63,543 bases of DNA, taken from NCBI GenBank assembly GCA_964549485.1, contig CAZJWI010000155.1, forward strand, positions 1 to 63,543, written 5' to 3'. Each line of letters starts with the position of its first letter. Position 1 is the first letter of the stretch. A program made the translations under genes and the position numbers. The stretch comes from an uncultured Flavobacteriaceae bacterium. GTDB lineage: Bacteria; Bacteroidota; Bacteroidia; Flavobacteriales; Flavobacteriaceae. The notes below the pieces were generated by a model, which searched no databases, was not told the origin of the DNA, and saw only the letters and a program-made list of their open reading frames with translations. This document shows positions 1 through 63,543 of this stretch, in pieces.

Positions 1-217
1 CCTTGGCATCAAATAATATTTTTCCAAAGCTGTCGCCGGGTTGTACGGTGTCCCGCTCTACCTCATAATCATCAAGGACATATCCATATTCTTTAACAAT
101 TTCAGCAGGTGCTTCATAAATGACATCAGATGCAACACCCTCTTCGGATTTGTCACCACAAGAGGTGAGCAGTAGGATGCTTGTTGGTATTACTGATAAA
201 AAGTGTCTTAATTTCAC
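1..217 (-). CDS. N-terminal part of a lipoprotein, probable M23 peptidoglycan DD-metalloendopeptidase (runs off window start)
   Basis: Read manually: GTG start at 217, MKLRHFLSVIPTSILLLTSC lipobox, then EYGYVLDDYEVERDTVQPGDSFGKIL, resembling flavobacterial M23 N-termini; catalytic domain outside window. Confidence 0.65.
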   Translation of the reverse strand, partial: MKLRHFLSVIPTSILLLTSCGDKSEEGVASDVIYEAPAEIVKEYGYVLDDYEVERDTVQPGDSFGKILFDAK

Positions 218-233
218 AAAAATGCTATTTCCA

Positions 234-1169
234 TTAAACGTTCTGTCCCCAATTTGCCAATTCTTCTGCGGTCCAAACATCAGGGAAGAATATCCTGCGC
301 TGATATTTGGGGTGCATGTATTTTGTCCACTCGCTGCCGCCGGTCGCCTCAACTACTTCTTGTCCGTTATTCAGATAATGATTAGCGGTGTAATAGTGCG
401 CCATCACCCATGTAACATTGACGGTGTAGTCATAATGTCTCATAGCAGCACGCAAATCAGCATCTTTTTGAACCGATTGAGGCAGGCTCTTGAATTTGGC
501 GTACAAATTTATGGTATTATATTCTTTTGTAAAGGCGATAAATTCGTTTTTATACTTTTCTTCAAACGCTTTTAACAAATACGACTTTTTGCCCGTGTTG
601 TAATCTTTGCCCGCGGCTTGCCAATACAAATGCTCAAGGGCGTGTTCATAGGGAGTGTTTCTGTCTATGCTTTCGCGAAAGCGCGCATCGATCAAATTGA
701 TCAAATCGGTACTGGCAAACTCAATCTTGCGATATTGTGCACTTTGGAACCCACTTGCCGGAGTTAGGGTTTTTCTGAATTTCATGTATTGATCGAGATC
801 CATCCCGTCCTTCATAATTGAAAACGAACTCGTAAGCATATCAAAATACCTACTAATACGACCCAATCTACTGCTAAAGAAGCTAGCGGTTAATTGAGGG
901 TGGTGACACACTTGTTCTATCTCCCATAAGACGAGTTTAAAATAGAGTTCGGTGATTTGATGATACATAATAAATACATTCTCATCTGGAAAACTCGTTC
1001 TTGGATTTTGAAGACTGAGTAAGGTATCGGTGTGTACATAGTCCCAATAAGTAATGGGTTTACTTTGTAAAAGCCCTTCGAGATGATCGTCCAGGTCCTG
1101 ATCTATCTTTTCATATTTATCATCAAGTGCTGCGATGATTTTTTGAATATCTGGTTCTATTTTTCTCAT
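234..1169 (-). CDS. kynA: Tryptophan 2,3-dioxygenase
   Basis: YWDY..LL.LQ, FIMYHQITELYFK, PASGFQSAQYRKIE, TGGS motifs. Confidence 0.93.
   Translation of the reverse strand: MRKIEPDIQKIIAALDDKYEKIDQDLDDHLEGLLQSKPITYWDYVHTDTLLSLQNPRTSFPDENVFIMYHQITELYFKLVLWEIEQVCHHPQLTASFFSSRLGRISRYFDMLTSSFSIMKDGMDLDQYMKFRKTLTPASGFQSAQYRKIEFASTDLINLIDARFRESIDRNTPYEHALEHLYWQAAGKDYNTGKKSYLLKAFEEKYKNEFIAFTKEYNTINLYAKFKSLPQSVQKDADLRAAMRHYDYTVNVTWVMAHYYTANHYLNNGQEVVEATGGSEWTKYMHPKYQRRIFFPDVWTAEELANWGQNV
669..682. repeat. Dispersed palindrome GCTTTCGCGAAAGC, perfect copy in kynA (reads RFRES)
   Basis: Read directly in sequence. Confidence 0.95.
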
Positions 1170-1218
1170 GTTTGGTTGTTCTTTAGCGCCTTGGCTGTAG
1201 CGATTCTATATATCATCC

Positions 1219-2043
1219 TCACTTATCAACGAGAATTTTAAACGAATGTTTTAATCCTTTAAAGGCATCTAGATCTACTTTTAATGAGCCTACAGCAAGA
1301 CTTGCCTTTATACGTATAGGTGCCTTGTTGGCATCATCACTAATCCATACGGTAAGGCTTTCCTGTTCTTTAAACACCCTTCCCGACTCGACCATAGGCC
1401 GAAACTTTAAACACCTTATCTTTCCGAATTTGGTTTTTATGACCTCTTTGCCCAAATATCGCAATTTAAAAGGATAATTTTCTGAATCAAAAAACATGGT
1501 AAGCCCCGTCTCATCTCCGGGAGACAAATTACTGGTATCCAGATTATTTCTCAGATAATAAAAGGCAGAAACCATATCCTGAACACCTTGAGCGGTGGCA
1601 ACCGTTTTGCGTTTGTTGTGTTTACGATTAAAAATATGCGCCTTTTGATTTTTTTGATCAAAGTCTATTATCTTGTCTTTGGTATGCCCCCCTTCATTGA
1701 TTTTCCTAACAAATTTGTAAGGCAAATCGGTATACTTGTCGATATAACTTTCGTAATAATCTTCTACTTTGAAGAAAAAGCGTGAAATCCCTGTCGTTTC
1801 TCCAAAGCCTTTGACGTGATACACTTCTTTCTGTTTATAGGTTTTTTGCTCTACCTTTAAGGTGGCATAACCTGCGGTAACCAGCCCGTAATGAACTCTA
1901 AATTTAAACCACTCACCATCGGTATAGGCTTGGGTTTGAGTTTGTGCTATCAAGGCACTACTGCCCATTAAAAACACGCCACATATCATTAAGCAGCGAT
2001 AGGCATTGAGCAATGGTATTTTAAGGGTGTTAATATGATGCAT
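1219..2043 (-). CDS. DUF3108 family exported protein
   Basis: Signal peptide; GEWFKFRVHYGLVTAG, D.VSAFYYLR, VWISDD.NK.P motifs; start uncertain. Confidence 0.8.
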   Translation of the reverse strand: MHHINTLKIPLLNAYRCLMICGVFLMGSSALIAQTQTQAYTDGEWFKFRVHYGLVTAGYATLKVEQKTYKQKEVYHVKGFGETTGISRFFFKVEDYYESYIDKYTDLPYKFVRKINEGGHTKDKIIDFDQKNQKAHIFNRKHNKRKTVATAQGVQDMVSAFYYLRNNLDTSNLSPGDETGLTMFFDSENYPFKLRYLGKEVIKTKFGKIRCLKFRPMVESGRVFKEQESLTVWISDDANKAPIRIKASLAVGSLKVDLDAFKGLKHSFKILVDK

Positions 2044-2161
2044 TTTGGGGTTTCATTTTGATTGATATCCAATCAAATACAATAGTTATTCCAAAAATAG
2101 GAATACTAAAAAACTTCGCCTTAGTTAAGACGAAGTTTTTAGAATTATATTGCCCCGAGAC

Positions 2162-3298
2162 TTATAATGTTCCCCTTGAGGCTTGTTCGCGTTCAATAGC
2201 TTCAAACAGTGCCTTAAAATTGCCTTTACCAAAAGACTGCGCACCCTTGCGCTGTATAATTTCAAAAAACATCGTTGGTCTGTCTAAAACGGGTTTGGTG
2301 AAAATTTGAAGCAAGTATCCTTCGTCATCTCTATCAATAAGTACCCCTAGCTCTTTTAATGGAGCGAGATCTTCGTCTATTTCACCCACGCGATCTAAAA
2401 CAGTGTCATAATACTCTTCTGGAACATATAAAAATTCTACCCCCCGATCGCGTAAGGCTGTTACGGTCTCGATGATATTATCTGTGGCCAAGGCAATATG
2501 CTGTACACCAGCCCCATTGTAAAATTCAATATACTCCTCTATCTGCGATTTTTTCTTCCCTTCGGCGGGCTCGTTAATCGGGAACTTGATACGTCCATTA
2601 CCATTACTCATCACCTTACTCATTAAGGCGGTATAGTCTGTAGAGATATCCTTGTCGTCAAAAGACACCAGTTGGGCAAAACCCATCACATTTGCGTAAA
2701 ATTCGCACCACTTGTTCATCTCATTCCAGCCTACATTACCTACCATATGATCAATGTATTTCAGGCCGGTATCTTCTGGCCGAAATTGAGGATTCCAGGC
2801 TTTATACCCTGGTAAGAAGACGCCCTTGTAGTTTTTGCGTTCTACAAAAACGTGCAGCGTTTCACCATAGGTGTGGATCGCACTAGTGACTACACTACCA
2901 TGATCATCTTCTCTTACTTCAGGAGCCGTATGCCCTTGTGCACCTCTTTTGGTAGTTTCTTCATAGCTCTTGGTGGCATCGTCTACCCAAAGTGCTACGT
3001 TCTTAACGCCATCACCGTGTTTTTCGATATGAGCATTAATAGGGCCGCCTTTTGACAAAGGAGAGGTGAGTACCAAGGTTATCTTGCCTTGTCTAACCAC
3101 ATAAGAGACACTGTCCTGTCTCCCTGTTTCTAAACCCGCATAGGCCAAAGGTTGAAAACCCCAGGCACTTTGATAATAGAAGGCCGCTTGTTTGGCATTG
3201 CCTACGTATAATTCTACAAAATCAGTTCCTAATAATGGCAAAAAATCTTCTGCCTCTGGAACTACTTTTTCTAAATGTAAGGATGTGCTATCTTTCAT
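2162..3298 (-). CDS. hppD: 4-hydroxyphenylpyruvate dioxygenase
   Basis: IDHMVGN, GVQHIA, LLQIFT, FFEIIQR, FGKGNFKALF motifs. Confidence 0.97.
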   Translation of the reverse strand: MKDSTSLHLEKVVPEAEDFLPLLGTDFVELYVGNAKQAAFYYQSAWGFQPLAYAGLETGRQDSVSYVVRQGKITLVLTSPLSKGGPINAHIEKHGDGVKNVALWVDDATKSYEETTKRGAQGHTAPEVREDDHGSVVTSAIHTYGETLHVFVERKNYKGVFLPGYKAWNPQFRPEDTGLKYIDHMVGNVGWNEMNKWCEFYANVMGFAQLVSFDDKDISTDYTALMSKVMSNGNGRIKFPINEPAEGKKKSQIEEYIEFYNGAGVQHIALATDNIIETVTALRDRGVEFLYVPEEYYDTVLDRVGEIDEDLAPLKELGVLIDRDDEGYLLQIFTKPVLDRPTMFFEIIQRKGAQSFGKGNFKALFEAIEREQASRGTL

Positions 3299-3303
3299 AA
3301 TAT

Positions 3304-3813
3304 TTAATTGTCTAGACTGTCGATTACCTCAATTGACTCTATGAGCAAAGTATCTTCTTCATATTCCCAAGGTTCACGTTGTGATGTAGAAAGGGTATCA
3401 GTATCCCAAGTGTCTTGCTCCCAAGTGTCCTCTTCCCAGCTGGCATCATCTCCCCAAAGGTCTTGCCTGTCATTACGGTCTTGTAAACCTCCTAATATAG
3501 CGGCCGAAAATATCGAACCATATATCAATAAGAGTATTCCAAATACGATGAAAATGATTCCATTCATGACCACAGCGATAATATTAATCACTTTAGCCGT
3601 CACCATATTACTTCTACTCAAAGTGGCATAGGCCTCAGGATTACTGTCGTATTCTCTGATGCTTCTGTTTGCCATCACTAGCCCAATGATGGCTAAAACA
3701 AGGGGAATTATGGCAGATATGCCATAGCAACAGCATCCAGCTATTCCTATAACCAAGGCTACAATTCCTAAAATTAATGCGCCAGGGTCTGCGGGTAATC
3801 TATTGTCGTTCAT
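3304..3813 (-). CDS. CCC-motif membrane protein with acidic Trp-repeat tail
   Basis: LILGI..L..AGCCCYG, three TM segments, acidic C-terminus. Confidence 0.75.
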   Translation of the reverse strand: MNDNRLPADPGALILGIVALVIGIAGCCCYGISAIIPLVLAIIGLVMANRSIREYDSNPEAYATLSRSNMVTAKVINIIAVVMNGIIFIVFGILLLIYGSIFSAAILGGLQDRNDRQDLWGDDASWEEDTWEQDTWDTDTLSTSQREPWEYEEDTLLIESIEVIDSLDN

Positions 3814-3840
3814 TAATCAGTTTTAGTGTTTATTTTTAGG

Positions 3841-5004
3841 CTATTCGTGATCCAGCCAAGAGCGATAATAACTCTCATCTGCGATATTCATGGCCGCCTC
3901 ACATACCATAAGCGGCTTAAAGGTATCTACCATGACAGCTAGTTCTTCGGTTTCTGTTTGTCCTATACTACGCTCGGCTGCTCCAGGATGAGGCCCATGC
4001 GGAATCCCAGCGGGGTGTAGCGAAATATGTCCTTGTTCGATATCATTCCTACTCATAAAATCCCCATCTACATAATAGAGCACTTCATCACTGTCTATAT
4101 TACTGTGATTATAAGGTGCTGGTATACTTTTAGGGTGATAATCGTAAAGACGTGGCACAAAGCTACAAACCACAAAAGCATCAGTTTCAAAGGTTTGATG
4201 TACTGGGGGTGGTTGATGGATTCTTCCAGTTATAGGCTCAAAATCGTGTATGCTAAATGCATAAGGATAGTTATAGCCGTCATAGCCAACAACATCAAAA
4301 GGATGACTCGCATAGATCATGTCAAACATATCATCCTGCTTTTTAATTTTGATCAAAAAGTCACCCATCTCATCATTGGTCTCCAACTCATAAGGTTGTC
4401 GCAAGTCGCGTTCGCAAAATGGTGAATGTTCTAAGAGTTGACCAAACCAATTGCGATAGCGTTTTGGCGTATAAATAGGCCTGCGTGACTCTACGATAAA
4501 AAGCCGATTTTCTTCGGTGTCAAAATCGATCTTGTAAATAATACCGCGCGGTATAAGTAGGTAATCACCGTACTTAAAGTCAAGATTTCCAAGATGTGTC
4601 CTAAGTTTGCCACTTCCTTTGTGAACAAAAATAAGCTCATCGGCATCGGTGTTTTTATAAAAATAATCTTGGGTTTTGTTTTGAGGCGCCGCGAGTATAA
4701 TCGTACAATCACTATTGGTCAATATGGGCTTGCGACTATCCAAATAATCCTTCTCTGGCGCAATTTGAAAGCCTTTAAAGCGATATGATTTCATGCTATT
4801 AGCAAGAGCTACTTTAGGCTTAACCGAATATTGATTTTTAATTTCTTTGACCTGTGTAGGTCTGTGTACGTGATAACTGTTGGTGCTCATCCCATCAAAA
4901 CCAATTGTACCGAAGAGTTGCTCGCTATACAATTCTCCGTTTGGTTTTCGGAATTGTGTATGTCGTTTAGGAGGAATTTCTCCTAATTTGTGATAAAAAG
5001 GCAT
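3841..5004 (-). CDS. hmgA: Homogentisate 1,2-dioxygenase
   Basis: PYNHSNIDSDE, LHPAGIPHGP, AVMVDTF motifs; close to hppD. Confidence 0.95.
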   Translation of the reverse strand: MPFYHKLGEIPPKRHTQFRKPNGELYSEQLFGTIGFDGMSTNSYHVHRPTQVKEIKNQYSVKPKVALANSMKSYRFKGFQIAPEKDYLDSRKPILTNSDCTIILAAPQNKTQDYFYKNTDADELIFVHKGSGKLRTHLGNLDFKYGDYLLIPRGIIYKIDFDTEENRLFIVESRRPIYTPKRYRNWFGQLLEHSPFCERDLRQPYELETNDEMGDFLIKIKKQDDMFDMIYASHPFDVVGYDGYNYPYAFSIHDFEPITGRIHQPPPVHQTFETDAFVVCSFVPRLYDYHPKSIPAPYNHSNIDSDEVLYYVDGDFMSRNDIEQGHISLHPAGIPHGPHPGAAERSIGQTETEELAVMVDTFKPLMVCEAAMNIADESYYRSWLDHE

Positions 5005-5300
5005 GTTTTGATATTTAGATTGCTTTAAAGTTACTCAATAAAAAGCAATCCATATCATTCGGGGTTCCTCTTTATGAGGAACTTAAGAAGAATCGGTAAA
5101 GCAGTCCAACTTTTGCCTAACATAAGGGTAAATATAACTATAATTATAAGCTGCGGCAAGTAGATAAACGTTGACATCTCCTCTATTACAATATGCTGGT
5201 TACCCAATTAATATCATTGCAAGAATAAACGCAAAATACACCCGCCCTTATCATTTCAAAGTTTTTTAATAATTTAGACTTTCAATTTAAAACTAAAGCC

Positions 5301-5771
5301 TTGAAAATAGTCAAAGACGAACTCATCATTGATGGAATTGATAAAATCATTCTGAGAAGTTTAATGCAGGCTGCCCGTACACCTATTTTAGAAATTGCAC
5401 GCAAAGTTGGGATCTCGGGAGCAGCGATTCACCAGCGACTGCGCAAACTGGAGAAATCGGGATTATTGGCAGGGTCCAAAGTTATTATTGACCCCAAAGT
5501 ATTGGGCTACAGAACCATGGCTTTTATTGGAGTGTATCTGGATCGCGCCGCCAATAACGCAAGGGCCGTAAGACAATTAAAAGACATTCCAGAAGTCTTA
5601 GAGTGCCATTACACCACGGGTAATTGGTCTATACTTATCAAACTACTCTGCAAAAACAACGAAGACCTCATGGACTTACTCAACAAAAAAATTCAAGCCA
5701 TAGATGGGGTTTCTCGTACCGAAACTTTTATTTCTCTCGATCAGCAAATAGACCGACAGCTCAAAATATAG
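5301..5771 (+). CDS. Lrp/AsnC family transcriptional regulator
   Basis: N-terminal HTH (ID..IL..L...ARTP..EIA..VG.S...HQRLRKL), RAM domain ECHYTTG. Confidence 0.92.
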   Translation: MKIVKDELIIDGIDKIILRSLMQAARTPILEIARKVGISGAAIHQRLRKLEKSGLLAGSKVIIDPKVLGYRTMAFIGVYLDRAANNARAVRQLKDIPEVLECHYTTGNWSILIKLLCKNNEDLMDLLNKKIQAIDGVSRTETFISLDQQIDRQLKI

Positions 5772-5780
5772 TCACTAAGC

Positions 5781-8516
5781 TTAGCCTTTGATCAACAATT
5801 TAAAAGTTTGGCTGCGATCTGCCACCCGCACCCATACAATATAGACACCTGTACCTAAATTTGGGACAGGTATTATCTCATCAGCATGCACACCATCATT
5901 ATCTTGATAGATCAACTTGCCGTGAAGATCATAGAGCGCTAATTGGTCGACCTGTTCGGACAAGCTAAATTGATTGGTTGCCGGATTGGGGTAGCTAAAA
6001 ATAGATGCTTTCGCGAAAGCGTTAACACTAAGTGGATTTTCCAAAGGCTCACTAGTGTATAATTTATAGGATCCTGCTGGCATGGCTATGGATTGATTGG
6101 TGCTGGTAACGGTAATTTCTTCTCCCGTAAAAAAATCAAACCAACTTCCCGTTTCTGAAAAATCAGGATCCATATTGGCCGCAGCCATGCCAAAATTGGT
6201 AAGTACCACTACATCTACCTCTGGACTATAGAGATGAATTGTCTTTTCGGGTGTGTCAAGATCCATTTCATTATCCAAAGAATTAAACACCGCATACTCC
6301 TGTTTTAAGGCGATCATTGTTGCGGTGATATCGTAGAGCTGCTCTCGCGCTGTTTGGCTATCATACCCGATGCTCCAGGGTATTGGCTTTCTTCCAGTAC
6401 GACCGTTTTCATCTATAGAAATATCATAGCCCAACTCGCCAAATTGCCATAGCATTTTAGGTCCAGGAACGCTGTAAAACAATACGGTGGCAGCTGCAGT
6501 TCTGTCCAAAGCCGTCTCCAACTCCTGAGTGTTATAACTGCCCTGTATATTCCCAAATTCTTGATTTTTGAACATCAATCGTTCTTCATCATGACTTTCC
6601 ATATAGGCAATCAGATGGGGATCGTTGTACATACGTGTGGCGTGATAGGTATGTGATACATCGTTATTTTGTAGATACCCCATCGTATTTTGATTGTATT
6701 CATCAGTCATTTTACCCCAGATTAAAAAACCGAAATCTGCCAGGACCTTTTCCTCATCATTATCAGACAAATGCTCTAATATCATATACAGATCATTATC
6801 GGTAGCGTTCCAGGTAGCATTGGCATAATCAATCAAAATATCAACTCTGCTTTGATCATACATATTCCAGGCTGGAAGATCTCCCAGGGTATTGTTTTGA
6901 GTAAAACCCTTAGAGAGATCAAATCTAAACCCATCAACTCTGAATTCTTCTACCCAGTATTGAAGGGTTTGTTTGACAAAGGCTTTTGTATATGGGCTCT
7001 CGTGATTAAAATCATAACCCACATTAAAATCGTGTGTAGGTGTTACATTAAGATAGGGATTCTCTGGTGCAGGTCTGAAATTTGCCGCATCCCACCATAG
7101 CTGACAAAGCGAACTCTGGCTAAACGCATGATTAAATACCACATCTAATATCACAGCTATCCCGCGCTGGTGACAGGCATCTACCAATTCTTTAAATTTG
7201 TTTTTGGTCCCATACATCTTGTCCAAAGCATGATGAAAGGAAACATTATACCCCCAACTATCGTTTCCTTCAAATTCAGATAAGGGCATAAACTCGATCG
7301 CATTGATCCCTAAACCTTCTAGATAATCCAGCCTATCGATCACTTGCTGAAAACTGTCTTCTTCAGAAAAGTCCCTCACTAACAATTCATAGATTACCAA
7401 ATTGGTCTGATCGGGTTTGACAAAATTGTCAACCTGCCAATCATACAACTCGGGCTTAATTTCAAGAACAGACACAATTCCGAAAGCATTTTCAGGATAA
7501 GGTTTTAGATTGGGATAATTAGCCGGATCGATCTCGCCATCATGCATAGGATCTAAAACTTTTTCGGCATAGGGATCTGCTACGTAAATCTCAAAATCGG
7601 CTACGTACTGATAGCCATATTCCTGACTCAGGTTAAGATTGATCAAGTCCTGATCCAACACCAACCAGAAATCATCGCCGTCTTTGTTCATTTGATAGCT
7701 TTCGCTAAAGCGCCATTGATTAAAATCTCCTATCAGCATCATATCTGATTTATCAGGAGCGGTGACCAATAGCGTGATTGTTCCATCTGCATTTCTATTT
7801 ATTCCATTGCGCAATCCTGAGGGTTGGGTCACTATTGGAGTGGCAATAGGCACATAAATACTTATGGTATCACTACTAACAACCACATCATTTATAGATG
7901 CTTCTACCAAGAGCGTATAACTACCGGTATTTGCTAAGGTGTATGGAGCAGTAAAGTTTGTGGCATTGTCCTGTGTGGCAACACTTACCCCGTCTACAAA
8001 TAGCTCAAAATCGACATCCTGTGTCGCATTGGCCTCAATAGTGATAGCCTCCCCCTGAGTAAAGACATCGTTTTGTGAGGGGGAGGTAATGACAACGGTT
8101 GCCGTTGTGTTTTCATATAAATTGACAAATATATCAGGAGAGGTTTGTAAAGTAGCATCTGCCGATCTAAATACAAAACTAAGTTGAGTTACCGTATCTG
8201 AAGTGGGCACTCCATAATAGGTAAACACATCAGGGCTAATATCCAGAGCGTATAAATTAGACCCCAATGAAGTCATAGCTGGTTGTACACTATTGTCTCC
8301 CCAGGTTCCAATGATATATTGCCAAGGCGTGCCGTTTGCAGTAACCCCAGTATGGGCATAAATAATGCCCGAATAGCCTTCGAGCGGTGTACCCGTAACA
8401 TCAAGAATGACTTCTATGGGAGCAGTAGCTTCAGGTAAGATAGGGTCTGTAACAACTTGCGCTTGTATGAAAGGTATCCATACAAGCGCAAGAGTAAAAA
8501 GTAAGAATCGTTTCAA
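5781..8516 (-). CDS. Secreted GH13 alpha-amylase family protein with T9SS C-terminal domain
   Basis: Signal peptide; IYELLVRDF, SWGY, DVVFNH, GFRFD, ILEH, SHDEER; C-terminal YPNP...GVY...KLLIK. Confidence 0.92.
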   Translation of the reverse strand: MKRFLLFTLALVWIPFIQAQVVTDPILPEATAPIEVILDVTGTPLEGYSGIIYAHTGVTANGTPWQYIIGTWGDNSVQPAMTSLGSNLYALDISPDVFTYYGVPTSDTVTQLSFVFRSADATLQTSPDIFVNLYENTTATVVITSPSQNDVFTQGEAITIEANATQDVDFELFVDGVSVATQDNATNFTAPYTLANTGSYTLLVEASINDVVVSSDTISIYVPIATPIVTQPSGLRNGINRNADGTITLLVTAPDKSDMMLIGDFNQWRFSESYQMNKDGDDFWLVLDQDLINLNLSQEYGYQYVADFEIYVADPYAEKVLDPMHDGEIDPANYPNLKPYPENAFGIVSVLEIKPELYDWQVDNFVKPDQTNLVIYELLVRDFSEEDSFQQVIDRLDYLEGLGINAIEFMPLSEFEGNDSWGYNVSFHHALDKMYGTKNKFKELVDACHQRGIAVILDVVFNHAFSQSSLCQLWWDAANFRPAPENPYLNVTPTHDFNVGYDFNHESPYTKAFVKQTLQYWVEEFRVDGFRFDLSKGFTQNNTLGDLPAWNMYDQSRVDILIDYANATWNATDNDLYMILEHLSDNDEEKVLADFGFLIWGKMTDEYNQNTMGYLQNNDVSHTYHATRMYNDPHLIAYMESHDEERLMFKNQEFGNIQGSYNTQELETALDRTAAATVLFYSVPGPKMLWQFGELGYDISIDENGRTGRKPIPWSIGYDSQTAREQLYDITATMIALKQEYAVFNSLDNEMDLDTPEKTIHLYSPEVDVVVLTNFGMAAANMDPDFSETGSWFDFFTGEEITVTSTNQSIAMPAGSYKLYTSEPLENPLSVNAFAKASIFSYPNPATNQFSLSEQVDQLALYDLHGKLIYQDNDGVHADEIIPVPNLGTGVYIVWVRVADRSQTFKLLIKG
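6007..6020. repeat. Palindrome GCTTTCGCGAAAGC, perfect copy in amylase gene (AFAKA)
   Basis: Read directly. Confidence 0.95.
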
Positions 8517-8565
8517 AGGAATTAATTTTTCCTAAAGATATAATTCTCGGCAATATAATTAGTGT

Positions 8566-8937
8566 CTACCAGAAATCGCTTTTAAAGCCTCCTGATACTG
8601 GCCAATCTCCAGTAATAATATCAATCAGGTCAATAACTGCCCAAACAAATAGTCCTCCTAGAGTAAGGATGTATAAGATGTTCCAACCTATTGGACTACC
8701 CAAATACCAACGGTGTGCAGCAAATCCGCCTAAAAACAACCAAAGCAATAGGGCCACCCCTTGGCTCTTTTGAGAATCGGCAGCTGGTGAAGTGAGTGCC
8801 TCATCATTGGTGTGGGTCTGAGAAACGTTTTCTACGGTGGTCACTGCAGTAGCCGCTCGTGTCACCGGAAAACCTGCCAGCATGGTATTGATTCCAAGCA
8901 ATACCATGGCAAATGATAGAATAATTTTGATTTTCAT
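8566..8937 (-). CDS. TM2 domain membrane protein
   Basis: KS..VALLLWLFLGGFAAHRWYLG...TLGG..W...D TM2 signature. Confidence 0.88.
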   Translation of the reverse strand: MKIKIILSFAMVLLGINTMLAGFPVTRAATAVTTVENVSQTHTNDEALTSPAADSQKSQGVALLLWLFLGGFAAHRWYLGSPIGWNILYILTLGGLFVWAVIDLIDIITGDWPVSGGFKSDFW

Positions 8938-8983
8938 AGATATTATTAGATTAAATTAGACTTCTCTAAGTTATATCATTTCT

Positions 8984-9871
8984 ATGAAAAAAATACTTTT
9001 TCTCCTATTGATTTTTATTACACTGTCGGGTTACGGACAACAGCAAGACGTATTAGAAGCCCCTTATAAGTACCTAGGCATCATTAAATTAAATGACACT
9101 TCCTTTATATCGTACAAGTTGGCCTTTGAAGAAAAGGACGGGCTCATACAGGGCTATTCGATCACTGATGCTGGAGGCCCACACGAAACTAAATCTAATA
9201 TAAGAGGTAGCTATGACTCAAGAGAAAAGCTTTTGGTTCTTAATGAATATGACATTGTCTATACCAAATCTCCTATAACCGAACTCGATTTTTGTTTGGT
9301 CAATTTTAAGGGACGATTAAGAGCCTTAAAAAAGGGGAAACCCTTTAGCGGAGATTTTAAAGGCATCTACCCCGACGGCAAACCTTGTTTGGATGGTCAA
9401 ATTATAATGTCTCCTGTGGCCGCAGTCGAAAAAAGAGCAGAGAAAGCCGATAAACTCATCCAAAAATCAAAGAGGTTTTCTAAAAAAATAAAAGAAAAAG
9501 TCAGTGTGCGCACTACCTTAGATACATTGAGCATGAGTGTGGTCAAAAAAGATGAAAATCTCAATGTATTTGCAAAGACCAGCAATATTGTTATCTCAAT
9601 TTACGATGCGGGTAAGGTAGATAATGATCGCATAAATCTCTATATAGACGGTGAATTGCTTCTGAAAGATTACGCTATTGCGAAAGACAAAAAAGAGATC
9701 CCTGTAATCATAAATAATGCCCAGGTCGTAGTCAAAGTTGAAGCCATAAACGAGGGTACTTCTGCCCCAAACACAGTAAAGGTTGAGATCAAGGACGGCA
9801 ACAGACTCATAGCTACCCGTACCAGTCTTAAAGCTGGTGATCAGGCTTCTTTAACCTTGCTCAAACAATAA
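8984..9871 (+). CDS. Hypothetical exported protein
   Basis: 295-aa ORF with signal peptide; C-terminal YD.G..D.D.I...A.NEG...PNT pattern. Confidence 0.75.
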   Translation: MKKILFLLLIFITLSGYGQQQDVLEAPYKYLGIIKLNDTSFISYKLAFEEKDGLIQGYSITDAGGPHETKSNIRGSYDSREKLLVLNEYDIVYTKSPITELDFCLVNFKGRLRALKKGKPFSGDFKGIYPDGKPCLDGQIIMSPVAAVEKRAEKADKLIQKSKRFSKKIKEKVSVRTTLDTLSMSVVKKDENLNVFAKTSNIVISIYDAGKVDNDRINLYIDGELLLKDYAIAKDKKEIPVIINNAQVVVKVEAINEGTSAPNTVKVEIKDGNRLIATRTSLKAGDQASLTLLKQ

Positions 9872-9872
9872 T

Positions 9873-9904
9873 AAAAAAACCCAAACATCGCTGTTTGGGT
9901 TTTT
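9873..9904. terminator. Bidirectional intrinsic terminator
   Basis: AAAAACCCAAACA-tcgc-TGTTTGGGTTTTT between convergent genes. Confidence 0.85.
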
Positions 9905-9924
9905 GATTTCGCGTAAGCAAAAGT

Positions 9925-11241
9925 TTAATATCTATAATACTCAGGTTTGAATGGCCCTTCTACAGTAACACCGATATATTCGGCTTGATCCTGACTTAAA
10001 GTTTCCAATTCTACGCCCAATCGCTTAAGGTGTAAGGCAGCCACCTTTTCATCCAAATGCTTAGGGAGCATATACACCTCATTTTTATAATTATCGCTGT
10101 TTTTCCAGAGTTCGATTTGTGCTAAAGTTTGGTTGGTAAATGAATTACTCATCACAAAACTAGGATGACCTGTGGCACAACCCAGATTCACCAAACGTCC
10201 TTCTGCCAATACAATGATATCTTTCCCATCTATGGTGTACTTGTCTACCTGTGGCTTGATTTCATCTTTTGTATTGCCGTGGTTGTCGTTTAACCAGGCC
10301 ATGTCAATCTCATTGTCAAAGTGACCAATATTACATACGATCACCTTATCTTTCATCGCTTGGAAATGCTCGCTTCTAATAATATCCTTATTACCTGTAG
10401 TTGTAATAACAACGTCTGCATTGCCTACAACGGTATTTAATTTTTTAACCTCAAAACCGTCCATGGCAGCTTGAAGGGCACAGATAGGGTCAATTTCGGT
10501 CACCGTTACTATCGCTCCAGCTCCTTTAAATGAAGCAGCCGTTCCTTTTCCTACATCACCGTATCCGCAAACAACAACACGCTTTCCAGCAAGCATGGTA
10601 TCTGTGGCACGTCTAATAGCATCTACAGCGCTCTCACGACAGCCGTATTTGTTGTCAAACTTAGACTTGGTCACAGAGTCGTTAACGTTAATCGCAGGCA
10701 TGGGCAGGGTTCCGTTTTTCATACGCTCGTATAAACGGTGTACTCCCGTTGTTGTCTCTTCAGACAACCCTTTAATATCTCCAACAAGTTCTGGATAACG
10801 ATCTAAAACCATATTGGTCAAATCACCACCGTCATCAAGAATCATATTAAGTGGCTTACGCTCTTCGCCAAAAAATAAGGTTTGCTCGATACACCAATCA
10901 AATTCTTCTTCATTCATACCTTTCCAGGCATAAACCGGGATACCAGCATCTGCAATAGCGGCAGCAGCCTGATCCTGAGTAGAGAAAATATTACAAGAAC
11001 TCCATGTTACCTCAGCACCTAAAGCCTTTAAGGTCTCAATAAGTACAGCTGTTTGTATGGTCATGTGCAAACATCCTGCTATACGAGCGCCTTTTAAAGG
11101 TTGCTCATCCTTATACTCTTCGCGCAGCGACATAAGTCCAGGCATCTCGGCCTCGGCTAGTTCGATCTCTTTTCTACCCCAGGCAGCCAAGGAAATATCT
11201 TTTACTTTGTACGGTACGTACGGTACAGTTTTCGTGCTCAT
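9925..11241 (-). CDS. ahcY: Adenosylhomocysteinase
   Basis: [46 protein letters not shown]; start taken at MSTKT. Confidence 0.97.
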
Positions 11242-11325
11242 TTTACTATCTTTATCATTAAATGGTAAGCCCCGAAGGCTCGGCGGCAAAATTACGTAAT
11301 AACTTGCAGAAAACCACGCCCGCTA

Positions 11326-11949
11326 GTGCCTCTTTACAAAACAATAACAGTCTCACCTACTACTAAGGTTTACATTTGGAAAATTACCGAAGATTTGGCT
11401 ACGCTTTCGCGAAATATCTCTCTGACCCATCACTGTCAAAAACGGGTAGATAGCATGAAATCGCAATTGCATCAACGCGGGTTTATGAGCGTGAGACATT
11501 TGCTGGCCAAGGCCGGCTACACCGATCACGATTTGTATTACGACTCTTGGGGCAAACCGCATCTGCATGACGGCAAACAAATTTCTATCACTCATAGCTT
11601 TACCTTTTCGGCCATTATTGTAAGTGATAATCCTGTGGGTATAGATATAGAGATGCAACGCGATAAAATTATTCGCATCGCTCATAAATTCACCCCTTTT
11701 GAGGAATACCGTACCCTGGCAAATGCAGATGCACTGGTACGCAAACTCACTATTGTCTGGGGCGGAAAAGAATCGATGTATAAGTCATTTGCTCAAGAAG
11801 GACTGAGTTTTTTAAAACATATGTACATCGAAGATTTTCAATTTGAAGATGCCCAGACAACAGGTTCGGTCTCTTTTGATGGAAGTTCAAAAGTATACCA
11901 ACTCGATTTTTTAGAATTTGAAGGTTTCACCTGTGTTTATGCCACTTAA
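11326..11949 (+). CDS. 4'-phosphopantetheinyl transferase superfamily protein
   Basis: GKP, ISITHS, VGIDIE, W..KE..YK motifs. Confidence 0.88.
   Translation: MPLYKTITVSPTTKVYIWKITEDLATLSRNISLTHHCQKRVDSMKSQLHQRGFMSVRHLLAKAGYTDHDLYYDSWGKPHLHDGKQISITHSFTFSAIIVSDNPVGIDIEMQRDKIIRIAHKFTPFEEYRTLANADALVRKLTIVWGGKESMYKSFAQEGLSFLKHMYIEDFQFEDAQTTGSVSFDGSSKVYQLDFLEFEGFTCVYAT
11403..11414. repeat. Palindrome core GCTTTCGCGAAA (LSRN)
   Basis: 12 of 14 bases match. Confidence 0.85.
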
Positions 11950-11990
11950 AATAATAACCTGATCTCCTTGACCAATACCTCTGACAATTT

Positions 11991-12737
11991 ATGGAGCTAT
12001 ATTCAAAATTAGCCGCCGACGCCCATGCTAAAAAAAGGCTTTTAGGCATTTTACTAGATCCCGAAAAATTCCCTTTAGAAACGGTAGGTACCGAGGTTCA
12101 AATCAACCGAGATTATGCCAAGGCTTATATTGAAAAATTGCCATCGGCAACGACTCATCTGTTATTAGGAGGCAGCACCGATAGTTATGTAAGTACCGAC
12201 GAGGTGGCTATGCTAATCAAAACATATAGCGATCTACCCCTGCTGCTATTTCCAGGAGATCACAGCCAGCTCTCTGCCCATGCCGACGCTATTTTATTTC
12301 TCTCTTTGCTATCGGGACGCAATTCAGACTATCTCATAGGGCAACAAGTAAAGGCGGCTCCTGTATTACAACATATGGATTTGGAAATTATTCCTACGGG
12401 TTATATTTTGATTAACGGCAAAAAAAAATCGGCGGTAGAGCGCCTTAGTGGTACCAAGCCAATACCTCAAAGAAAACTTTCAAAAATTGTTGCCACAGCA
12501 CTAGCAGCGGAATACCTGGGCAAAAAGCTGGTTTATCTCGAAGCGGGCAGCGGGGCCAAACGCCCAGTACAACCACATGTGATTGAAGCCGTAGCCGCAG
12601 CCATAGACATCCCACTTGTTGTAGGAGGTGGAATCAGAACCTCAGCACAACTTGAAGCGGCCTACAGCGCAGGGGCCAATATGGTGATTGTTGGCACGGC
12701 CTTTGAAGAAGACAATTGGAATACCCAATCGAGTTAA
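11991..12737 (+). CDS. pcrB: Geranylgeranylglyceryl/heptaprenylglyceryl phosphate synthase
   Basis: LLDPEK, GGS, FPG, LSGRN, YLEAGSGA, VGGGIR motifs. Confidence 0.9.
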   Translation: MELYSKLAADAHAKKRLLGILLDPEKFPLETVGTEVQINRDYAKAYIEKLPSATTHLLLGGSTDSYVSTDEVAMLIKTYSDLPLLLFPGDHSQLSAHADAILFLSLLSGRNSDYLIGQQVKAAPVLQHMDLEIIPTGYILINGKKKSAVERLSGTKPIPQRKLSKIVATALAAEYLGKKLVYLEAGSGAKRPVQPHVIEAVAAAIDIPLVVGGGIRTSAQLEAAYSAGANMVIVGTAFEEDNWNTQSS

Positions 12738-12755
12738 ATGCTTTACTTTTGCCCT

Positions 12756-13715
12756 ATGAAGCGATTCATCCTTATCCTTTTACTTTTAGGAAGCGCACCA
12801 GTATTTGGTCAATATACCAACATATTGGATTCTGTTAGTAAGACGCCAGTCTCCTATGCGACCATTTCTTTTGGTGATGGCCGTGGCACCTTTGCTGGCG
12901 CCGAAGGTGAATTTAGTTTCTCCAAAAAGAAATATGCTGATATTGATTCCATTTATATCTCCTCTATTGGGTATCAAGAAAAGGGGTTTGCCACCCAAAA
13001 TTTGCCCAGCACACTCTATCTGGCTCCCCAGACCAATCAATTATCGGAGGTGGTATTAACCGCCCCAAAACGGGGTCGTTTCAAAAAGCGAAAGCTCAAA
13101 CCCACCACTCACACCAATTACTTTAGTTGCTGGTTACCTACGGTAGAAAGTGAAGTGGCTGTGCTTTTTAATCGATACGAGGGTAAATCATCCAAAATCG
13201 TCAAACTTCTCTTACCGATTAATGCCGAGGAAGAATATCGCAAAAAAGGCAATATGAAATTTTCAACCTTGTTTAGAATTCAATTTTATGAAAACGATCA
13301 AGGCCTGCCAGGATTACCCGTAAAATATGGAGACATCGTTTTTCGCGTAAGCGAGAAAAATGACGAAATCTATGAACTCGATTTGAGCAACTTTAATGTT
13401 TTTATTCCAGAAAAAGGCCTTTTTGCCGCGATTCAGGTGCTGGGGTATAGCGATCCCGACGGCAAGTTGTTACAAACCAAAAAATATAACGAGGTCAAAA
13501 CCCGACGCGGGATTCAAAAAATCTCAACCACTTTTAGACCACTGCTTCCCTTTACAGATGCTTTGCCACAACAGCAAACCTTTGTAAGAAGGGTGTTTTT
13601 TAACAATAAGAAGTGGCAGGTATTTGATCAGACTTATAACGAAAATTCAAAGTTGATCCAATCGGGTCAACGCAACTACGGCATGGGAGCTTTGCTTCAT
13701 GTCTATGACCAATAA
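12756..13715 (+). CDS. Exported protein with carboxypeptidase-regulatory-like N-terminal domain
   Basis: Signal peptide; D..K.P..YATI...G.F...SSIGY...L.EVV pattern; start at MKRFIL. Confidence 0.75.
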   Translation: MKRFILILLLLGSAPVFGQYTNILDSVSKTPVSYATISFGDGRGTFAGAEGEFSFSKKKYADIDSIYISSIGYQEKGFATQNLPSTLYLAPQTNQLSEVVLTAPKRGRFKKRKLKPTTHTNYFSCWLPTVESEVAVLFNRYEGKSSKIVKLLLPINAEEEYRKKGNMKFSTLFRIQFYENDQGLPGLPVKYGDIVFRVSEKNDEIYELDLSNFNVFIPEKGLFAAIQVLGYSDPDGKLLQTKKYNEVKTRRGIQKISTTFRPLLPFTDALPQQQTFVRRVFFNNKKWQVFDQTYNENSKLIQSGQRNYGMGALLHVYDQ

Positions 13716-13721
13716 CCGACC

Positions 13722-13982
13722 ATGCATATTTCTGTAGATCTTACCTTTAGTCCTTTACAGGATAATTACGAAACCCATATTATTGATTTTATCAAACGCT
13801 TGAGAGACTCTGGATTCACGATTATTGAGAACCCGCTGGCTACTCAAATATTTGGTCCTTATGACCAGCTGATGCCTTTTTTGCAAGCCGAGATCAAGCG
13901 CAGTCTGGAAGCTATTGGTATCGGGCTGTTTACCATCAAAATTGTAAAAACCGATCGCAGCGATTATGAACCCCATTTTTGA
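13722..13982 (+). CDS. Thiamine-binding protein (YkoF/DUF77-like)
   Basis: ISVDLT.SPL...I.DFI..L.......NPLATQIFG.YD pattern. Confidence 0.75.
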   Translation: MHISVDLTFSPLQDNYETHIIDFIKRLRDSGFTIIENPLATQIFGPYDQLMPFLQAEIKRSLEAIGIGLFTIKIVKTDRSDYEPHF

Positions 13983-14595
13983 TTTTTTTCTACAACCTTA
14001 TCGCGAGGCCTCTCTTTTAGATATATGGTTAGAGATTATAGCCGTTGTTTTTGGAGTGGTTGGTGTTTGGTTTGGTAAAAAGGAGCATATACTAGTGTAT
14101 CCTCTGGGTATCATTAGCACAGCAATATTTATCTATATCTGTTTTAAATTTGAACTCTACGGCGATTTTATCATCAATATTTATTACACCTTAATGAGTT
14201 TGTATGGCTGGTTTATGTGGTCAACAAGAATAGATGGTTCCAACCTGACTATTACGCGCTGTTCAAGTAGCGATCTATACAAGGCGTTGGGGATTTTTCT
14301 CGTATCGGCGGCCTTTATAGTAGGCGTTTATTTATATTTTAATCGCTTTGATCGCTATACCGATTACTTTGACACATTAACTACTGGGCTTTGTTTTGCG
14401 GCTATGTGGCTAATGGCGCACAAAAAAATCGAACATTGGTTGTTATGGATTGCAGCCAATATTATTTCGATTCCTTTATATTTTTACAAAGGCTTAGGAT
14501 TTACAGGACTTCAATTTACCGTTTTATTAATCATCGCTATTTTAGGCTATCAGCAGTGGAAAAAGCACTTAAACAACATCCCGGCAACTGTATAA
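13966..14595 (+). CDS. pnuC: PnuC-family vitamin transporter
   Basis: Multi-TM; YGW..W, D..TT, AMWLMA.K.IE.W..W, G...W motifs. Confidence 0.9.
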   Translation: MNPIFDFFLQPYREASLLDIWLEIIAVVFGVVGVWFGKKEHILVYPLGIISTAIFIYICFKFELYGDFIINIYYTLMSLYGWFMWSTRIDGSNLTITRCSSSDLYKALGIFLVSAAFIVGVYLYFNRFDRYTDYFDTLTTGLCFAAMWLMAHKKIEHWLLWIAANIISIPLYFYKGLGFTGLQFTVLLIIAILGYQQWKKHLNNIPATV

Positions 14596-15116
14596 GAATT
14601 TGTCTTTTTGGCCCTGAGAGTAGTGGTAAGAGTACGCTTTCGCGAAAGCTATCTCAGCATTACAACGCGGCTTTGGTGCCTGAGTTTGCACGCGATTACC
14701 TCCAAGACCTTTGGGACAAAAAGCAACAAATTTGTCGCCCTAAAGATCTACTACCCATTGCTGCAGGACAAATGGCATTAGAAAATCAGGCTGTAAGCCA
14801 AGGAGCTTCTTTAATCATTTGCGATACCGATTTACTCACGACCAAAGTTTATAGTGAAGCCTATTACAACCACTGGTGTCCCAAGCTATTAGAGACCTAT
14901 GCGCTAGAGAACACCTATGATTTGTATCTACTCACTTATATAGACACCCCCTGGGAAGCCGATGATCTTAGAGACAAACCTGATTCTCGTGAAGAAATGT
15001 TTACGTATTTTAGACAGGCTTTAGCACAATACAAACGTCCTTTTGTCTTTGTACACGGAAGTATTGAAGAGCGATTGCAGACGGCCACTAAGGCCATAAA
15101 TACCCTACTCATTTGA
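14556..15116 (+). CDS. NadR-type kinase/AAA_28 P-loop protein
   Basis: GPESSGKSTL, PEFARDY, DTD, W..D..R; GTG start at 14556 overlapping pnuC. Confidence 0.85.
   Translation: MEKALKQHPGNCIRICLFGPESSGKSTLSRKLSQHYNAALVPEFARDYLQDLWDKKQQICRPKDLLPIAAGQMALENQAVSQGASLIICDTDLLTTKVYSEAYYNHWCPKLLETYALENTYDLYLLTYIDTPWEADDLRDKPDSREEMFTYFRQALAQYKRPFVFVHGSIEERLQTATKAINTLLI
14636..14649. repeat. Palindrome GCTTTCGCGAAAGC, perfect copy right after the Walker A codons (LSRKL)
   Basis: Read directly. Confidence 0.95.
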
Positions 15117-16672
15117 ATTTTACTCAAAAAGATATAGATCAATTAGAGGCTCATGGTCTCTCCTTAGATAGTGCGCAACGCCAATTAGACACCTTTAAAA
15201 ATGGAATCCCATTTGTGAGGTTAGTCAAGCCTGCCACTATAGGAGATGGTATCTGCAAATACAACTTAGAGGATACCCAAGCGTACATTACCCGTTTTGA
15301 GTCGCGCAAAGACACCCTGGATCTTCTCAAATTTACACCAGCCTCTGGGGCAGCTACACGCATGTTCAAATTTCTGTTTGAATTTTTAAAAGCCTATGAC
15401 CCTGAACAGCAAAGCATCAATTCGTACATCAATAAAAATCAGGCCAATGAGTTGCGTTTGTTTTTTGTAGGATTGGATGATTTTCCTTTTTACAGAGAAA
15501 TTCGAGATGCCATAAAACCCATGATTGATGAGTTGTCAGATGTCAATACCAATAGATTGTTATTTGTTAAAACGATGTTAGGTGCAGAGGGCTTTGATTA
15601 TGGCCATCATCCTAAGGGGCTTTTCCCATTTCACAAATACAAAGACCACAATGCCTCGGCCTTTGAAGAGCATTTGTTTGAAGCTTCACTTTATGCCAAA
15701 ACCAAAGATCGGGCACGCTTGCATTTTACTATTTCTAAGGCACATTACGACAGCTTTCAAAGCGAATTTGAGCGCATTCAGCATATTGTAGAGTCAAAAA
15801 CTCATACGCGATTTGATATCAGCTATTCGTTTCAGTCTAGCACCACAGATACAATAGCGGTAGGTTTGGACAATGAGCCCTTTCGCGTAGGCGCTTCTAA
15901 TCAATTACTCCTGAGGCCCGGAGGTCATGGTGCCCTCATTCAAAATTTGAATGAACAAGAGGCCGATATCATCTTTATTAAAAATATTGATAATGTGGTC
16001 ACGGTGGCCTATGAGCAAGAAGTAGCCCACTATAAGAAATTACTGGCCGGTAAATTGTTGCAATTGCAAGAGCACTCCTTTGAGTTTTTGAAATTAATGG
16101 ATACTCGAAGTCTTACTAAGGATGAGATCGAGAAGATTGTTAACTTCCTTCAAAGTGAGTTTCACGTACCAATGGCGTCAAATTTTGATACGCTTTCAAG
16201 AGAAAACAAAGAAGCAGCCCTTAGAGCTCAACTCGACAGACCCATTCGCGTATGTGGAATGGTAAAAAATGAAGGTGAACCTGGAGGTGGTCCATTTTGG
16301 GTCAAACATCAAGATGGACACACCCGACTTGAAATTATAGAAAGTGTTCAAATTGATCATCAAAACAAAGAGCAGAAGGCCATTTTAAATGCATCGACCC
16401 ATTTTAATCCTGTTGATATTGTTTGTGGAGTCAAAGATTACAAGGGCAACACATACAATCTCTTAGATTTTGTAGATGTCAATGCTGGTTTTATCACCAG
16501 GAAAACGGTAGAAGGAAAACCAATTAAAGCCTTAGAACACCCTGGTCTCTGGAATGGTAGTATGGCCTTTTGGAATACTATATTTGTAGAGGTTCCGCTT
16601 ATCACTTTTAACCCGGTAAAGACCGTCAACGACCTATTGAAACCTACCCACAAAGTCAAGCTAAAAAAGTAA
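15113..16672 (+). CDS. DUF4301 family protein
   Basis: PASGAATRMFK, RPGGHGAL, IKNIDN, GEPGGGPF, THFNPVD, PGLWNG, FNPVKTVNDLL. Confidence 0.88.
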   Translation: MNFTQKDIDQLEAHGLSLDSAQRQLDTFKNGIPFVRLVKPATIGDGICKYNLEDTQAYITRFESRKDTLDLLKFTPASGAATRMFKFLFEFLKAYDPEQQSINSYINKNQANELRLFFVGLDDFPFYREIRDAIKPMIDELSDVNTNRLLFVKTMLGAEGFDYGHHPKGLFPFHKYKDHNASAFEEHLFEASLYAKTKDRARLHFTISKAHYDSFQSEFERIQHIVESKTHTRFDISYSFQSSTTDTIAVGLDNEPFRVGASNQLLLRPGGHGALIQNLNEQEADIIFIKNIDNVVTVAYEQEVAHYKKLLAGKLLQLQEHSFEFLKLMDTRSLTKDEIEKIVNFLQSEFHVPMASNFDTLSRENKEAALRAQLDRPIRVCGMVKNEGEPGGGPFWVKHQDGHTRLEIIESVQIDHQNKEQKAILNASTHFNPVDIVCGVKDYKGNTYNLLDFVDVNAGFITRKTVEGKPIKALEHPGLWNGSMAFWNTIFVEVPLITFNPVKTVNDLLKPTHKVKLKK

Positions 16673-16682
16673 GCTCATATTG

Positions 16683-17084
16683 ATGGATCAAAAACAACTG
16701 GAAAATGAGCTGCAATATAAAGCCACCAAAAGTAGTGGTCCCGGTGGGCAACATGTCAATAAAACCAGCACACAGGTATCCCTATTGTGGGATAGCACAA
16801 CTACTACTGCCTTAACCGCCATAGAGTTAGAGCGCCTACGTCAAAAGCTCGCCCACAAATTGACCAAAGACGGCATCTTACAACTTCACTCATCTGATAC
16901 CAGAAGCCAACTGCGCAACAAAGAGCTAGTAACCAAGCGATTTATTGAACTCATACGCACTGCGCTTATCATTCCCAAAAAGAGAAAAAAGACCAAACCC
17001 TCCAAAGTCGCAAAACTCAAGAGATTACAAGCCAAAAAAAAGCAGGCCGAAAAGAAGAGTAATAGACGAAAACCAGACTTTTAA
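16683..17084 (+). CDS. arfB: Alternative ribosome rescue peptidyl-tRNA hydrolase
   Basis: SSGPGGQHVNK, RSQ..N, basic C-terminal tail. Confidence 0.93.
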   Translation: MDQKQLENELQYKATKSSGPGGQHVNKTSTQVSLLWDSTTTTALTAIELERLRQKLAHKLTKDGILQLHSSDTRSQLRNKELVTKRFIELIRTALIIPKKRKKTKPSKVAKLKRLQAKKKQAEKKSNRRKPDF

Positions 17085-17169
17085 GAGTGAGGATTCCCTT
17101 ATTTTAAGGAGCTAACATCAAATACATAAGAAATTAGTACATACTATTTCACGCTTTAAAATTTGATCG

Positions 17170-17177
17170 TACTTTTG
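17170..17177 (+). promoter_or_regulatory. Bacteroidota -7 promoter box TACTTTTG
   Basis: TAnnTTTG immediately upstream of the riboswitch. Confidence 0.7.
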
Positions 17178-17182
17178 CGCTG

Positions 17183-17260
17183 TCTCAAAGGGGTGCTCCT
17201 AGTGAGCTGAGATTATACCCATTGAACCTGGGCGGGTAATGCCGCTAAGGGAGTCGAGCT
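17183..17260 (+). promoter_or_regulatory. TPP riboswitch
   Basis: GGGGTGC...GCTGAGATTATACCC..GAACCTG...GGTAATGCC...AGGGA consensus upstream of a TonB receptor. Confidence 0.92.
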
Positions 17261-17397
17261 TTTGGCATGCGTATAACTGCATAAGCCATAAGTAGTGACA
17301 TCGAGATCATTCTCTTCAATACGCGTCATCCGACGCGGGTAATACCATCAACTAACGACGAATATGTTGCCCCTTGTATTCGAAAAAACAAATTCGA

Positions 17398-19578
17398 ATG
17401 AAGAAGATTCTTTATGTAGCTATGGGCTTAATAAGCTTTGCTGCACTGGCACAAGAAGGCCAAACGGTCATCGACACCACAAAAACGGAGAAATTAGACG
17501 AAGTCCTGGTGCGCTCGGTACGAGTAAAAGCAGACTCTCCTATTACGCATTCCAATCTGGACAAAGAAGATTTGGAACCGCGCAATTTGGGACAGGATAT
17601 CGCTACTCAACTCAATTTCCTACCCGGGGTAGTAACTACTTCAGATGCCGGGGCGGGTATTGGTTATACTGGTTTTCGCGTACGCGGAACAGGAAATCAA
17701 GGTATTAATGTAACCATAAACGGGATCCCTTATAACGATGCCGAAAGTCTCACTACCTTTTTTGTGAATCTACAAGACTTTACCTCATCGATAGAGAGTC
17801 TTCAATTACAACGTGGTGTGGGCTCGTCTACCAATGGTTCTGGTGCTTTTGGAGCTAGTCTTAACATACTTACAGATGCTGTATCTAATGAGGCCTATGG
17901 AGAGATCACAAATTCTTTTGGTTCTTTTAATACGCGTCGTGCAACGGTCAAATTTAGTACGGGCCTACTCAATGATCATTTAGAATTATCTGGGCGTTTG
18001 TCTTCTATCAAGTCTGATGGCTATATCGACAGAGCTTCTTCAGATCTTAAATCTTATTTTTTACAAGCTGCATACAAAGACGATAATACCTTGGTAAAAC
18101 TGATCAATTTTGCCGGTTCAGAAGTCACCTATCAATCCTGGTTTGGCGTAGATGCAGAAACGGTCCAAAATGATCCTACCTTTAACCCTGCCGGATTATT
18201 TACAGACGATGATGGCAATATACGTTTTCATGACAATCAGGTTGACGATTACAAACAAGATCACTACCAATTACACTGGAACCAACGCTACGACAACAAC
18301 TGGAGTTCTAATGTAAGCCTAAATTACACCTACGGTCGTGGCTTCTTTGAAGAATATAAAGAAGACCAAGATTTTGAAACCTATGGTTTTACTCCCATAG
18401 CGATAGGGGGCGAAGTCATTAACACTACCGATCTTATAAGACGTCGCTGGCTCGATAATGATTTTTATGTAGCCAATGCCAGTGTGCATTACAAAGACAA
18501 TAGTCTAGATGTAATTTCTGGAGCACTTTATAGCACTTATACAGGAGACCATTTTGGTGAAGTGATCTGGGCTCAAAACGCGGGAGGGAGTCAAATTAGA
18601 GATCGTTACTACGACGGTGATGCGACAAAGAATGAATTTTCAGCTTTCGCGAAAGCCACCTGGCGTATCAATGATACCTGGAGTGTCTACGGTGACTTGC
18701 AGGGGCGTTTTATCGATTACACCACGGGAGGTATAAATTCTGATTTGCTCAATTTTGTTATTGATGAAACCTACAGCTTTTTTAATCCAAAGGCAGGAAT
18801 AACCTATCAACCCAATAAAACGCATCAATTTTATGCCTCTTATGCCAGAGCCAATAGAGAGCCCAACCGTACCGACTTTGAAAATGGCGACCCAAAACCA
18901 GAGCGTCTTAATGATCTTGAATTAGGCTGGCGCTTTGCCACTCCGGGTATTGCATTAAACGTCAATGGATATTATATGGGATATCGGGATCAATTGGTTC
19001 TCACCGGAGCCATTGATGATGTTGGGGCTCCCATCCGCGCCAACAGCGGAAAGAGTTTTAGAGCGGGAATTGAGATTGACGCAGCGGTCAAAATTACAGA
19101 CAAGTTAACTACCCAACCTAATATTGCATTGAGCACCAACAAGAACCAAGACTTTTTCTTTCAGAGAGATGGGGTACTTGTCAATTTGGGCAATACCAAT
19201 ATTTCCTATTCGCCAGAGGTAGTATTTGGTAATATTCTGGAGTTTACCGCCGCAGAAGGCTTACAATTGCGCCTATTATCAAAATATGTAGGAGAACAAT
19301 ACATGGGTAACATTGATAGTGAAGCCTCCATTTTGGATTCCTTTTTTATCAACGATTTTAATATATCCTATGAATTAAAAGAATTTTTTATATTTAAATC
19401 TGTCGTAATCAATGGTTTAGTCAATAATATTTTTGATAAAAAGTATGTATCTAACGGTTACTTCTTTACCTTTGATGATGATTTTTCGGATCCAAATCAA
19501 GTAACTACCGTTGAAGGTGCTGGTTTTTATCCGCAAGCTGGTATCAACTTCTTATTGGGAGCGACATTAAAATTCTAA
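17398..19578 (+). CDS. TonB-dependent receptor, probable thiamine uptake
   Basis: Signal peptide, LDEV, plug SDAGAGIGYTG.RVRG, C-terminal Phe; TPP riboswitch upstream. Confidence 0.92.
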   Translation: MKKILYVAMGLISFAALAQEGQTVIDTTKTEKLDEVLVRSVRVKADSPITHSNLDKEDLEPRNLGQDIATQLNFLPGVVTTSDAGAGIGYTGFRVRGTGNQGINVTINGIPYNDAESLTTFFVNLQDFTSSIESLQLQRGVGSSTNGSGAFGASLNILTDAVSNEAYGEITNSFGSFNTRRATVKFSTGLLNDHLELSGRLSSIKSDGYIDRASSDLKSYFLQAAYKDDNTLVKLINFAGSEVTYQSWFGVDAETVQNDPTFNPAGLFTDDDGNIRFHDNQVDDYKQDHYQLHWNQRYDNNWSSNVSLNYTYGRGFFEEYKEDQDFETYGFTPIAIGGEVINTTDLIRRRWLDNDFYVANASVHYKDNSLDVISGALYSTYTGDHFGEVIWAQNAGGSQIRDRYYDGDATKNEFSAFAKATWRINDTWSVYGDLQGRFIDYTTGGINSDLLNFVIDETYSFFNPKAGITYQPNKTHQFYASYARANREPNRTDFENGDPKPERLNDLELGWRFATPGIALNVNGYYMGYRDQLVLTGAIDDVGAPIRANSGKSFRAGIEIDAAVKITDKLTTQPNIALSTNKNQDFFFQRDGVLVNLGNTNISYSPEVVFGNILEFTAAEGLQLRLLSKYVGEQYMGNIDSEASILDSFFINDFNISYELKEFFIFKSVVINGLVNNIFDKKYVSNGYFFTFDDDFSDPNQVTTVEGAGFYPQAGINFLLGATLKF
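18643..18656. repeat. Palindrome GCTTTCGCGAAAGC, perfect copy in TonB receptor gene (AFAKA)
   Basis: Read directly. Confidence 0.95.
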
Positions 19579-19678
19579 CAATAGCCAACCAGGTGCTTAT
19601 CGCACCCTAGCTTTGTTTTACTAATCACATTGCTAGACAGTCTGTTACAAGTTGGGGGACATTAACCAGACTGCTCTT

Positions 19679-19702
19679 TAAGCCACTCTTCGGAGTGGCT
19701 TA
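19679..19702. terminator. Hairpin terminator between convergent genes
   Basis: TAAGCCACTC-ttcg-GAGTGGCTTA. Confidence 0.75.
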
Positions 19703-20125
19703 TTAATTAGAGATAATAACAGCATCCCCCTCTTTTCTCACGCGATACTGCAAAAGGGTGAACTCTAAGACCGTTCCCGTAGATTGACCCGTAAATAGAT
19801 TGTAAGTGTTGGCATCATTACACTGACAGGTCACTTCTATACCGCTAGGAACCGTCGTAGAACAATCATTGGGCACATGATTCGGATCTGAAGCCTCCCA
19901 GGCAAATAAACCGCTTCCTGTATTAACTACGTGTACGCCTCGTATTCCTACGCCCTGTACAAATACTGATCCTCCTGGAAATTCTAAATCCTGAGATTGC
20001 AAAGGACTCAAACGTTGATTAAAATTGATGTCGAGCAAAAATGGATTTCTGTTACGCGCATCATCGTCATTATCACAGCCTAAAAATAAAACAGCCGCCA
20101 AGAAGATATATAGTGTATTTTTCAT
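19703..20125 (-). CDS. Lipoprotein with degenerate Rieske-like fold
   Basis: Lipobox FLGC; G.RG..V, DPNH, C.C, Y.L.TG, L..Y.V pattern. Confidence 0.7.
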   Translation of the reverse strand: MKNTLYIFLAAVLFLGCDNDDDARNRNPFLLDINFNQRLSPLQSQDLEFPGGSVFVQGVGIRGVHVVNTGSGLFAWEASDPNHVPNDCSTTVPSGIEVTCQCNDANTYNLFTGQSTGTVLEFTLLQYRVRKEGDAVIISN

Positions 20126-20206
20126 TTGAGTTGATTGTCAATAGATCCCTTTATTTATAGGAGATCGCAATTTACTACAAAACGAGACAGCGACAGAAAT
20201 ATTTTG

Positions 20207-20214
20207 TATATTTG
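20207..20214 (+). promoter_or_regulatory. -7 promoter box for greA
   Basis: TATATTTG. Confidence 0.65.
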
Positions 20215-20220
20215 ATAGAC

Positions 20221-20246
20221 AGATCCCGTCTTTATGGGATTTTTTT
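20221..20246 (+). terminator. Terminator-like hairpin in greA leader
   Basis: AGATCCCGT-cttt-ATGGGATTT followed by T run. Confidence 0.6.
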
Positions 20247-20319
20247 ATTCCCGCTTTGTCGGGAATCGTTGTATAAAAATACGACCAAGGGTCAAGCCTT
20301 AGTCAAAAGCATATAGATT

Positions 20320-20796
20320 ATGAGCAAGGTGAACTATTACACTGCCGAAGGATTAAAAAAATTGAAAGACGAACTCAATCATCTCAGAGATGTAGAACGT
20401 CCCAAGGCATCACAGGATATTGCAGAAGCAAGAGATAAAGGAGATTTGAGTGAAAATGCAGAGTACGATGCCGCCAAGGAGGCACAGGGTATGCTTGAAA
20501 TGCGAATTTCACAAATGGAAGAATTGGTAGCCAATGCGCGTATTATTGACGAATCACAATTAGATACCAGTAAAGTACTGATTCACTCTACCGTCAAAAT
20601 AAAAAACCAAACCAACGGGATGGAGATGTCCTATAAACTCGTTGCTCAAAATGAGGCCGATATCAAGGCGGGTAAAATTTCTGTAGACTCTCCTATTGGC
20701 AAAGGACTATTGGGGAAAGAGGTAGGTGATGTAGCCGAAATTCAAGTGCCTAATGGGATTATGAAATTTGATGTACTCGAAATAAGTCGAGATTAA
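20320..20796 (+). CDS. greA: Transcription elongation factor GreA
   Basis: GDLSENAEYDAAKE, ISVDSPIGKGLLGK. Confidence 0.97.
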   Translation: MSKVNYYTAEGLKKLKDELNHLRDVERPKASQDIAEARDKGDLSENAEYDAAKEAQGMLEMRISQMEELVANARIIDESQLDTSKVLIHSTVKIKNQTNGMEMSYKLVAQNEADIKAGKISVDSPIGKGLLGKEVGDVAEIQVPNGIMKFDVLEISRD

Positions 20797-20808
20797 CCAC
20801 AGCGTGTA

Positions 20809-21198
20809 ATGGCAAGTATTTTTACGCAAATCATAGAAAGAGAATTACCTGGATATATCGTTGCAGAAGACGATAAGCACATCGCTATCTTAGATATTAA
20901 CCCAAATACGGCAGGGCATACCTTGTGTATTCCAAAACAAGAGGTCGATAAGATTTTTGATCTTTCGCCCACGGCGTATTCAGATTTGATGACCTTTAGC
21001 TACAAGGTGGCTCAGGCATTAGAAAAAGCGGTTCCCTGTAAACGCGTTGGTATGTCTGTAATTGGTCTGGAAGTATCCCATGTGCACGTCCATCTAATTC
21101 CTTTGCAGTCTATGGAAGATATACAGTTTGAAAACAAAGCGGTCTTAACTCCATATGAATTTGAAGCCTTGGTAGATCAAATAAAAAGATACCTTTAA
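20809..21198 (+). CDS. HIT family hydrolase
   Basis: SIF..I, GHTL.IPK, HVHVHLIP. Confidence 0.92.
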   Translation: MASIFTQIIERELPGYIVAEDDKHIAILDINPNTAGHTLCIPKQEVDKIFDLSPTAYSDLMTFSYKVAQALEKAVPCKRVGMSVIGLEVSHVHVHLIPLQSMEDIQFENKAVLTPYEFEALVDQIKRYL

Positions 21199-21533
21199 CC
21201 TAGCCCAAGATAAGCCAGTCCAAAAAGCACAATGGCCAGTGCCACCACCACAGTCCATAATAAAGGTTTGATTTTAAATTGAGAAGGCCTTTGAGCTAGT
21301 TTAAGATGATATTGATAAACGCGCTCTATATCTTGGCTCCAATTAACCGGATAAATCGCAGATTGACAATGTTCACAATGCAAGACTTCCTTTACCGTTT
21401 TAGCGGTGTATCTTACCCAAGCATTCTCGACCCACTGCTGATGAAATTCTAACTCTAGCCCATTGGTACTAAAACACTGTGGGCAGTTATTTCTTAATGA
21501 AGCCTTATAAAATCGTTCAAAAGATGTTGGCAT
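21195..21533 (-). CDS. Zinc-ribbon membrane protein
   Basis: CPQC and CEHC pairs, C-terminal TM helix. Confidence 0.75.
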   Translation of the reverse strand: MPTSFERFYKASLRNNCPQCFSTNGLELEFHQQWVENAWVRYTAKTVKEVLHCEHCQSAIYPVNWSQDIERVYQYHLKLAQRPSQFKIKPLLWTVVVALAIVLFGLAYLGLG

Positions 21534-21597
21534 ATTTGAACAACGCTATGCAGGCTGTTAAATTGCGCAATTCGATTAGGGCTTACAAGATCTCTTT

Positions 21598-22797
21598 TTA
21601 GTGCACATTTTTAAGCTTGAGCGAAATTTGCATCACCGTACCCTGATTTTGTTCACTTTTTAAAACGCGTATCTGACCACCGTGATATTCTTCAATTATT
21701 CTTTTGGCTAATGACAGTCCCAGGCCCCACCCTCTCTTTTTGGTGGTATATCCAGGTTCAAAAATACTGTGGAATTTATTTTTGGGTATGCCTTTACCCG
21801 TATCTGCGATTTGTACTTTGGCAAAACGCGTATCACGACATATGGTGACACTCAGATCACCTTTCCCTTTCATCGCGTCTATGGCATTTTTGACTAGATT
21901 TTCTATGGTCCACCCATATAATTGAGCATTGAGCATGACTGGTAACTCACCTTGTGGGATGTCTAACGAAAAGTTGATGAGTTTGGAACTGCGATTTGAC
22001 AAATAATCAAAGGCCGCCTTTGTCTCTGCTATCAAGTCTTTTTCTTCTAAGACGGGCACAGAGCCTATCTTGCTAAATCGTTCTGTAATGACTTGTAGTC
22101 TATCTATATCTTTGGTCATCTCTTCGATATAACTCGGGTCTACATTTTCTGATTTCAAGATTTCGGTCCAACCTACTAGGGATGACAAGGGGGTTCCAAT
22201 TTGATGTGCTGTTTCTTTGGCCATACCCGCCCAGAGAAGATTTTGAGAAGACGCTTTGGAGGTGAGGTAGTAAAAGTAAATTAGCGCAACAAAAAGAATA
22301 ACAATCACCAGCAAGGCAATTGGAAAATACTTTAACTGACTAATCACGGGAGAATTTCCGTAGTAGAGAATATCATCAACCTTCCCGCCCGGTGCAATAG
22401 GAATTGGCTCATTGACCAATTCAAATTCTTTGGCCATCAAAGCGAGCTGCTCTTGTGTTAGTTTATCTTCATTTTCAATATTATTGGGAGAGTAAGTTTC
22501 AGATTCGAGATTATATTTGATCGTAGGTATAGTTGTATTCGCCAAAATGACCTTGAGGTATAATCCAGAAAGAGAACGCGCAAGGGCTTTAGCGTCTCTA
22601 TTGGATCGGCTTGGCACAATATCGACAGTTTCTTCTACAGCTCGCACAGCGGCTCCATACACTTCCATTTTAGAACGCTCGGCTTCCTTGAGCTGATCAA
22701 AGAAAAGTGAGACATTCCACAAGATTAGGGTGGTGATGATTAGAGAAGAAATAATGATAAACCACCTAGAAAATTGTGGGGAAGTATTAAACTTCAT
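21598..22797 (-). CDS. Sensor histidine kinase
   Basis: Two TMs, H box ETAHQIGTPL, N box NAIDA, DTGKG, GWGLGL. Confidence 0.93.
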   Translation of the reverse strand: MKFNTSPQFSRWFIIISSLIITTLILWNVSLFFDQLKEAERSKMEVYGAAVRAVEETVDIVPSRSNRDAKALARSLSGLYLKVILANTTIPTIKYNLESETYSPNNIENEDKLTQEQLALMAKEFELVNEPIPIAPGGKVDDILYYGNSPVISQLKYFPIALLVIVILFVALIYFYYLTSKASSQNLLWAGMAKETAHQIGTPLSSLVGWTEILKSENVDPSYIEEMTKDIDRLQVITERFSKIGSVPVLEEKDLIAETKAAFDYLSNRSSKLINFSLDIPQGELPVMLNAQLYGWTIENLVKNAIDAMKGKGDLSVTICRDTRFAKVQIADTGKGIPKNKFHSIFEPGYTTKKRGWGLGLSLAKRIIEEYHGGQIRVLKSEQNQGTVMQISLKLKNVH

Positions 22798-22935
22798 AAA
22801 TGATACATTTTAAAATAAAGATACTTTTTTTAACGCAGTACGCACAACAACTTAAACACTTCTGTTCAAGGCGAAGAAAAGCATTTGAACAAAATCAACT
22901 TGTATCGATCTTTCCTACCTTTACAAAAAAACACT

Positions 22936-23808
22936 ATGGTACTTACATTAGACCCTAAAGAACTATCTATTGCCACACTATTTGGCCATCTTACAGGAGC
23001 GGTTGGCCCTAGACCCATTGCCTTTGCCAGTACGGTAGATAGCAAGGGAAATGTCAATCTGGCTCCTTTTAGTTTTTTTAATGTCTTTGGTGCCAACCCC
23101 CCTATTTTGGTATTTTCCCCTTCTCGAAGCGGAAGAGACAATACCACCAAACATACCTTAGACAATGTTTTAGAAGTTCCAGAAACCGTTGTAAATATGG
23201 TTGATTATAAGATGGTACAGCAGATGTCTTTGGCTAGTACGGCTTACGCCAAAGGAGTCAATGAATTTACTAAATCTGGGCTTACCGAATTAGCATCTCA
23301 AACAGTCACACCACCTAGAGTGGCTGAATCTCCTGTTCAATTTGAGTGTAAAGTTATAGAGGTCAAGGCGCTTGGTGATCAAGGTGGAGCAGGTAATTTG
23401 GTGATTTGCGAAATAACTAAAATCCATATCGACAAGGCGATATTAGATGAGCAAGGCCGTATCGATCCAGAGAAAATGGATCAGGTTGCCAGAATGGGAG
23501 GCAATTGGTATTCTAGAGCAAAAGAAGGGCTTTTTGAAGTGCCCAAACCTGTAACACAAACGGGGATTGGCTATGATCAAATACCACTTGATATTAGGCA
23601 AAGCACGATCTTAACCGGTAACGACTTAGGTATGTTGGGCAATGTTGAAAGCCTACCTACAATCGAAGAAATAGAAGCTTTTGTAAATAGTGATATCGAA
23701 ATTCGCAGTTTGTTAAACACCAAAGACCCTGAACAAATTCACAAAAAGGCGCAAAGTTACCTGGCCGAAAAAAATGTGAATAACGCATGGAAACTCCTGC
23801 TTGCCTAA
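22936..23808 (+). CDS. Flavin reductase family protein
   Basis: PRPIAFAST, NLAPFSFFN, ESPVQFEC, ARMGG.WY; start at MVLTLD. Confidence 0.88.
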   Translation: MVLTLDPKELSIATLFGHLTGAVGPRPIAFASTVDSKGNVNLAPFSFFNVFGANPPILVFSPSRSGRDNTTKHTLDNVLEVPETVVNMVDYKMVQQMSLASTAYAKGVNEFTKSGLTELASQTVTPPRVAESPVQFECKVIEVKALGDQGGAGNLVICEITKIHIDKAILDEQGRIDPEKMDQVARMGGNWYSRAKEGLFEVPKPVTQTGIGYDQIPLDIRQSTILTGNDLGMLGNVESLPTIEEIEAFVNSDIEIRSLLNTKDPEQIHKKAQSYLAEKNVNNAWKLLLA

Positions 23809-23851
23809 CGGGATTATTTCAATACATTTATACCCTTCAAAAATAACGATG

Positions 23852-24232
23852 ATGGAAGTACAAGGAAAAGTAAAAATGATAGGCCAAACCCAAACTTTTG
23901 GCAATAACGGATTTAGAAAAAGAGAAATAGTAGTCACTACCGAAGAACAATACCCACAACACATTATGGTGGAGTTTGTGCAGGACAAAGTTGATTTATT
24001 AAATAATTTTCAAGTAGGTCAGCCCGTAAAAATTAGCATTAACCTCAGAGGTCGCGAATGGGTTAACCCACAGGGGGAAACCAAATATTTTAATAGCATA
24101 CAGGGTTGGAGAATTGAAGCCTTACAAGCTTCGGCACCCGAAGGAGCTCCTATGCCTCCTATGCCTCCGGCAGATGCTTTTGAGCCAGCGACAAATCTCA
24201 ACACCGAAGATCACGACGATTTACCATTCTAA
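23852..24232 (+). CDS. DUF3127 protein (OB-fold, SSB-like)
   Basis: ME..G, F.KRE.V, YPQ, GREW, YFN.I..W, C-terminal DDLPF. Confidence 0.88.
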   Translation: MEVQGKVKMIGQTQTFGNNGFRKREIVVTTEEQYPQHIMVEFVQDKVDLLNNFQVGQPVKISINLRGREWVNPQGETKYFNSIQGWRIEALQASAPEGAPMPPMPPADAFEPATNLNTEDHDDLPF

Positions 24233-24248
24233 GCGTAATAAACAACCC

Positions 24249-24286
24249 AAAAAAACCCGATATTCACATTATATCGGGTTTTTTTT
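24249..24286 (+). terminator. Intrinsic terminator
   Basis: AAAAAAACCCGATAT...ATATCGGGTTTTTTTT. Confidence 0.85.
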
Positions 24287-24326
24287 GCCCATTATGACCC
24301 TTATTTTTAGGGTCTAGATCAAGCAT

Positions 24327-25688
24327 ATGTCTATCACAAAATCTATAGAGAGGCTCTTTCAAAAGTACCTACCCACTCCTTTTGTCATAGCGATACTATT
24401 AACCTTCGCCACTATCATATTGGCGCTTGTCTTTACAGACAATCCATCAAACCAGCCGCACATATTTTTGGTGCTCTCTTATTGGGAGTCAGGTATTTGG
24501 AACGAGGGCTTATTGGTATTTGCCTATCAAATGATGCTCATATTGGTTTTAGGGCATGTCTTGTGTTTGTCTCAGCCCGTTGCCAGTGCCCTAGACAAGG
24601 TAACAGTATATGCCACCTCAACGGCAAAAGCAGTGGTGTTGGTGAGTTTTTGTACAATGTTAGTAGCCTTCTTTAATTGGGGGTTAGGACTTATTTTTGG
24701 GGCAATATTTGCACGAAAAATTGGAGAAGCGGCCTTAAAAAAGGGGATTGCCATCAATTATCCATTAGTAGGTGCGGCTGGTTATGTGGGTCTCATGGTC
24801 TGGCATGGTGGCATGAGCGGTTCTGCGCCTTTAAAAGTAGCCGAGTTTGGCCATTTGGCTTCCTTGATGCAAGATATGGCCACTCCAGCATTCATTAGTC
24901 AACTTCCTGATCGTATCACAGATGGTCAAACCATTTTTAGCCAGGCCAACCTGACTATTTTTGGTATACTACTCTTACTGGTACCAATGACGCTTTATAC
25001 GCTTTCGCGAAAAGCAAAACCCACCAGCCTACCCGCTTTTGGGGATGAGTTTGCTCCCAACGCTGCCTCAGAAAGAGAACACCGAATGGATCGCTCCAAG
25101 ATCTTAGGTATTGCTTTTGGACTTGTCGTATTACTTAGCTTTTATATCGTCTATTGGGGGAAGTCCTTAACTCCAAATATGCTCAATTTTTGCATGTTAG
25201 GCCTCGGTATTTTATTACACGGTAATTTTAGAAACTTTAGTAGCGCAGTCGAAAAGGCCATTGGTGGAGCCAGCGGCATTTTAATTCAATTTCCGTTGTA
25301 TTTTGGTATTATGGGCATTATGAAAAGTACGGGTATGGTCACCCTTATAAGTGACGGTTTCGTGTCTTTTGCAACGCAGACTACCTTACCAATATTTACC
25401 TTTATTAGTGCAGGTATCGTAAATGTATTTGTTCCTAGTGGAGGCGGTCAATGGGCCATTCAAGGTCCCATTATCATTGAAAGCGCCTATAGCTTAGGGG
25501 TACCGCTTCCCAAAGCAATTATGGCTATGGCCTATGGCGATCAAATCACCAATATGCTCCAACCCTTCTGGGCATTACCGCTATTGGGTATTACCAAATT
25601 AAAAGCCAAGGAGATTTTACCTTATACCTTGATACTCATGCTAGTTGGCGCCCTTGTATTTATTGCTGGACTGTTGCTGTTTTACTAA
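24327..25688 (+). CDS. atoE: Short-chain fatty acid transporter (AtoE family)
   Basis: QM.LIL..GH, NWG.GL, WHGG.SGSAPL, FVPSGGGQW..QGP, QPFWALP. Confidence 0.88.
   Translation: MSITKSIERLFQKYLPTPFVIAILLTFATIILALVFTDNPSNQPHIFLVLSYWESGIWNEGLLVFAYQMMLILVLGHVLCLSQPVASALDKVTVYATSTAKAVVLVSFCTMLVAFFNWGLGLIFGAIFARKIGEAALKKGIAINYPLVGAAGYVGLMVWHGGMSGSAPLKVAEFGHLASLMQDMATPAFISQLPDRITDGQTIFSQANLTIFGILLLLVPMTLYTLSRKAKPTSLPAFGDEFAPNAASEREHRMDRSKILGIAFGLVVLLSFYIVYWGKSLTPNMLNFCMLGLGILLHGNFRNFSSAVEKAIGGASGILIQFPLYFGIMGIMKSTGMVTLISDGFVSFATQTTLPIFTFISAGIVNVFVPSGGGQWAIQGPIIIESAYSLGVPLPKAIMAMAYGDQITNMLQPFWALPLLGITKLKAKEILPYTLILMLVGALVFIAGLLLFY
25001..25015. repeat. Palindrome variant GCTTTCGCGAAAAGC (LSRKA)
   Basis: Core intact, one extra A. 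Confidence 0.85.
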
Positions 25689-25786
25689 AAATCACCACTA
25701 CAGCTGAGATCGTAAAAATGACAGTTGAGTCATTTATTATTGATAAAGGTGGGCTAATCCTTCATATTTGAAGTAAAAATAAAAGG

Positions 25787-26299
25787 ATGCTTTCAGGTCA
25801 GATTGGGTTACTTCATTTTATCACTTCTATAATAGCGCTTGCCACAGGAACTTATGTGCTTGCCGTTGCCAAGGGGAGTAAAAAACACAAACAAATAGGC
25901 TATGTGTATGCGGTGAGTATGCTGGTGTTGCTCGCTACTTCCTTTATGCTGTACAATTTGCACGGTAAATTTGGTATTCTGCATTGGTTTTCGGTAATAA
26001 GCAGTCTAACTTTGATAGGCGGAATGCTGCCTATGTGGCTTAAAAGACCCAAAAGCACCTATCTACATTATCATTTTAGCTTTATGTACTGGAGTGTCAT
26101 TGGGCTTTATAGTGCCCTTATGGCCGAAATTCTGACACGTCTCCCTCCTCTATTTGGGGTTTCTGATAACCAAATGCCAGTATTTTATACTCTAGTGGGG
26201 CTTGCCGCAGCAATAGTAGGTGGTTTAGGATCGGTGTATTTTAGAAAATACAAAAGTCGATGGCTTGCCCTAGTAGCGAGAGGTAAAAAGATGGTTTAG
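25787..26299 (+). CDS. DUF2306-like membrane protein
   Basis: KGS..HK.IG..Y, H...M.WS motifs, multi-TM. Confidence 0.78.
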   Translation: MLSGQIGLLHFITSIIALATGTYVLAVAKGSKKHKQIGYVYAVSMLVLLATSFMLYNLHGKFGILHWFSVISSLTLIGGMLPMWLKRPKSTYLHYHFSFMYWSVIGLYSALMAEILTRLPPLFGVSDNQMPVFYTLVGLAAAIVGGLGSVYFRKYKSRWLALVARGKKMV

Positions 26300-26326
26300 T
26301 CTAAAAAAATCAAATACCTTAGCCCT

Positions 26327-26983
26327 ATGTTTGAACTGCCAGATAAACATCAAGGGGCTGAAGAACCCTGGTTTCCAGATCCTCAATACGCCGATGAAGA
26401 AGGGTTGCTATCAATAGGGGGAAGTCTTGCGCCCAATTGGTTATTACATGCCTATAATCGCGGTATTTTTCCTTGGTATAGCGAAGGGCAACCCATTTTG
26501 TGGTGGTCTCCAGATCCTCGCATGGTGGTTACTCCAGAACAAGTTCACGTGTCAAAATCGATGAAGAGGTTTATGGTTAAAACGCATTTACGGGTTACCT
26601 TCAATCAAGATTTTTCTGGGGTTATTGCCCATTGTCAAAAATCACCCAGACCTCATCAAGAAGGTACATGGATTACAGAGGCCATCAAAAGCGCTTATAC
26701 TGAGTTACATCAAATGGGCAGGGCTGTATCGGTAGAGGTATGGGATAAGCAACAACTTGTAGGCGGACTCTACGGTGTAGATCTTAAAGCTAAAGGGGTC
26801 TTTTGTGGTGAGAGTATGTTTTCAAAACATTCCAATGCCAGTAAGCTCGCTTTTATTGCACTTTCGCGAAAGCTTAGCCAGGAGAAATATCGTTTGATTG
26901 ATTGTCAAATGCATACTCCACACCTAGAGAGCCTTGGCGCATACGAAATTTCCAGATCCAAATTTTTGACCTATTTGCAGTGA
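26327..26983 (+). CDS. aat: Leucyl/phenylalanyl-tRNA--protein transferase
   Basis: AY..GIFPW, WWSPDPR, TWI, GGLYG, FCGESMF, DCQ..T.HL. Confidence 0.95.
   Translation: MFELPDKHQGAEEPWFPDPQYADEEGLLSIGGSLAPNWLLHAYNRGIFPWYSEGQPILWWSPDPRMVVTPEQVHVSKSMKRFMVKTHLRVTFNQDFSGVIAHCQKSPRPHQEGTWITEAIKSAYTELHQMGRAVSVEVWDKQQLVGGLYGVDLKAKGVFCGESMFSKHSNASKLAFIALSRKLSQEKYRLIDCQMHTPHLESLGAYEISRSKFLTYLQ
26860..26873. repeat. Palindrome variant ACTTTCGCGAAAGC (LSRKL)
   Basis: 13 of 14 bases match. Confidence 0.9.
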
Positions 26984-26986
26984 TTA

Positions 26987-27565
26987 CTATGAAGACAGCT
27001 CTTTTACTTGCTGATGTCTAAAGCAATTAAGCTCGTGATCATTGACCATTCCTATAGCTTGCATAGTGGCATAAATCACTGTGCTGCCTACAAACTTAAA
27101 CCCCCGTTTTTTTAAATCTTTTGAGATTTGATCGCTCAAAGCCGTGTTGGCCGGAGCATCGCTATAATGGGCATACCGGTTTTGAATGGGAGTATGGTTT
27201 ACAAAACCCCAGATATAATTAGAAAAGCTGCCAAATTCTTTTTGGATATCTTGAAATCGCTGGGCGTTTACCACTGCACTTTCGATCTTTAAGCGATTTC
27301 GAATGATGCCGGCATCCTGTCTAAGAGCCGCAATTTTGTCTTGATTGTAGTGGGCTATTTTCTTGTAATCAAATTGGTCAAAAGCAACTCTAAAGTTTTC
27401 GCGTTTTTTCAAAATTGTTATCCAGCTCAACCCAGCCTGAAAAGTTTCCAACAACAAAAATTCAAAGAGTTTATTGTCATCTTTTAAAGGGACACCCCAT
27501 TCCTTATCGTGATAGGTTTCATACAAGGTATCACCTACACACCAACCGCATCTGTGTTTAGTCAT
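26987..27565 (-). CDS. tag: DNA-3-methyladenine glycosylase I
   Basis: RC.W, YHD.EWG, QAGLSW, IIRNR.KI, FVG, NDH...C. Confidence 0.95.
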   Translation of the reverse strand: MTKHRCGWCVGDTLYETYHDKEWGVPLKDDNKLFEFLLLETFQAGLSWITILKKRENFRVAFDQFDYKKIAHYNQDKIAALRQDAGIIRNRLKIESAVVNAQRFQDIQKEFGSFSNYIWGFVNHTPIQNRYAHYSDAPANTALSDQISKDLKKRGFKFVGSTVIYATMQAIGMVNDHELNCFRHQQVKELSS

Positions 27566-27633
27566 TTGAGAAGTGGTATTTTTACACAGAGAAAGATAGT
27601 AAGTAATTTTAGAAGGTTTCGACTTAAAGCCAC

Positions 27634-28251
27634 ATGATTTCTATGGAACAACTCACAAAAGAACAAAAAGTAGCCGCTGTCCTAGATAAGGCCATAAGCT
27701 ACAAAGCGTATCGCACAATAATTGATCTACAGGCCGAACAAAACAGTACCTCTGGCCCAGTTCAAACCGAAGCATTGGCCCAATATACGATGCTCAATCA
27801 GCGGCGTATGAAACGTCTGGATAAAACCTTAAAATTAAGCGAGGCTCAGATTGCCCAGATCAAGGCCTACGACAAAGCTGTTATATGGCTTGTACTAACA
27901 GAAACTTGGTGTGGTGATGCGGCTCAGAGTTTGCCTATGATGCATAAAATAGCTAGTCTAAACCCGCTAATAGATTTAAAAATCGTTTTTAGAGACGAAA
28001 ATCTCGAGCTCATGGATGCATTTTTGTACCGAGGCGGAAGGTCAATCCCAAAATTAATTGCTTTTGATCCTAAACAGCAGTCCATCATTGGAGAGTGGGG
28101 TCCAAGACCTTCACAAGCTACTAAACTCGTTGATTTATATAAAGAAGAACACGGTAGTCTTACGCCACAATTTAAACAAGATTTACAACTGTGGTACACC
28201 AAAGACCGAGGGCAGGACATCGCCAGTGATCTTATAGGATTACTCCAATGA
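27634..28251 (+). CDS. Thioredoxin-family protein (WCGD type)
   Basis: TETWCGDA, RDEN, SIPK, WGPRP. Confidence 0.85.
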   Translation: MISMEQLTKEQKVAAVLDKAISYKAYRTIIDLQAEQNSTSGPVQTEALAQYTMLNQRRMKRLDKTLKLSEAQIAQIKAYDKAVIWLVLTETWCGDAAQSLPMMHKIASLNPLIDLKIVFRDENLELMDAFLYRGGRSIPKLIAFDPKQQSIIGEWGPRPSQATKLVDLYKEEHGSLTPQFKQDLQLWYTKDRGQDIASDLIGLLQ

Positions 28252-28986
28252 TTAACCTTGAAAATTAAAAGTAATACTTCCTTTTTGTATTTGGATTGAT
28301 GCAGCGTCAAAATAAGCGTTTTCTACATACGTTAAGGCCTGATCAATCAAACAACCGTTTGAAGAGGTAGAACTCTTCTTATTATAATCCATTTTAGTGA
28401 TACTTCCATTGGCATTCACTGTGATATCTATCACGATGACACCACGAGCATCACAAGTATAGACTGGGTTGGGAATACGAATAGCCTGTCTCCCTTCCAA
28501 ATCATAAGATACCGTGCTTAATCGATTCCCTTTTTTCTTATTTCGAGCGGCTTCTCTGGCCTCAATTTGAGCTGCGATTTGCTCACGTTTTTTAGCAAGC
28601 GCCTCTGCAAGTTCTTTTTGATGCTGTTTTAGTAAAGCTTCATTTTCGGCATTTAGAGCCTCCACGCTCCCTAATTGTTGTGCCTCTATGGCTTTTCTGA
28701 TTTCGTCTTCTTCTTCAAAAAGCGACTTTGACTCATCGCGCAAGGCACGGCTGTCATAAGCCTGATGGGTAATCTGACTCGAGCGTGTGCTCGGTTGTTC
28801 TCTTGTTGGTTTGGGCAGATTTTCCTTTTCGGGTTCTAAGGCCTCGGCCAGCACGGGTATTTCAAAATAGGCTTCGGGTATTTTGTCTTGATAGGGTTTG
28901 ACACCCAAAAAGAAGAATACCAGTATCAACATACTCGCACCACCAAATGTGATCAATAGGGCTTTATCTTGGGGGCTCAACTTCAT
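28252..28986 (-). CDS. TonB-like membrane-anchored protein
   Basis: N-terminal TM, charged linker, C-terminal P.Y.C...G...V.I.V...G domain. Confidence 0.65.
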   Translation of the reverse strand: MKLSPQDKALLITFGGASMLILVFFFLGVKPYQDKIPEAYFEIPVLAEALEPEKENLPKPTREQPSTRSSQITHQAYDSRALRDESKSLFEEEDEIRKAIEAQQLGSVEALNAENEALLKQHQKELAEALAKKREQIAAQIEAREAARNKKKGNRLSTVSYDLEGRQAIRIPNPVYTCDARGVIVIDITVNANGSITKMDYNKKSSTSSNGCLIDQALTYVENAYFDAASIQIQKGSITFNFQG

Positions 28987-29024
28987 AATCGACCTAAAAT
29001 AATCAAAAAAATAGGATTTACTGC

Positions 29025-29732
29025 TTAATTCTTGTCTTTGGAGGTTGTAAAACCCGCTTCAAAGTCAGAAATGCTTTGCGCATTATCTACGTCAAAATCA
29101 CCTATTTTGGTTCTTCGCAAAGCGGTGAGATGAGCACCACTTCCCAGGCCCTGTCCAAAATCATGAGCTAAGGATCGGATATAAGTACCCTTACTACAGC
29201 TCACTTTAAAATCGACTTCAGGAAGCTCAATTCTCGTGATTTCAAAACTGTGGATTTCGGTTTCTCGCAAAGGAATATTAACGGCCTCACCCGCTCTGGC
29301 ATATTCGTATAAGCGCTTACCATCCTTTTTTAATGCCGAAAATACAGGTGGGCGTTGCTGTATAATACCTGTATTCGCTTTCGCGAAAGCGTGTATAGCC
29401 TCATTGGTAATATGCGCAATAGGAAATTCCTGATTGACCTCAGTCTCCAAATCGTAAGAAGGCGTGGTAGCTCCCAGAAAAAAAGTGCCCGTATACGTCT
29501 TGGCCTGACCCATAAATTCGTTAATGCGTTTGGTAAACTTTCCCGTACAAATAATCATAAGACCACTAGCCAAAGGATCTAAAGTTCCTGCATGACCCAC
29601 CTTGATTTTTTTGATCTCGAGATTTTTTCGAATTAACCAGCGCACCTTGTTCACCAGCTGAAAAGAACTCCACTCTAGAGGTTTGTCAAATAGTAGCACC
29701 TGGCCATCTTTATAATCCTGAGCCTCTAACAT
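29025..29732 (-). CDS. truB: tRNA pseudouridine(55) synthase
   Basis: KVGHAGTLDPLASG, PP.FSA, CSKGTYIRSL. Confidence 0.96.
   Translation of the reverse strand: MLEAQDYKDGQVLLFDKPLEWSSFQLVNKVRWLIRKNLEIKKIKVGHAGTLDPLASGLMIICTGKFTKRINEFMGQAKTYTGTFFLGATTPSYDLETEVNQEFPIAHITNEAIHAFAKANTGIIQQRPPVFSALKKDGKRLYEYARAGEAVNIPLRETEIHSFEITRIELPEVDFKVSCSKGTYIRSLAHDFGQGLGSGAHLTALRRTKIGDFDVDNAQSISDFEAGFTTSKDKN
29376..29391. repeat. Extended 16-bp palindrome CGCTTTCGCGAAAGCG in truB (AFAKA)
   Basis: Read directly. Confidence 0.95.
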
Positions 29733-29734
29733 GA

Positions 29735-30532
29735 TTAATTATATAAAAAAGTATATCCTATGGCGATAAGCCCTACCAAGAGACAATAAAGCGCAAAATA
29801 AGTCAATTTGCTCTGCTTAACCAGTTTAATCATCCATGTACAGGCTATCAAACCAGCAATAAAGGCGGCGGCAAAACCTATTAATAACACCGAGATATTA
29901 CCGGCGTCTGTGGTTAATGCACCGTCTGTGATGTCTTTGGCTATTTTACCCAAAATTAAAGGGATCACCATTAAGAATGAAAAACGCGCTGCCCTGCCTT
30001 TATCATTTCCTAATAGGACAGAAGTCGAAATTGTTGCACCGCTTCGCGATATTCCAGGAATCATAGCTACAGCCTGCGCAATCCCAATAACTACAGCATT
30101 GGTATAAGATACTTTTTTATTGGTGTTTTTGGCCTTATCGGCCAGCCACAACAAGAGAGCTGTAACAATGAGCATACAACCTACCAGAAGAATATTGCTC
30201 CCAAAGAGCGACTCCAATTCTTCTTCAAAAAACAATCCAATAATTACAGCAGGGATCATCGACAAAATAATTTTTACCGAAAATTGAGTTTCTTCATTCC
30301 ACCTAAAGGAAAACAAACCTTTTATGATATCAAGTATGTCTTTTCTAAATACCACTATGGTACTCAAGGCGGTCGCAAAATGCACCACAACAGTAAACAT
30401 CAGGCTTTCTTCTGGCACCGAAGTATCCCCTAATATAGCTTTACCCAATTCGAGATGACCACTGGAAGAAACAGGTAAAAATTCGGTAAGGCCCTGGATA
30501 ATTCCAAGTAGTAAGGCGTCTAGATTATTCAT
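29735..30532 (-). CDS. uppP: Undecaprenyl-diphosphate phosphatase
   Basis: QGLTEFLPVSSSGHL, PGISRSGAT. Confidence 0.96.
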   Translation of the reverse strand: MNNLDALLLGIIQGLTEFLPVSSSGHLELGKAILGDTSVPEESLMFTVVVHFATALSTIVVFRKDILDIIKGLFSFRWNEETQFSVKIILSMIPAVIIGLFFEEELESLFGSNILLVGCMLIVTALLLWLADKAKNTNKKVSYTNAVVIGIAQAVAMIPGISRSGATISTSVLLGNDKGRAARFSFLMVIPLILGKIAKDITDGALTTDAGNISVLLIGFAAAFIAGLIACTWMIKLVKQSKLTYFALYCLLVGLIAIGYTFLYN

Positions 30533-30567
30533 AGCCGCAAAGATAGGTTAGTAAAATAGAATTGACC

Positions 30568-30831
30568 CTACTTTGAAGTATTTGGATTGAGCAAGATAGC
30601 ATACACCTCTATCCCAAATCCGAGAAGGATGACCGCTGGTGCCAAACGAATACGTCGCCAAGAGTAGATTTCTGGATTAAATACCTCTGGGTTATCAGAC
30701 CCACCGCCAGACATTAAAATAAAACCAAGAGCGATTATCCCCAAACCTATAAGCATCCACTTATAATTCTTTTTTCCAAAAATAAATTCGGTTTGCTGCT
30801 TTTTTATTTCTTTTCGTTTTTGTTCTCCCAT
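30568..30831 (-). CDS. DUF3098 membrane protein
   Basis: F.KKNY, LMSGG, F...I...RI.LAP; start at MGEQK. Confidence 0.85.
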   Translation of the reverse strand: MGEQKRKEIKKQQTEFIFGKKNYKWMLIGLGIIALGFILMSGGGSDNPEVFNPEIYSWRRIRLAPAVILLGFGIEVYAILLNPNTSK

Positions 30832-31072
30832 AAGATAAGGGTGGTTTGCTACAACCACGATTTTAAAGTATTCCAAGCTCTATAAAGCCTCAAATTCTAT
30901 AAACACAAAGTTACATTTTTATTTAAAAGCCTAAACGATCTAGCAGGGCCATTTATGCAAGGCTTTTGTTGCAATCATTTGTCTTCTTCATTATAAACGC
31001 CAATAGGTCTGTTTTGGTTTGCAACCTTTTAAAAAATGTTTTCATCAAGCCTTTGTGGCGGCCAAATAATGG

Positions 31073-31951
31073 CTAATAATACAAATCGTCTGTACGCAAA
31101 TTTAAAAAGCGTTGTGTCGCAAAAAAAGTACTGAGCCAAGAGATAAAAATGCCTAAGACCAATATCAATCCAAACAAACCGCCTAAAAGAAGTGGGTCGT
31201 CCAATAATTGTAATTCTGGAAAGGTCTTATTGAGATAATACAATACAGCGGCCATTCCTATCATAGCAATAACAGCTCCTATGATACCCAACCTAACACT
31301 TTTCCAAATAAAGGGACGTCTTATAAAACGTTTGGTGGCCCCTACCATCTGCATGGTTTTTATGGTAAAGCGTTTGGCATAGACCGATAATCTAATCGAA
31401 CTATTGATCAAAAGCACAGCAATAAAGGTGAATACCCCACTTATGACAAGTACCCAAAGACTAATTTTTTTGATATTATCATTGAGCAGTGTGATCAAAG
31501 GCTGACTGTAAGACACTTCTTCTACAAAGTCTTTGGAAGATATTTCGGCAGCGATCTCAGCTACTTTTTCTGTAGAGACAAAATCGGCATTGAGATTGAG
31601 ATCTATGCTGTTCATCAAGGGGTTCTCGCCTACCGTTTCTACAAAATTTTCACCCAATTCTTCAGAGTGAATTTCGGCAGCACGTTCTTTGGAGACAAAC
31701 ACTATCGATTTGGTATACTCTGCCAAGGCGAGACTTTTCTCTAATTGCTTCATTTCAACTTCTTTGGCCGTGTCTTTAAAAAAGATACCTACAGGAACAT
31801 TTTCTTTAAAATAATCGGCTACTTTTTTGGTGTTCAGTACCAACATTCCCAAAAGCCCAAGCAGAAACAACACCAAGGCAATACTAACCACCACCGAAAA
31901 ATAAGAAGTGATCAATTTGCGTTTTTGATATTTTTCAAAAGATAATGCCAT
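31073..31951 (-). CDS. ftsX: Cell division permease FtsX
   Basis: NPL, IRL...KRF.I.TMQ.VGAT..FI..PF. Confidence 0.92.
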   Translation of the reverse strand: MALSFEKYQKRKLITSYFSVVVSIALVLFLLGLLGMLVLNTKKVADYFKENVPVGIFFKDTAKEVEMKQLEKSLALAEYTKSIVFVSKERAAEIHSEELGENFVETVGENPLMNSIDLNLNADFVSTEKVAEIAAEISSKDFVEEVSYSQPLITLLNDNIKKISLWVLVISGVFTFIAVLLINSSIRLSVYAKRFTIKTMQMVGATKRFIRRPFIWKSVRLGIIGAVIAMIGMAAVLYYLNKTFPELQLLDDPLLLGGLFGLILVLGIFISWLSTFFATQRFLNLRTDDLYY

Positions 31952-32238
31952 ATGCTACAACTAAAGTTGTAAAAGTATAAAATCATGTGCTACCAACCGC
32001 ATAATTATCTGGCAGGCTTTTTTGGGCGTACAAGGCACATGAATTAGTTGGATAACGCAAGTATACCCAAACTTCTTACACTGGTGTGTATTATTAGGAT
32101 CTGAATATATTTTGATACCGATACTCCCCCTTGGAGCTACCCCTTTAAAAGATAGCGCAAGTAGGTAATTTTTGAAGCTAGCGACCATTCCGGCAAGAAT
32201 AAGGATTCTAGAATGGTCCTTGTCTTCTTTAAAAATCG

Positions 32239-32246
32239 TAAATTTG
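32239..32246 (+). promoter_or_regulatory. -7 promoter box for leuS
   Basis: TAAATTTG. Confidence 0.6.
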
Positions 32247-32334
32247 CCGCCTTAAAATGGCCTTATCCAAGATGGTAGCTCGTTATATAGGATAATTAAG
32301 CCGTAGCCTTAAACAACGCATAGGACAGTATATC

Positions 32335-35205
32335 ATGAAATATCATTTCAACGAAATTGAAGCCAAATGGCAGAAATATTGGTCAGAAAACGGCACTTTT
32401 GAAGCAGCAAACCAAAGCGATAAACCCAAATTTTATGTACTCGACATGTTTCCCTATCCTTCGGGGGCCGGACTGCATGTAGGGCATCCACTAGGTTATA
32501 TTGCCAGTGATATTTATGCGCGTTTTAAACGTCATCAAGGATTTAATGTTCTTCACCCACAAGGCTACGATTCTTTTGGGCTGCCGGCAGAGCAGTACGC
32601 CATTCAAACTGGGCAACACCCGGCCATCACCACCAGAGATAATATTGCCAGATATCGCAAACAGCTCGATGCCATTGGGTTCTCTTTTGATTGGAGTCGT
32701 GAGGTGCGTACCTCAGATCCAAATTATTACAAATGGACGCAGTGGATATTTACTGAGCTATTTCATTCGTGGTATAACTTCACCACCAATAAGGCAGAGT
32801 CAATAGAAAGTCTGGTTAGCGCTTTCGCGAAAGCGGGGAATAGCAATATTAATGCCGCCTGTGACGATGATACCCCTTTATTTACAGCAGAGCAGTGGGC
32901 TGGTTTTGACAGCAAACAACAGCAAGAAATCTTACTCAAATACCGCTTGACCTTTCTCGCAGAAACCGAAGTAAATTGGTGTCCAGCCTTAGGAACTGTA
33001 TTGGCCAATGATGAGATCATCAATGGCGTTTCTGAACGTGGTGGACACCCTGTGATTCGTAAGAAAATGACCCAATGGTCGATGCGTATCTCGGCCTATG
33101 CCGAACGCTTGTTGCAAGGTCTGGAAAAGATTGATTGGAGCGAATCGATTAAGGAGACACAGCGCAATTGGATTGGAAAATCTGTGGGTGCGACTGTAAG
33201 TTTTAATTTACAGGATCACGATGCGCATATCGATGTTTTTACTACTCGACCTGATACCATTTTTGGGGTGAGCTTTATGACGCTAGCACCAGAGCATGAA
33301 TTGGTAGAACGCATTACCACTCCAGAACAAAAGCAAGCCGTACAAGATTATATACAGGCCACAGCCAAGCGCTCAGAACGCGAACGCATGGCCGATGTAA
33401 AGTCTATTAGTGGGGTGTTTACAGGAGCTTATGCCCTGCACCCATTTAGTCAAGAGCCCATCCCAATCTGGATAGGTGATTATGTTCTGGCAGGGTATGG
33501 AACTGAAGCCGTTATGGCCGTGCCTTGTGGCGACCAGAGAGATTATGATTTTGCCAAACATTTTGACCTACCTATACCCAATGTTTTTCAAGGGGTTGAT
33601 ATTTCAGAACAAGCTTATGCAGACAAAGCGGGTACAATTATCGCTAATTCAGACTTTCTAAATGGTTTGCCGTATAAAAAGGCCGTAAAACTTGCGATTT
33701 TTGAACTTGAGAAGATAGGAGCTGGAAGAGGCAAAACCAATTACCGCTTGCGTGATGCAGTTTTTAGCAGGCAACGTTATTGGGGAGAGCCTTTCCCTGT
33801 GTACTTTAAGGATGGCATACCCGAAATGATTGCTCAAGAGCACTTGCCTATCACGCTTCCTGAGGTTGAAAAATACCTGCCTACAGAAGAAGGTGAGCCT
33901 CCTCTGGGACGCGCCGAAAACTGGGCATGGGACAGCACTAAAAATAAAGTGGTTTCTAATGGTTTGATAGATCATAAAACCGTATTTCCGCTAGAGCTCA
34001 ACACTATGCCAGGTTGGGCAGGTAGTAGTTGGTATTTTTTCAGATATATGGAAAAAGCTAAGCGCGATACGATTTTTGCATCCGAAGAGGCACTTGATTA
34101 TTGGAAAAATGTCGATTTATACATTGGAGGATCGGAACACGCAACAGGTCATTTGCTCTATGCCCGCTTTTGGGTAAAGTTTTTATACGATCGCGGTCTT
34201 GTGCCTGTTGATGAGCCCTTCCAAAAAATGATCAATCAAGGGATGATCTTGGGAGAAAGTGCCATCATCTATCGCAAGAATGATAGCAATACTTATATCT
34301 CACATGGCATCTTAAAAGACAATGATGATTATCAGCCTATTCGCGTTGATGTCTCTATGGTCAATACTTCCAATGAGTTAGATATTCAAAAATGTATGGC
34401 ATGGCGTCAAGAGTTTAAAGACGCTCAATTTGTTTTAGAAAACCACGAAATATACGATCCCAATAATGACGCTCACGGTCAAGCCGAAGCTGTGTTTAAG
34501 GTGAATCGCGAGGTAGAAAAAATGTCAAAGTCTAAATTTAATGTGGTCAATCCCGATGACATATGTTCCCAGTATGGAGCAGATACTTTGCGAATGTATG
34601 AGATGTTTTTGGGCCCGTTAGAGCAATCTAAACCCTGGAATACGGCAGGAATTACCGGGGTGCACAACTTCTTGAAGAAGTTTTGGAAGCTCTTTCACTC
34701 TGGTGATAACAATAGCTTTGAAGTAAGTGATGCCCAGCCTACAAAAGACAACCTTAAGACGTTGCACAAAACGATTAAAAAAGTACAGGACGATATCGAA
34801 TCCTTTAGTTTTAATACCTCGGTGTCTACTTTTATGATTGCTACTAACGAGCTTGCAGCTCAAAAGTGTCAATCGCGAGCCATTTTAGAGCCGCTTGCGG
34901 TATTGATTTCGCCATATGCGCCTCATATCGCTGAAGAATTATGGGCCAAACTAGGGCATTCTCAATCTATTGCCAATGAGGCTTTCCCTCTCTTTGATGA
35001 CAAACACTTGATTGAGAGCACTAAGAATTATCCCATTTCATTTAATGGTAAAATGAAATTTACCTTAGAATTGCCTTTGGATATGAGTAAAGATGAAATT
35101 GAACAAGTTGTCATGGCTCATGAAAAAACAAAAATGTATCTCAATGGCCGCACACCCAAGAAGGTAATTATTGTTCCAGGGAAAATTGTAAACCTGGTAG
35201 GTTAA
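32335..35205 (+). CDS. leuS: Leucine--tRNA ligase
   Basis: MFPYPSGAGLHVGH, FTTRPDT, SRQRYWG, KMSKS. Confidence 0.98.
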   Translation: MKYHFNEIEAKWQKYWSENGTFEAANQSDKPKFYVLDMFPYPSGAGLHVGHPLGYIASDIYARFKRHQGFNVLHPQGYDSFGLPAEQYAIQTGQHPAITTRDNIARYRKQLDAIGFSFDWSREVRTSDPNYYKWTQWIFTELFHSWYNFTTNKAESIESLVSAFAKAGNSNINAACDDDTPLFTAEQWAGFDSKQQQEILLKYRLTFLAETEVNWCPALGTVLANDEIINGVSERGGHPVIRKKMTQWSMRISAYAERLLQGLEKIDWSESIKETQRNWIGKSVGATVSFNLQDHDAHIDVFTTRPDTIFGVSFMTLAPEHELVERITTPEQKQAVQDYIQATAKRSERERMADVKSISGVFTGAYALHPFSQEPIPIWIGDYVLAGYGTEAVMAVPCGDQRDYDFAKHFDLPIPNVFQGVDISEQAYADKAGTIIANSDFLNGLPYKKAVKLAIFELEKIGAGRGKTNYRLRDAVFSRQRYWGEPFPVYFKDGIPEMIAQEHLPITLPEVEKYLPTEEGEPPLGRAENWAWDSTKNKVVSNGLIDHKTVFPLELNTMPGWAGSSWYFFRYMEKAKRDTIFASEEALDYWKNVDLYIGGSEHATGHLLYARFWVKFLYDRGLVPVDEPFQKMINQGMILGESAIIYRKNDSNTYISHGILKDNDDYQPIRVDVSMVNTSNELDIQKCMAWRQEFKDAQFVLENHEIYDPNNDAHGQAEAVFKVNREVEKMSKSKFNVVNPDDICSQYGADTLRMYEMFLGPLEQSKPWNTAGITGVHNFLKKFWKLFHSGDNNSFEVSDAQPTKDNLKTLHKTIKKVQDDIESFSFNTSVSTFMIATNELAAQKCQSRAILEPLAVLISPYAPHIAEELWAKLGHSQSIANEAFPLFDDKHLIESTKNYPISFNGKMKFTLELPLDMSKDEIEQVVMAHEKTKMYLNGRTPKKVIIVPGKIVNLVG
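32820..32835. repeat. Extended 16-bp palindrome CGCTTTCGCGAAAGCG in leuS (AFAKA)
   Basis: Read directly. Confidence 0.95.
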
Positions 35206-35241
35206 GGGCGTTAGCTACCTTAAATGATCGATATAGAAATC

Positions 35242-35505
35242 ATGGAAATTGACCCGATAGAGATTCTTGGACTCATAGCTGCTGGCTTAACAACCTCCGC
35301 ATTTTTGCCGCAGGTGTATAAGACTTGGAAAACCAAAGATGTATCTGGATTATCCCTCCCGATGTTCTCCATATTCTTTGCAGGCATAGTGTTATGGTTT
35401 ATCTATGGGATTTATATCGATAGTATTTCAATGATTCTGGCTAACGGCATTACCATCATCTCATCTTTGCTCTTGATTGTGTTTATCCTTAAATATAGGT
35501 CTTAG
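35242..35505 (+). CDS. SemiSWEET sugar transporter
   Basis: G..A..LTT.AFLPQ..K, S, W..YG, AN; start could be 35224. Confidence 0.9.
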   Translation: MEIDPIEILGLIAAGLTTSAFLPQVYKTWKTKDVSGLSLPMFSIFFAGIVLWFIYGIYIDSISMILANGITIISSLLLIVFILKYRS

Positions 35506-35580
35506 CGTTATTAATGAATGAGATAAGACACAGGCCTTCCTTTTAATCTTCGTATTTTTAAAGCAATAAAAAAGTAAAAC

Positions 35581-36282
35581 ATGTTAACGGGATATTGGGG
35601 ATATACCATATTGGGCGTAGCCATTGCTTTAATAAGTGGCTTAGTGAGCAGCAAGCTCAAAAGTAAATTTAATTATTATTCTAAAGTACGCTTGAGTAAT
35701 GGGCTTTCTGGTCGTCAGATTGCAGAAAAAATGTTGCTAGACAATGGCATCAGAGATGTCAAAGTGGTATCAGTGCAAGGTCAGCTTACAGACCATTACA
35801 ATCCAGCCAATAAGACAGTTAATTTGAGCGAAGCAGTTTACGAGCAGCGCAATGCCGCCGCCGCTGCTGTCGCAGCCCACGAATGTGGTCACGCCATACA
35901 GCATGCTACCGCTTATAATTGGCTAAAAATGCGTTCGGCTTTGGTACCCGTGGTCAGTATCTCTTCTAGGATGTCTACCTGGGTCATTTTGGGTGGGCTT
36001 ATGCTAATGGCTACCACCTCCATAGGCGGTACTGTTGCTCTTATTGGGCTACTGCTCTACGCCATGCAGACCCTATTTAGCTTTATTACGCTACCCGTAG
36101 AGTACGACGCTTCCAATCGAGCGCTAGCCTGGCTAGAGCGTGAACAAATGGTAACTAGAGAAGAATACGCTGGCGCCAAAGATGCCTTAAAATGGGCTGC
36201 TAGAACCTATGTAGTTGCGGCTATTGGCTCTTTAGCTACCTTACTGTATTTTGCGTTGCAAGTTTTTGGTAGCAGGCGTTAA
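35581..36282 (+). CDS. YugP-like zinc metallopeptidase
   Basis: LTDHYNP, VAAHECGHA.QH, TLPVE.DAS.RA, AA.TYV. Confidence 0.9.
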   Translation: MLTGYWGYTILGVAIALISGLVSSKLKSKFNYYSKVRLSNGLSGRQIAEKMLLDNGIRDVKVVSVQGQLTDHYNPANKTVNLSEAVYEQRNAAAAAVAAHECGHAIQHATAYNWLKMRSALVPVVSISSRMSTWVILGGLMLMATTSIGGTVALIGLLLYAMQTLFSFITLPVEYDASNRALAWLEREQMVTREEYAGAKDALKWAARTYVVAAIGSLATLLYFALQVFGSRR

Positions 36283-36353
36283 GTAGCTGCAATAGTGCAC
36301 TAGTGTAAAGGCTAACTGTAGAAGTCTCTGCATACATTTAGATTTTGAGCCTT

Positions 36354-36377
36354 AGTTTGCTTTCGCGAAAGCAAACT
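36354..36377. repeat. 24-bp perfect intergenic palindrome AGTTTGCTTTCGCGAAAGCAAACT
   Basis: Read directly; contains the 14-mer at 36359-36372. Confidence 0.95.
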
Positions 36378-36553
36378 TGCGAGCTACCTGACAAAATGAA
36401 ATAGCGTGGTTATTATGTCATCAGAAATGATCAACGTCATTATGACAGTGAATGACGCTATAACCAAAGTTGATACAAGGGGTGTAAGCTTTGGCAAAAT
36501 ATTTGACTAAGTTTGTACATTAAAACAAAAAAAAACAATTTAAATATATAGTT

Positions 36554-36871
36554 ATGGCATTAGAAATAACAGATGCGACATTTGAAGAAACAGTATTAAA
36601 AAGCGATAAGCCTGTATTAGTAGATTTTTGGGCAGCTTGGTGTGGCCCATGTCGTATGGTTGGTCCAGTTATCGAAGAAATTTCTGGAGAGTACGAAGGA
36701 AAAGCAGTAGTTGGAAAAGTTGACGTTGATGCAAATCAAGAATTTGCGGCCAAATACGGTGTACGTAATATCCCTACAGTTTTGATGTTTAAAGACGGAG
36801 AAGTTGTTGGACGTCAAGTAGGAGTTGCTCCAAAAAATGTATATACAGAGGCAATAGACGGATTATTATAG
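36554..36871 (+). CDS. trxA: Thioredoxin
   Basis: WCGPC active site. Confidence 0.97.
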   Translation: MALEITDATFEETVLKSDKPVLVDFWAAWCGPCRMVGPVIEEISGEYEGKAVVGKVDVDANQEFAAKYGVRNIPTVLMFKDGEVVGRQVGVAPKNVYTEAIDGLL

Positions 36872-36892
36872 GCTCAGGTCTTAAGATAATTG

Positions 36893-36923
36893 AAAAGGTT
36901 TGGTGTAGTGCCAAACCTTTTTT
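36893..36923 (+). terminator. Intrinsic terminator
   Basis: AAAAGGTTTGG...CCAAACCTTTTTT. Confidence 0.85.
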
Positions 36924-37080
36924 ATTTTTAACTACCTCAGACAATAGGTGTACTGCTATCTGCACACTTAAATAGTGCGTATCTCAATAGTAAGTGATGC
37001 CATTGTGTATTGAGACAGTTTAACAAAAGGTAGCATTGGTATTGATGCCCTGAAATTACATCCAGAAACTGGATTTTTAT

Positions 37081-37629
37081 ATGGAAAAGAAAACAAAAGT
37101 ACAAGACGCTATTGATCATCAACAACTCCAGGATCGAAGAATTTTTCTATGGGGACAAGTAGATGATAAAAGTGCAAAACACGTAGTAGACCGATTGCTC
37201 TACTTAGACAGTATAAGCAATGACGAAATACAACTTTTTATCAATAGTCCAGGAGGATATGTGACTGCTGGATTTTCGATGTATGATACGATACAAATAA
37301 TTAAAAGTCCGGTATCTACAATATGTACTGGGCTGGCAGCCAGTATGGGATCTATACTATTATCGGCCGGAGAAAAGGGTCGACGATTTATACAACCTCA
37401 TGCCCGTGTAATGATACATCAGCCTTCTGGTGGAGCTCGAGGACAGGCAAGTGATATAGAAATTACCGCTCAGGAAATTGTAAAAACAAAAGAATTAAGC
37501 GCCCAGATTCTTGCCGATAATTGCGGGCAGTCTTTTGATAAGGTGATGAAAGATTTCCAGAGAGATCATTGGATGGGTGCCGAAGAATCTGTTGACTACG
37601 GCATTGTTGACGGGGTTTTTCAAGGATAA
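37081..37629 (+). CDS. clpP: ClpP-family protease
   Basis: INSPGG, GLAASMGS, MIHQP, RDHW catalytic motifs. Confidence 0.93.
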   Translation: MEKKTKVQDAIDHQQLQDRRIFLWGQVDDKSAKHVVDRLLYLDSISNDEIQLFINSPGGYVTAGFSMYDTIQIIKSPVSTICTGLAASMGSILLSAGEKGRRFIQPHARVMIHQPSGGARGQASDIEITAQEIVKTKELSAQILADNCGQSFDKVMKDFQRDHWMGAEESVDYGIVDGVFQG

Positions 37630-37684
37630 TCATCTTTTATTTTTGCGATAGGTGCAGGTATAAGAGATATAAAACACAATTAGT

Positions 37685-37900
37685 ATGGAACTTATCTTTA
37701 TGGTAGCTATCGTCTTTTTTGCAACGGTAGTGCTACTCTTACACAGAGCAGTGCTCCAAATGAATGGCAAAAGCTTAAGTAAAAAGGCCAGTACCAATGC
37801 AAGATTTTACCATTGGAACTGGCTACTACTCATCGGAGGTCTTGCCACCGCTTTATTTATCGGTGTTCTAAGGTGGACTGGTGTTCTTGCTTTGGTCTAG
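37685..37900 (+). CDS. Small two-TM hypothetical protein
   Basis: 71-aa ORF with two hydrophobic segments filling the intergenic gap. Confidence 0.5.
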   Translation: MELIFMVAIVFFATVVLLLHRAVLQMNGKSLSKKASTNARFYHWNWLLLIGGLATALFIGVLRWTGVLALV

Positions 37901-37963
37901 AACGAGCTAATATTTGGACAAAATTGAACACCAACTCACATCAAAAGGGATGCCTTCCTGCCT

Positions 37964-38914
37964 ATGGATATTCAACAAGAATTAAATAAGAGCTCAGGCT
38001 TTGGAAATCTAGAATTACTAGCACGTCAGGTGGTAGAGGGCTTTATTTCTGGGATGCACAAAAGTCCCTTTCATGGGTTTTCTGCAGAATTTGCAGAGCA
38101 CAAAGTGTACAATACGGGAGAGAGCACCAAGCATATCGATTGGAAGCTCTACGCCAAAACGGATAGGCTGTATACCAAACGTTATGAAGAGGAAACCAAT
38201 CTGCGTTGTCACCTCATTCTCGACAATAGTAGCTCGATGCATTATCCCGAGGTCAAAGCGTATAATATCTCCAACCTAAATAAAATCAGTTTTGCAGCTC
38301 TCGCCAGTGCCGCCATTATGAATTTGATGAAAAAGCAGCGCGATGCGGTTGGAATGAGTATATACAGTGATACTTATGAATATTATGTAGGTGAAAAGGG
38401 CAGCGATAGACACCACCATATGCTTTTAGATACCCTTAATGGGTTGTTAGATCCAGCTTTCGCGAAAGCAAATAGCCAAGCGGCGGCTCGTCAAACAGAC
38501 ACCTATAAACACCTGCATCTGATAGCCGAAAAATTAAAGCGACGTTCGTTGGTATTTCTTTTTTCGGATATGTTTCAAAGTGATGTTGAACAAGAAGCCC
38601 TATTTGAAGCCTTGCAACATTTAAAATATAATAAACACGAGGTGATTCTCTTTCACACTTATAGCAAGACCAAAGAATATAACTTTGACTTTTCTAATAC
38701 ACCTAAAAAATACGTCGATGTAGAGACTGGAGCACAGGTCAACCTCTACGCCGATTCAATAAGGGATATTTACACTTCGGCGGTTCAAACCTACTTTAAA
38801 AACCTGCAACTCAAGTGTGCACAATACCGCATAAAGTATATCCCAGCCGAAATTGAAAAGGGCTTCCACCCTATCTTGACAACATTTCTAGTAGAACGTC
38901 AAAAATTTGTGTAA
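37964..38914 (+). CDS. DUF58 domain protein
   Basis: G.H.SPFHG.S.EF.EH, IDWK.YAKTD, D.S.SM, SD. Confidence 0.92.
   Translation: MDIQQELNKSSGFGNLELLARQVVEGFISGMHKSPFHGFSAEFAEHKVYNTGESTKHIDWKLYAKTDRLYTKRYEEETNLRCHLILDNSSSMHYPEVKAYNISNLNKISFAALASAAIMNLMKKQRDAVGMSIYSDTYEYYVGEKGSDRHHHMLLDTLNGLLDPAFAKANSQAAARQTDTYKHLHLIAEKLKRRSLVFLFSDMFQSDVEQEALFEALQHLKYNKHEVILFHTYSKTKEYNFDFSNTPKKYVDVETGAQVNLYADSIRDIYTSAVQTYFKNLQLKCAQYRIKYIPAEIEKGFHPILTTFLVERQKFV
38456..38469. repeat. Palindrome GCTTTCGCGAAAGC, perfect copy in DUF58 gene (AFAKA)
   Basis: Read directly. Confidence 0.95.
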
Positions 38915-38979
38915 TTTTTTTAAAAAAAGGTTTGCACAAAGAAAAAGAGCGTGTATATTTGCACCCGCAACAGCGCAAC

Positions 38980-39053
38980 GGTCTGGTAGTTCAGCTGGTT
39001 AGAATATCTGCCTGTCACGCAGGGGGTCGCGGGTTCGAGTCCCGTCCAGACCG
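38980..39053 (+). tRNA. tRNA-Asp(GTC)
   Basis: Cloverleaf GGTCTGG/CCAGACC, anticodon loop CT-GTC-AC, GTTCGAGT; TATATTTG box at 38954; CCA not encoded. Confidence 0.97.
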
Positions 39054-39054
39054 C

Positions 39055-39082
39055 AAAAAAGCCCACAGTCCGTGGGCTTTTT
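39055..39082 (+). terminator. Terminator after tRNA-Asp
   Basis: AAAAAGCCCAC-agtcc-GTGGGCTTTTT. Confidence 0.85.
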
Positions 39083-39164
39083 GTTTTTACAGCAAGATGT
39101 AAAGCAAAAAGATGTTGTGTTGGCCACGTCTCACGTGGTAGGATTTGTAGTTGAATCCGATGAG

Positions 39165-39194
39165 AAGCTTTTCCTGTTAGGAAAGGCTTTTTTT
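39165..39194 (+). terminator. Second terminator between the tRNAs
   Basis: AAGCTTTTCCT-gtt-AGGAAAGGCTT plus T run. Confidence 0.7.
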
Positions 39195-39393
39195 GTTTGC
39201 AACCAGAGTGCGGTAGTTAATACTTTTTATTTGCTATCAATTGGGTACAACGCTAAATTCCTGGTAATGATCACAATTAATCATTTGAAAAAAATATCGC
39301 AGCATTTTTAAAGAAAAAACTTCAAAAAACTGCTGTTTTTATTTTACCAATTAAAAAAACAACCTATATTTGCAACCGCTAAAAGCAAAACAC

Positions 39394-39467
39394 TCCTCCA
39401 TAGCTCAGTTGGTTAGAGCATCTGACTGTTAATCAGAGGGTCCTAAGTTCGAGTCTTAGTGGGGGAG
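39394..39467 (+). tRNA. tRNA-Asn(GTT)
   Basis: TCCTCCA/TGGGGGA acceptor, TCTGA-CT-GTT-AA-TCAGA, GTTCGAGT; TATATTTG box at 39365. Confidence 0.97.
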
Positions 39468-39477
39468 CAAGCTTAGC

Positions 39478-39508
39478 AAAAGCACTACAGCAATGTGGTG
39501 CTTTTTTT
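39478..39508 (+). terminator. Terminator after tRNA-Asn
   Basis: AAAAGCACTACA-gcaa-TGTGGTGCTTTTTTT. Confidence 0.85.
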
Positions 39509-39812
39509 ATGCATTATTTTCTCTAATAAACACAGCAGATGAATTTTGTAAAACAAAACCCATCAATGCAAACACGAATTGATGGGTTTAAAATAGACAA
39601 TGATGCTGCTACTCGAGTAGCCGAAGTTGACATCATTGCAATTACACTAGGTTAAGTACATGCATGTTGGGAATGCAAATTCCAAAAGCTAACACAGTAA
39701 CATTTTTTAGTAGGATTTAAAAAGTCTGTTGTTGTATTTTCTATCTGTAAAACAATCCTATTTCAAAAATTCCTACCTTTTGACTGCATATTTATTTAAT
39801 TTATTTTTAATC

Positions 39813-41144
39813 ATGATGGTTTTTCAGTCAAATCGCTTTACTTACAGGATACTATTGCTCACTATATTGTGCTTAAGTTCCTTTTCATGGGTAGCCTCTT
39901 CACAAACACTTTCTACAACAGAAAAAGAACTACTCCAGACTGTAGGTAACAATAATGCAGATGCTATAGCCTTCTTAGAAAAGGTAGTTAATATCAATAG
40001 TGGTACGCTAAATGTAAAAGGGGTTAAGACAGTGGGCGATGCGTTTTCTTCGGCTTTTGAAAATATAGGATTTGAAACATCATGGATTGAAATGCCTTCA
40101 GAAATGCAAAGAGCAGGACATCTCTTTGCACGAACACGTGGCGATAAAGGCAAAAGGCTTTTACTTATTGGACACCTAGACACCGTCTTTGAGGCAGATA
40201 GCGAGTTTCAAACCTTTGAAATGATTAATGATTCTATCGCTAAAGGTCCAGGCGCCAATGATATGAAAGGTGGCAATGTAGTAGTCCTTTATGCGTTAAA
40301 AGCATTGCGCGAAAATGGTTTACTAAAGGATGCTCAAATCACCGTAGCCTTCACTGGTGATGAAGAAAGCACAGGAAAACCAATCGCTATAAGTAGAAAG
40401 GATTTGATAGATGCAGCCAAAAGCTCTGATATAGCTCTAGGTTTTGAGACATCTACAGGCTTTGATAATGCTACCGTAGCTCGTAGAGGTTCTAGTAATT
40501 GGAATGTTACTGTAACTGGCAAAAGAGCGCACTCATCTGGTATATTTCGCGAAAGCGTAGGTGCTGGGGCTAATTTTGAAATGGCACGTATCCTTCATCA
40601 ATTCTACAACGAAGTGCGAGGAGACGAATTACTTAGTTTTAATCCTGGTATGCTACTAGGAGGTACTACTATGGATCTTGAGGCCGCCCAAAGCAAAGGA
40701 AGTATTTTTGGCAAAGGCAATGTTGTTGCTCAAACCGCCTATGTCCAAGGAGGGCTTCGGTTTATTTCAGAAGAACAAAAAGAAAGAGCTCGAGCAAAAA
40801 TGCGTACTATAGTAGCAAACAACTTACCGCAAACCTCGGCCAAAATTGCTTTTCAGGACAGTTATCCAGCTATGAAACCCACCCCCGAAAATTACGCCTT
40901 GTTAGAAGTACTTTCTAAAGTGAGCCAGGATTTGGGGCAACCCGAAGTAGTGGCCTATGACCCAGGCAAACGCGGCGCCGCCGATGTATCTTTCGTAGCC
41001 GAATATGTAGCTTGTCTCGATGGTCTTGGAACTATGGGTACTGGAGCGCACACGCCTAAGGAAACGGTAAACATTAATACAATAGAAATGTTAACAAAGC
41101 GTACGGCGGTCCTTATTTATCGCCTATTGCAAATGGAGCGTTAG
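39813..41144 (+). CDS. Exported M20 metallopeptidase (glutamate carboxypeptidase-like)
   Basis: GHLDTVF, GPG..DMKGG, GDEE, G..AH, DGLG..G.GAH. Confidence 0.9.
   Translation: MMVFQSNRFTYRILLLTILCLSSFSWVASSQTLSTTEKELLQTVGNNNADAIAFLEKVVNINSGTLNVKGVKTVGDAFSSAFENIGFETSWIEMPSEMQRAGHLFARTRGDKGKRLLLIGHLDTVFEADSEFQTFEMINDSIAKGPGANDMKGGNVVVLYALKALRENGLLKDAQITVAFTGDEESTGKPIAISRKDLIDAAKSSDIALGFETSTGFDNATVARRGSSNWNVTVTGKRAHSSGIFRESVGAGANFEMARILHQFYNEVRGDELLSFNPGMLLGGTTMDLEAAQSKGSIFGKGNVVAQTAYVQGGLRFISEEQKERARAKMRTIVANNLPQTSAKIAFQDSYPAMKPTPENYALLEVLSKVSQDLGQPEVVAYDPGKRGAADVSFVAEYVACLDGLGTMGTGAHTPKETVNINTIEMLTKRTAVLIYRLLQMER
40545..40556. repeat. Palindrome core TTTCGCGAAAGC (FRES)
   Basis: 12 of 14 bases match. 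Confidence 0.85.
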
Positions 41145-41539
41145 GACTGTTTCTCCCAAACTTTATCACTGTTTAAAACAAAGGTGCCCACATAATCCCA
41201 ATGACACTCGTCCGGGGCAATTAAAGACAAAAATGGATTGCCCTCAGAAGAGCGATAAAGATGATATATTTTACCTACGATAGGTTCAAAAGAAAACTTG
41301 GCAGAGTAGATGAGATTGTTATATTCGAACTGCTCCATCATTGCATCGTATTGCGCCTTTAAGGTTTCGTATTCTGTCTTAAATTGATGATTGACTTTAG
41401 AAATATTTGAATTTTTCCAAGAGGTTACATCGTCTGTTAGTATGGCGGGTGCTCCAAGATTAGTAGCATAAGGCGTGAGTGCTGCTTCGTAGCGCTCTTT
41501 TTCCTCATTGTAAACAACTTGATCTGGTTTCTTTTTCAT
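41141..41539 (-). CDS. DUF2452 family protein
   Basis: PY.T...AP.I, Y.A...FEP..G..YHLY, FLS.I.P.E. Confidence 0.8.
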   Translation of the reverse strand: MKKKPDQVVYNEEKERYEAALTPYATNLGAPAILTDDVTSWKNSNISKVNHQFKTEYETLKAQYDAMMEQFEYNNLIYSAKFSFEPIVGKIYHLYRSSEGNPFLSLIAPDECHWDYVGTFVLNSDKVWEKQS

Positions 41540-41675
41540 AATTTAAAGATACAATGCAGTCAAAAAATCAGCAGAATACAGACCTGTAAAATTTTCCCAA
41601 ATTCTCAATTGGGGCAAATGGCTGGTATTCAGTTTTGGCGAAAGCCCTATCTTTAAAATGCTAAAAACCAAACAT

Positions 41676-42866
41676 ATGGCTACTATTAGAAAGCGACCTA
41701 TCATCTTGGTGCCTGGGATTCAGGGCACCAAACTATTTAACACCAATGAAAAAGACTTTCAGGTAATCTGGAGCGGTGTCAAGAAAAATTTTAGCAATAT
41801 CACCAAGCTGGCATTACAAAGAGACGGCAGTAGCGATGCCGAAATAGAAATGATAGTAGAGCGCGCCGATGTCGAAAATCTTGCCTATTCTGAGATTGTG
41901 AACTACTTGAGAAGCTTGGGATATCGGGTGTTTATATTTGGGTACGACTGGCGCAAAAGCAATATGGAAACCGCACATAAGCTAGAGCAATACGTAAACA
42001 AGTTAAAGGATAAACTCAATATCAACAGTTTTAACTTTCTCACCCACTCTATGGGTTGTCTGGTAGTAAGCAGTTATTTTAAACTTTTGGGCAACGAAGA
42101 TAACATCAACGCTGTGGTCAATAAAGCGATCTTTAGCGTACCACCTTTTTTGGGCTCTATTGAAAGCACTTTTAATCTGGTTGCCGGCAAATCGCGATTA
42201 TTTAATAGTAGTGACGATTTTCGAAAAATTGCGCGAACCTTTCCTTCCATCTATGAGCTGCTTCCCGTCTACCCTGGCGCCTATACCTTTAAAAATACGG
42301 CTAGACAACAGCAATTTGATTATGCCAACTTTGACACTTATTGGCAACATGTGCCTAATGCTACTCGCAAAGATACCATTGCCAAACAGTCCCTTATTAG
42401 AATGCGTTTAAACCACATGGGAGCCGTAAGAGATGAGAATGATTTTATTTATGATTTCCATCAAGTAAAAAATAAGGAGTTAAAAGATAAATTACTCGTG
42501 ATTGTCGGAACAGGAGAGCCCACCCGGGTCAATATTGTAATTAAAGATAAAGTAGATCACGTGGTCAACTTTTTTGACTTTGATCACCCACAGGCAGAGG
42601 GAGATGGCGATGGTACGGTACCCCATGCTAGCGGTATTGCTTTTAAAGACAGTATCCTTACGCTCAAGGTCAAAAGTAGAAAATTGGAAACATGGGCCGA
42701 TGGACGTTTTTTAATGACAGACTGGCACGCCTTTTTTCTAAACAACGGGCGCGTTCAAAATGTGATCACTCGGTTTTTTAAGCCACGGGCAGTACAAGAA
42801 ATTCAAGGTCTAAACCAACGGGAATGGTATCACTCCATAGGCAGTCGCATAGCCAAAGTCAACTAA
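41676..42866 (+). CDS. LCAT/PGAP1-like alpha/beta hydrolase (lipase/acyltransferase)
   Basis: PIILVPGIQGTKL, YDWR, THSMG nucleophile, PFLGS, YELLP, GDGTVP. Confidence 0.85.
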   Translation: MATIRKRPIILVPGIQGTKLFNTNEKDFQVIWSGVKKNFSNITKLALQRDGSSDAEIEMIVERADVENLAYSEIVNYLRSLGYRVFIFGYDWRKSNMETAHKLEQYVNKLKDKLNINSFNFLTHSMGCLVVSSYFKLLGNEDNINAVVNKAIFSVPPFLGSIESTFNLVAGKSRLFNSSDDFRKIARTFPSIYELLPVYPGAYTFKNTARQQQFDYANFDTYWQHVPNATRKDTIAKQSLIRMRLNHMGAVRDENDFIYDFHQVKNKELKDKLLVIVGTGEPTRVNIVIKDKVDHVVNFFDFDHPQAEGDGDGTVPHASGIAFKDSILTLKVKSRKLETWADGRFLMTDWHAFFLNNGRVQNVITRFFKPRAVQEIQGLNQREWYHSIGSRIAKVN

Positions 42867-42881
42867 ATTAAACAACAAAAA

Positions 42882-43265
42882 ATGAGTTCTTATAAAACCG
42901 ATCAGAGCAATAAACAGATAAAAGTAACCATTTGGGTAATTAGTCCGGGTGACGCAGCAAGCCTGGTTTTTGTAGATGGAGTACAAACCTTAGAATCTCC
43001 AGCTAATTTTGGCGGTAATATTCCACCTTCCAAAGTAGGGATCAATAAATTGCTAAAAGGATCGGTGTTAGAGCTAACAACCGCCATAGACCTTACCACG
43101 ATACTTCCAGAAAATCGAAAACAGGCCATAGATATGATTAGGGTGACCTATGCTATTGAGGGTGGGCCAGAGGGAAAGAAACTACTTGCCTCCAATAAAT
43201 CCAACTGGTTTGTTATTGGAGATCATGAAAACATCTTTATTAAAAAACCCATTCGCATGTTATGA
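42882..43265 (+). CDS. Hypothetical protein
   Basis: 127-aa ORF 15 bp after the hydrolase, overlapping the next start (ATGA). Confidence 0.7.
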   Translation: MSSYKTDQSNKQIKVTIWVISPGDAASLVFVDGVQTLESPANFGGNIPPSKVGINKLLKGSVLELTTAIDLTTILPENRKQAIDMIRVTYAIEGGPEGKKLLASNKSNWFVIGDHENIFIKKPIRML

Positions 43266-44359
43266 AAAATGCTTTCTTACTCCTATTAGTCTTATTCTCT
43301 TTTATAGCTGTTCAAGGACAAAATCCCATCACTTTCGACAGGGCTTCCATTCCTAATGCTCCTGCCTTTGTACTTCTGGACAAGGCACCTTCTATCATTG
43401 AGCGTCCAGATTCGCCCAAGGCTTTTGGCATTCAATTATTACAAGACTTTGAGGATGGTGTGCTTGATAATATTGCCTTAGAATTCACGCCTTTTTGGTA
43501 TACCAAACCAAAAGCCTTAACCGCCTTAAAAATGAGAGGTATAGAAAGAATAGAACAGGCAGCAGGAGTATACTACAACAAACAGAATTATTTTTCTGGG
43601 CTTCGATTTGCAAATATTTCGGTGGCCTATAGCTCGGGCATGGATTCGATCCAAAATATTGCCATTGGGGCGAGAGCCACCATTTTTGAGTACAAGCATC
43701 CCGAAGATATCAAAAGATTGATCGATGCCAATGCCTACAATGAATGCATACTTAAAGAAAAACTCCTTCTGTTTAATGAGTTCATGGCGCTCCCTGGCAA
43801 AAGTGAACTTGCCACCTCAAATAAACCACAATTTGAAAAAGAATTACAAGCCTATATTGAGGCCAAAAATCTCTCAAGCGCAAAAGAAGTATATGATGCA
43901 CTAGCTATCAAACCCGTTTTTGCCCTTGACGGTGCTATTGCCTATAATGCCCAATATATCAATGACCGTTACCAAAGTGCTGCAAATAATCGATTTGGTG
44001 TATGGTTGACCGCAGCTTATGCCCAACCCATGGGTCGAGGAAATTATGGAGCCAACTATATAAATATTTACGGGTTTTTTAGATACTTAAATGACGAGAT
44101 CAACACTACTACCTTTAATGCAGTTGATGTAGGACTAAAGGCCGAGTTGGAGTTTGACCGATTGTCTTTTGGTTACGAATACATCTCTAGAAGTGGTGAT
44201 CTTGATAGTTTCCGTTCTTCGGGAAGTTTATTATACAAACTCACTCCCAATCTCTACCTCAGCGGGGCTTTTGGAAATAATTTTGGAAATACCAACGATT
44301 TAATATCCCTACTGGGTATTAGATGGGGGTTAAACAATAAAGCGAAAACTTTAAATTAA
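43262..44359 (+). CDS. Hypothetical exported, probably outer-membrane protein
   Basis: Signal peptide; APAF.LL...P..IERP..PK; amphipathic beta-strand-rich C-terminal half. Confidence 0.72.
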   Translation: MKNAFLLLLVLFSFIAVQGQNPITFDRASIPNAPAFVLLDKAPSIIERPDSPKAFGIQLLQDFEDGVLDNIALEFTPFWYTKPKALTALKMRGIERIEQAAGVYYNKQNYFSGLRFANISVAYSSGMDSIQNIAIGARATIFEYKHPEDIKRLIDANAYNECILKEKLLLFNEFMALPGKSELATSNKPQFEKELQAYIEAKNLSSAKEVYDALAIKPVFALDGAIAYNAQYINDRYQSAANNRFGVWLTAAYAQPMGRGNYGANYINIYGFFRYLNDEINTTTFNAVDVGLKAELEFDRLSFGYEYISRSGDLDSFRSSGSLLYKLTPNLYLSGAFGNNFGNTNDLISLLGIRWGLNNKAKTLN

Positions 44360-45309
44360 TCGGAGTACTTGGGCTTGAGATTTTTGAGCATAATTTCAGT
44401 CATGGCATCAAGATCATACTCATGCTGCCATCCCCAGTCATTTCTCGCATGGCTATCATCGATTGATTGTGGCCAAGTATCAGCGATGGCCTGTCTAAAA
44501 TCGGGCTCATAACTGATTTCAAAGTCTGGAATATGTTTGCGTATACTCGCCGCTATTTCTTCTGGTTCAAAACTCACGCCAGCCAGGTTGTAAGCCGATC
44601 GTATTTTAACGTCTTCACTAGGCGCGTCCATGATACCGATAGTGGCGCGAATGGCATCATCCATATACATCATAGGCAGGGTTGTGCCTGCTTTTAGAAA
44701 ACAACGGTATTGCCCGTGCTTTAAGGCCCGATGATAAATGTCTACTGCATAATCGGTGGTGCCTCCTCCAGGTTCGGTAGTGTAACTTATAAGACCAGGA
44801 TATCTAATACTGCGCACATCTACTCCAAATTTATCGTGATAATATTGGCACCATCGCTCTCCCGTCTGTTTTGAAATTCCGTAAACGGTAGAAGGCTCCA
44901 TGATAGTGGTTTGAGGTGTCATCACCGCTGGGGTCGTTGCTCCAAATACGGCTATACTTGATGGCCAAAAGACTTTTTTAATTTTTTGCTCTTTTGCCAA
45001 ATCGAGCACATGAAATAAGGAGGTCATGTTCAAGTGCCACGCCTTAGCGGGAAAACGTTCGGCGATAGCACTTAGCATAGCAGCCATGAGATATACTGTA
45101 TCTACTTTATAGCGAAAAATTAAATCTTCTACGGCCTCCAAATCTGTGGCATCAAGCAACTCAAAATGTCCAGAATTCATCAAAGCCTCATTGGCTTCGC
45201 GTATATCACTGGCTACCACTTTATCACTTCCAAATCGTTGGCGCAGTTTAAAGGTAAGTTCGGTTCCAATTTGCCCACAGGCGCCAATGATTAATATTCT
45301 TGATTTCAT
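44356..45309 (-). CDS. ltd: L-threonine 3-dehydrogenase (SDR/epimerase type)
   Basis: GACGQIG, PSSIAVFG, YGISK, PGGGTTDYAV, RQAIAD.WP; start at MKSRIL. Confidence 0.9.
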   Translation of the reverse strand: MKSRILIIGACGQIGTELTFKLRQRFGSDKVVASDIREANEALMNSGHFELLDATDLEAVEDLIFRYKVDTVYLMAAMLSAIAERFPAKAWHLNMTSLFHVLDLAKEQKIKKVFWPSSIAVFGATTPAVMTPQTTIMEPSTVYGISKQTGERWCQYYHDKFGVDVRSIRYPGLISYTTEPGGGTTDYAVDIYHRALKHGQYRCFLKAGTTLPMMYMDDAIRATIGIMDAPSEDVKIRSAYNLAGVSFEPEEIAASIRKHIPDFEISYEPDFRQAIADTWPQSIDDSHARNDWGWQHEYDLDAMTEIMLKNLKPKYSD

Positions 45310-45502
45310 ATTGTTATTGTCTATATAATATTTCGCTATAAGCGAAAACAAAACGCTACTCCTTATTCCCTTATTAAGATACCTAAATGAGTAAATAAGT
45401 ATGATTGATTCTAAGAAAAAATCAGGAGGATACAAACATAATCATAAAAGATTTTTAAGTCGTAGGATTTCTACTACTTTTGTTTGAGGTTATCTGATCA
45501 TT

Positions 45503-46132
45503 ATGAAATTAGCATTGCGCATTTTTATTATCGTTCTATTTGGAAGTCTTCTTATGAATTGTAAAGAAGAACCTGCAAATGTGGCTATTATCGAACCTAC
45601 CACTGTTGCCATAGACACCATAACTCTGCGCGCTACTCAAGGCCTCAAACCTGAACTAGATTTGACTCCAGCCGCTAGAGAAGCTGTGAAAGATTGGAAT
45701 ATGTATTCGGCACTTGAAAAGATGATGGCCGAATATAAGGCCATAACCTATGTCAATCTCAAAACACGTGTAACTCAAGGAGTGCAGCTCTTTGTACAAC
45801 AAGAACAAGCCGAAGAAGCTGCTGTAAAAATGGTGCCAGACCACATTGACACCCCAGCGATTGCGGCACGACTCTTAGTCATAGAAACACGCCTGCGTGT
45901 ATTGGAAAACCTAACTCAAAAATACGAACCCAATTTGGATCGTATTACCTCAGAAATGGTAGCCATACAAAATGCCTTTCAAGAACTCAATCTTCAGATC
46001 AATGAACGCTTTGCCAAAAGCGTCGAAGAGCTTTTGGACGAATTGAGAAAATCTCAAGAAGAGGAAAGAGAAAATACACCCCAACTCAACCCTCAGGGCA
46101 GACCTCCATTATCGATATCCGAACAATTCTAG
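45503..46132 (+). CDS. Hypothetical lipoprotein
   Basis: Lipobox-like LMNC, helical/coiled-coil content. Confidence 0.72.
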   Translation: MKLALRIFIIVLFGSLLMNCKEEPANVAIIEPTTVAIDTITLRATQGLKPELDLTPAAREAVKDWNMYSALEKMMAEYKAITYVNLKTRVTQGVQLFVQQEQAEEAAVKMVPDHIDTPAIAARLLVIETRLRVLENLTQKYEPNLDRITSEMVAIQNAFQELNLQINERFAKSVEELLDELRKSQEEERENTPQLNPQGRPPLSISEQF

Positions 46133-46160
46133 TTTTGTATCTTTAAGCAAAATTGATCTC

Positions 46161-46670
46161 ATGCGTATTTTTTTCTTGGCTTACTTTTTTGTTAGTATCT
46201 CTTTTTTGGCCTATGGCCAAAGCACAACGGCCAATACTACGGCCAAAACAGCGATTGATCAAACTCTTGAGGCCTGGCATAAGGCTGCTGCCGATGCCAA
46301 CTTTGACGCCTATTTTGATAAGATGACCTTAGATGCGGTTTTTATTGGTACAGATGCTACAGAGAATTGGCAGAACGACGCCTTTCGCAAATTTTCAAAA
46401 CCCTATTTTGACAGAGGCAAAGCCTGGTCCTTTACTACTCTAGAACGAAACATTTACATCTCTGAAGATGGGCAATATGCCTGGTTTGATGAGCACTTAG
46501 ACACCCAAATGGGCATATGTCGTGGGTCGGGTATTTTGGTGAATGAAAATGGTTTATGGAAAATTAAACATTACGTACTTTCTATAGCTATTCCCAACGA
46601 AAACGTCAAAGATGTCACAGCGCTTAAAGCGAAATGGGATGCTGCCCAAATGAAGAAAATGCGACAGTAA
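46161..46670 (+). CDS. SnoaL/NTF2-like exported protein
   Basis: WH.AAA, FIGTDATE.W, AWFDE.L.T, RGSG, HY.LS. Confidence 0.85.
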   Translation: MRIFFLAYFFVSISFLAYGQSTTANTTAKTAIDQTLEAWHKAAADANFDAYFDKMTLDAVFIGTDATENWQNDAFRKFSKPYFDRGKAWSFTTLERNIYISEDGQYAWFDEHLDTQMGICRGSGILVNENGLWKIKHYVLSIAIPNENVKDVTALKAKWDAAQMKKMRQ

Positions 46671-46817
46671 ATCTAGATTTCACTATTCATAGCAGTCAGG
46701 ACCCAGAGCTAAGAAATCTGCAATTTTCTAAGCCTAATCGTACACTTTTCTCAACTTTTTTGCGCATCTATTACTTCATGTCTTATATTTGCCTTTCTAT
46801 TTTATAAATCCTACACT

Positions 46818-49316
46818 ATGAACAAATTACACCTCTTCTTATTGGTTGGTCTTATGACTGCGATGTCTTACGCCCAGATTGGATCACAGGCTCCATGGAT
46901 GGAAGCCTTTAGTGATAATCCAAAAAGTGCAAAGTTTCAAGATATTCAGACCGCCTTTCAAGCCTATTGGGAATCAAGAGACGAAACAAAAAAAGGTAGT
47001 GGATTCAAGCCATTTAAACGCTGGGAGTCACTACAGAAAGACTTTTTAAACCCAGACGGGACTGTGATGACCGCTGCACAGCATGTTGCGGCTTGGCGTC
47101 AAAAAAACGAGATGCGCGCTTCGCAAACCGTACTGAGCGATTGGATCACCGTAGGACCGTTTAGTCATTTGGAGACTGGCTCTTGGTCTCCTGGTCAGGG
47201 AAGAATTAATGCCTTGGCTGTAGATCCAAACAACAGCGATGTGTACTATGTGGGTGCTCCAGCAGGTGGACTTTGGAAGTCTGAAGATGCAGGAGTGACC
47301 TGGGAAATTCTCACCGATGACCTTCCACAATTAGGAGTGTCTGCTATAGCCATAGACCCCGCAGATTCTAATATCATTTACATAGGAACTGGAGACGATG
47401 ATGCTGGTGATTCTATGGGAATAGGGCTGTTAAAATCAACCGATGGTGGCGCCACTTGGAATTTTACAGATTTAGACGAAAACAATTCGCCTTCTTCCTT
47501 TAACGAAATATTTATTCACCCTTCAGACAGCGATATTATCTGGACTTCAACAGCATCAGGTGTTTACAAAACAACGGATGCGGGAGATACCTGGATAAGA
47601 ACACGTACTGGAAATATCAGAGATATGCGATTAAAGCCAGATAATCCAGATGTTATTTATGCTGCCTCGTCTACGCTTATCTACAAATCTGAAGACGGAG
47701 GTGAAACTTGGACTATAAAGAATAATGGAACACCTACAGGTACTTCGAGACTGGCGATAGATGTCACTCCGGCTAACCCCGAAGTCCTTTATATTTTTGC
47801 GGCCGATAATAATAATAACTTTGACGGTATTTACAAATCAGAAGATGCTGGCGAGACTTTTGTATATACTTCGGCAGGAGCACCAGATGTTTTTGATGGA
47901 GCTTCTCAATCGTGGTATGATTTTGCCTTTGCCGTTTCTGATGTTGATGAAAACGAAATATACACCGGAGTATTAAATGTATGGCGTTCTACCAATAGTG
48001 GGGCCTCATTTAGCCGCTTAAATAGCTGGAGTAATCCAAGTCAACCTTCCTATACCCATGCCGATATTCACAATCTAAGATTTTTAGATGGCAAGCTATT
48101 TTGTGGTAGTGATGGAGGTGTATACGTCTCTGAGGATCGCGGTAACAGTTTTGAAGACCTTACTGAAGGATTAGTCATTGGTCAATTTTATAGAATTGCA
48201 GTTGCTTCTCAAGATTCAGAATTAATGGCTGGTGGGCTTCAAGATAATGGTGGATACGGGCGTACCAATGAAACATGGCATTGTTATTACGGTGCCGACG
48301 GTATGGAGATAGCGATAGACCCAAATGATCCTAATAATATTTATGGCCTGATCCAATTTGGTGGTGGTCCTTATGTTTCAAATAATGGGGGTGTCAACTT
48401 GGCTACAGGAGGTTTTCCTAGCGCACCAGACAATGGGAATTGGATTACACCTTTAGAATTTACTGCAGATAGCCGCTTGCTAGCAGCATATACGCGCATT
48501 TACGAATTTAATCCAGCCAATGCGAGTTGGAATGTGGTTTCTTCACAACTTTCTGACCGTGTCGATTATATGACTCCAGATCCTAATGATGCAAGCCGAT
48601 TATTTATTGCGATAAACCGTCAACTCAGAATGAGTATCGATGGAGGAGCAAGCTTTTTCAACTTATCGACTTTACCTTCAAACATTACCTGGATTGATGT
48701 AGATAGTGATGAAGATGATCTTATTTATATAACAACTGCTGGAAGCAACGGACGTGTTTATAGAGGAGAAATAACAGGTACCACTATAGATCTAGTTGAC
48801 ATTACCTTAAACCTTCCTAGTATTCCAAAAACAGTAATCAAGCATCAGGCAGACCACCCAGACAACCCTTTATATTTGGGGACGAGTTTGGGAGTATGGC
48901 GCTATGACGAAGATGCAAATCAATGGGCTGCTTTTGACAATAATTTACCTAGCGTTGTGGTCAGAGATATAGATATTAATCTTGAAGATGAGATTATTAC
49001 AGCAGCTACTTATGGTAGAGGTATATGGCAAAGTCCTTTAGAGGCAGAGCCTTTAAGTGTAGAAAGCTTTAGTGTTTCAGATCTCAAGGTAGGACCTAAC
49101 CCATCTAATGGTATTTTTGAGATGCGTTGGAATGGTGGTAGCGCAACTGCTATCAACGTTTATGATCTCACAGGTAAACTAATTTATACAGCAAACGATA
49201 TTGCCGCAGGCACTACTCAATATGCTATTGATCTTTCGGGCTACGCCACCGGAATGTATATTCTTAAGGCTTCCATAGAGGGCACGACGGTCACCAAAAA
49301 ATTATTGATTAAGTAA
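46818..49316 (+). CDS. BNR/Asp-box beta-propeller protein with T9SS C-terminal domain
   Basis: Repeated S.D.G.TW, HAD.H, QFY, G.QDNG, ATYGRG.W; C-terminal PNPS...G.Y...KKLLIK. Confidence 0.88.
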   Translation: MNKLHLFLLVGLMTAMSYAQIGSQAPWMEAFSDNPKSAKFQDIQTAFQAYWESRDETKKGSGFKPFKRWESLQKDFLNPDGTVMTAAQHVAAWRQKNEMRASQTVLSDWITVGPFSHLETGSWSPGQGRINALAVDPNNSDVYYVGAPAGGLWKSEDAGVTWEILTDDLPQLGVSAIAIDPADSNIIYIGTGDDDAGDSMGIGLLKSTDGGATWNFTDLDENNSPSSFNEIFIHPSDSDIIWTSTASGVYKTTDAGDTWIRTRTGNIRDMRLKPDNPDVIYAASSTLIYKSEDGGETWTIKNNGTPTGTSRLAIDVTPANPEVLYIFAADNNNNFDGIYKSEDAGETFVYTSAGAPDVFDGASQSWYDFAFAVSDVDENEIYTGVLNVWRSTNSGASFSRLNSWSNPSQPSYTHADIHNLRFLDGKLFCGSDGGVYVSEDRGNSFEDLTEGLVIGQFYRIAVASQDSELMAGGLQDNGGYGRTNETWHCYYGADGMEIAIDPNDPNNIYGLIQFGGGPYVSNNGGVNLATGGFPSAPDNGNWITPLEFTADSRLLAAYTRIYEFNPANASWNVVSSQLSDRVDYMTPDPNDASRLFIAINRQLRMSIDGGASFFNLSTLPSNITWIDVDSDEDDLIYITTAGSNGRVYRGEITGTTIDLVDITLNLPSIPKTVIKHQADHPDNPLYLGTSLGVWRYDEDANQWAAFDNNLPSVVVRDIDINLEDEIITAATYGRGIWQSPLEAEPLSVESFSVSDLKVGPNPSNGIFEMRWNGGSATAINVYDLTGKLIYTANDIAAGTTQYAIDLSGYATGMYILKASIEGTTVTKKLLIK

Positions 49317-49322
49317 TTAAAT

Positions 49323-49349
49323 AAAAGCCTTCTCACGAAGGCTTTTTTT
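49323..49349 (+). terminator. Intrinsic terminator
   Basis: AAAAGCCTTC-tcac-GAAGGCTTTTTTT. Confidence 0.85.
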
Positions 49350-49399
49350 ATTTTCTTTGAGTAGTAAAATACTACCGATGGTGCCCTGATCTCGTTGCT

Positions 49400-51454
49400 A
49401 TGCGATTATTATATCTTATCTGCCTCACTGCCGTTCTGAGTTTCCTTTCAAGTTGTGATCAACCCAGCCCTTCCAGAGCTGCACATTGGGACCAGGTAAG
49501 CGTGCACTACTCACATATGGATACAACTATCCGGCCAGGTAGCGACTTTTACAGATATACAAATGGCGGTTGGAACGAGCATACACAAATTCCGAATGAC
49601 CTTCCCGAATATAACACCTTCTACTATCTACAAAACAAGGTGTTTAACGATTTGCTTATCACCTTAGATCAGCTGCCTTCATTAGAAGAGGAGGCTTTTA
49701 CTGACGGTCCTTCACAAGTTGCTCTTCTTTACAGGCAGTATTTGGATACGCTTTCGCGAAATAATACCGGGATCACTCCAATCCTTTCGGTACTAAAAAA
49801 CATCAAAAAAACACAGTCCAAAGCGGCATTATTAGAATTGATAAGCACAGATACTCAAGTGAGTGCTCCATTTTTTACTATCGAAATTGGTGCTGATCTT
49901 ATAAATAGTACCCAGTCTATGGTTTACTTAGGTCCTCATACATTAGGGCTTGGACATAGAAAGAATTATTTCTCATCATCCTTAAGAGCTCAGGCTTTAC
50001 GCGAGAACTACAAAAAATACATCGGTTCCGTAATGGCCGAGGTAGATGTTGATAGTCAAAATGCTGATGATGTGGCCCAAAGCATTTTAGAACTTGAGCA
50101 GCTTTTGGCCAAAGCCCAAGCCCCACCAGAACTACTCCAGCAACCAGAGCTACTCAATAATCGGTATGCTGTTAATGATGCCAACGAGACTTTTCCAAGA
50201 CTTGCTCCAAAAAATCGACTAGATAATTGGGGTATACCCTCTCATATAGACACCCTCATTATTACCCAACCTCATTATTTTAATAAACTAGAAGTACTAC
50301 TTGATTCCCTACCCCTCTCCCAATTAAAACAACTTACTGTTTTTCATACCGTCAATTCCTCTAGTCAAATAATGAGTGGGTCCTTAGAAAAAAAGCATTG
50401 GCTATTTTACAAATCGTATGCACAAGGGGCTCGGGTCCAACAACCAGCCCCTAAAAGGGCTTTACAAATGGTGAATAAGCTTCTTCCAGAAGCCTTAGGG
50501 TTGTTGTATGCTAAGCGCTATGGTAATGAGCAAACCAATGCCCGTATTTCGCAAATGATCACCTATATCATCGCTGCTTATAAAAAGCGAATCCAAGCCT
50601 TGACATGGATGGCTCCTGGCACCAAAAACAAGGCCATACAGAAACTTGACAGTATGGATATTAGGGTGGGATATCCAACTAGCTGGGATGTGTTTCATAA
50701 CCTTGAACTCACTCCAGATAACAGCTATTACCAAAATCAAATAGTGCTTCGTCAATGGTCGAGAAAGCAAAGTATTTCACTATTAAATCAAAACCTTACA
50801 AATAAGTCTTGGCGCTTATTTCCGCACCAAGTAAATGCTCAATATTTTCCAGACACTAACCAAATCATTATTCCCGCCGCGCTATTACAACCTCCTTTGT
50901 ATGATGCACAGGGTGATATGGCCTCTAATTTTGGGTCAATAGGTGCAATCATTGGTCATGAGATCACTCATGCCTTTGATAGGATTGGTGCCCGCTACGA
51001 TGTCCAGGGCAATCTAAACCCTTGGTGGACCACTAGCGATGATACCCAATTCAATATGTTAACCCAAGCCCTTGATCATCAGTATAAGGCTATAGAATTA
51101 AAGGATTCATTGGTTGTTAATGCTGCGCTTACGCGAAATGAAAATATTGCAGATCTTGGCGGTATAGCAACAGCCTTTGATGCGCTTCAAAATTGGATAG
51201 CCGATTACGGATTGACAAATAAGACTGATGATTTTACCCCTAATCAGCGTTTTTTTATGGCCTGGACATCCACATGGCGCAGCAAACAACGCAGAAAAGC
51301 ATTTGAAGAGCAACTAAAAGTTGATACGCATCTACCCGGTCCTATTCGTGCGGTACAGCCTTTACGACAATTCTCAACATTTTATGAGGCCTTCGATATA
51401 GGCCCTAGTGACCCAGAATACCTCCCTATTCGGGCACGTATTCCAATTTGGTAA
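49400..51454 (+). CDS. M13 (neprilysin/PepO-like) metallopeptidase, lipoprotein
   Basis: Lipobox LSSC, DFY.Y.NG.W, VNA.Y, GHEITH, ENIADLGG. Confidence 0.92.
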   Translation: MRLLYLICLTAVLSFLSSCDQPSPSRAAHWDQVSVHYSHMDTTIRPGSDFYRYTNGGWNEHTQIPNDLPEYNTFYYLQNKVFNDLLITLDQLPSLEEEAFTDGPSQVALLYRQYLDTLSRNNTGITPILSVLKNIKKTQSKAALLELISTDTQVSAPFFTIEIGADLINSTQSMVYLGPHTLGLGHRKNYFSSSLRAQALRENYKKYIGSVMAEVDVDSQNADDVAQSILELEQLLAKAQAPPELLQQPELLNNRYAVNDANETFPRLAPKNRLDNWGIPSHIDTLIITQPHYFNKLEVLLDSLPLSQLKQLTVFHTVNSSSQIMSGSLEKKHWLFYKSYAQGARVQQPAPKRALQMVNKLLPEALGLLYAKRYGNEQTNARISQMITYIIAAYKKRIQALTWMAPGTKNKAIQKLDSMDIRVGYPTSWDVFHNLELTPDNSYYQNQIVLRQWSRKQSISLLNQNLTNKSWRLFPHQVNAQYFPDTNQIIIPAALLQPPLYDAQGDMASNFGSIGAIIGHEITHAFDRIGARYDVQGNLNPWWTTSDDTQFNMLTQALDHQYKAIELKDSLVVNAALTRNENIADLGGIATAFDALQNWIADYGLTNKTDDFTPNQRFFMAWTSTWRSKQRRKAFEEQLKVDTHLPGPIRAVQPLRQFSTFYEAFDIGPSDPEYLPIRARIPIW
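49750..49761. repeat. Palindrome core GCTTTCGCGAAA (LSRN)
   Basis: 12 of 14 bases match. Confidence 0.85.
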
Positions 51455-51482
51455 ATGATTAAATTTAAGCGTTTAGTAGTGG

Positions 51483-52292
51483 CTATTCGTCCAAAGCTAC
51501 TTTGAACTTGTAATTTAGTAATTCGTCAAGATGTACACTTTTAACCGTCTTAAACGTAGAGAAATCTTCTTCGGCATATTGTGGAGGAACAAGTTGCATG
51601 CGCTCGGCTTGTTTTTTATAATACTCTTTCTTTGTAGGATGAGATGGTGCAACAGCGTTAAAAATGTGTCCAAAATGATCTTGCTCAATAATGGTTTTTA
51701 AAATACCAATACAATCTTCTCTGTGAATCAGGTTTACAGGTGCTTCTCCATTAGACAGCTCTTCTCTGCCCGCAAGAAAACGGACTGGATGGCGACTGCC
51801 CCCAAACAACCCACCAAAACGTACAATGCTTGTTTTGAGTGAAGGACTATTAAAAAATAGCTGCTCTACCTCAAATAATTGTTTGGCAGCATTGGTTTGT
51901 GGTTGAGGAGCGGTTTTTTCGGTTACGATACCTTGGGTATCGTCATACACTGCTGTACTGCTTATCAAAATTACTTTTTCAATAGCCGAGCGCTCAATAT
52001 GGTGAAGAAAATGAGCCATCTTAAGTGCATAATTGGCACCTGTGTTTTTGCGTAAGCCTGGTGGGATCATAATTACTAGGACATCTGTCTCTGCAAGCAA
52101 AGCCTCTGGCATTCCTGAAACACCATTTTCACCTATTAAGACCGGAAAGGTCACTATACCTTGTTGACTAATTCGAGCAGCCTTAGCTGCGTCTGTAACG
52201 CTACCTTTGACAGTATATCCAAGGTTTTTCATATGGGCTGCAAATGACATTCCAAGCCAACCTAAACCTGCTATTGTTATTCTATTCTTCAA
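51483..52292 (-). CDS. NAD(P)-dependent epimerase/SDR (YeeZ-like)
   Basis: GLGWLG, ISST.VY, R.GGL.G..RHP, NLIH..D. Confidence 0.85.
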   Translation of the reverse strand: MKNRITIAGLGWLGMSFAAHMKNLGYTVKGSVTDAAKAARISQQGIVTFPVLIGENGVSGMPEALLAETDVLVIMIPPGLRKNTGANYALKMAHFLHHIERSAIEKVILISSTAVYDDTQGIVTEKTAPQPQTNAAKQLFEVEQLFFNSPSLKTSIVRFGGLFGGSRHPVRFLAGREELSNGEAPVNLIHREDCIGILKTIIEQDHFGHIFNAVAPSHPTKKEYYKKQAERMQLVPPQYAEEDFSTFKTVKSVHLDELLNYKFKVALDE

Positions 52293-54663
52293 GAGTTTGC
52301 TGTGTTAAGGGTTGCTCATCAACGCTAAGTTTTTTATCCACTACTAAAGCTTGTTCATCAATGACTTGCTCGGTAATGATAGCGTCATTAGACACAAAGG
52401 GCTTTGGCATAGTATTGTTGGGGCGTTGATCAATCTCAAATTGTGGGTGTTCTAGTAAATCATAAGAATACTCGACTAAGGTAAACTTTGGATAGATATT
52501 CTCTGGCACCTTGAAGCGTATTTCTAGCGAATCATTTTCAGAAAGGTAATAACTAATCAATCCTCTACTCCTTCTACGTTTGTATTGGGTATCAAGGCTA
52601 TCAAATTTTAATGCCTGATTGTTATATTCAAGATACTTAAATGGGATGTCCTCATCGGCATAGAGTCGAATTCGATTTACAGACCGCTGTGGCTTTACCA
52701 CAAGTCTAACCTCACGCAAACCATCTACAATTGTATCTGTTGATTTGCTAATTTCTGCCCTTGGCAATTCGATAAAATTAGCTTTCTTGGCGTAGGTATA
52801 GGGCGCATTATATTTACTGCCGTGAGCGCTTCTCACATAAAGACTTGCGCTTTCGGGCTCTTCTCCCAGATAATTTGTAACCCAAGGATCAAGATTTTTG
52901 TCATATGTTACCCAATAGGCCTGATTGTCATCTGTGTATTGATAATACACCAAACTGTTCGGTTTTTGGCGCTCTGGTGAATAATCAGATTTGGTATGTG
53001 CCACAATCAGAAAAACGATGGTAAGTAATAAGCCAAAATAACCAACGATTTTTTTATTGCGATAATACCCAAAAACGGGTATTAATAACCCAAACAATAA
53101 AACGGTAAAGACAACAGTAATCCAATAGGCCGCAGGACCCAGACCTACTGGGAAAAATTGCAAGCTTGGCGCAAAAAGTAATAAAGCGGGCGCACACAAA
53201 AATACGAGGAGAAAAATACTCGGATTTTGCTGGCGAATCATCACAAATAGTGCAAGTAAAGCAAAAAAAGTAGGGATAACAAAAAAGCCAGCCCCAGCAA
53301 GTTTGGCCGCAACTACTCCATTAATAACGATCCAAAAAAACAAGGGTGCAATTAGCATACTAGGTGCATCTTTGGGTTTGGTTAGGTGATGATATATACC
53401 AAATGAAAAGGCTGTTGCCATGGCGACAAAAGCGGCCGTGTACCAGTGCCCATTATAAATAAAAACAGGTAAGACATCGGCATACTGAGGGTAGATCACT
53501 GGCCCTAACCAACTTAGTAATTGAAGCAAAATCAAAGACCCAACCAGCGATAAGATAAAGGCAACAAAACCCAACCCTACAGCTCGCGTTTTTAATTGTC
53601 CTTTTTTAAACCCGTATATAAGCAATACTATAAATAGAAGCAGTGCCAATATTGCCATAGGCCACACCCAATCAAAGGGATAATGAATAAACGAAAACAG
53701 GGCCGTATCAAAATAGACGTGATCTACATCGGTTTTTAATGTGTTCAGATCTATTTGAGCAAAGTGCGTGAGCATGGGCATTAAATAACTGCCCTGATGC
53801 GCCAGGGTTTTAGGATCAAGATTTTCCCAAGTATCATTTGCGGTATGATAATTAAAGTGATCATCTATAAAGGCAAAGAAAAACCCATCAATATCTCCAT
53901 CTTCCCTCAAGACCGTAGAATCAGTATCATTAGGAAGCATTTTGTAAATACTGTACATTAGGGATGTAGCCACGGGATACTCTGGATTGGCTTTACTAAA
54001 TTCTTCAATCAACCGTGCATTACCCCCATTGGTCTCGACAATCATATTAGACGGGCCACTGCTTCCTCTTGCCTCAAAATTAAAAGCCACTCCTACATCC
54101 TTAGCCCAAGGATGTTCGTTAACAAAGAGGCTGGCACCATCTAATCCTAGCTCTTCTGAATCAGTAAATAATATGATGATGTCATTTTTAGGCCGAGCAC
54201 CACTTGCCAGGTAGGCTCTAAAACTTTCCAAAACGGTAACCACTCCCGAACCTGCGTCACTAGCTCCATAAGATTTGGAATGTGGTGCACTGTCATAATG
54301 TGACATGATCAAGACTGCTTTTGTTGGATCACTCCCCGGATATCTAGCCAAAATATTTCTGGCCTTAACCAGGGTGCTCTGCCCATTCCATTGATCTTGA
54401 ACAAAACCTTCCTGAACAAATGGTTGTAGACCCAGAGCGCGAAGTTCTTCCATGATGTAACCCCTAACCTTAACATGCCCCTCTGACCCTACATAATGAG
54501 GTTGATTTGCAATAATCTTGAGCTGCTGCATTGCCCTGTCTACAGAAAATTCTGAAGTTGACACATCGGCATCAGAGGGATTGGGAGGCAATAATGAACT
54601 AAAACTAATGAACGCTAAGGCTAGTATAAGCAAGAATGAAAAAAAGTGAATAATCCGAGTCAT
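52282..54663 (-). CDS. Membrane-bound M28 peptidase
   Basis: SHYDS, GASD.GSG, EE.GL.G, NFEARG, PNDTD, YHT..D, multi-TM region. Confidence 0.9.
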   Translation of the reverse strand: MTRIIHFFSFLLILALAFISFSSLLPPNPSDADVSTSEFSVDRAMQQLKIIANQPHYVGSEGHVKVRGYIMEELRALGLQPFVQEGFVQDQWNGQSTLVKARNILARYPGSDPTKAVLIMSHYDSAPHSKSYGASDAGSGVVTVLESFRAYLASGARPKNDIIILFTDSEELGLDGASLFVNEHPWAKDVGVAFNFEARGSSGPSNMIVETNGGNARLIEEFSKANPEYPVATSLMYSIYKMLPNDTDSTVLREDGDIDGFFFAFIDDHFNYHTANDTWENLDPKTLAHQGSYLMPMLTHFAQIDLNTLKTDVDHVYFDTALFSFIHYPFDWVWPMAILALLLFIVLLIYGFKKGQLKTRAVGLGFVAFILSLVGSLILLQLLSWLGPVIYPQYADVLPVFIYNGHWYTAAFVAMATAFSFGIYHHLTKPKDAPSMLIAPLFFWIVINGVVAAKLAGAGFFVIPTFFALLALFVMIRQQNPSIFLLVFLCAPALLLFAPSLQFFPVGLGPAAYWITVVFTVLLFGLLIPVFGYYRNKKIVGYFGLLLTIVFLIVAHTKSDYSPERQKPNSLVYYQYTDDNQAYWVTYDKNLDPWVTNYLGEEPESASLYVRSAHGSKYNAPYTYAKKANFIELPRAEISKSTDTIVDGLREVRLVVKPQRSVNRIRLYADEDIPFKYLEYNNQALKFDSLDTQYKRRRSRGLISYYLSENDSLEIRFKVPENIYPKFTLVEYSYDLLEHPQFEIDQRPNNTMPKPFVSNDAIITEQVIDEQALVVDKKLSVDEQPLTQQTLEE

Positions 54664-54815
54664 AGGTTGTTGATTGGTTCTTCTAAAATACAATTTTTAG
54701 AAGGATCTGATGCTTTCTAAGTCTTAAGTGCTAATTTGTTGTATGACAAATACATAATAACCAGATAGTTCGAGATAATTTACTAACTTTAAGAAGAACC
54801 TTAAACTAAAATAAT

Positions 54816-55280
54816 ATGGCAATCAAGAGTTTTATGGGCCGCCGTGCCAAAAACAGTAAAGGCACTCCCACCGATATTAAAGTGAGTGATTATATGACTC
54901 AAAAGCTGATCACATTTAAACCCGATCAATCGGTGTTAGAGGTTATGGATAGTTTAATTAAAAATAAAATTTCTGGTGGGCCTGTAGTAAACGATAAAAA
55001 TGAATTATTAGGCATTATCTCTGAGGGCGACTGTATGAAGCAAATTTCTGAGAGTCGCTATTACAATATGCCTATGGACAATATGCTGGTTGAAAAGCAC
55101 ATGGCTCATGAGGTAGAAACTATAGACGGTAATATGAATGTTTTTGATGCTGCCAATAAATTTGTCAACTCAAAGAGACGTAGATTTCCTATCGTTGAAA
55201 ATGGCAAATTGATAGGACAGATAAGTCAAAAAGATGTACTCAAGGCAGCTTTACAACTCAATGGTCAAACCTGGAAGTGA
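54816..55280 (+). CDS. CBS domain pair protein
   Basis: V.DYM, ISG.PVV, GIISE.D, RRFPIV...G.IS..D. Confidence 0.92.
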   Translation: MAIKSFMGRRAKNSKGTPTDIKVSDYMTQKLITFKPDQSVLEVMDSLIKNKISGGPVVNDKNELLGIISEGDCMKQISESRYYNMPMDNMLVEKHMAHEVETIDGNMNVFDAANKFVNSKRRRFPIVENGKLIGQISQKDVLKAALQLNGQTWK

Positions 55281-55284
55281 CCCC

Positions 55285-55821
55285 TCACTTAGCAACACCA
55301 TATGACTCAAACCAAGCGATCATACAATCTTCTGCCTCGTAATAAAAATCGGCTTTTCTATCTAATCCAATTTTTTCCAAAACACGGCAGGAAGCCTTAT
55401 TTTCTATCTCGGCCAAGCCGCAGAGCTTTTTATTTGGAAAATTTTCAAAGAAGTAATCTATTGCAGCTATGGAGGATTCTGTAGCATAACCCTTACCCCA
55501 ATATTCTGGTTTAAAACGATATCCTATATCGTAATAATTTTGATGTCCATTCATTTCCTCTTCAAAATTCATTTTTAATCCTGTCCAGCCTATCCAATCA
55601 CCAGATTTCTTTTCAATGGCTGCCCAACGCCCTATGCCGTATTTGTCATATTGCATACGGATGTAATCCACATAGACACGGGCTTTATGCATACAAAAAA
55701 TAGGCTTTTTACCCAAGTATTTGTGCACCTCTGGATTACTGTCTAGCTCAAACATATCACCTGTATCGGCAACTACTATTTCTCTTAAAATCAGATGCTC
55801 GGTTTCTGCAAAAATTTTCAT
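55285..55821 (-). CDS. GNAT N-acetyltransferase (RimJ/RimL type)
   Basis: ETE.L.LR, IGY, WGKGYATE, N.AS.RVLEK.G. Confidence 0.9.
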   Translation of the reverse strand: MKIFAETEHLILREIVVADTGDMFELDSNPEVHKYLGKKPIFCMHKARVYVDYIRMQYDKYGIGRWAAIEKKSGDWIGWTGLKMNFEEEMNGHQNYYDIGYRFKPEYWGKGYATESSIAAIDYFFENFPNKKLCGLAEIENKASCRVLEKIGLDRKADFYYEAEDCMIAWFESYGVAK

Positions 55822-55921
55822 AATGACATTTTAAGACTATTGTGCTAATAGCCATTCATTTACATTTCTATAATTAAGGATGCAATTATACTACAAGGCG
55901 AACCTTCAAAGATTAAATGAT

Positions 55922-56998
55922 TTACTCCTTGTAAATTTTTACAGTCAATTCTCCATCTTTATTCATATGTGCACGATACATGCCCGCAGTGTTAAATTCC
56001 ATGGCGATATTACCTCCTCTATCGATAGCTACAATACCTCCATCACCTCCCAAGGCCGGAACCTTCTTTTGAATAACCTCTCTGGCTGCCTCTTGAATGC
56101 TCAAGCCCTTATATTCCATTAGAGCTGCAATATCATGAGCAACCATAGCCCTTATAAAATATTCTCCCCAACCCGTGCTGCTCACAGCGCAACTCGCATT
56201 ATTGGCATAGGTCCCTGCACCTATAATAGGAGCATCACCTATACGGTTATAACGCTTGTTGGTCATACCTCCCGTAGAGGTTCCAGCTGCAAGATTTCCA
56301 GACTTGTCTAAAGCAACACAGCCCACGGTTCCAAATTTGGCATTTTTTATAAAGGGGTCAACAAAAGCGGTCTTCCCGTCATGATCTAACTCAGTAGTTT
56401 CTCTCTCTTTGATGCGTTGTAGCGATTCAAATCTTCTCTTGGTATAAAAATAACCAGGGTCAACTAAGGCGAAGCCTTGCTCTTCTGCAAATTGTTCGGC
56501 GCCTACGCCACTAAGCATCACATGTTCAGACTTGTCCATAACCGCCCTGGCCAAATCGATAGGATTTTTGATTCTGGTCACTCCTGAAATAGCTCCTGCA
56601 TTAAGTGAAGCACCATCCATCACACTAGCGTCTAACTCATTGGTCTCGTCATGGGTGAAAACGGCTCCTTTTCCAGCATTAAACAAAGGGCTATCTTCCA
56701 TAATATTAATAGTGGCAGTGACTGCATCCATGCTGCTACCACCGGCTGCCAAAATCTCATGCCCTTTTGAAATGGCTTCGGTTAACTTTTCGCGATAAGC
56801 GGTCTCCAAAGAATCACTCATATTCTTTTTAAGAATTGTACCAGCACCACCGTGAATTACGATGCCAAAAGAATCTGGCTCATACGTTGGAGCGGTATTC
56901 TGAGTAGTCGAAGGAGTTTCATTTTTACTCTCGGGATTGTTGCACCCCGTTAAAAGCAATACACTACAGGCTATACACGCCAATATATAATTTCTCAT
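55922..56998 (-). CDS. iaaA: Isoaspartyl peptidase/L-asparaginase (lipoprotein)
   Basis: IHGGAG, FNAG.G, GTVGCVA, AGTSTGG, R.GD.P..GAG; lipobox LTGC. Confidence 0.92.
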   Translation of the reverse strand: MRNYILACIACSVLLLTGCNNPESKNETPSTTQNTAPTYEPDSFGIVIHGGAGTILKKNMSDSLETAYREKLTEAISKGHEILAAGGSSMDAVTATINIMEDSPLFNAGKGAVFTHDETNELDASVMDGASLNAGAISGVTRIKNPIDLARAVMDKSEHVMLSGVGAEQFAEEQGFALVDPGYFYTKRRFESLQRIKERETTELDHDGKTAFVDPFIKNAKFGTVGCVALDKSGNLAAGTSTGGMTNKRYNRIGDAPIIGAGTYANNASCAVSSTGWGEYFIRAMVAHDIAALMEYKGLSIQEAAREVIQKKVPALGGDGGIVAIDRGGNIAMEFNTAGMYRAHMNKDGELTVKIYKE

Positions 56999-57138
56999 CT
57001 CATCTTGATTTTGGAGTTCTAATATAAGGAGAAATGAGTGGCTCAACCACTACTTTCTCATATGAACCTGGTTTTAAGACGTAGAAGTCTTGATGCTATC
57101 GATCACACTCGCTTCAACTCTCGTTAAAAATACTTTTT

Positions 57139-57248
57139 TCGATGAATTTGTGTATTTCGTCGATAATACTAGAGAAAATAAGAGATAAGACCACCTTAAA
57201 CGTAAGAACATTTCATTAAAAATGTGTATTTCATCGATTAAATACACA
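57139..57248. promoter_or_regulatory. Repeated operator-like motif TGTGTATTTCRTCGAT
   Basis: Copies at 57149-57164 and 57223-57238, each within an inverted repeat. Confidence 0.5.
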
Positions 57249-57307
57249 AAAAACACGATTAAGTGTAAATATTTTATATATTTAGACCATAATCATAACC
57301 CCAAATT

Positions 57308-57802
57308 ATGAAACTGATTAACCGAAGTCTTTGCCTTATTGGCATGATATGCCTTTTGGCGTCCTGTTCTGCAGATCCTGAAACAGAGGTTCTGGAAACT
57401 GTAAATCTTGAAAATCACTTTGAACTTGCTCAAGATCAACAATTTGCCAATGAAGTATTGGATGTGATCAACGAACACCGATCTCAATTAGGATTGTCAG
57501 ATTTGCAACTTCATGTGGCTTCAGAAGATAAAGCCATAGAACACACAGCTTATATGGTTGAACAAAATAAAATGAGTCACGACAATTTTTTCCAACGTTC
57601 GGACTACTTAAAATCAAAAGGCGCAGATAAGGTGAGCGAAAACGTAGCTTACGGCCAGCGCACTCCAGAAGCGGTAGTAGCTGCCTGGTTAAAAAGTCCA
57701 AGTCATAAAGAAGCGATAGAGAGTGACTTTACTCATACTGGAATTGGCGTGGTTTCTAATAAGAATGGTATCAATTATTACACTCAGATCTTCATTAAAT
57801 AA
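57308..57802 (+). CDS. CAP (SCP-like) domain lipoprotein
   Basis: Lipobox LASC, IN.HR, H..YM, SH, ENVA, W..S..H, Y.TQ.F. Confidence 0.92.
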   Translation: MKLINRSLCLIGMICLLASCSADPETEVLETVNLENHFELAQDQQFANEVLDVINEHRSQLGLSDLQLHVASEDKAIEHTAYMVEQNKMSHDNFFQRSDYLKSKGADKVSENVAYGQRTPEAVVAAWLKSPSHKEAIESDFTHTGIGVVSNKNGINYYTQIFIK

Positions 57803-57829
57803 AATTTATATAGCTTGATTAAATAGAGG

Positions 57830-57859
57830 GCCTATCGCTTTATGCGCTAGGCTTTTTTT
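57830..57859 (+). terminator. Intrinsic terminator
   Basis: GCCTATCGC...GCGCTAGGC plus T7. Confidence 0.7.
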
Positions 57860-57921
57860 GTAGGTGTGTTTGGTTTGGCATGCGCCTAATAAATTGTATT
57901 TTTATACAAAACACAGACGTC

Positions 57922-58461
57922 ATGGCCATAGCAGCACCCTTTAACTTAAATACTTGGATCGAAGAAAACAGAGCCATTTTAAAACCTCCAGTAGGAAATA
58001 AGAATTTATATCGCGATGCTGGCGATTATATCGTTATGGTCGTGGGCGGCCCCAATGCACGCAAAGATTATCACTATAATGAAACCGAAGAATTGTTTTA
58101 TCAGCTCGAAGGCAATATAGAGGTACATATTCAAGAAGACGGTCAGAAGAGAACAATGAAATTAGGTCCGGGCGATATGTATTTGCATCCAGCAGGGGTA
58201 CCGCATTCTCCTGTCAGACACGAAAATTCGATTGGATTGGTCATAGAGCGTAAGCGCAATGACTTAGCGGGTAAAGACGGTTTAATGTGGTATTGTGATA
58301 ACTGCAACAATAAGCTCTATGAGGCTTATTTTACGCTAAATGATGTCGAGACCGATTTCTTTAAACACTTCAAAGAGTTTTACGGCGATATAGAAAAGCG
58401 AACCTGTTCCAATTGTGGCACCGTTATGCCAACAGATCCCAGGTTTACTCCAGACGAATAA
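57922..58461 (+). CDS. nbaC: 3-hydroxyanthranilate 3,4-dioxygenase
   Basis: LKPPVGNK, GGPN.R.DYH, EE.FYQ, PHSP.R, rubredoxin-like CxxC pairs. Confidence 0.95.
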   Translation: MAIAAPFNLNTWIEENRAILKPPVGNKNLYRDAGDYIVMVVGGPNARKDYHYNETEELFYQLEGNIEVHIQEDGQKRTMKLGPGDMYLHPAGVPHSPVRHENSIGLVIERKRNDLAGKDGLMWYCDNCNNKLYEAYFTLNDVETDFFKHFKEFYGDIEKRTCSNCGTVMPTDPRFTPDE

Positions 58462-58479
58462 ATCCTAATATAGATTACA

Positions 58480-58514
58480 AATGGGCAGGACGAAAATCCT
58501 GCCCATTCTTTTTT
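58480..58514 (+). terminator. Intrinsic terminator
   Basis: AATGGGCAGGA-cgaaaa-TCCTGCCCATT plus T run. Confidence 0.8.
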
Positions 58515-58585
58515 ACAACCCTTTTATATTACGTACTTTCGCAAACGATTTCACAGCACATTAATTACAATAAAAACAAGACAAA

Positions 58586-60139
58586 ATGAGCGCAGTAGCT
58601 ACCGATTTTGGAATAGATAAAGCCTTGGATGCATTAGGCTTAAAAGAAGTAAACGAAGGAACCTCAACAGGACAGGATAATTTTGGCGAAGGCGCTATCA
58701 TTTCCTCTTATTCGCCAGTAGATGGTGCATTGATTGGAAAGGTAAAAACGACGACTCAGGCAGACTACGACAAGGTAATGAAAGCCGCAACATCTGCCTT
58801 TAAAGACTTTAGAACAATGCCAGCGCCCTTACGTGGCGAATTGGTACGCCAATTTGGAGAAAAACTTCGTGAAGTTAAAGAACCTCTTGGAAAGCTAGTT
58901 TCTTACGAAATGGGTAAGAGCTACCAAGAAGGACTAGGCGAGGTTCAAGAAATGATCGATATCTGTGATTTTGCAGTAGGTCTTTCGCGACAGCTTCACG
59001 GGCTTACGATGCATTCAGAACGTCCAGGTCACCGTATGTATGAACAATATCATCCCTTAGGTGTGGTAGGTATCATCTCTGCTTTTAACTTCCCAGTTGC
59101 GGTTTGGGCCTGGAATACAGCCCTGGCTTGGATTTGTGGTGATGTTTGCGTTTGGAAGCCAAGTGAAAAAACGCCGCTTTGTGGTGTAGCTTGTCAAAAT
59201 ATCATAGCCGAAGTGCTCAAGAATAACGATATGCCAGAAGGTATCTCTTGTCTAATTAACGGAGATTACAAAGTTGGGGAAATGATGACTACCGATAAGC
59301 GTATCCCTCTTATTTCGGCTACCGGCTCTACTCGAATGGGTAAAATCGTTGCTGCAACTGTAGGAGAACGTCTAGGAAAGTCTTTATTAGAATTAGGCGG
59401 TAACAATGCGATTATTGTAACTCCAGATGCCGATATAAAAATGACGGTTATCGGTGCTGTTTTTGGCGCCGTAGGAACCGCTGGACAACGTTGTACATCG
59501 ACGCGTAGACTAATCATACATGAAAGCATTTACGACACTGTCAAAAAAGCCATAGTAGACGCTTACGGTCAACTGCGCATAGGCAATCCACTTGATGAAA
59601 ATAATCACGTGGGACCACTTATCGATAAAGATGCCGTTAAGAACTATCAATCGGCCTTAGAACGCGTTGTAGCCGAAGGTGGGAATATCGTCGTAGAAGG
59701 TGGTGTTTTGAGCGGTGAAGGTTACGAGAGTGGGTGTTATGTAAAACCAGCAATAGCCGAGGCTAAAAATGACTTCGAAATTGTACAACATGAGACATTT
59801 GCACCCGTATTATATTTATTAAAATACAGCGGGGATGTAACCGACGCAATTGATCTGCAGAACGGAGTCAATCAAGGACTATCTTCAGCGATTATGACCA
59901 ACAATTTGAGAGAGGCAGAACGTTTCTTAAGTCATGCTGGTTCAGATTGTGGTATTGCCAATGTCAATATTGGTACATCAGGTGCCGAGATTGGAGGTGC
60001 CTTTGGAGGCGAAAAAGACACAGGTGGAGGTCGCGAATCAGGATCTGATGCCTGGAAGATCTACATGAGACGCCAGACCAATACCATCAATTACACCACA
60101 GAATTACCACTAGCGCAAGGCATCAAATTTGATCTCTAA
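58586..60139 (+). CDS. amaB: Family 7 aldehyde dehydrogenase (piperideine-6-carboxylate/aminoadipate-semialdehyde dehydrogenase-like)
   Basis: SAFNFPVAV, LELGGNN, AGQRCT, ETFAP, GAEIGGAFGGEK.TG.GRESGSD. Confidence 0.85.
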   Translation: MSAVATDFGIDKALDALGLKEVNEGTSTGQDNFGEGAIISSYSPVDGALIGKVKTTTQADYDKVMKAATSAFKDFRTMPAPLRGELVRQFGEKLREVKEPLGKLVSYEMGKSYQEGLGEVQEMIDICDFAVGLSRQLHGLTMHSERPGHRMYEQYHPLGVVGIISAFNFPVAVWAWNTALAWICGDVCVWKPSEKTPLCGVACQNIIAEVLKNNDMPEGISCLINGDYKVGEMMTTDKRIPLISATGSTRMGKIVAATVGERLGKSLLELGGNNAIIVTPDADIKMTVIGAVFGAVGTAGQRCTSTRRLIIHESIYDTVKKAIVDAYGQLRIGNPLDENNHVGPLIDKDAVKNYQSALERVVAEGGNIVVEGGVLSGEGYESGCYVKPAIAEAKNDFEIVQHETFAPVLYLLKYSGDVTDAIDLQNGVNQGLSSAIMTNNLREAERFLSHAGSDCGIANVNIGTSGAEIGGAFGGEKDTGGGRESGSDAWKIYMRRQTNTINYTTELPLAQGIKFDL

Positions 60140-60156
60140 GCGTTTTGAGATAAACT

Positions 60157-60183
60157 AAAAACCCGCTATTGGCGGGTTTTTTT
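60157..60183 (+). terminator. Intrinsic terminator
   Basis: AAAAACCCGCT-att-GGCGGGTTTTTTT. Confidence 0.85.
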
Positions 60184-60370
60184 ATGTCTCCATCTCTAAC
60201 CGACACTCCAATATTCAGTTCCGCTTTTGGTAAACCGAGCGAAGCGAGGTTCACGACCAAAGGGAGAGCGTAGGGAAACATCGAGCTAGCAGTTAACTTT
60301 AAGTAAGCTTCTAGATCAGGTTTAAACAATTTTAGCTAATTTTAATCAACTAACCACTAAGTCGCTATTT

Positions 60371-61261
60371 ATGAGCAAGCAAACCAGCTATCTCTTAGGT
60401 ATGTTTGTCGTGATCTCCCTATGTAGTTGGGGATCCTGGATTTATTGTTGTGGTCTTGATGCTGCAAATGGCAAAACGGATGCCAAAGGATTTACAATTA
60501 TGGCTCCAGACCAAACGGTGATCTATGCGCATAAAGACAATTTCAACTTTAGACCGTCTCAATTTACATTATCACCTCCTATATCTATACATGTAGATCA
60601 AGGTATTGATAGTTTGCGCTATTATCTTAACAATCCTGAACATACAAACGATATAATCAAAATTACGGGCTATTATTACGGGTCAGAAAAAAATACCTCA
60701 GCACTAACCAATCTGGGCCTCGCAAGAGCCAATACCGTCAAAAATTATCTTATCAATAAAGGTGTCCCTTCTCAAAAAATAGAAACCACTGCCTCAGAAT
60801 ATGCATCCAATGTCTCAGAAGAAGAAGAATTGATCTATGGCCCTGTTGGTTATACCCTAATCACCAAAGACAACTCTGCCCAAGACAAAGCAGCACGACT
60901 AGCCGCAATCAAAGCAGAAATTAAAGCCGCACCTTTGGTTTTACAATTCGAATCTGCTCAATCAATAATAGATCTGAGCCACATACAGCAGCAAAAGGTG
61001 ATAAATATTAAAACCTATTTGAATGCCCTACCAGAAGCTAAGCTTCAAATTACAGGTTACACAGACAATACAGGAAGCAGAGTAACTAATATTGCATTGG
61101 GGCTTAATCGCGCTAATTTTGCAAAGACATATTTTATAAATGAGGGGATTAACGCTTCACAAATTGATACCTACTCCAAAGGGGCAGAAAATCCAATTGC
61201 CTCCAATCAAACAGCAGAAGGACGCGCCAAAAACAGACGCTGTATCATTACCTTAAACTAA
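60371..61261 (+). CDS. Membrane-anchored OmpA-family protein with two OmpA-like domains
   Basis: N-terminal TM; NLGLARA..VK.YL and ITGYTD..G...N..LG..RA...GRAKNRR. Confidence 0.88.
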   Translation: MSKQTSYLLGMFVVISLCSWGSWIYCCGLDAANGKTDAKGFTIMAPDQTVIYAHKDNFNFRPSQFTLSPPISIHVDQGIDSLRYYLNNPEHTNDIIKITGYYYGSEKNTSALTNLGLARANTVKNYLINKGVPSQKIETTASEYASNVSEEEELIYGPVGYTLITKDNSAQDKAARLAAIKAEIKAAPLVLQFESAQSIIDLSHIQQQKVINIKTYLNALPEAKLQITGYTDNTGSRVTNIALGLNRANFAKTYFINEGINASQIDTYSKGAENPIASNQTAEGRAKNRRCIITLN

Positions 61262-61272
61262 TTTAACTACTT

Positions 61273-61833
61273 ATGGATTTTTCAAATATAGCATGTTGGA
61301 TTTGGCCTTTATTGTCTGGGTTATTTTGTGCCCTTTTTGGATACGCCATTGGCCGTTTAAAAACCAAAAAACAGGCCGAAGAGAACAATATAGAATTGTG
61401 GAAGCGTAAAAACGCCCAATTAAAAGTTGATCTTGAAAACTGCAGAGCCGAGTTACTTATGGCCACAGCTGCAGCTACCAAAGCTTCTGGTCTTGGCGAA
61501 TCCCAGCAAAAAGTACAAGAGGTTATCGCAAGACCTTTTGATGCCAAAGCTGCCAAAAAGGCTTTTGGTAAAACCATTCGAGAGAATGACTTACAGATTA
61601 TTGAGGGTATTGGACCCAAAATTGCCGAACTCTTTAAAGCTCATAAAATCACAAGTTGGGAAGCGCTTGCCAGTACGACGGTTGACCAGTGTGCAGTTAT
61701 ACTAAAAGCCGGAGGCAATCGCTTTGAATTTCACGATCCTTCAACTTGGCCCAAACAGGCAAAAATGGCGGCTATGGATCAATGGGAAGAGCTCAAAACC
61801 TGGCAGGACACTAACAATCTTAACAAGAAATAA
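61273..61833 (+). CDS. Membrane protein with coiled coil and C-terminal HhH (DUF4332-like) domain
   Basis: TM, coiled coil, DL..IEGIGPKI...I..W..LA...W..QA. Confidence 0.8.
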   Translation: MDFSNIACWIWPLLSGLFCALFGYAIGRLKTKKQAEENNIELWKRKNAQLKVDLENCRAELLMATAAATKASGLGESQQKVQEVIARPFDAKAAKKAFGKTIRENDLQIIEGIGPKIAELFKAHKITSWEALASTTVDQCAVILKAGGNRFEFHDPSTWPKQAKMAAMDQWEELKTWQDTNNLNKK

Positions 61834-61882
61834 AACCAGTGTTGATTGTGCAATATTGAGCCAATGCACTTGAGCAGTTTTT

Positions 61883-62983
61883 TTACTGTTGATTTCCAAA
61901 ATAGATGATCATACCGATTATGGCTAGTACAAATACCACAGCAAAGAATATTTTCCAAAAGGAATAAGGTCTACTGCCCGATACCTTGCCACTCTCACCA
62001 TTGATAAAGAAATTGTACTCCTTTCCTTTAAATCGATAGGCACTTACGTAAACTGGCAGTAGTATATGCTTAAAAGTTTCTTTAGAAAGCGACATATCCA
62101 TAGAATGAATACGTTGGGTATCTCCTCCGATATCCTGTCTACACCAACGCTCTGCAATAGCCTTGGCTTCAGCTTTAGACTGCAAGTGACCCTCGGCTAG
62201 AGGAATGGTATATTTTTCGGTCACAAATCCAGCTAGGAAACTACTGTGAAAGGGTTGAAGTTTTTTAAGATTCCATCGCGCAATTTTTTGAGGTATTCGT
62301 CCTGATTTTTGCTGAGAAGCTTTGATAAGCGTGTCATCAACAAAACCAGTAATTGTACCCGAAGCAGGGTACCAACGGGTATTGCGCTTTTGTCTGGTTC
62401 TGGTGTTTCCCTGACTGTCACGATAGGTTTCTGTGGTGTAATAATATTCACCACGTTGCCCCGTATAGCTCGCCTCCAGGGCTGCATCAAAAGTCCAAAA
62501 AGGCAAGTATAGTCCCTTGGTAAATTGAGGATCTAATGCAGCCTTCTTGAGCTTATTAGGCGCCCACCACAATTTCTTCACCCATGCCTGAAATATTTTA
62601 AAAGAGCCTTCTTGATCTATTTGAAATGGCAATACAGCTCCAGGTAATATCCAGTCTTCCTTGTAGGCATCTTCAACCACTAATGGCATACTACAATAGA
62701 CACAATGTAAACTTTTATAGTTTTCTTCAATGTGCTGGTTGGCACCACAATTGCTACAGTGCAAAATTGTAATTTCTTCACTGTGAGATTGTGCCCCCAT
62801 CTCTTGTAGATATGGATATAGTTCTAATTCTTTAAACCCATTGGGGTCAAGCTCTATTTCTTCTTTATGCCCACAATAGTCACAGGTTATTTCGGTAGTT
62901 CCAGGGCTATATTTTAACTCAGCCCCACAATTAGAACAGGCCTTTTTTCGTTCAGTAGTTTGCTGTAAGGGCGTTTCGGCCAT
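61883..62983 (-). CDS. Double zinc-ribbon membrane protein (YdjG-like)
   Basis: CSNCGA...C.YCG, C.NCGA...C.YC, Y.PFW.FD, LLP, ING..G...G.RP.S, C-terminal TM. Confidence 0.78.
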   Translation of the reverse strand: MAETPLQQTTERKKACSNCGAELKYSPGTTEITCDYCGHKEEIELDPNGFKELELYPYLQEMGAQSHSEEITILHCSNCGANQHIEENYKSLHCVYCSMPLVVEDAYKEDWILPGAVLPFQIDQEGSFKIFQAWVKKLWWAPNKLKKAALDPQFTKGLYLPFWTFDAALEASYTGQRGEYYYTTETYRDSQGNTRTRQKRNTRWYPASGTITGFVDDTLIKASQQKSGRIPQKIARWNLKKLQPFHSSFLAGFVTEKYTIPLAEGHLQSKAEAKAIAERWCRQDIGGDTQRIHSMDMSLSKETFKHILLPVYVSAYRFKGKEYNFFINGESGKVSGSRPYSFWKIFFAVVFVLAIIGMIIYFGNQQ

Positions 62984-63036
62984 AATTGGTACACATCTAG
63001 CTTAGGCGAAAGATCGCTTTTAGAAACTTATTGGGT

Positions 63037-63543
63037 TTAATTTGATGGTAGAGGAGGTGGCGTGTTGCCTCCCAAGAATGATTTTAACTCGTCTACTTCC
63101 TGCAGCGCTTTCCAACCTGACATGCCTTGTTTCCATATCAGACTGTCTTTATTTATGGTACGGCTGGCAAATAGTGCTTTGAGCTGTTCAAAACCTACTG
63201 GGCCGTGCTGAGTGCCATTGGTGGCATAATAATACTGTACTTGTGCAGGAATTGGCGGTGGCATCATAGCACCTTGTGGGGCTGTGTTGTTCATCTGCAT
63301 TTGGTTTTGACCTGTATTCATCATTCCTCCCATTTGCTGTGCCAGTACAAAGCCCATACCCATACCCATACCAGCTCCTGCCGTTCCGCCTTCATTAGCC
63401 GCAGCGGCTTCAATAGCTTTGGCCGTTTTAAATTTGGTAAGCTTGTCCAAATCAAGTTTATCAATTCGACTGTACTCAAAGATTTCCTTCTTGAGATCTT
63501 CGGGCATAGAAACATTTTCTATATAGAATTTCTCCAGCGCAAT
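63037..63543 (-). CDS. SPFH (YdjI-like) protein with C-terminal GYF_2 domain, partial
   Basis: Frame open to window end (IENVSMPE); AA.N.GG.AGAGMGMGMG; YY...G.Q.GP...W..GM..W...PPPLP. Confidence 0.82.
   Translation of the reverse strand: MALEKFYIENVSMPEDLKKEIFEYSRIDKLDLDKLTKFKTAKAIEAAAANEGGTAGAGMGMGMGFVLAQQMGGMMNTGQNQMQMNNTAPQGAMMPPPIPAQVQYYYATNGTQHGPVGFEQLKALFASRTINKDSLIWKQGMSGWKALQEVDELKSFLGGNTPPPLPSN

Follow-up and report, generated by a model that had tools for sequence, protein, structure and literature searches.

The window, by which we mean the whole stretch of 63,543 nucleotides that was analysed, carries a 14-base palindrome in perfect form at eight places, and every coordinate that the original prediction gave for these copies is correct. 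Each is a two-strand site. They lie at 669..682 on both strands of a tryptophan 2,3-dioxygenase ORF (234-1169, minus strand), at 6007..6020 in a secreted alpha-amylase ORF (5781-8516, minus strand), at 14636..14649 in an ORF with an AAA_28 domain (14391-15116), at 18643..18656 in a TonB-dependent receptor ORF, at 29377..29390 in truB, at 32821..32834 in leuS, at 38456..38469 in a DUF58 ORF, and at 36359..36372, an intergenic site upstream of thioredoxin. The remaining sites keep the 10-base core with one side intact, and in these the hairpin element described below occupies one strand only. It is on the minus strand at 11403..11416 (phosphopantetheinyl transferase ORF, 11326-11949), 25001..25014 (short-chain fatty acid transporter ORF) and 49750..49763 (peptidase M13 ORF), and on the plus strand at 26860..26873 (leucyl/phenylalanyl-tRNA protein transferase ORF) and 40543..40556 (peptidase M20 ORF).

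Abundance and origin of the motif

All 13 cores are found at the positions claimed for them, where dinucleotide shuffles of the window lead us to expect 0.08 and never yielded more than one in any of 100 shuffles. With up to two mismatches allowed, the window holds 17 matches against 0.18 expected. Twelve of the 13 sites fall inside ORFs whose Pfam families are of unrelated function, LeuS and TruB among them, and the proposed 5/5/2 division among the three reading frames holds, with 10 sites placed by the frame analysis and 2 more derived from ORF starts. The genome-wide count extends this picture: the 3.21 Mb Dokdonia genome contains 442 perfect copies and 566 cores, while an order-5 Markov model predicts 0.72 perfect copies. 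Within coding DNA, 354 perfect copies compare with a mean of 1.05 and a maximum of 3 in 20 protein-preserving synonymous shuffles; as only about one copy is left in such shuffles, a peptide-level cause is ruled out. The 88 of 442 perfect copies called intergenic represent an upper bound, because the gene caller wrongly put 11405 and 14638 outside genes. The motif is strongly over-represented in coding and intergenic DNA alike, with conservation at silent sites, and the genome counts and shuffles support the earlier proposal of a genome-wide, DNA-level signal that is independent of reading frame and distributed in the manner of HIP1 or uptake sequences. No description of the motif was found in the literature searched for the 10-base core, iterated palindromes of Bacteroidota, Dokdonia and Nonlabens, and the mini-hairpin in genomes, with subscription papers and bioRxiv supplements lying outside reach.

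The motif is present in 33 of 33 other Dokdonia genomes, and hundreds of cores occur in only 5 of 401 genomes. Genome size makes little difference to the totals: well-assembled genomes near 3.3 Mb and near 5.5 Mb both reach about 800-900, and the complete genome G030 has 899 copies. The copies occupy about 730 loci across the chromosome, mostly in coding DNA, and some phage records, among those selected, carry the element as well. Element density climbs with gene GC, from 1.0 to 2.8 per 10 kb. Silent-site G+C is slightly raised near elements.

Copies arise within genes by substitution. At the leuS site, 80 of 80 aligned orthologues are free of indels and five loci of the Dokdonia type retain the core; at the truB site the same is true of 63 of 63 aligned orthologues, and the site replaces residues that are present in non-carrier relatives. 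The site in the aat gene, near the gene end, has gaps in 32 of 43 alignments. In the relative L153, a one-strand loop variant occupies the same codons as the 26860..26873 site. As the original prediction recognized, the copies might have been fragments of a longer mobile element, but the left and right flanks compared within each of 532 sites show no greater complementarity than pairs made by shuffling, and this result together with the indel-free leuS and truB orthologues rules out a longer mobile element or an extended inverted repeat. In a LeuS tree of 86 rows built by a quick method, with weak backbone support and long branches, the carrier lineages are scattered.

A probable one-strand hairpin element

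The working unit is a one-strand, oriented element rather than the palindrome, which consists of two overlapping copies, one per strand. The element begins with a weak, G/T-rich leader of 20 bases. Three T come next, and then a stem of 3 pairs that has C-G as its closing pair and encloses four loop bases of the form G..AA. At the 669 site, the plus-strand element places its T-run at 671-673, its stem at 674-676 and 681-683 and its loop at 677-680, and the minus-strand element is its mirror with a 3-base offset. In the Dokdonia genome, 284 of 1170 elements are found on one strand only, and the other 886 are in palindromic form. The one-strand elements have the same position-specific 5' leader, without a mirror of it on the 3' side. 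Around the sites, the flank preference forms a sharp zone of 52 bp.

The window also contains one-strand elements that the original prediction had not listed. One, at 41634..41646 on the plus strand, has its outer stem pair swapped on both sides, a compensated form with a predicted 3-pair hairpin at 41637-41646. Two others have the second loop base changed, at 9907..9919 on the plus strand and at 51126..51138 on the minus strand, the latter lying beyond the span covered earlier and likewise predicted to form a 3-pair hairpin.

Compensated changes of this kind recur elsewhere in the genome. At the outer pair in the Dokdonia genome, a 5' G has C as its partner in 24 of 33 cases, whereas a 5' C has C as its partner in 24 of 1005. 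At the middle pair, A occurs with T 13 times (0.05 expected) and with an unchanged partner once. Across five other genomes of three genera, 96 of 107 matches are complementary at the middle pair (A-T 71, C-G 23, T-A 2), in a tally that leaves out the consensus base and whose matches are not independent, since the five genomes have orthologous sites in common. Control sequence from 75 non-carrier loci (1.59 Mb) gives 0 matches for the middle pair and 2 for the outer pair. G521, from another family, has mostly different stems with the leader and loop unchanged. Because the stem bases vary in matched complementary pairs, the element likely folds into a tiny hairpin; these paired variants alter the central four bases of the palindrome, where a role for methylation might be supposed.

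The loop is consistent with this fold. Its second base is tolerant of change, with counts of 666, 33, 26 and 17 over the four bases, and two G-C pairs close the G..A loop; the counts agree with the variants that PMC13037366 gives as tolerated in its Table 1, and that paper describes the G..AA-loop DNA mini-hairpin as extra-stable, resistant to 3' exonuclease and poorly bound by SSB. Folding prediction gives a 3-pair hairpin for all three one-strand sites folded, with z-scores that are not significant, and for the full palindrome often favours a long 6-pair hairpin over the mini-hairpin, in a program that carries no term for the extra stability of the latter. A three-base-loop hairpin that is equally stable is not enriched in the genome (176 versus 187 expected), so stability alone is not the cause. 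We regard it as very probable that the element is read as a hairpin on single-stranded DNA.

Template switching would yield matched stem changes, and it can therefore be asked if a reader is needed at all. Template switching might perfect short inverted repeats, or a repair bias might retain stable hairpins, such that the words accumulate without function; the slight rise in silent-site G+C near the elements is in keeping with such an origin. This explanation, however, accounts neither for the fixed T leader and the patterned 20-base flank nor for the lack of enrichment of the three-base-loop hairpin despite its equal stability, and the rare codons fixed across species in leuS and truB, as well as the avoidance of close same-strand pairs described below, are equally foreign to it. 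We regard it as very improbable.

Strand, spacing and chromosome layout

The spacing of elements points to each strand being tagged separately. For pairs closer than 1 kb, same-strand single-single pairs number 1 against 9.0 expected, and opposite-strand single-single pairs number 15 against 14.6; double-double pairs (12 versus 51.4 expected) and double-single pairs (25 versus 64.1 expected) are likewise depleted, these small counts coming from one draft genome and an element list compiled after the data were seen. Copies are spaced about 3.5 kb apart per strand, and the spacing of sites is even, with a CV of 0.69 versus 0.93. A complete chromosome is spanned end to end, with 17, 18, 15, 18, 22 and 10 sites per 500 kb among the 100 of 123 places listed. 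The longest empty stretch, of 24 kb, is a low-GC island, as are several more of the long gaps; some contain ordinary genes. Between sites, strand composition shows a weak A-over-T excess to about 300 bases and none beyond, and a long-range strand sawtooth between sites was dropped on that account.

The original prediction had likened the motif to parS, Noc, SlmA and matS, and a palindrome that is recognized as duplex by a dimeric protein organising the chromosome (SlmA, Noc, MatP or ParB type), or a methylation target like HIP1, would fit several of these features: three quarters of the elements are palindromic, the flank zone is sharp, and the sites are evenly spaced, as HIP1, according to PMC5861425, is conserved and periodic with a proposed role in nucleoid structure. 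With independent half-sites, however, one would expect neither that changes come in complementary doubles about a loop lying off centre nor that opposite strands behave independently, and the sites cover the whole chromosome, unlike sites limited to the origin or terminus. These observations, along with the one-strand elements and the per-strand spacing, do not support the likeness, and we consider a duplex-bound palindrome quite improbable.

With the replication strand assigned by third-position G/C skew, the one-strand copies show no replication-strand bias on 106 contigs of at least 10 kb (100 versus 102) or on the most skewed contigs (67 versus 66). This result bears on the idea that the element is a priming or restart signal on a single-stranded template, read by primase or PriA as at the phage G4 origin or plasmid ssiA. 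The same mini-hairpin is found at the G4 primase site, where SSB binds poorly (PMC13037366), and both the spacing per strand and the presence of the element in phage records would suit such a role. A strong replichore bias of one-strand copies would be predicted, however, and its absence leads us to reject lagging-strand priming; moreover, abundant copies are missing from most members of the family and gaps of 11-24 kb are tolerated. A priming signal is therefore improbable.

The same counts weigh on a structure-based Chi site, in which the helicase-nuclease AddAB would unwind DNA from a break, the hairpin on the 3'-ended strand would halt degradation, and the G/T-rich strand lying 5' of the hairpin would load RecA, with the palindrome serving both directions. 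Chi sites mostly favour one of the replication strands, whereas the elements do not. Known Chi sites are also short, unfolded words read inside the enzyme, the strand being described as fed to Chi-scanning domains (PMC4614115), and AddAB is probably family-wide, whereas the element is abundant in few lineages. On the other hand, the element is oriented, strand-specific, present at one per few kilobases, sparse in islands and found in phage records, an AddAB-like gene pair occurs in 5 of 5 genomes tested, and the sharply bounded 20-base leader would suit a strand threaded through an enzyme. As published, Chi is species-specific and over-represented (PMC4614115), and the mini-hairpin resists 3' exonuclease (PMC13037366). 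We consider a Chi-like role unlikely, but it is the main rival to the reading that we favour.

One-strand elements are commoner on the template strand than on the sense strand (142 versus 90). This distribution does not follow the mRNA strand, and the elements lack the variant loop that is frequent in RNA, which has a purine change at its third base; an RNA tetraloop role was rejected on these grounds.

A candidate tag for natural transformation

We tentatively favour the reading that the element marks DNA as self in natural transformation and is recognized on the incoming strand while it is single. The element would fold into a DNA mini-hairpin in the cell when its strand is single, and a tagged incoming strand would be helped to enter, or to survive and recombine. 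The benefit would come from one tag per strand per fragment of a few kilobases, such that a second tag nearby adds little on the same strand and a tag on the opposite strand counts separately. A per-strand benefit of this kind would favour the overlapped palindrome, and selection or molecular drive would even the spacing. The template-strand excess of one-strand elements is left unexplained by this model.

Counting against this reading, known uptake sequences are recognized at the cell surface as duplex DNA. The reader proposed here would belong to the route by which Bacteroidota take up DNA, which comprises a TonB-type barrel with a DUF5689 lid, a periplasmic nuclease and ComEC, or a factor acting just after strand entry. 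ComEC is present in 5 of 5 genomes tested, and the genome has a locus with the nuclease, barrel and DUF5689. In Riemerella, the barrel and DUF5689 counterparts are described as essential for transformation (PMC8459023; 10.1101/2025.03.18.642099), and own DNA is favoured, with no uptake sequence named in the accessible text of PMC7965970. Against the reading stand a DUF5689 homologue that has been modelled as resembling a non-specific duplex-binding domain (10.1101/2025.03.18.642099) and F. johnsoniae, described as not transformable in the laboratory.

Barrel and DUF5689 trees and the Y1 transposase match identified no reader of the element. Neither the barrel tree (43 rows) nor the DUF5689 protein tree (43 rows, quick search) unites the lineages that carry the palindrome in a single clade, so the trees give no support to either protein as a reader that tracks the dialects, and DUF5689 identity is only 45% between two genomes of the same genus that have the same palindrome. 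DUF5689 is found in 285 of 301 family genomes, far more widely than hundreds of cores, and its presence therefore explains nothing. A single-sequence model of the DUF5689 protein was useless (pLDDT 36) and an alignment model good (pLDDT 89.8); two fold searches with the protein were filled by matches of the C-terminal domain, which resembles a carbohydrate module, rather than by the DUF5689 part. A RAYT/Y1 transposase was also rejected as the reader: 3 of 5 genomes have a match, and PF01797 has none in the complete carriers G030 and G288.

In a broader reading, to which we give a probability of about one half, aerobic Bacteroidota would have a genome-wide signal of a class not yet described, recognized by its shape in single-stranded DNA, a T-run plus mini-hairpin. 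The strands would be tagged and spaced independently, lineages would use dialects (a three-base loop, a four-base loop and the Dokdonia two-strand palindrome), their phages would have taken up the tag, and its reader would be a conserved machine for uptake or end processing. Few lineages are known to have self signals across the genome (uptake sequences, Chi, HIP1), and each of these has been described as a plain word. If our reading is true, the element would either supply the self-DNA signal that is missing from Flavobacteriales transformation or represent the first Chi based on structure, and a hairpin-coded, per-strand signal with the strength to alter hundreds of protein sequences would amount to a new mode of DNA marking. 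It would also offer a direct test of an open point, the Riemerella-type preference for own DNA via an unusual TonB-type uptake route. The element may serve as a simple tag that improves genetic tools for marine Bacteroidota, and the analysis suggests that other unexplained iterated palindromes deserve re-examination as overlapped one-strand signals.

Comparison with known systems

The sites parS, Noc, SlmA and matS number a few tens and are limited to or excluded from one chromosome region, whereas the complete genome G030 has its hundreds of copies, with a 123-site subset that spans the chromosome; in contrast to two half-sites, complementary double changes outnumber single changes in the element. 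REP elements with RAYT (Y1 HUH) transposases resemble it in that a hairpin, read on single-stranded DNA, has a short leader at its base. REPs, however, are inserted, intergenic and clustered, whereas the copies here are born by substitution inside genes and avoid one another, and two complete carriers lack a Y1 match.

The element is about tenfold sparser than HIP1 of cyanobacteria, and the HIP1 octamer itself, with 22 copies in the 3.2 Mb genome, is not the word repeated here. Like HIP1, the element is a hyper-abundant palindrome in all frames, conserved at the DNA level and regularly spaced, with HIP1 function described as unsettled (PMC5861425); it differs in being longer and in having a one-strand hairpin as its unit, with the palindrome only its two-strand form. 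The phage G4 origin, RSF1010 ssiA and the N4 virion RNA polymerase promoter, as presented in PMC13037366, belong to the same class of extra-stable hairpins read on a single strand, but each of these is a lone site within an origin or promoter of a phage or plasmid rather than one of many spread over a chromosome. With Chi of RecBCD/AddAB, the element shares orientation, reading on a single strand, a frequency of about one per 4-5 kb, lineage specificity and a host AddAB-like pair; it differs in its greater length (13 bases plus leader), its structure, its usual presence on both strands together and its lack of replication-strand skew.

The uptake sequences DUS (Neisseriaceae) and USS (Pasteurellaceae) are non-palindromic words read in duplex DNA. 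Like the element, they occur as hundreds of exact copies in genic and intergenic DNA on both strands, with dialects by lineage and spacing of a few kilobases (PMC2397512), and the spacing of the neisserial sequences is reported there to match the size of conversion fragments. The neisserial sequences also favour the core genome (PMC2397512), a bias that the element may share, given the low-GC islands among its longest gaps, the rise of its density with gene GC and its similar totals in smaller and larger genomes, although ordinary genes occupy some of the gaps and selected phage records carry it. The element, a putative uptake signal, comes from a different phylum, differs in sequence, and holds its information partly in hairpin shape, as the paired stem changes show.

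Distribution of the palindrome

The original prediction placed eight perfect copies of a 14-base palindrome, and 13 copies of its central 10 bp (the core), in the window, and all of its coordinates are right; dinucleotide shuffles yield 0.08 cores. As it also stated, 12 of the 13 sites lie within ORFs of unrelated function; the remaining one is intergenic. The window's own genome (G000; 3.21 Mb in 289 contigs, 91% complete) contains 442 perfect copies and 566 cores, where an order-5 Markov model predicts 0.72 perfect copies. The excess survives a codon-aware null as well: coding DNA has 354 copies, whereas synonymous shuffles that preserve the protein average 1.05. The peptide of five residues encoded in the main frame occurs 243 times versus 1.4 expected.

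By its LeuS sequence, the organism belongs to Dokdonia; the protein is 92% identical to that of a Dokdonia-titled record, and its closest rows in the LeuS tree are Dokdonia. Each of the other 33 genomes in this genus has 70–906 perfect copies, and the 27 genomes examined outside it have none. Among 401 family genomes, only five reach hundreds of cores: G000, G002, a pair from genus g35, and a single one from genus g252. Intermediate core counts are found in three genomes of two genera in the same set (27 in G117, 51 in G381, and 42 in G085), which we regard as lineages gaining or losing the signal. A subset of 123 sites in one complete carrier genome spans the whole chromosome; of these, the 100 listed fall 17, 18, 15, 18, 22, and 10 to successive 500-kb intervals. 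Totals are similar in good assemblies of about 3.3 Mb and of about 5.5 Mb. The longest site-free stretch in G000 is a 24 kb low-GC island, and several other long gaps are of the same kind; some hold ordinary genes.

The sites arise by substitution: no indel occurs at the site in any of 80 leuS and 63 truB alignments. At a third site, close to the end of aat, 32 of 43 alignments contain gaps, and it is left out of this count. The original prediction had raised the possibility that the copies are fragments of a longer mobile element with conserved flanks. Against this stands the lack of indels in leuS and truB; moreover, the left and right flanks of a site show no complementarity to each other. 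The rare codons at the leuS and truB sites stay fixed across Dokdonia-type loci.

A probable one-strand hairpin element

When the cores are masked, the most over-represented words in G000 are variants in which three T residues, a stem of three pairs, and a loop of four bases (G first, AA last) are kept. About 562 of the 566 cores have at least one intact side, and nearly all imperfect cores keep one. The second loop base is free, with 666, 33, 26, and 17 copies over its four variants. The stem positions change in pairs: where the 5' base of the outer pair is G, its partner is C in 24 of 33 cases, whereas a 5' C has that partner in 24 of 1005. The middle pair is A-T 13 times versus 0.05 expected, and only one A there stands opposite the unchanged partner; T with A closes the stem five times. 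Leaving out the consensus base, 96 of 107 middle-pair matches in five other genomes from three genera are complementary, and in nine just one side has changed while its partner stays as before; these matches are not independent, because related genomes share sites. No middle-pair match is seen in 75 non-carrier leuS loci (1.59 Mb), and in a genome of another family mainly other stems are found with leader and loop unchanged.

Paired double changes favor a fold, and we consider it very likely that the signal is read as a single-strand DNA hairpin. A dimer reading two duplex half-sites would not favor matched changes in the stem, and a duplex-binding organizer or HIP1-like target is quite improbable. 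The likeness to parS, Noc, SlmA, and matS sites put forward in the original prediction is not supported, in that the signal is not a member of these families on the features tested and the paired stem changes point to a fold. Judged from its sequence, the hairpin belongs to the extra-stable DNA mini-hairpins, which are described as resistant to 3' exonuclease, poorly bound by SSB, and far less stable as RNA than as DNA (PMC13037366).

The loop complement is the T-run of the other strand, so the 14–16-base palindrome is an overlap through which each strand acquires its own element. A second palindrome, of 17 bases, is centered on a five-base loop and carries the T-run and stem on both strands at 22 sites in G000 (for example, contig C13 near 14345 and C14 near 2963). 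Eight or more copies are found only in G000, G002, G071, and G117 among 401 genomes, and this form is largely confined to the same lineages as the main palindrome.

Strand layout and spacing

Position-specific bias around perfect sites extends to 21 bases past the core and then stops sharply. The 284 one-strand elements among the 1170 in G000 assign this pattern to the 5' side, where positions −20 and −8 prefer G, position −10 prefers C, and C is sparse at −6; the 3' side is A-rich only. One-strand elements lie on the template strand 142 times versus 90 on the coding strand, an excess for which a transformation tag does not account. Window positions 51139–63543 (12.4 kb) hold ordinary genes and no element as defined here.

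Spacing is even, with a CV of 0.67 versus 0.94 under random placement. Within 1 kb, 12 pairs of two-strand sites are observed against 51.4 expected, and 25 pairs of a two-strand with a one-strand site against 64.1; for pairs of one-strand elements, the values are 1 against 9.0 on the same strand and 15 against 14.6 on opposite strands. The even spacing thus acts strand by strand, with a median of ∼3.5 kb per strand, in counts that are small and come from one draft genome with an element list picked after the data were seen. One-strand elements are split evenly between the replication strands (100 vs 102), and no long-range skew sawtooth between sites was found in G000. That the signal has no reader at all is very improbable. 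The phage G4 primase site bears an extra-stable mini-hairpin (PMC13037366), and a priming or restart signal is a further reading that we hold to be improbable; lagging-strand priming fails because the process must use either strand equally.

Tandem arrays of a 46–47-base repeat, rich in small three-base-loop hairpins, start right at a core or degenerate core in G000 (contig C8 near 180, C126 near 7121, and C60 near 7994), and are possibly a REP-like element using the site as a target.

Possible other dialects, and phage copies

A genome of another genus (G152; loci L148, L149, and L254–L263) uses a different oriented 10-base word, which shares the T leader and has a three-base loop. Its closing bases covary, C being found with G 61 times and with A 0 times. 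This looks like a sister dialect. The word numbers 606 copies in G152 and at least 80 in each of 23 genomes from a 301-genome family sample, versus about 20 for the reversed control; palindrome carriers have few (1–11 copies). One record titled Dokdonia sp. (L160) is probably mislabeled: the LeuS tree places it with Psychroserpens, and it has the three-base-loop word and no palindrome.

The four-base-loop word is abundant only in G000, G071, and G521 in a phylum sample of 401, mostly from other classes. In G521, from another family (L326–L333), the one-strand form occurs with varied stems, the searched pattern matching 107 times; the same form is present at a low level, up to 34 copies, in family genus g182 (G599, L334–L338).

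Four phage or provirus records (G841, G842, G844, and G845; L319–L325) contain 5, 5, 3, and 8 cores in 38, 40, 15.5, and 37 kb, many of them within ORFs; these were chosen for several matches, most of the 131 viral loci having single ones. A fifth record (L024) has one core between terminase and head–tail adaptor genes, with a portal gene nearby.

Candidate functions

The element would suit a process that needs single-stranded DNA, uses both strands equally, and gains little from a second same-strand element within 1–2 kb. Natural transformation imports either strand of a few-kilobase fragment, such that one tag per strand would suffice, tags on both strands would double the chance, and selection or drive would even out the spacing. 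We give a tag in natural transformation a probability of roughly 0.4. Neisserial uptake sequences are reported to show core-genome bias and spacing that matches conversion fragments (PMC2397512). Riemerella is reported to prefer its own DNA (PMC7965970), and its transformation to depend on ComEC, DprA, ComF, and RecA together with a barrel of the outer membrane and a DUF5689 protein (PMC8459023; 10.1101/2025.03.18.642099). G000 has ComEC and, on contig C92 at 3732–9220 (L274), a ddbBCD-type gene set for a nuclease, outer-membrane barrel, and DUF5689 protein. Compared with a genome of the same genus, identity is only 45% for the DUF5689 protein and 69% and 84% for its neighbors, which suggests fast change or exchange. 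Counting against transformation, 285 of the 301 family genomes have DUF5689, and the palindrome lineages are not grouped in either the barrel or the DUF5689 tree. All sampled family genomes rich in either dialect do sit in one 18-row clade of the barrel tree, which may be kinship alone.

A structure-based Chi site for AddAB (for Chi, see PMC4614115) is possible but unlikely. An AddAB-like gene pair is present in five of five genomes tested, and the orientation, bounded leader, and phage copies all fit; the absence of replication skew, however, does not.

Comparison with known systems

No description of the signal was found in the literature covered by our search, which left out subscription papers and bioRxiv supplements. 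On the features tested, the signal is not a REP. The signal shares the genome-wide distribution style reported for HIP1 (PMC5861425), and on the features tested is not a member of it. In its working it would come closest to uptake sequences and Chi sites, and we group it with the genome-wide self signals. The chances are even that it forms a class of its own, a signal read as a shape of the single strand and placed on each strand separately throughout the aerobic Bacteroidota.
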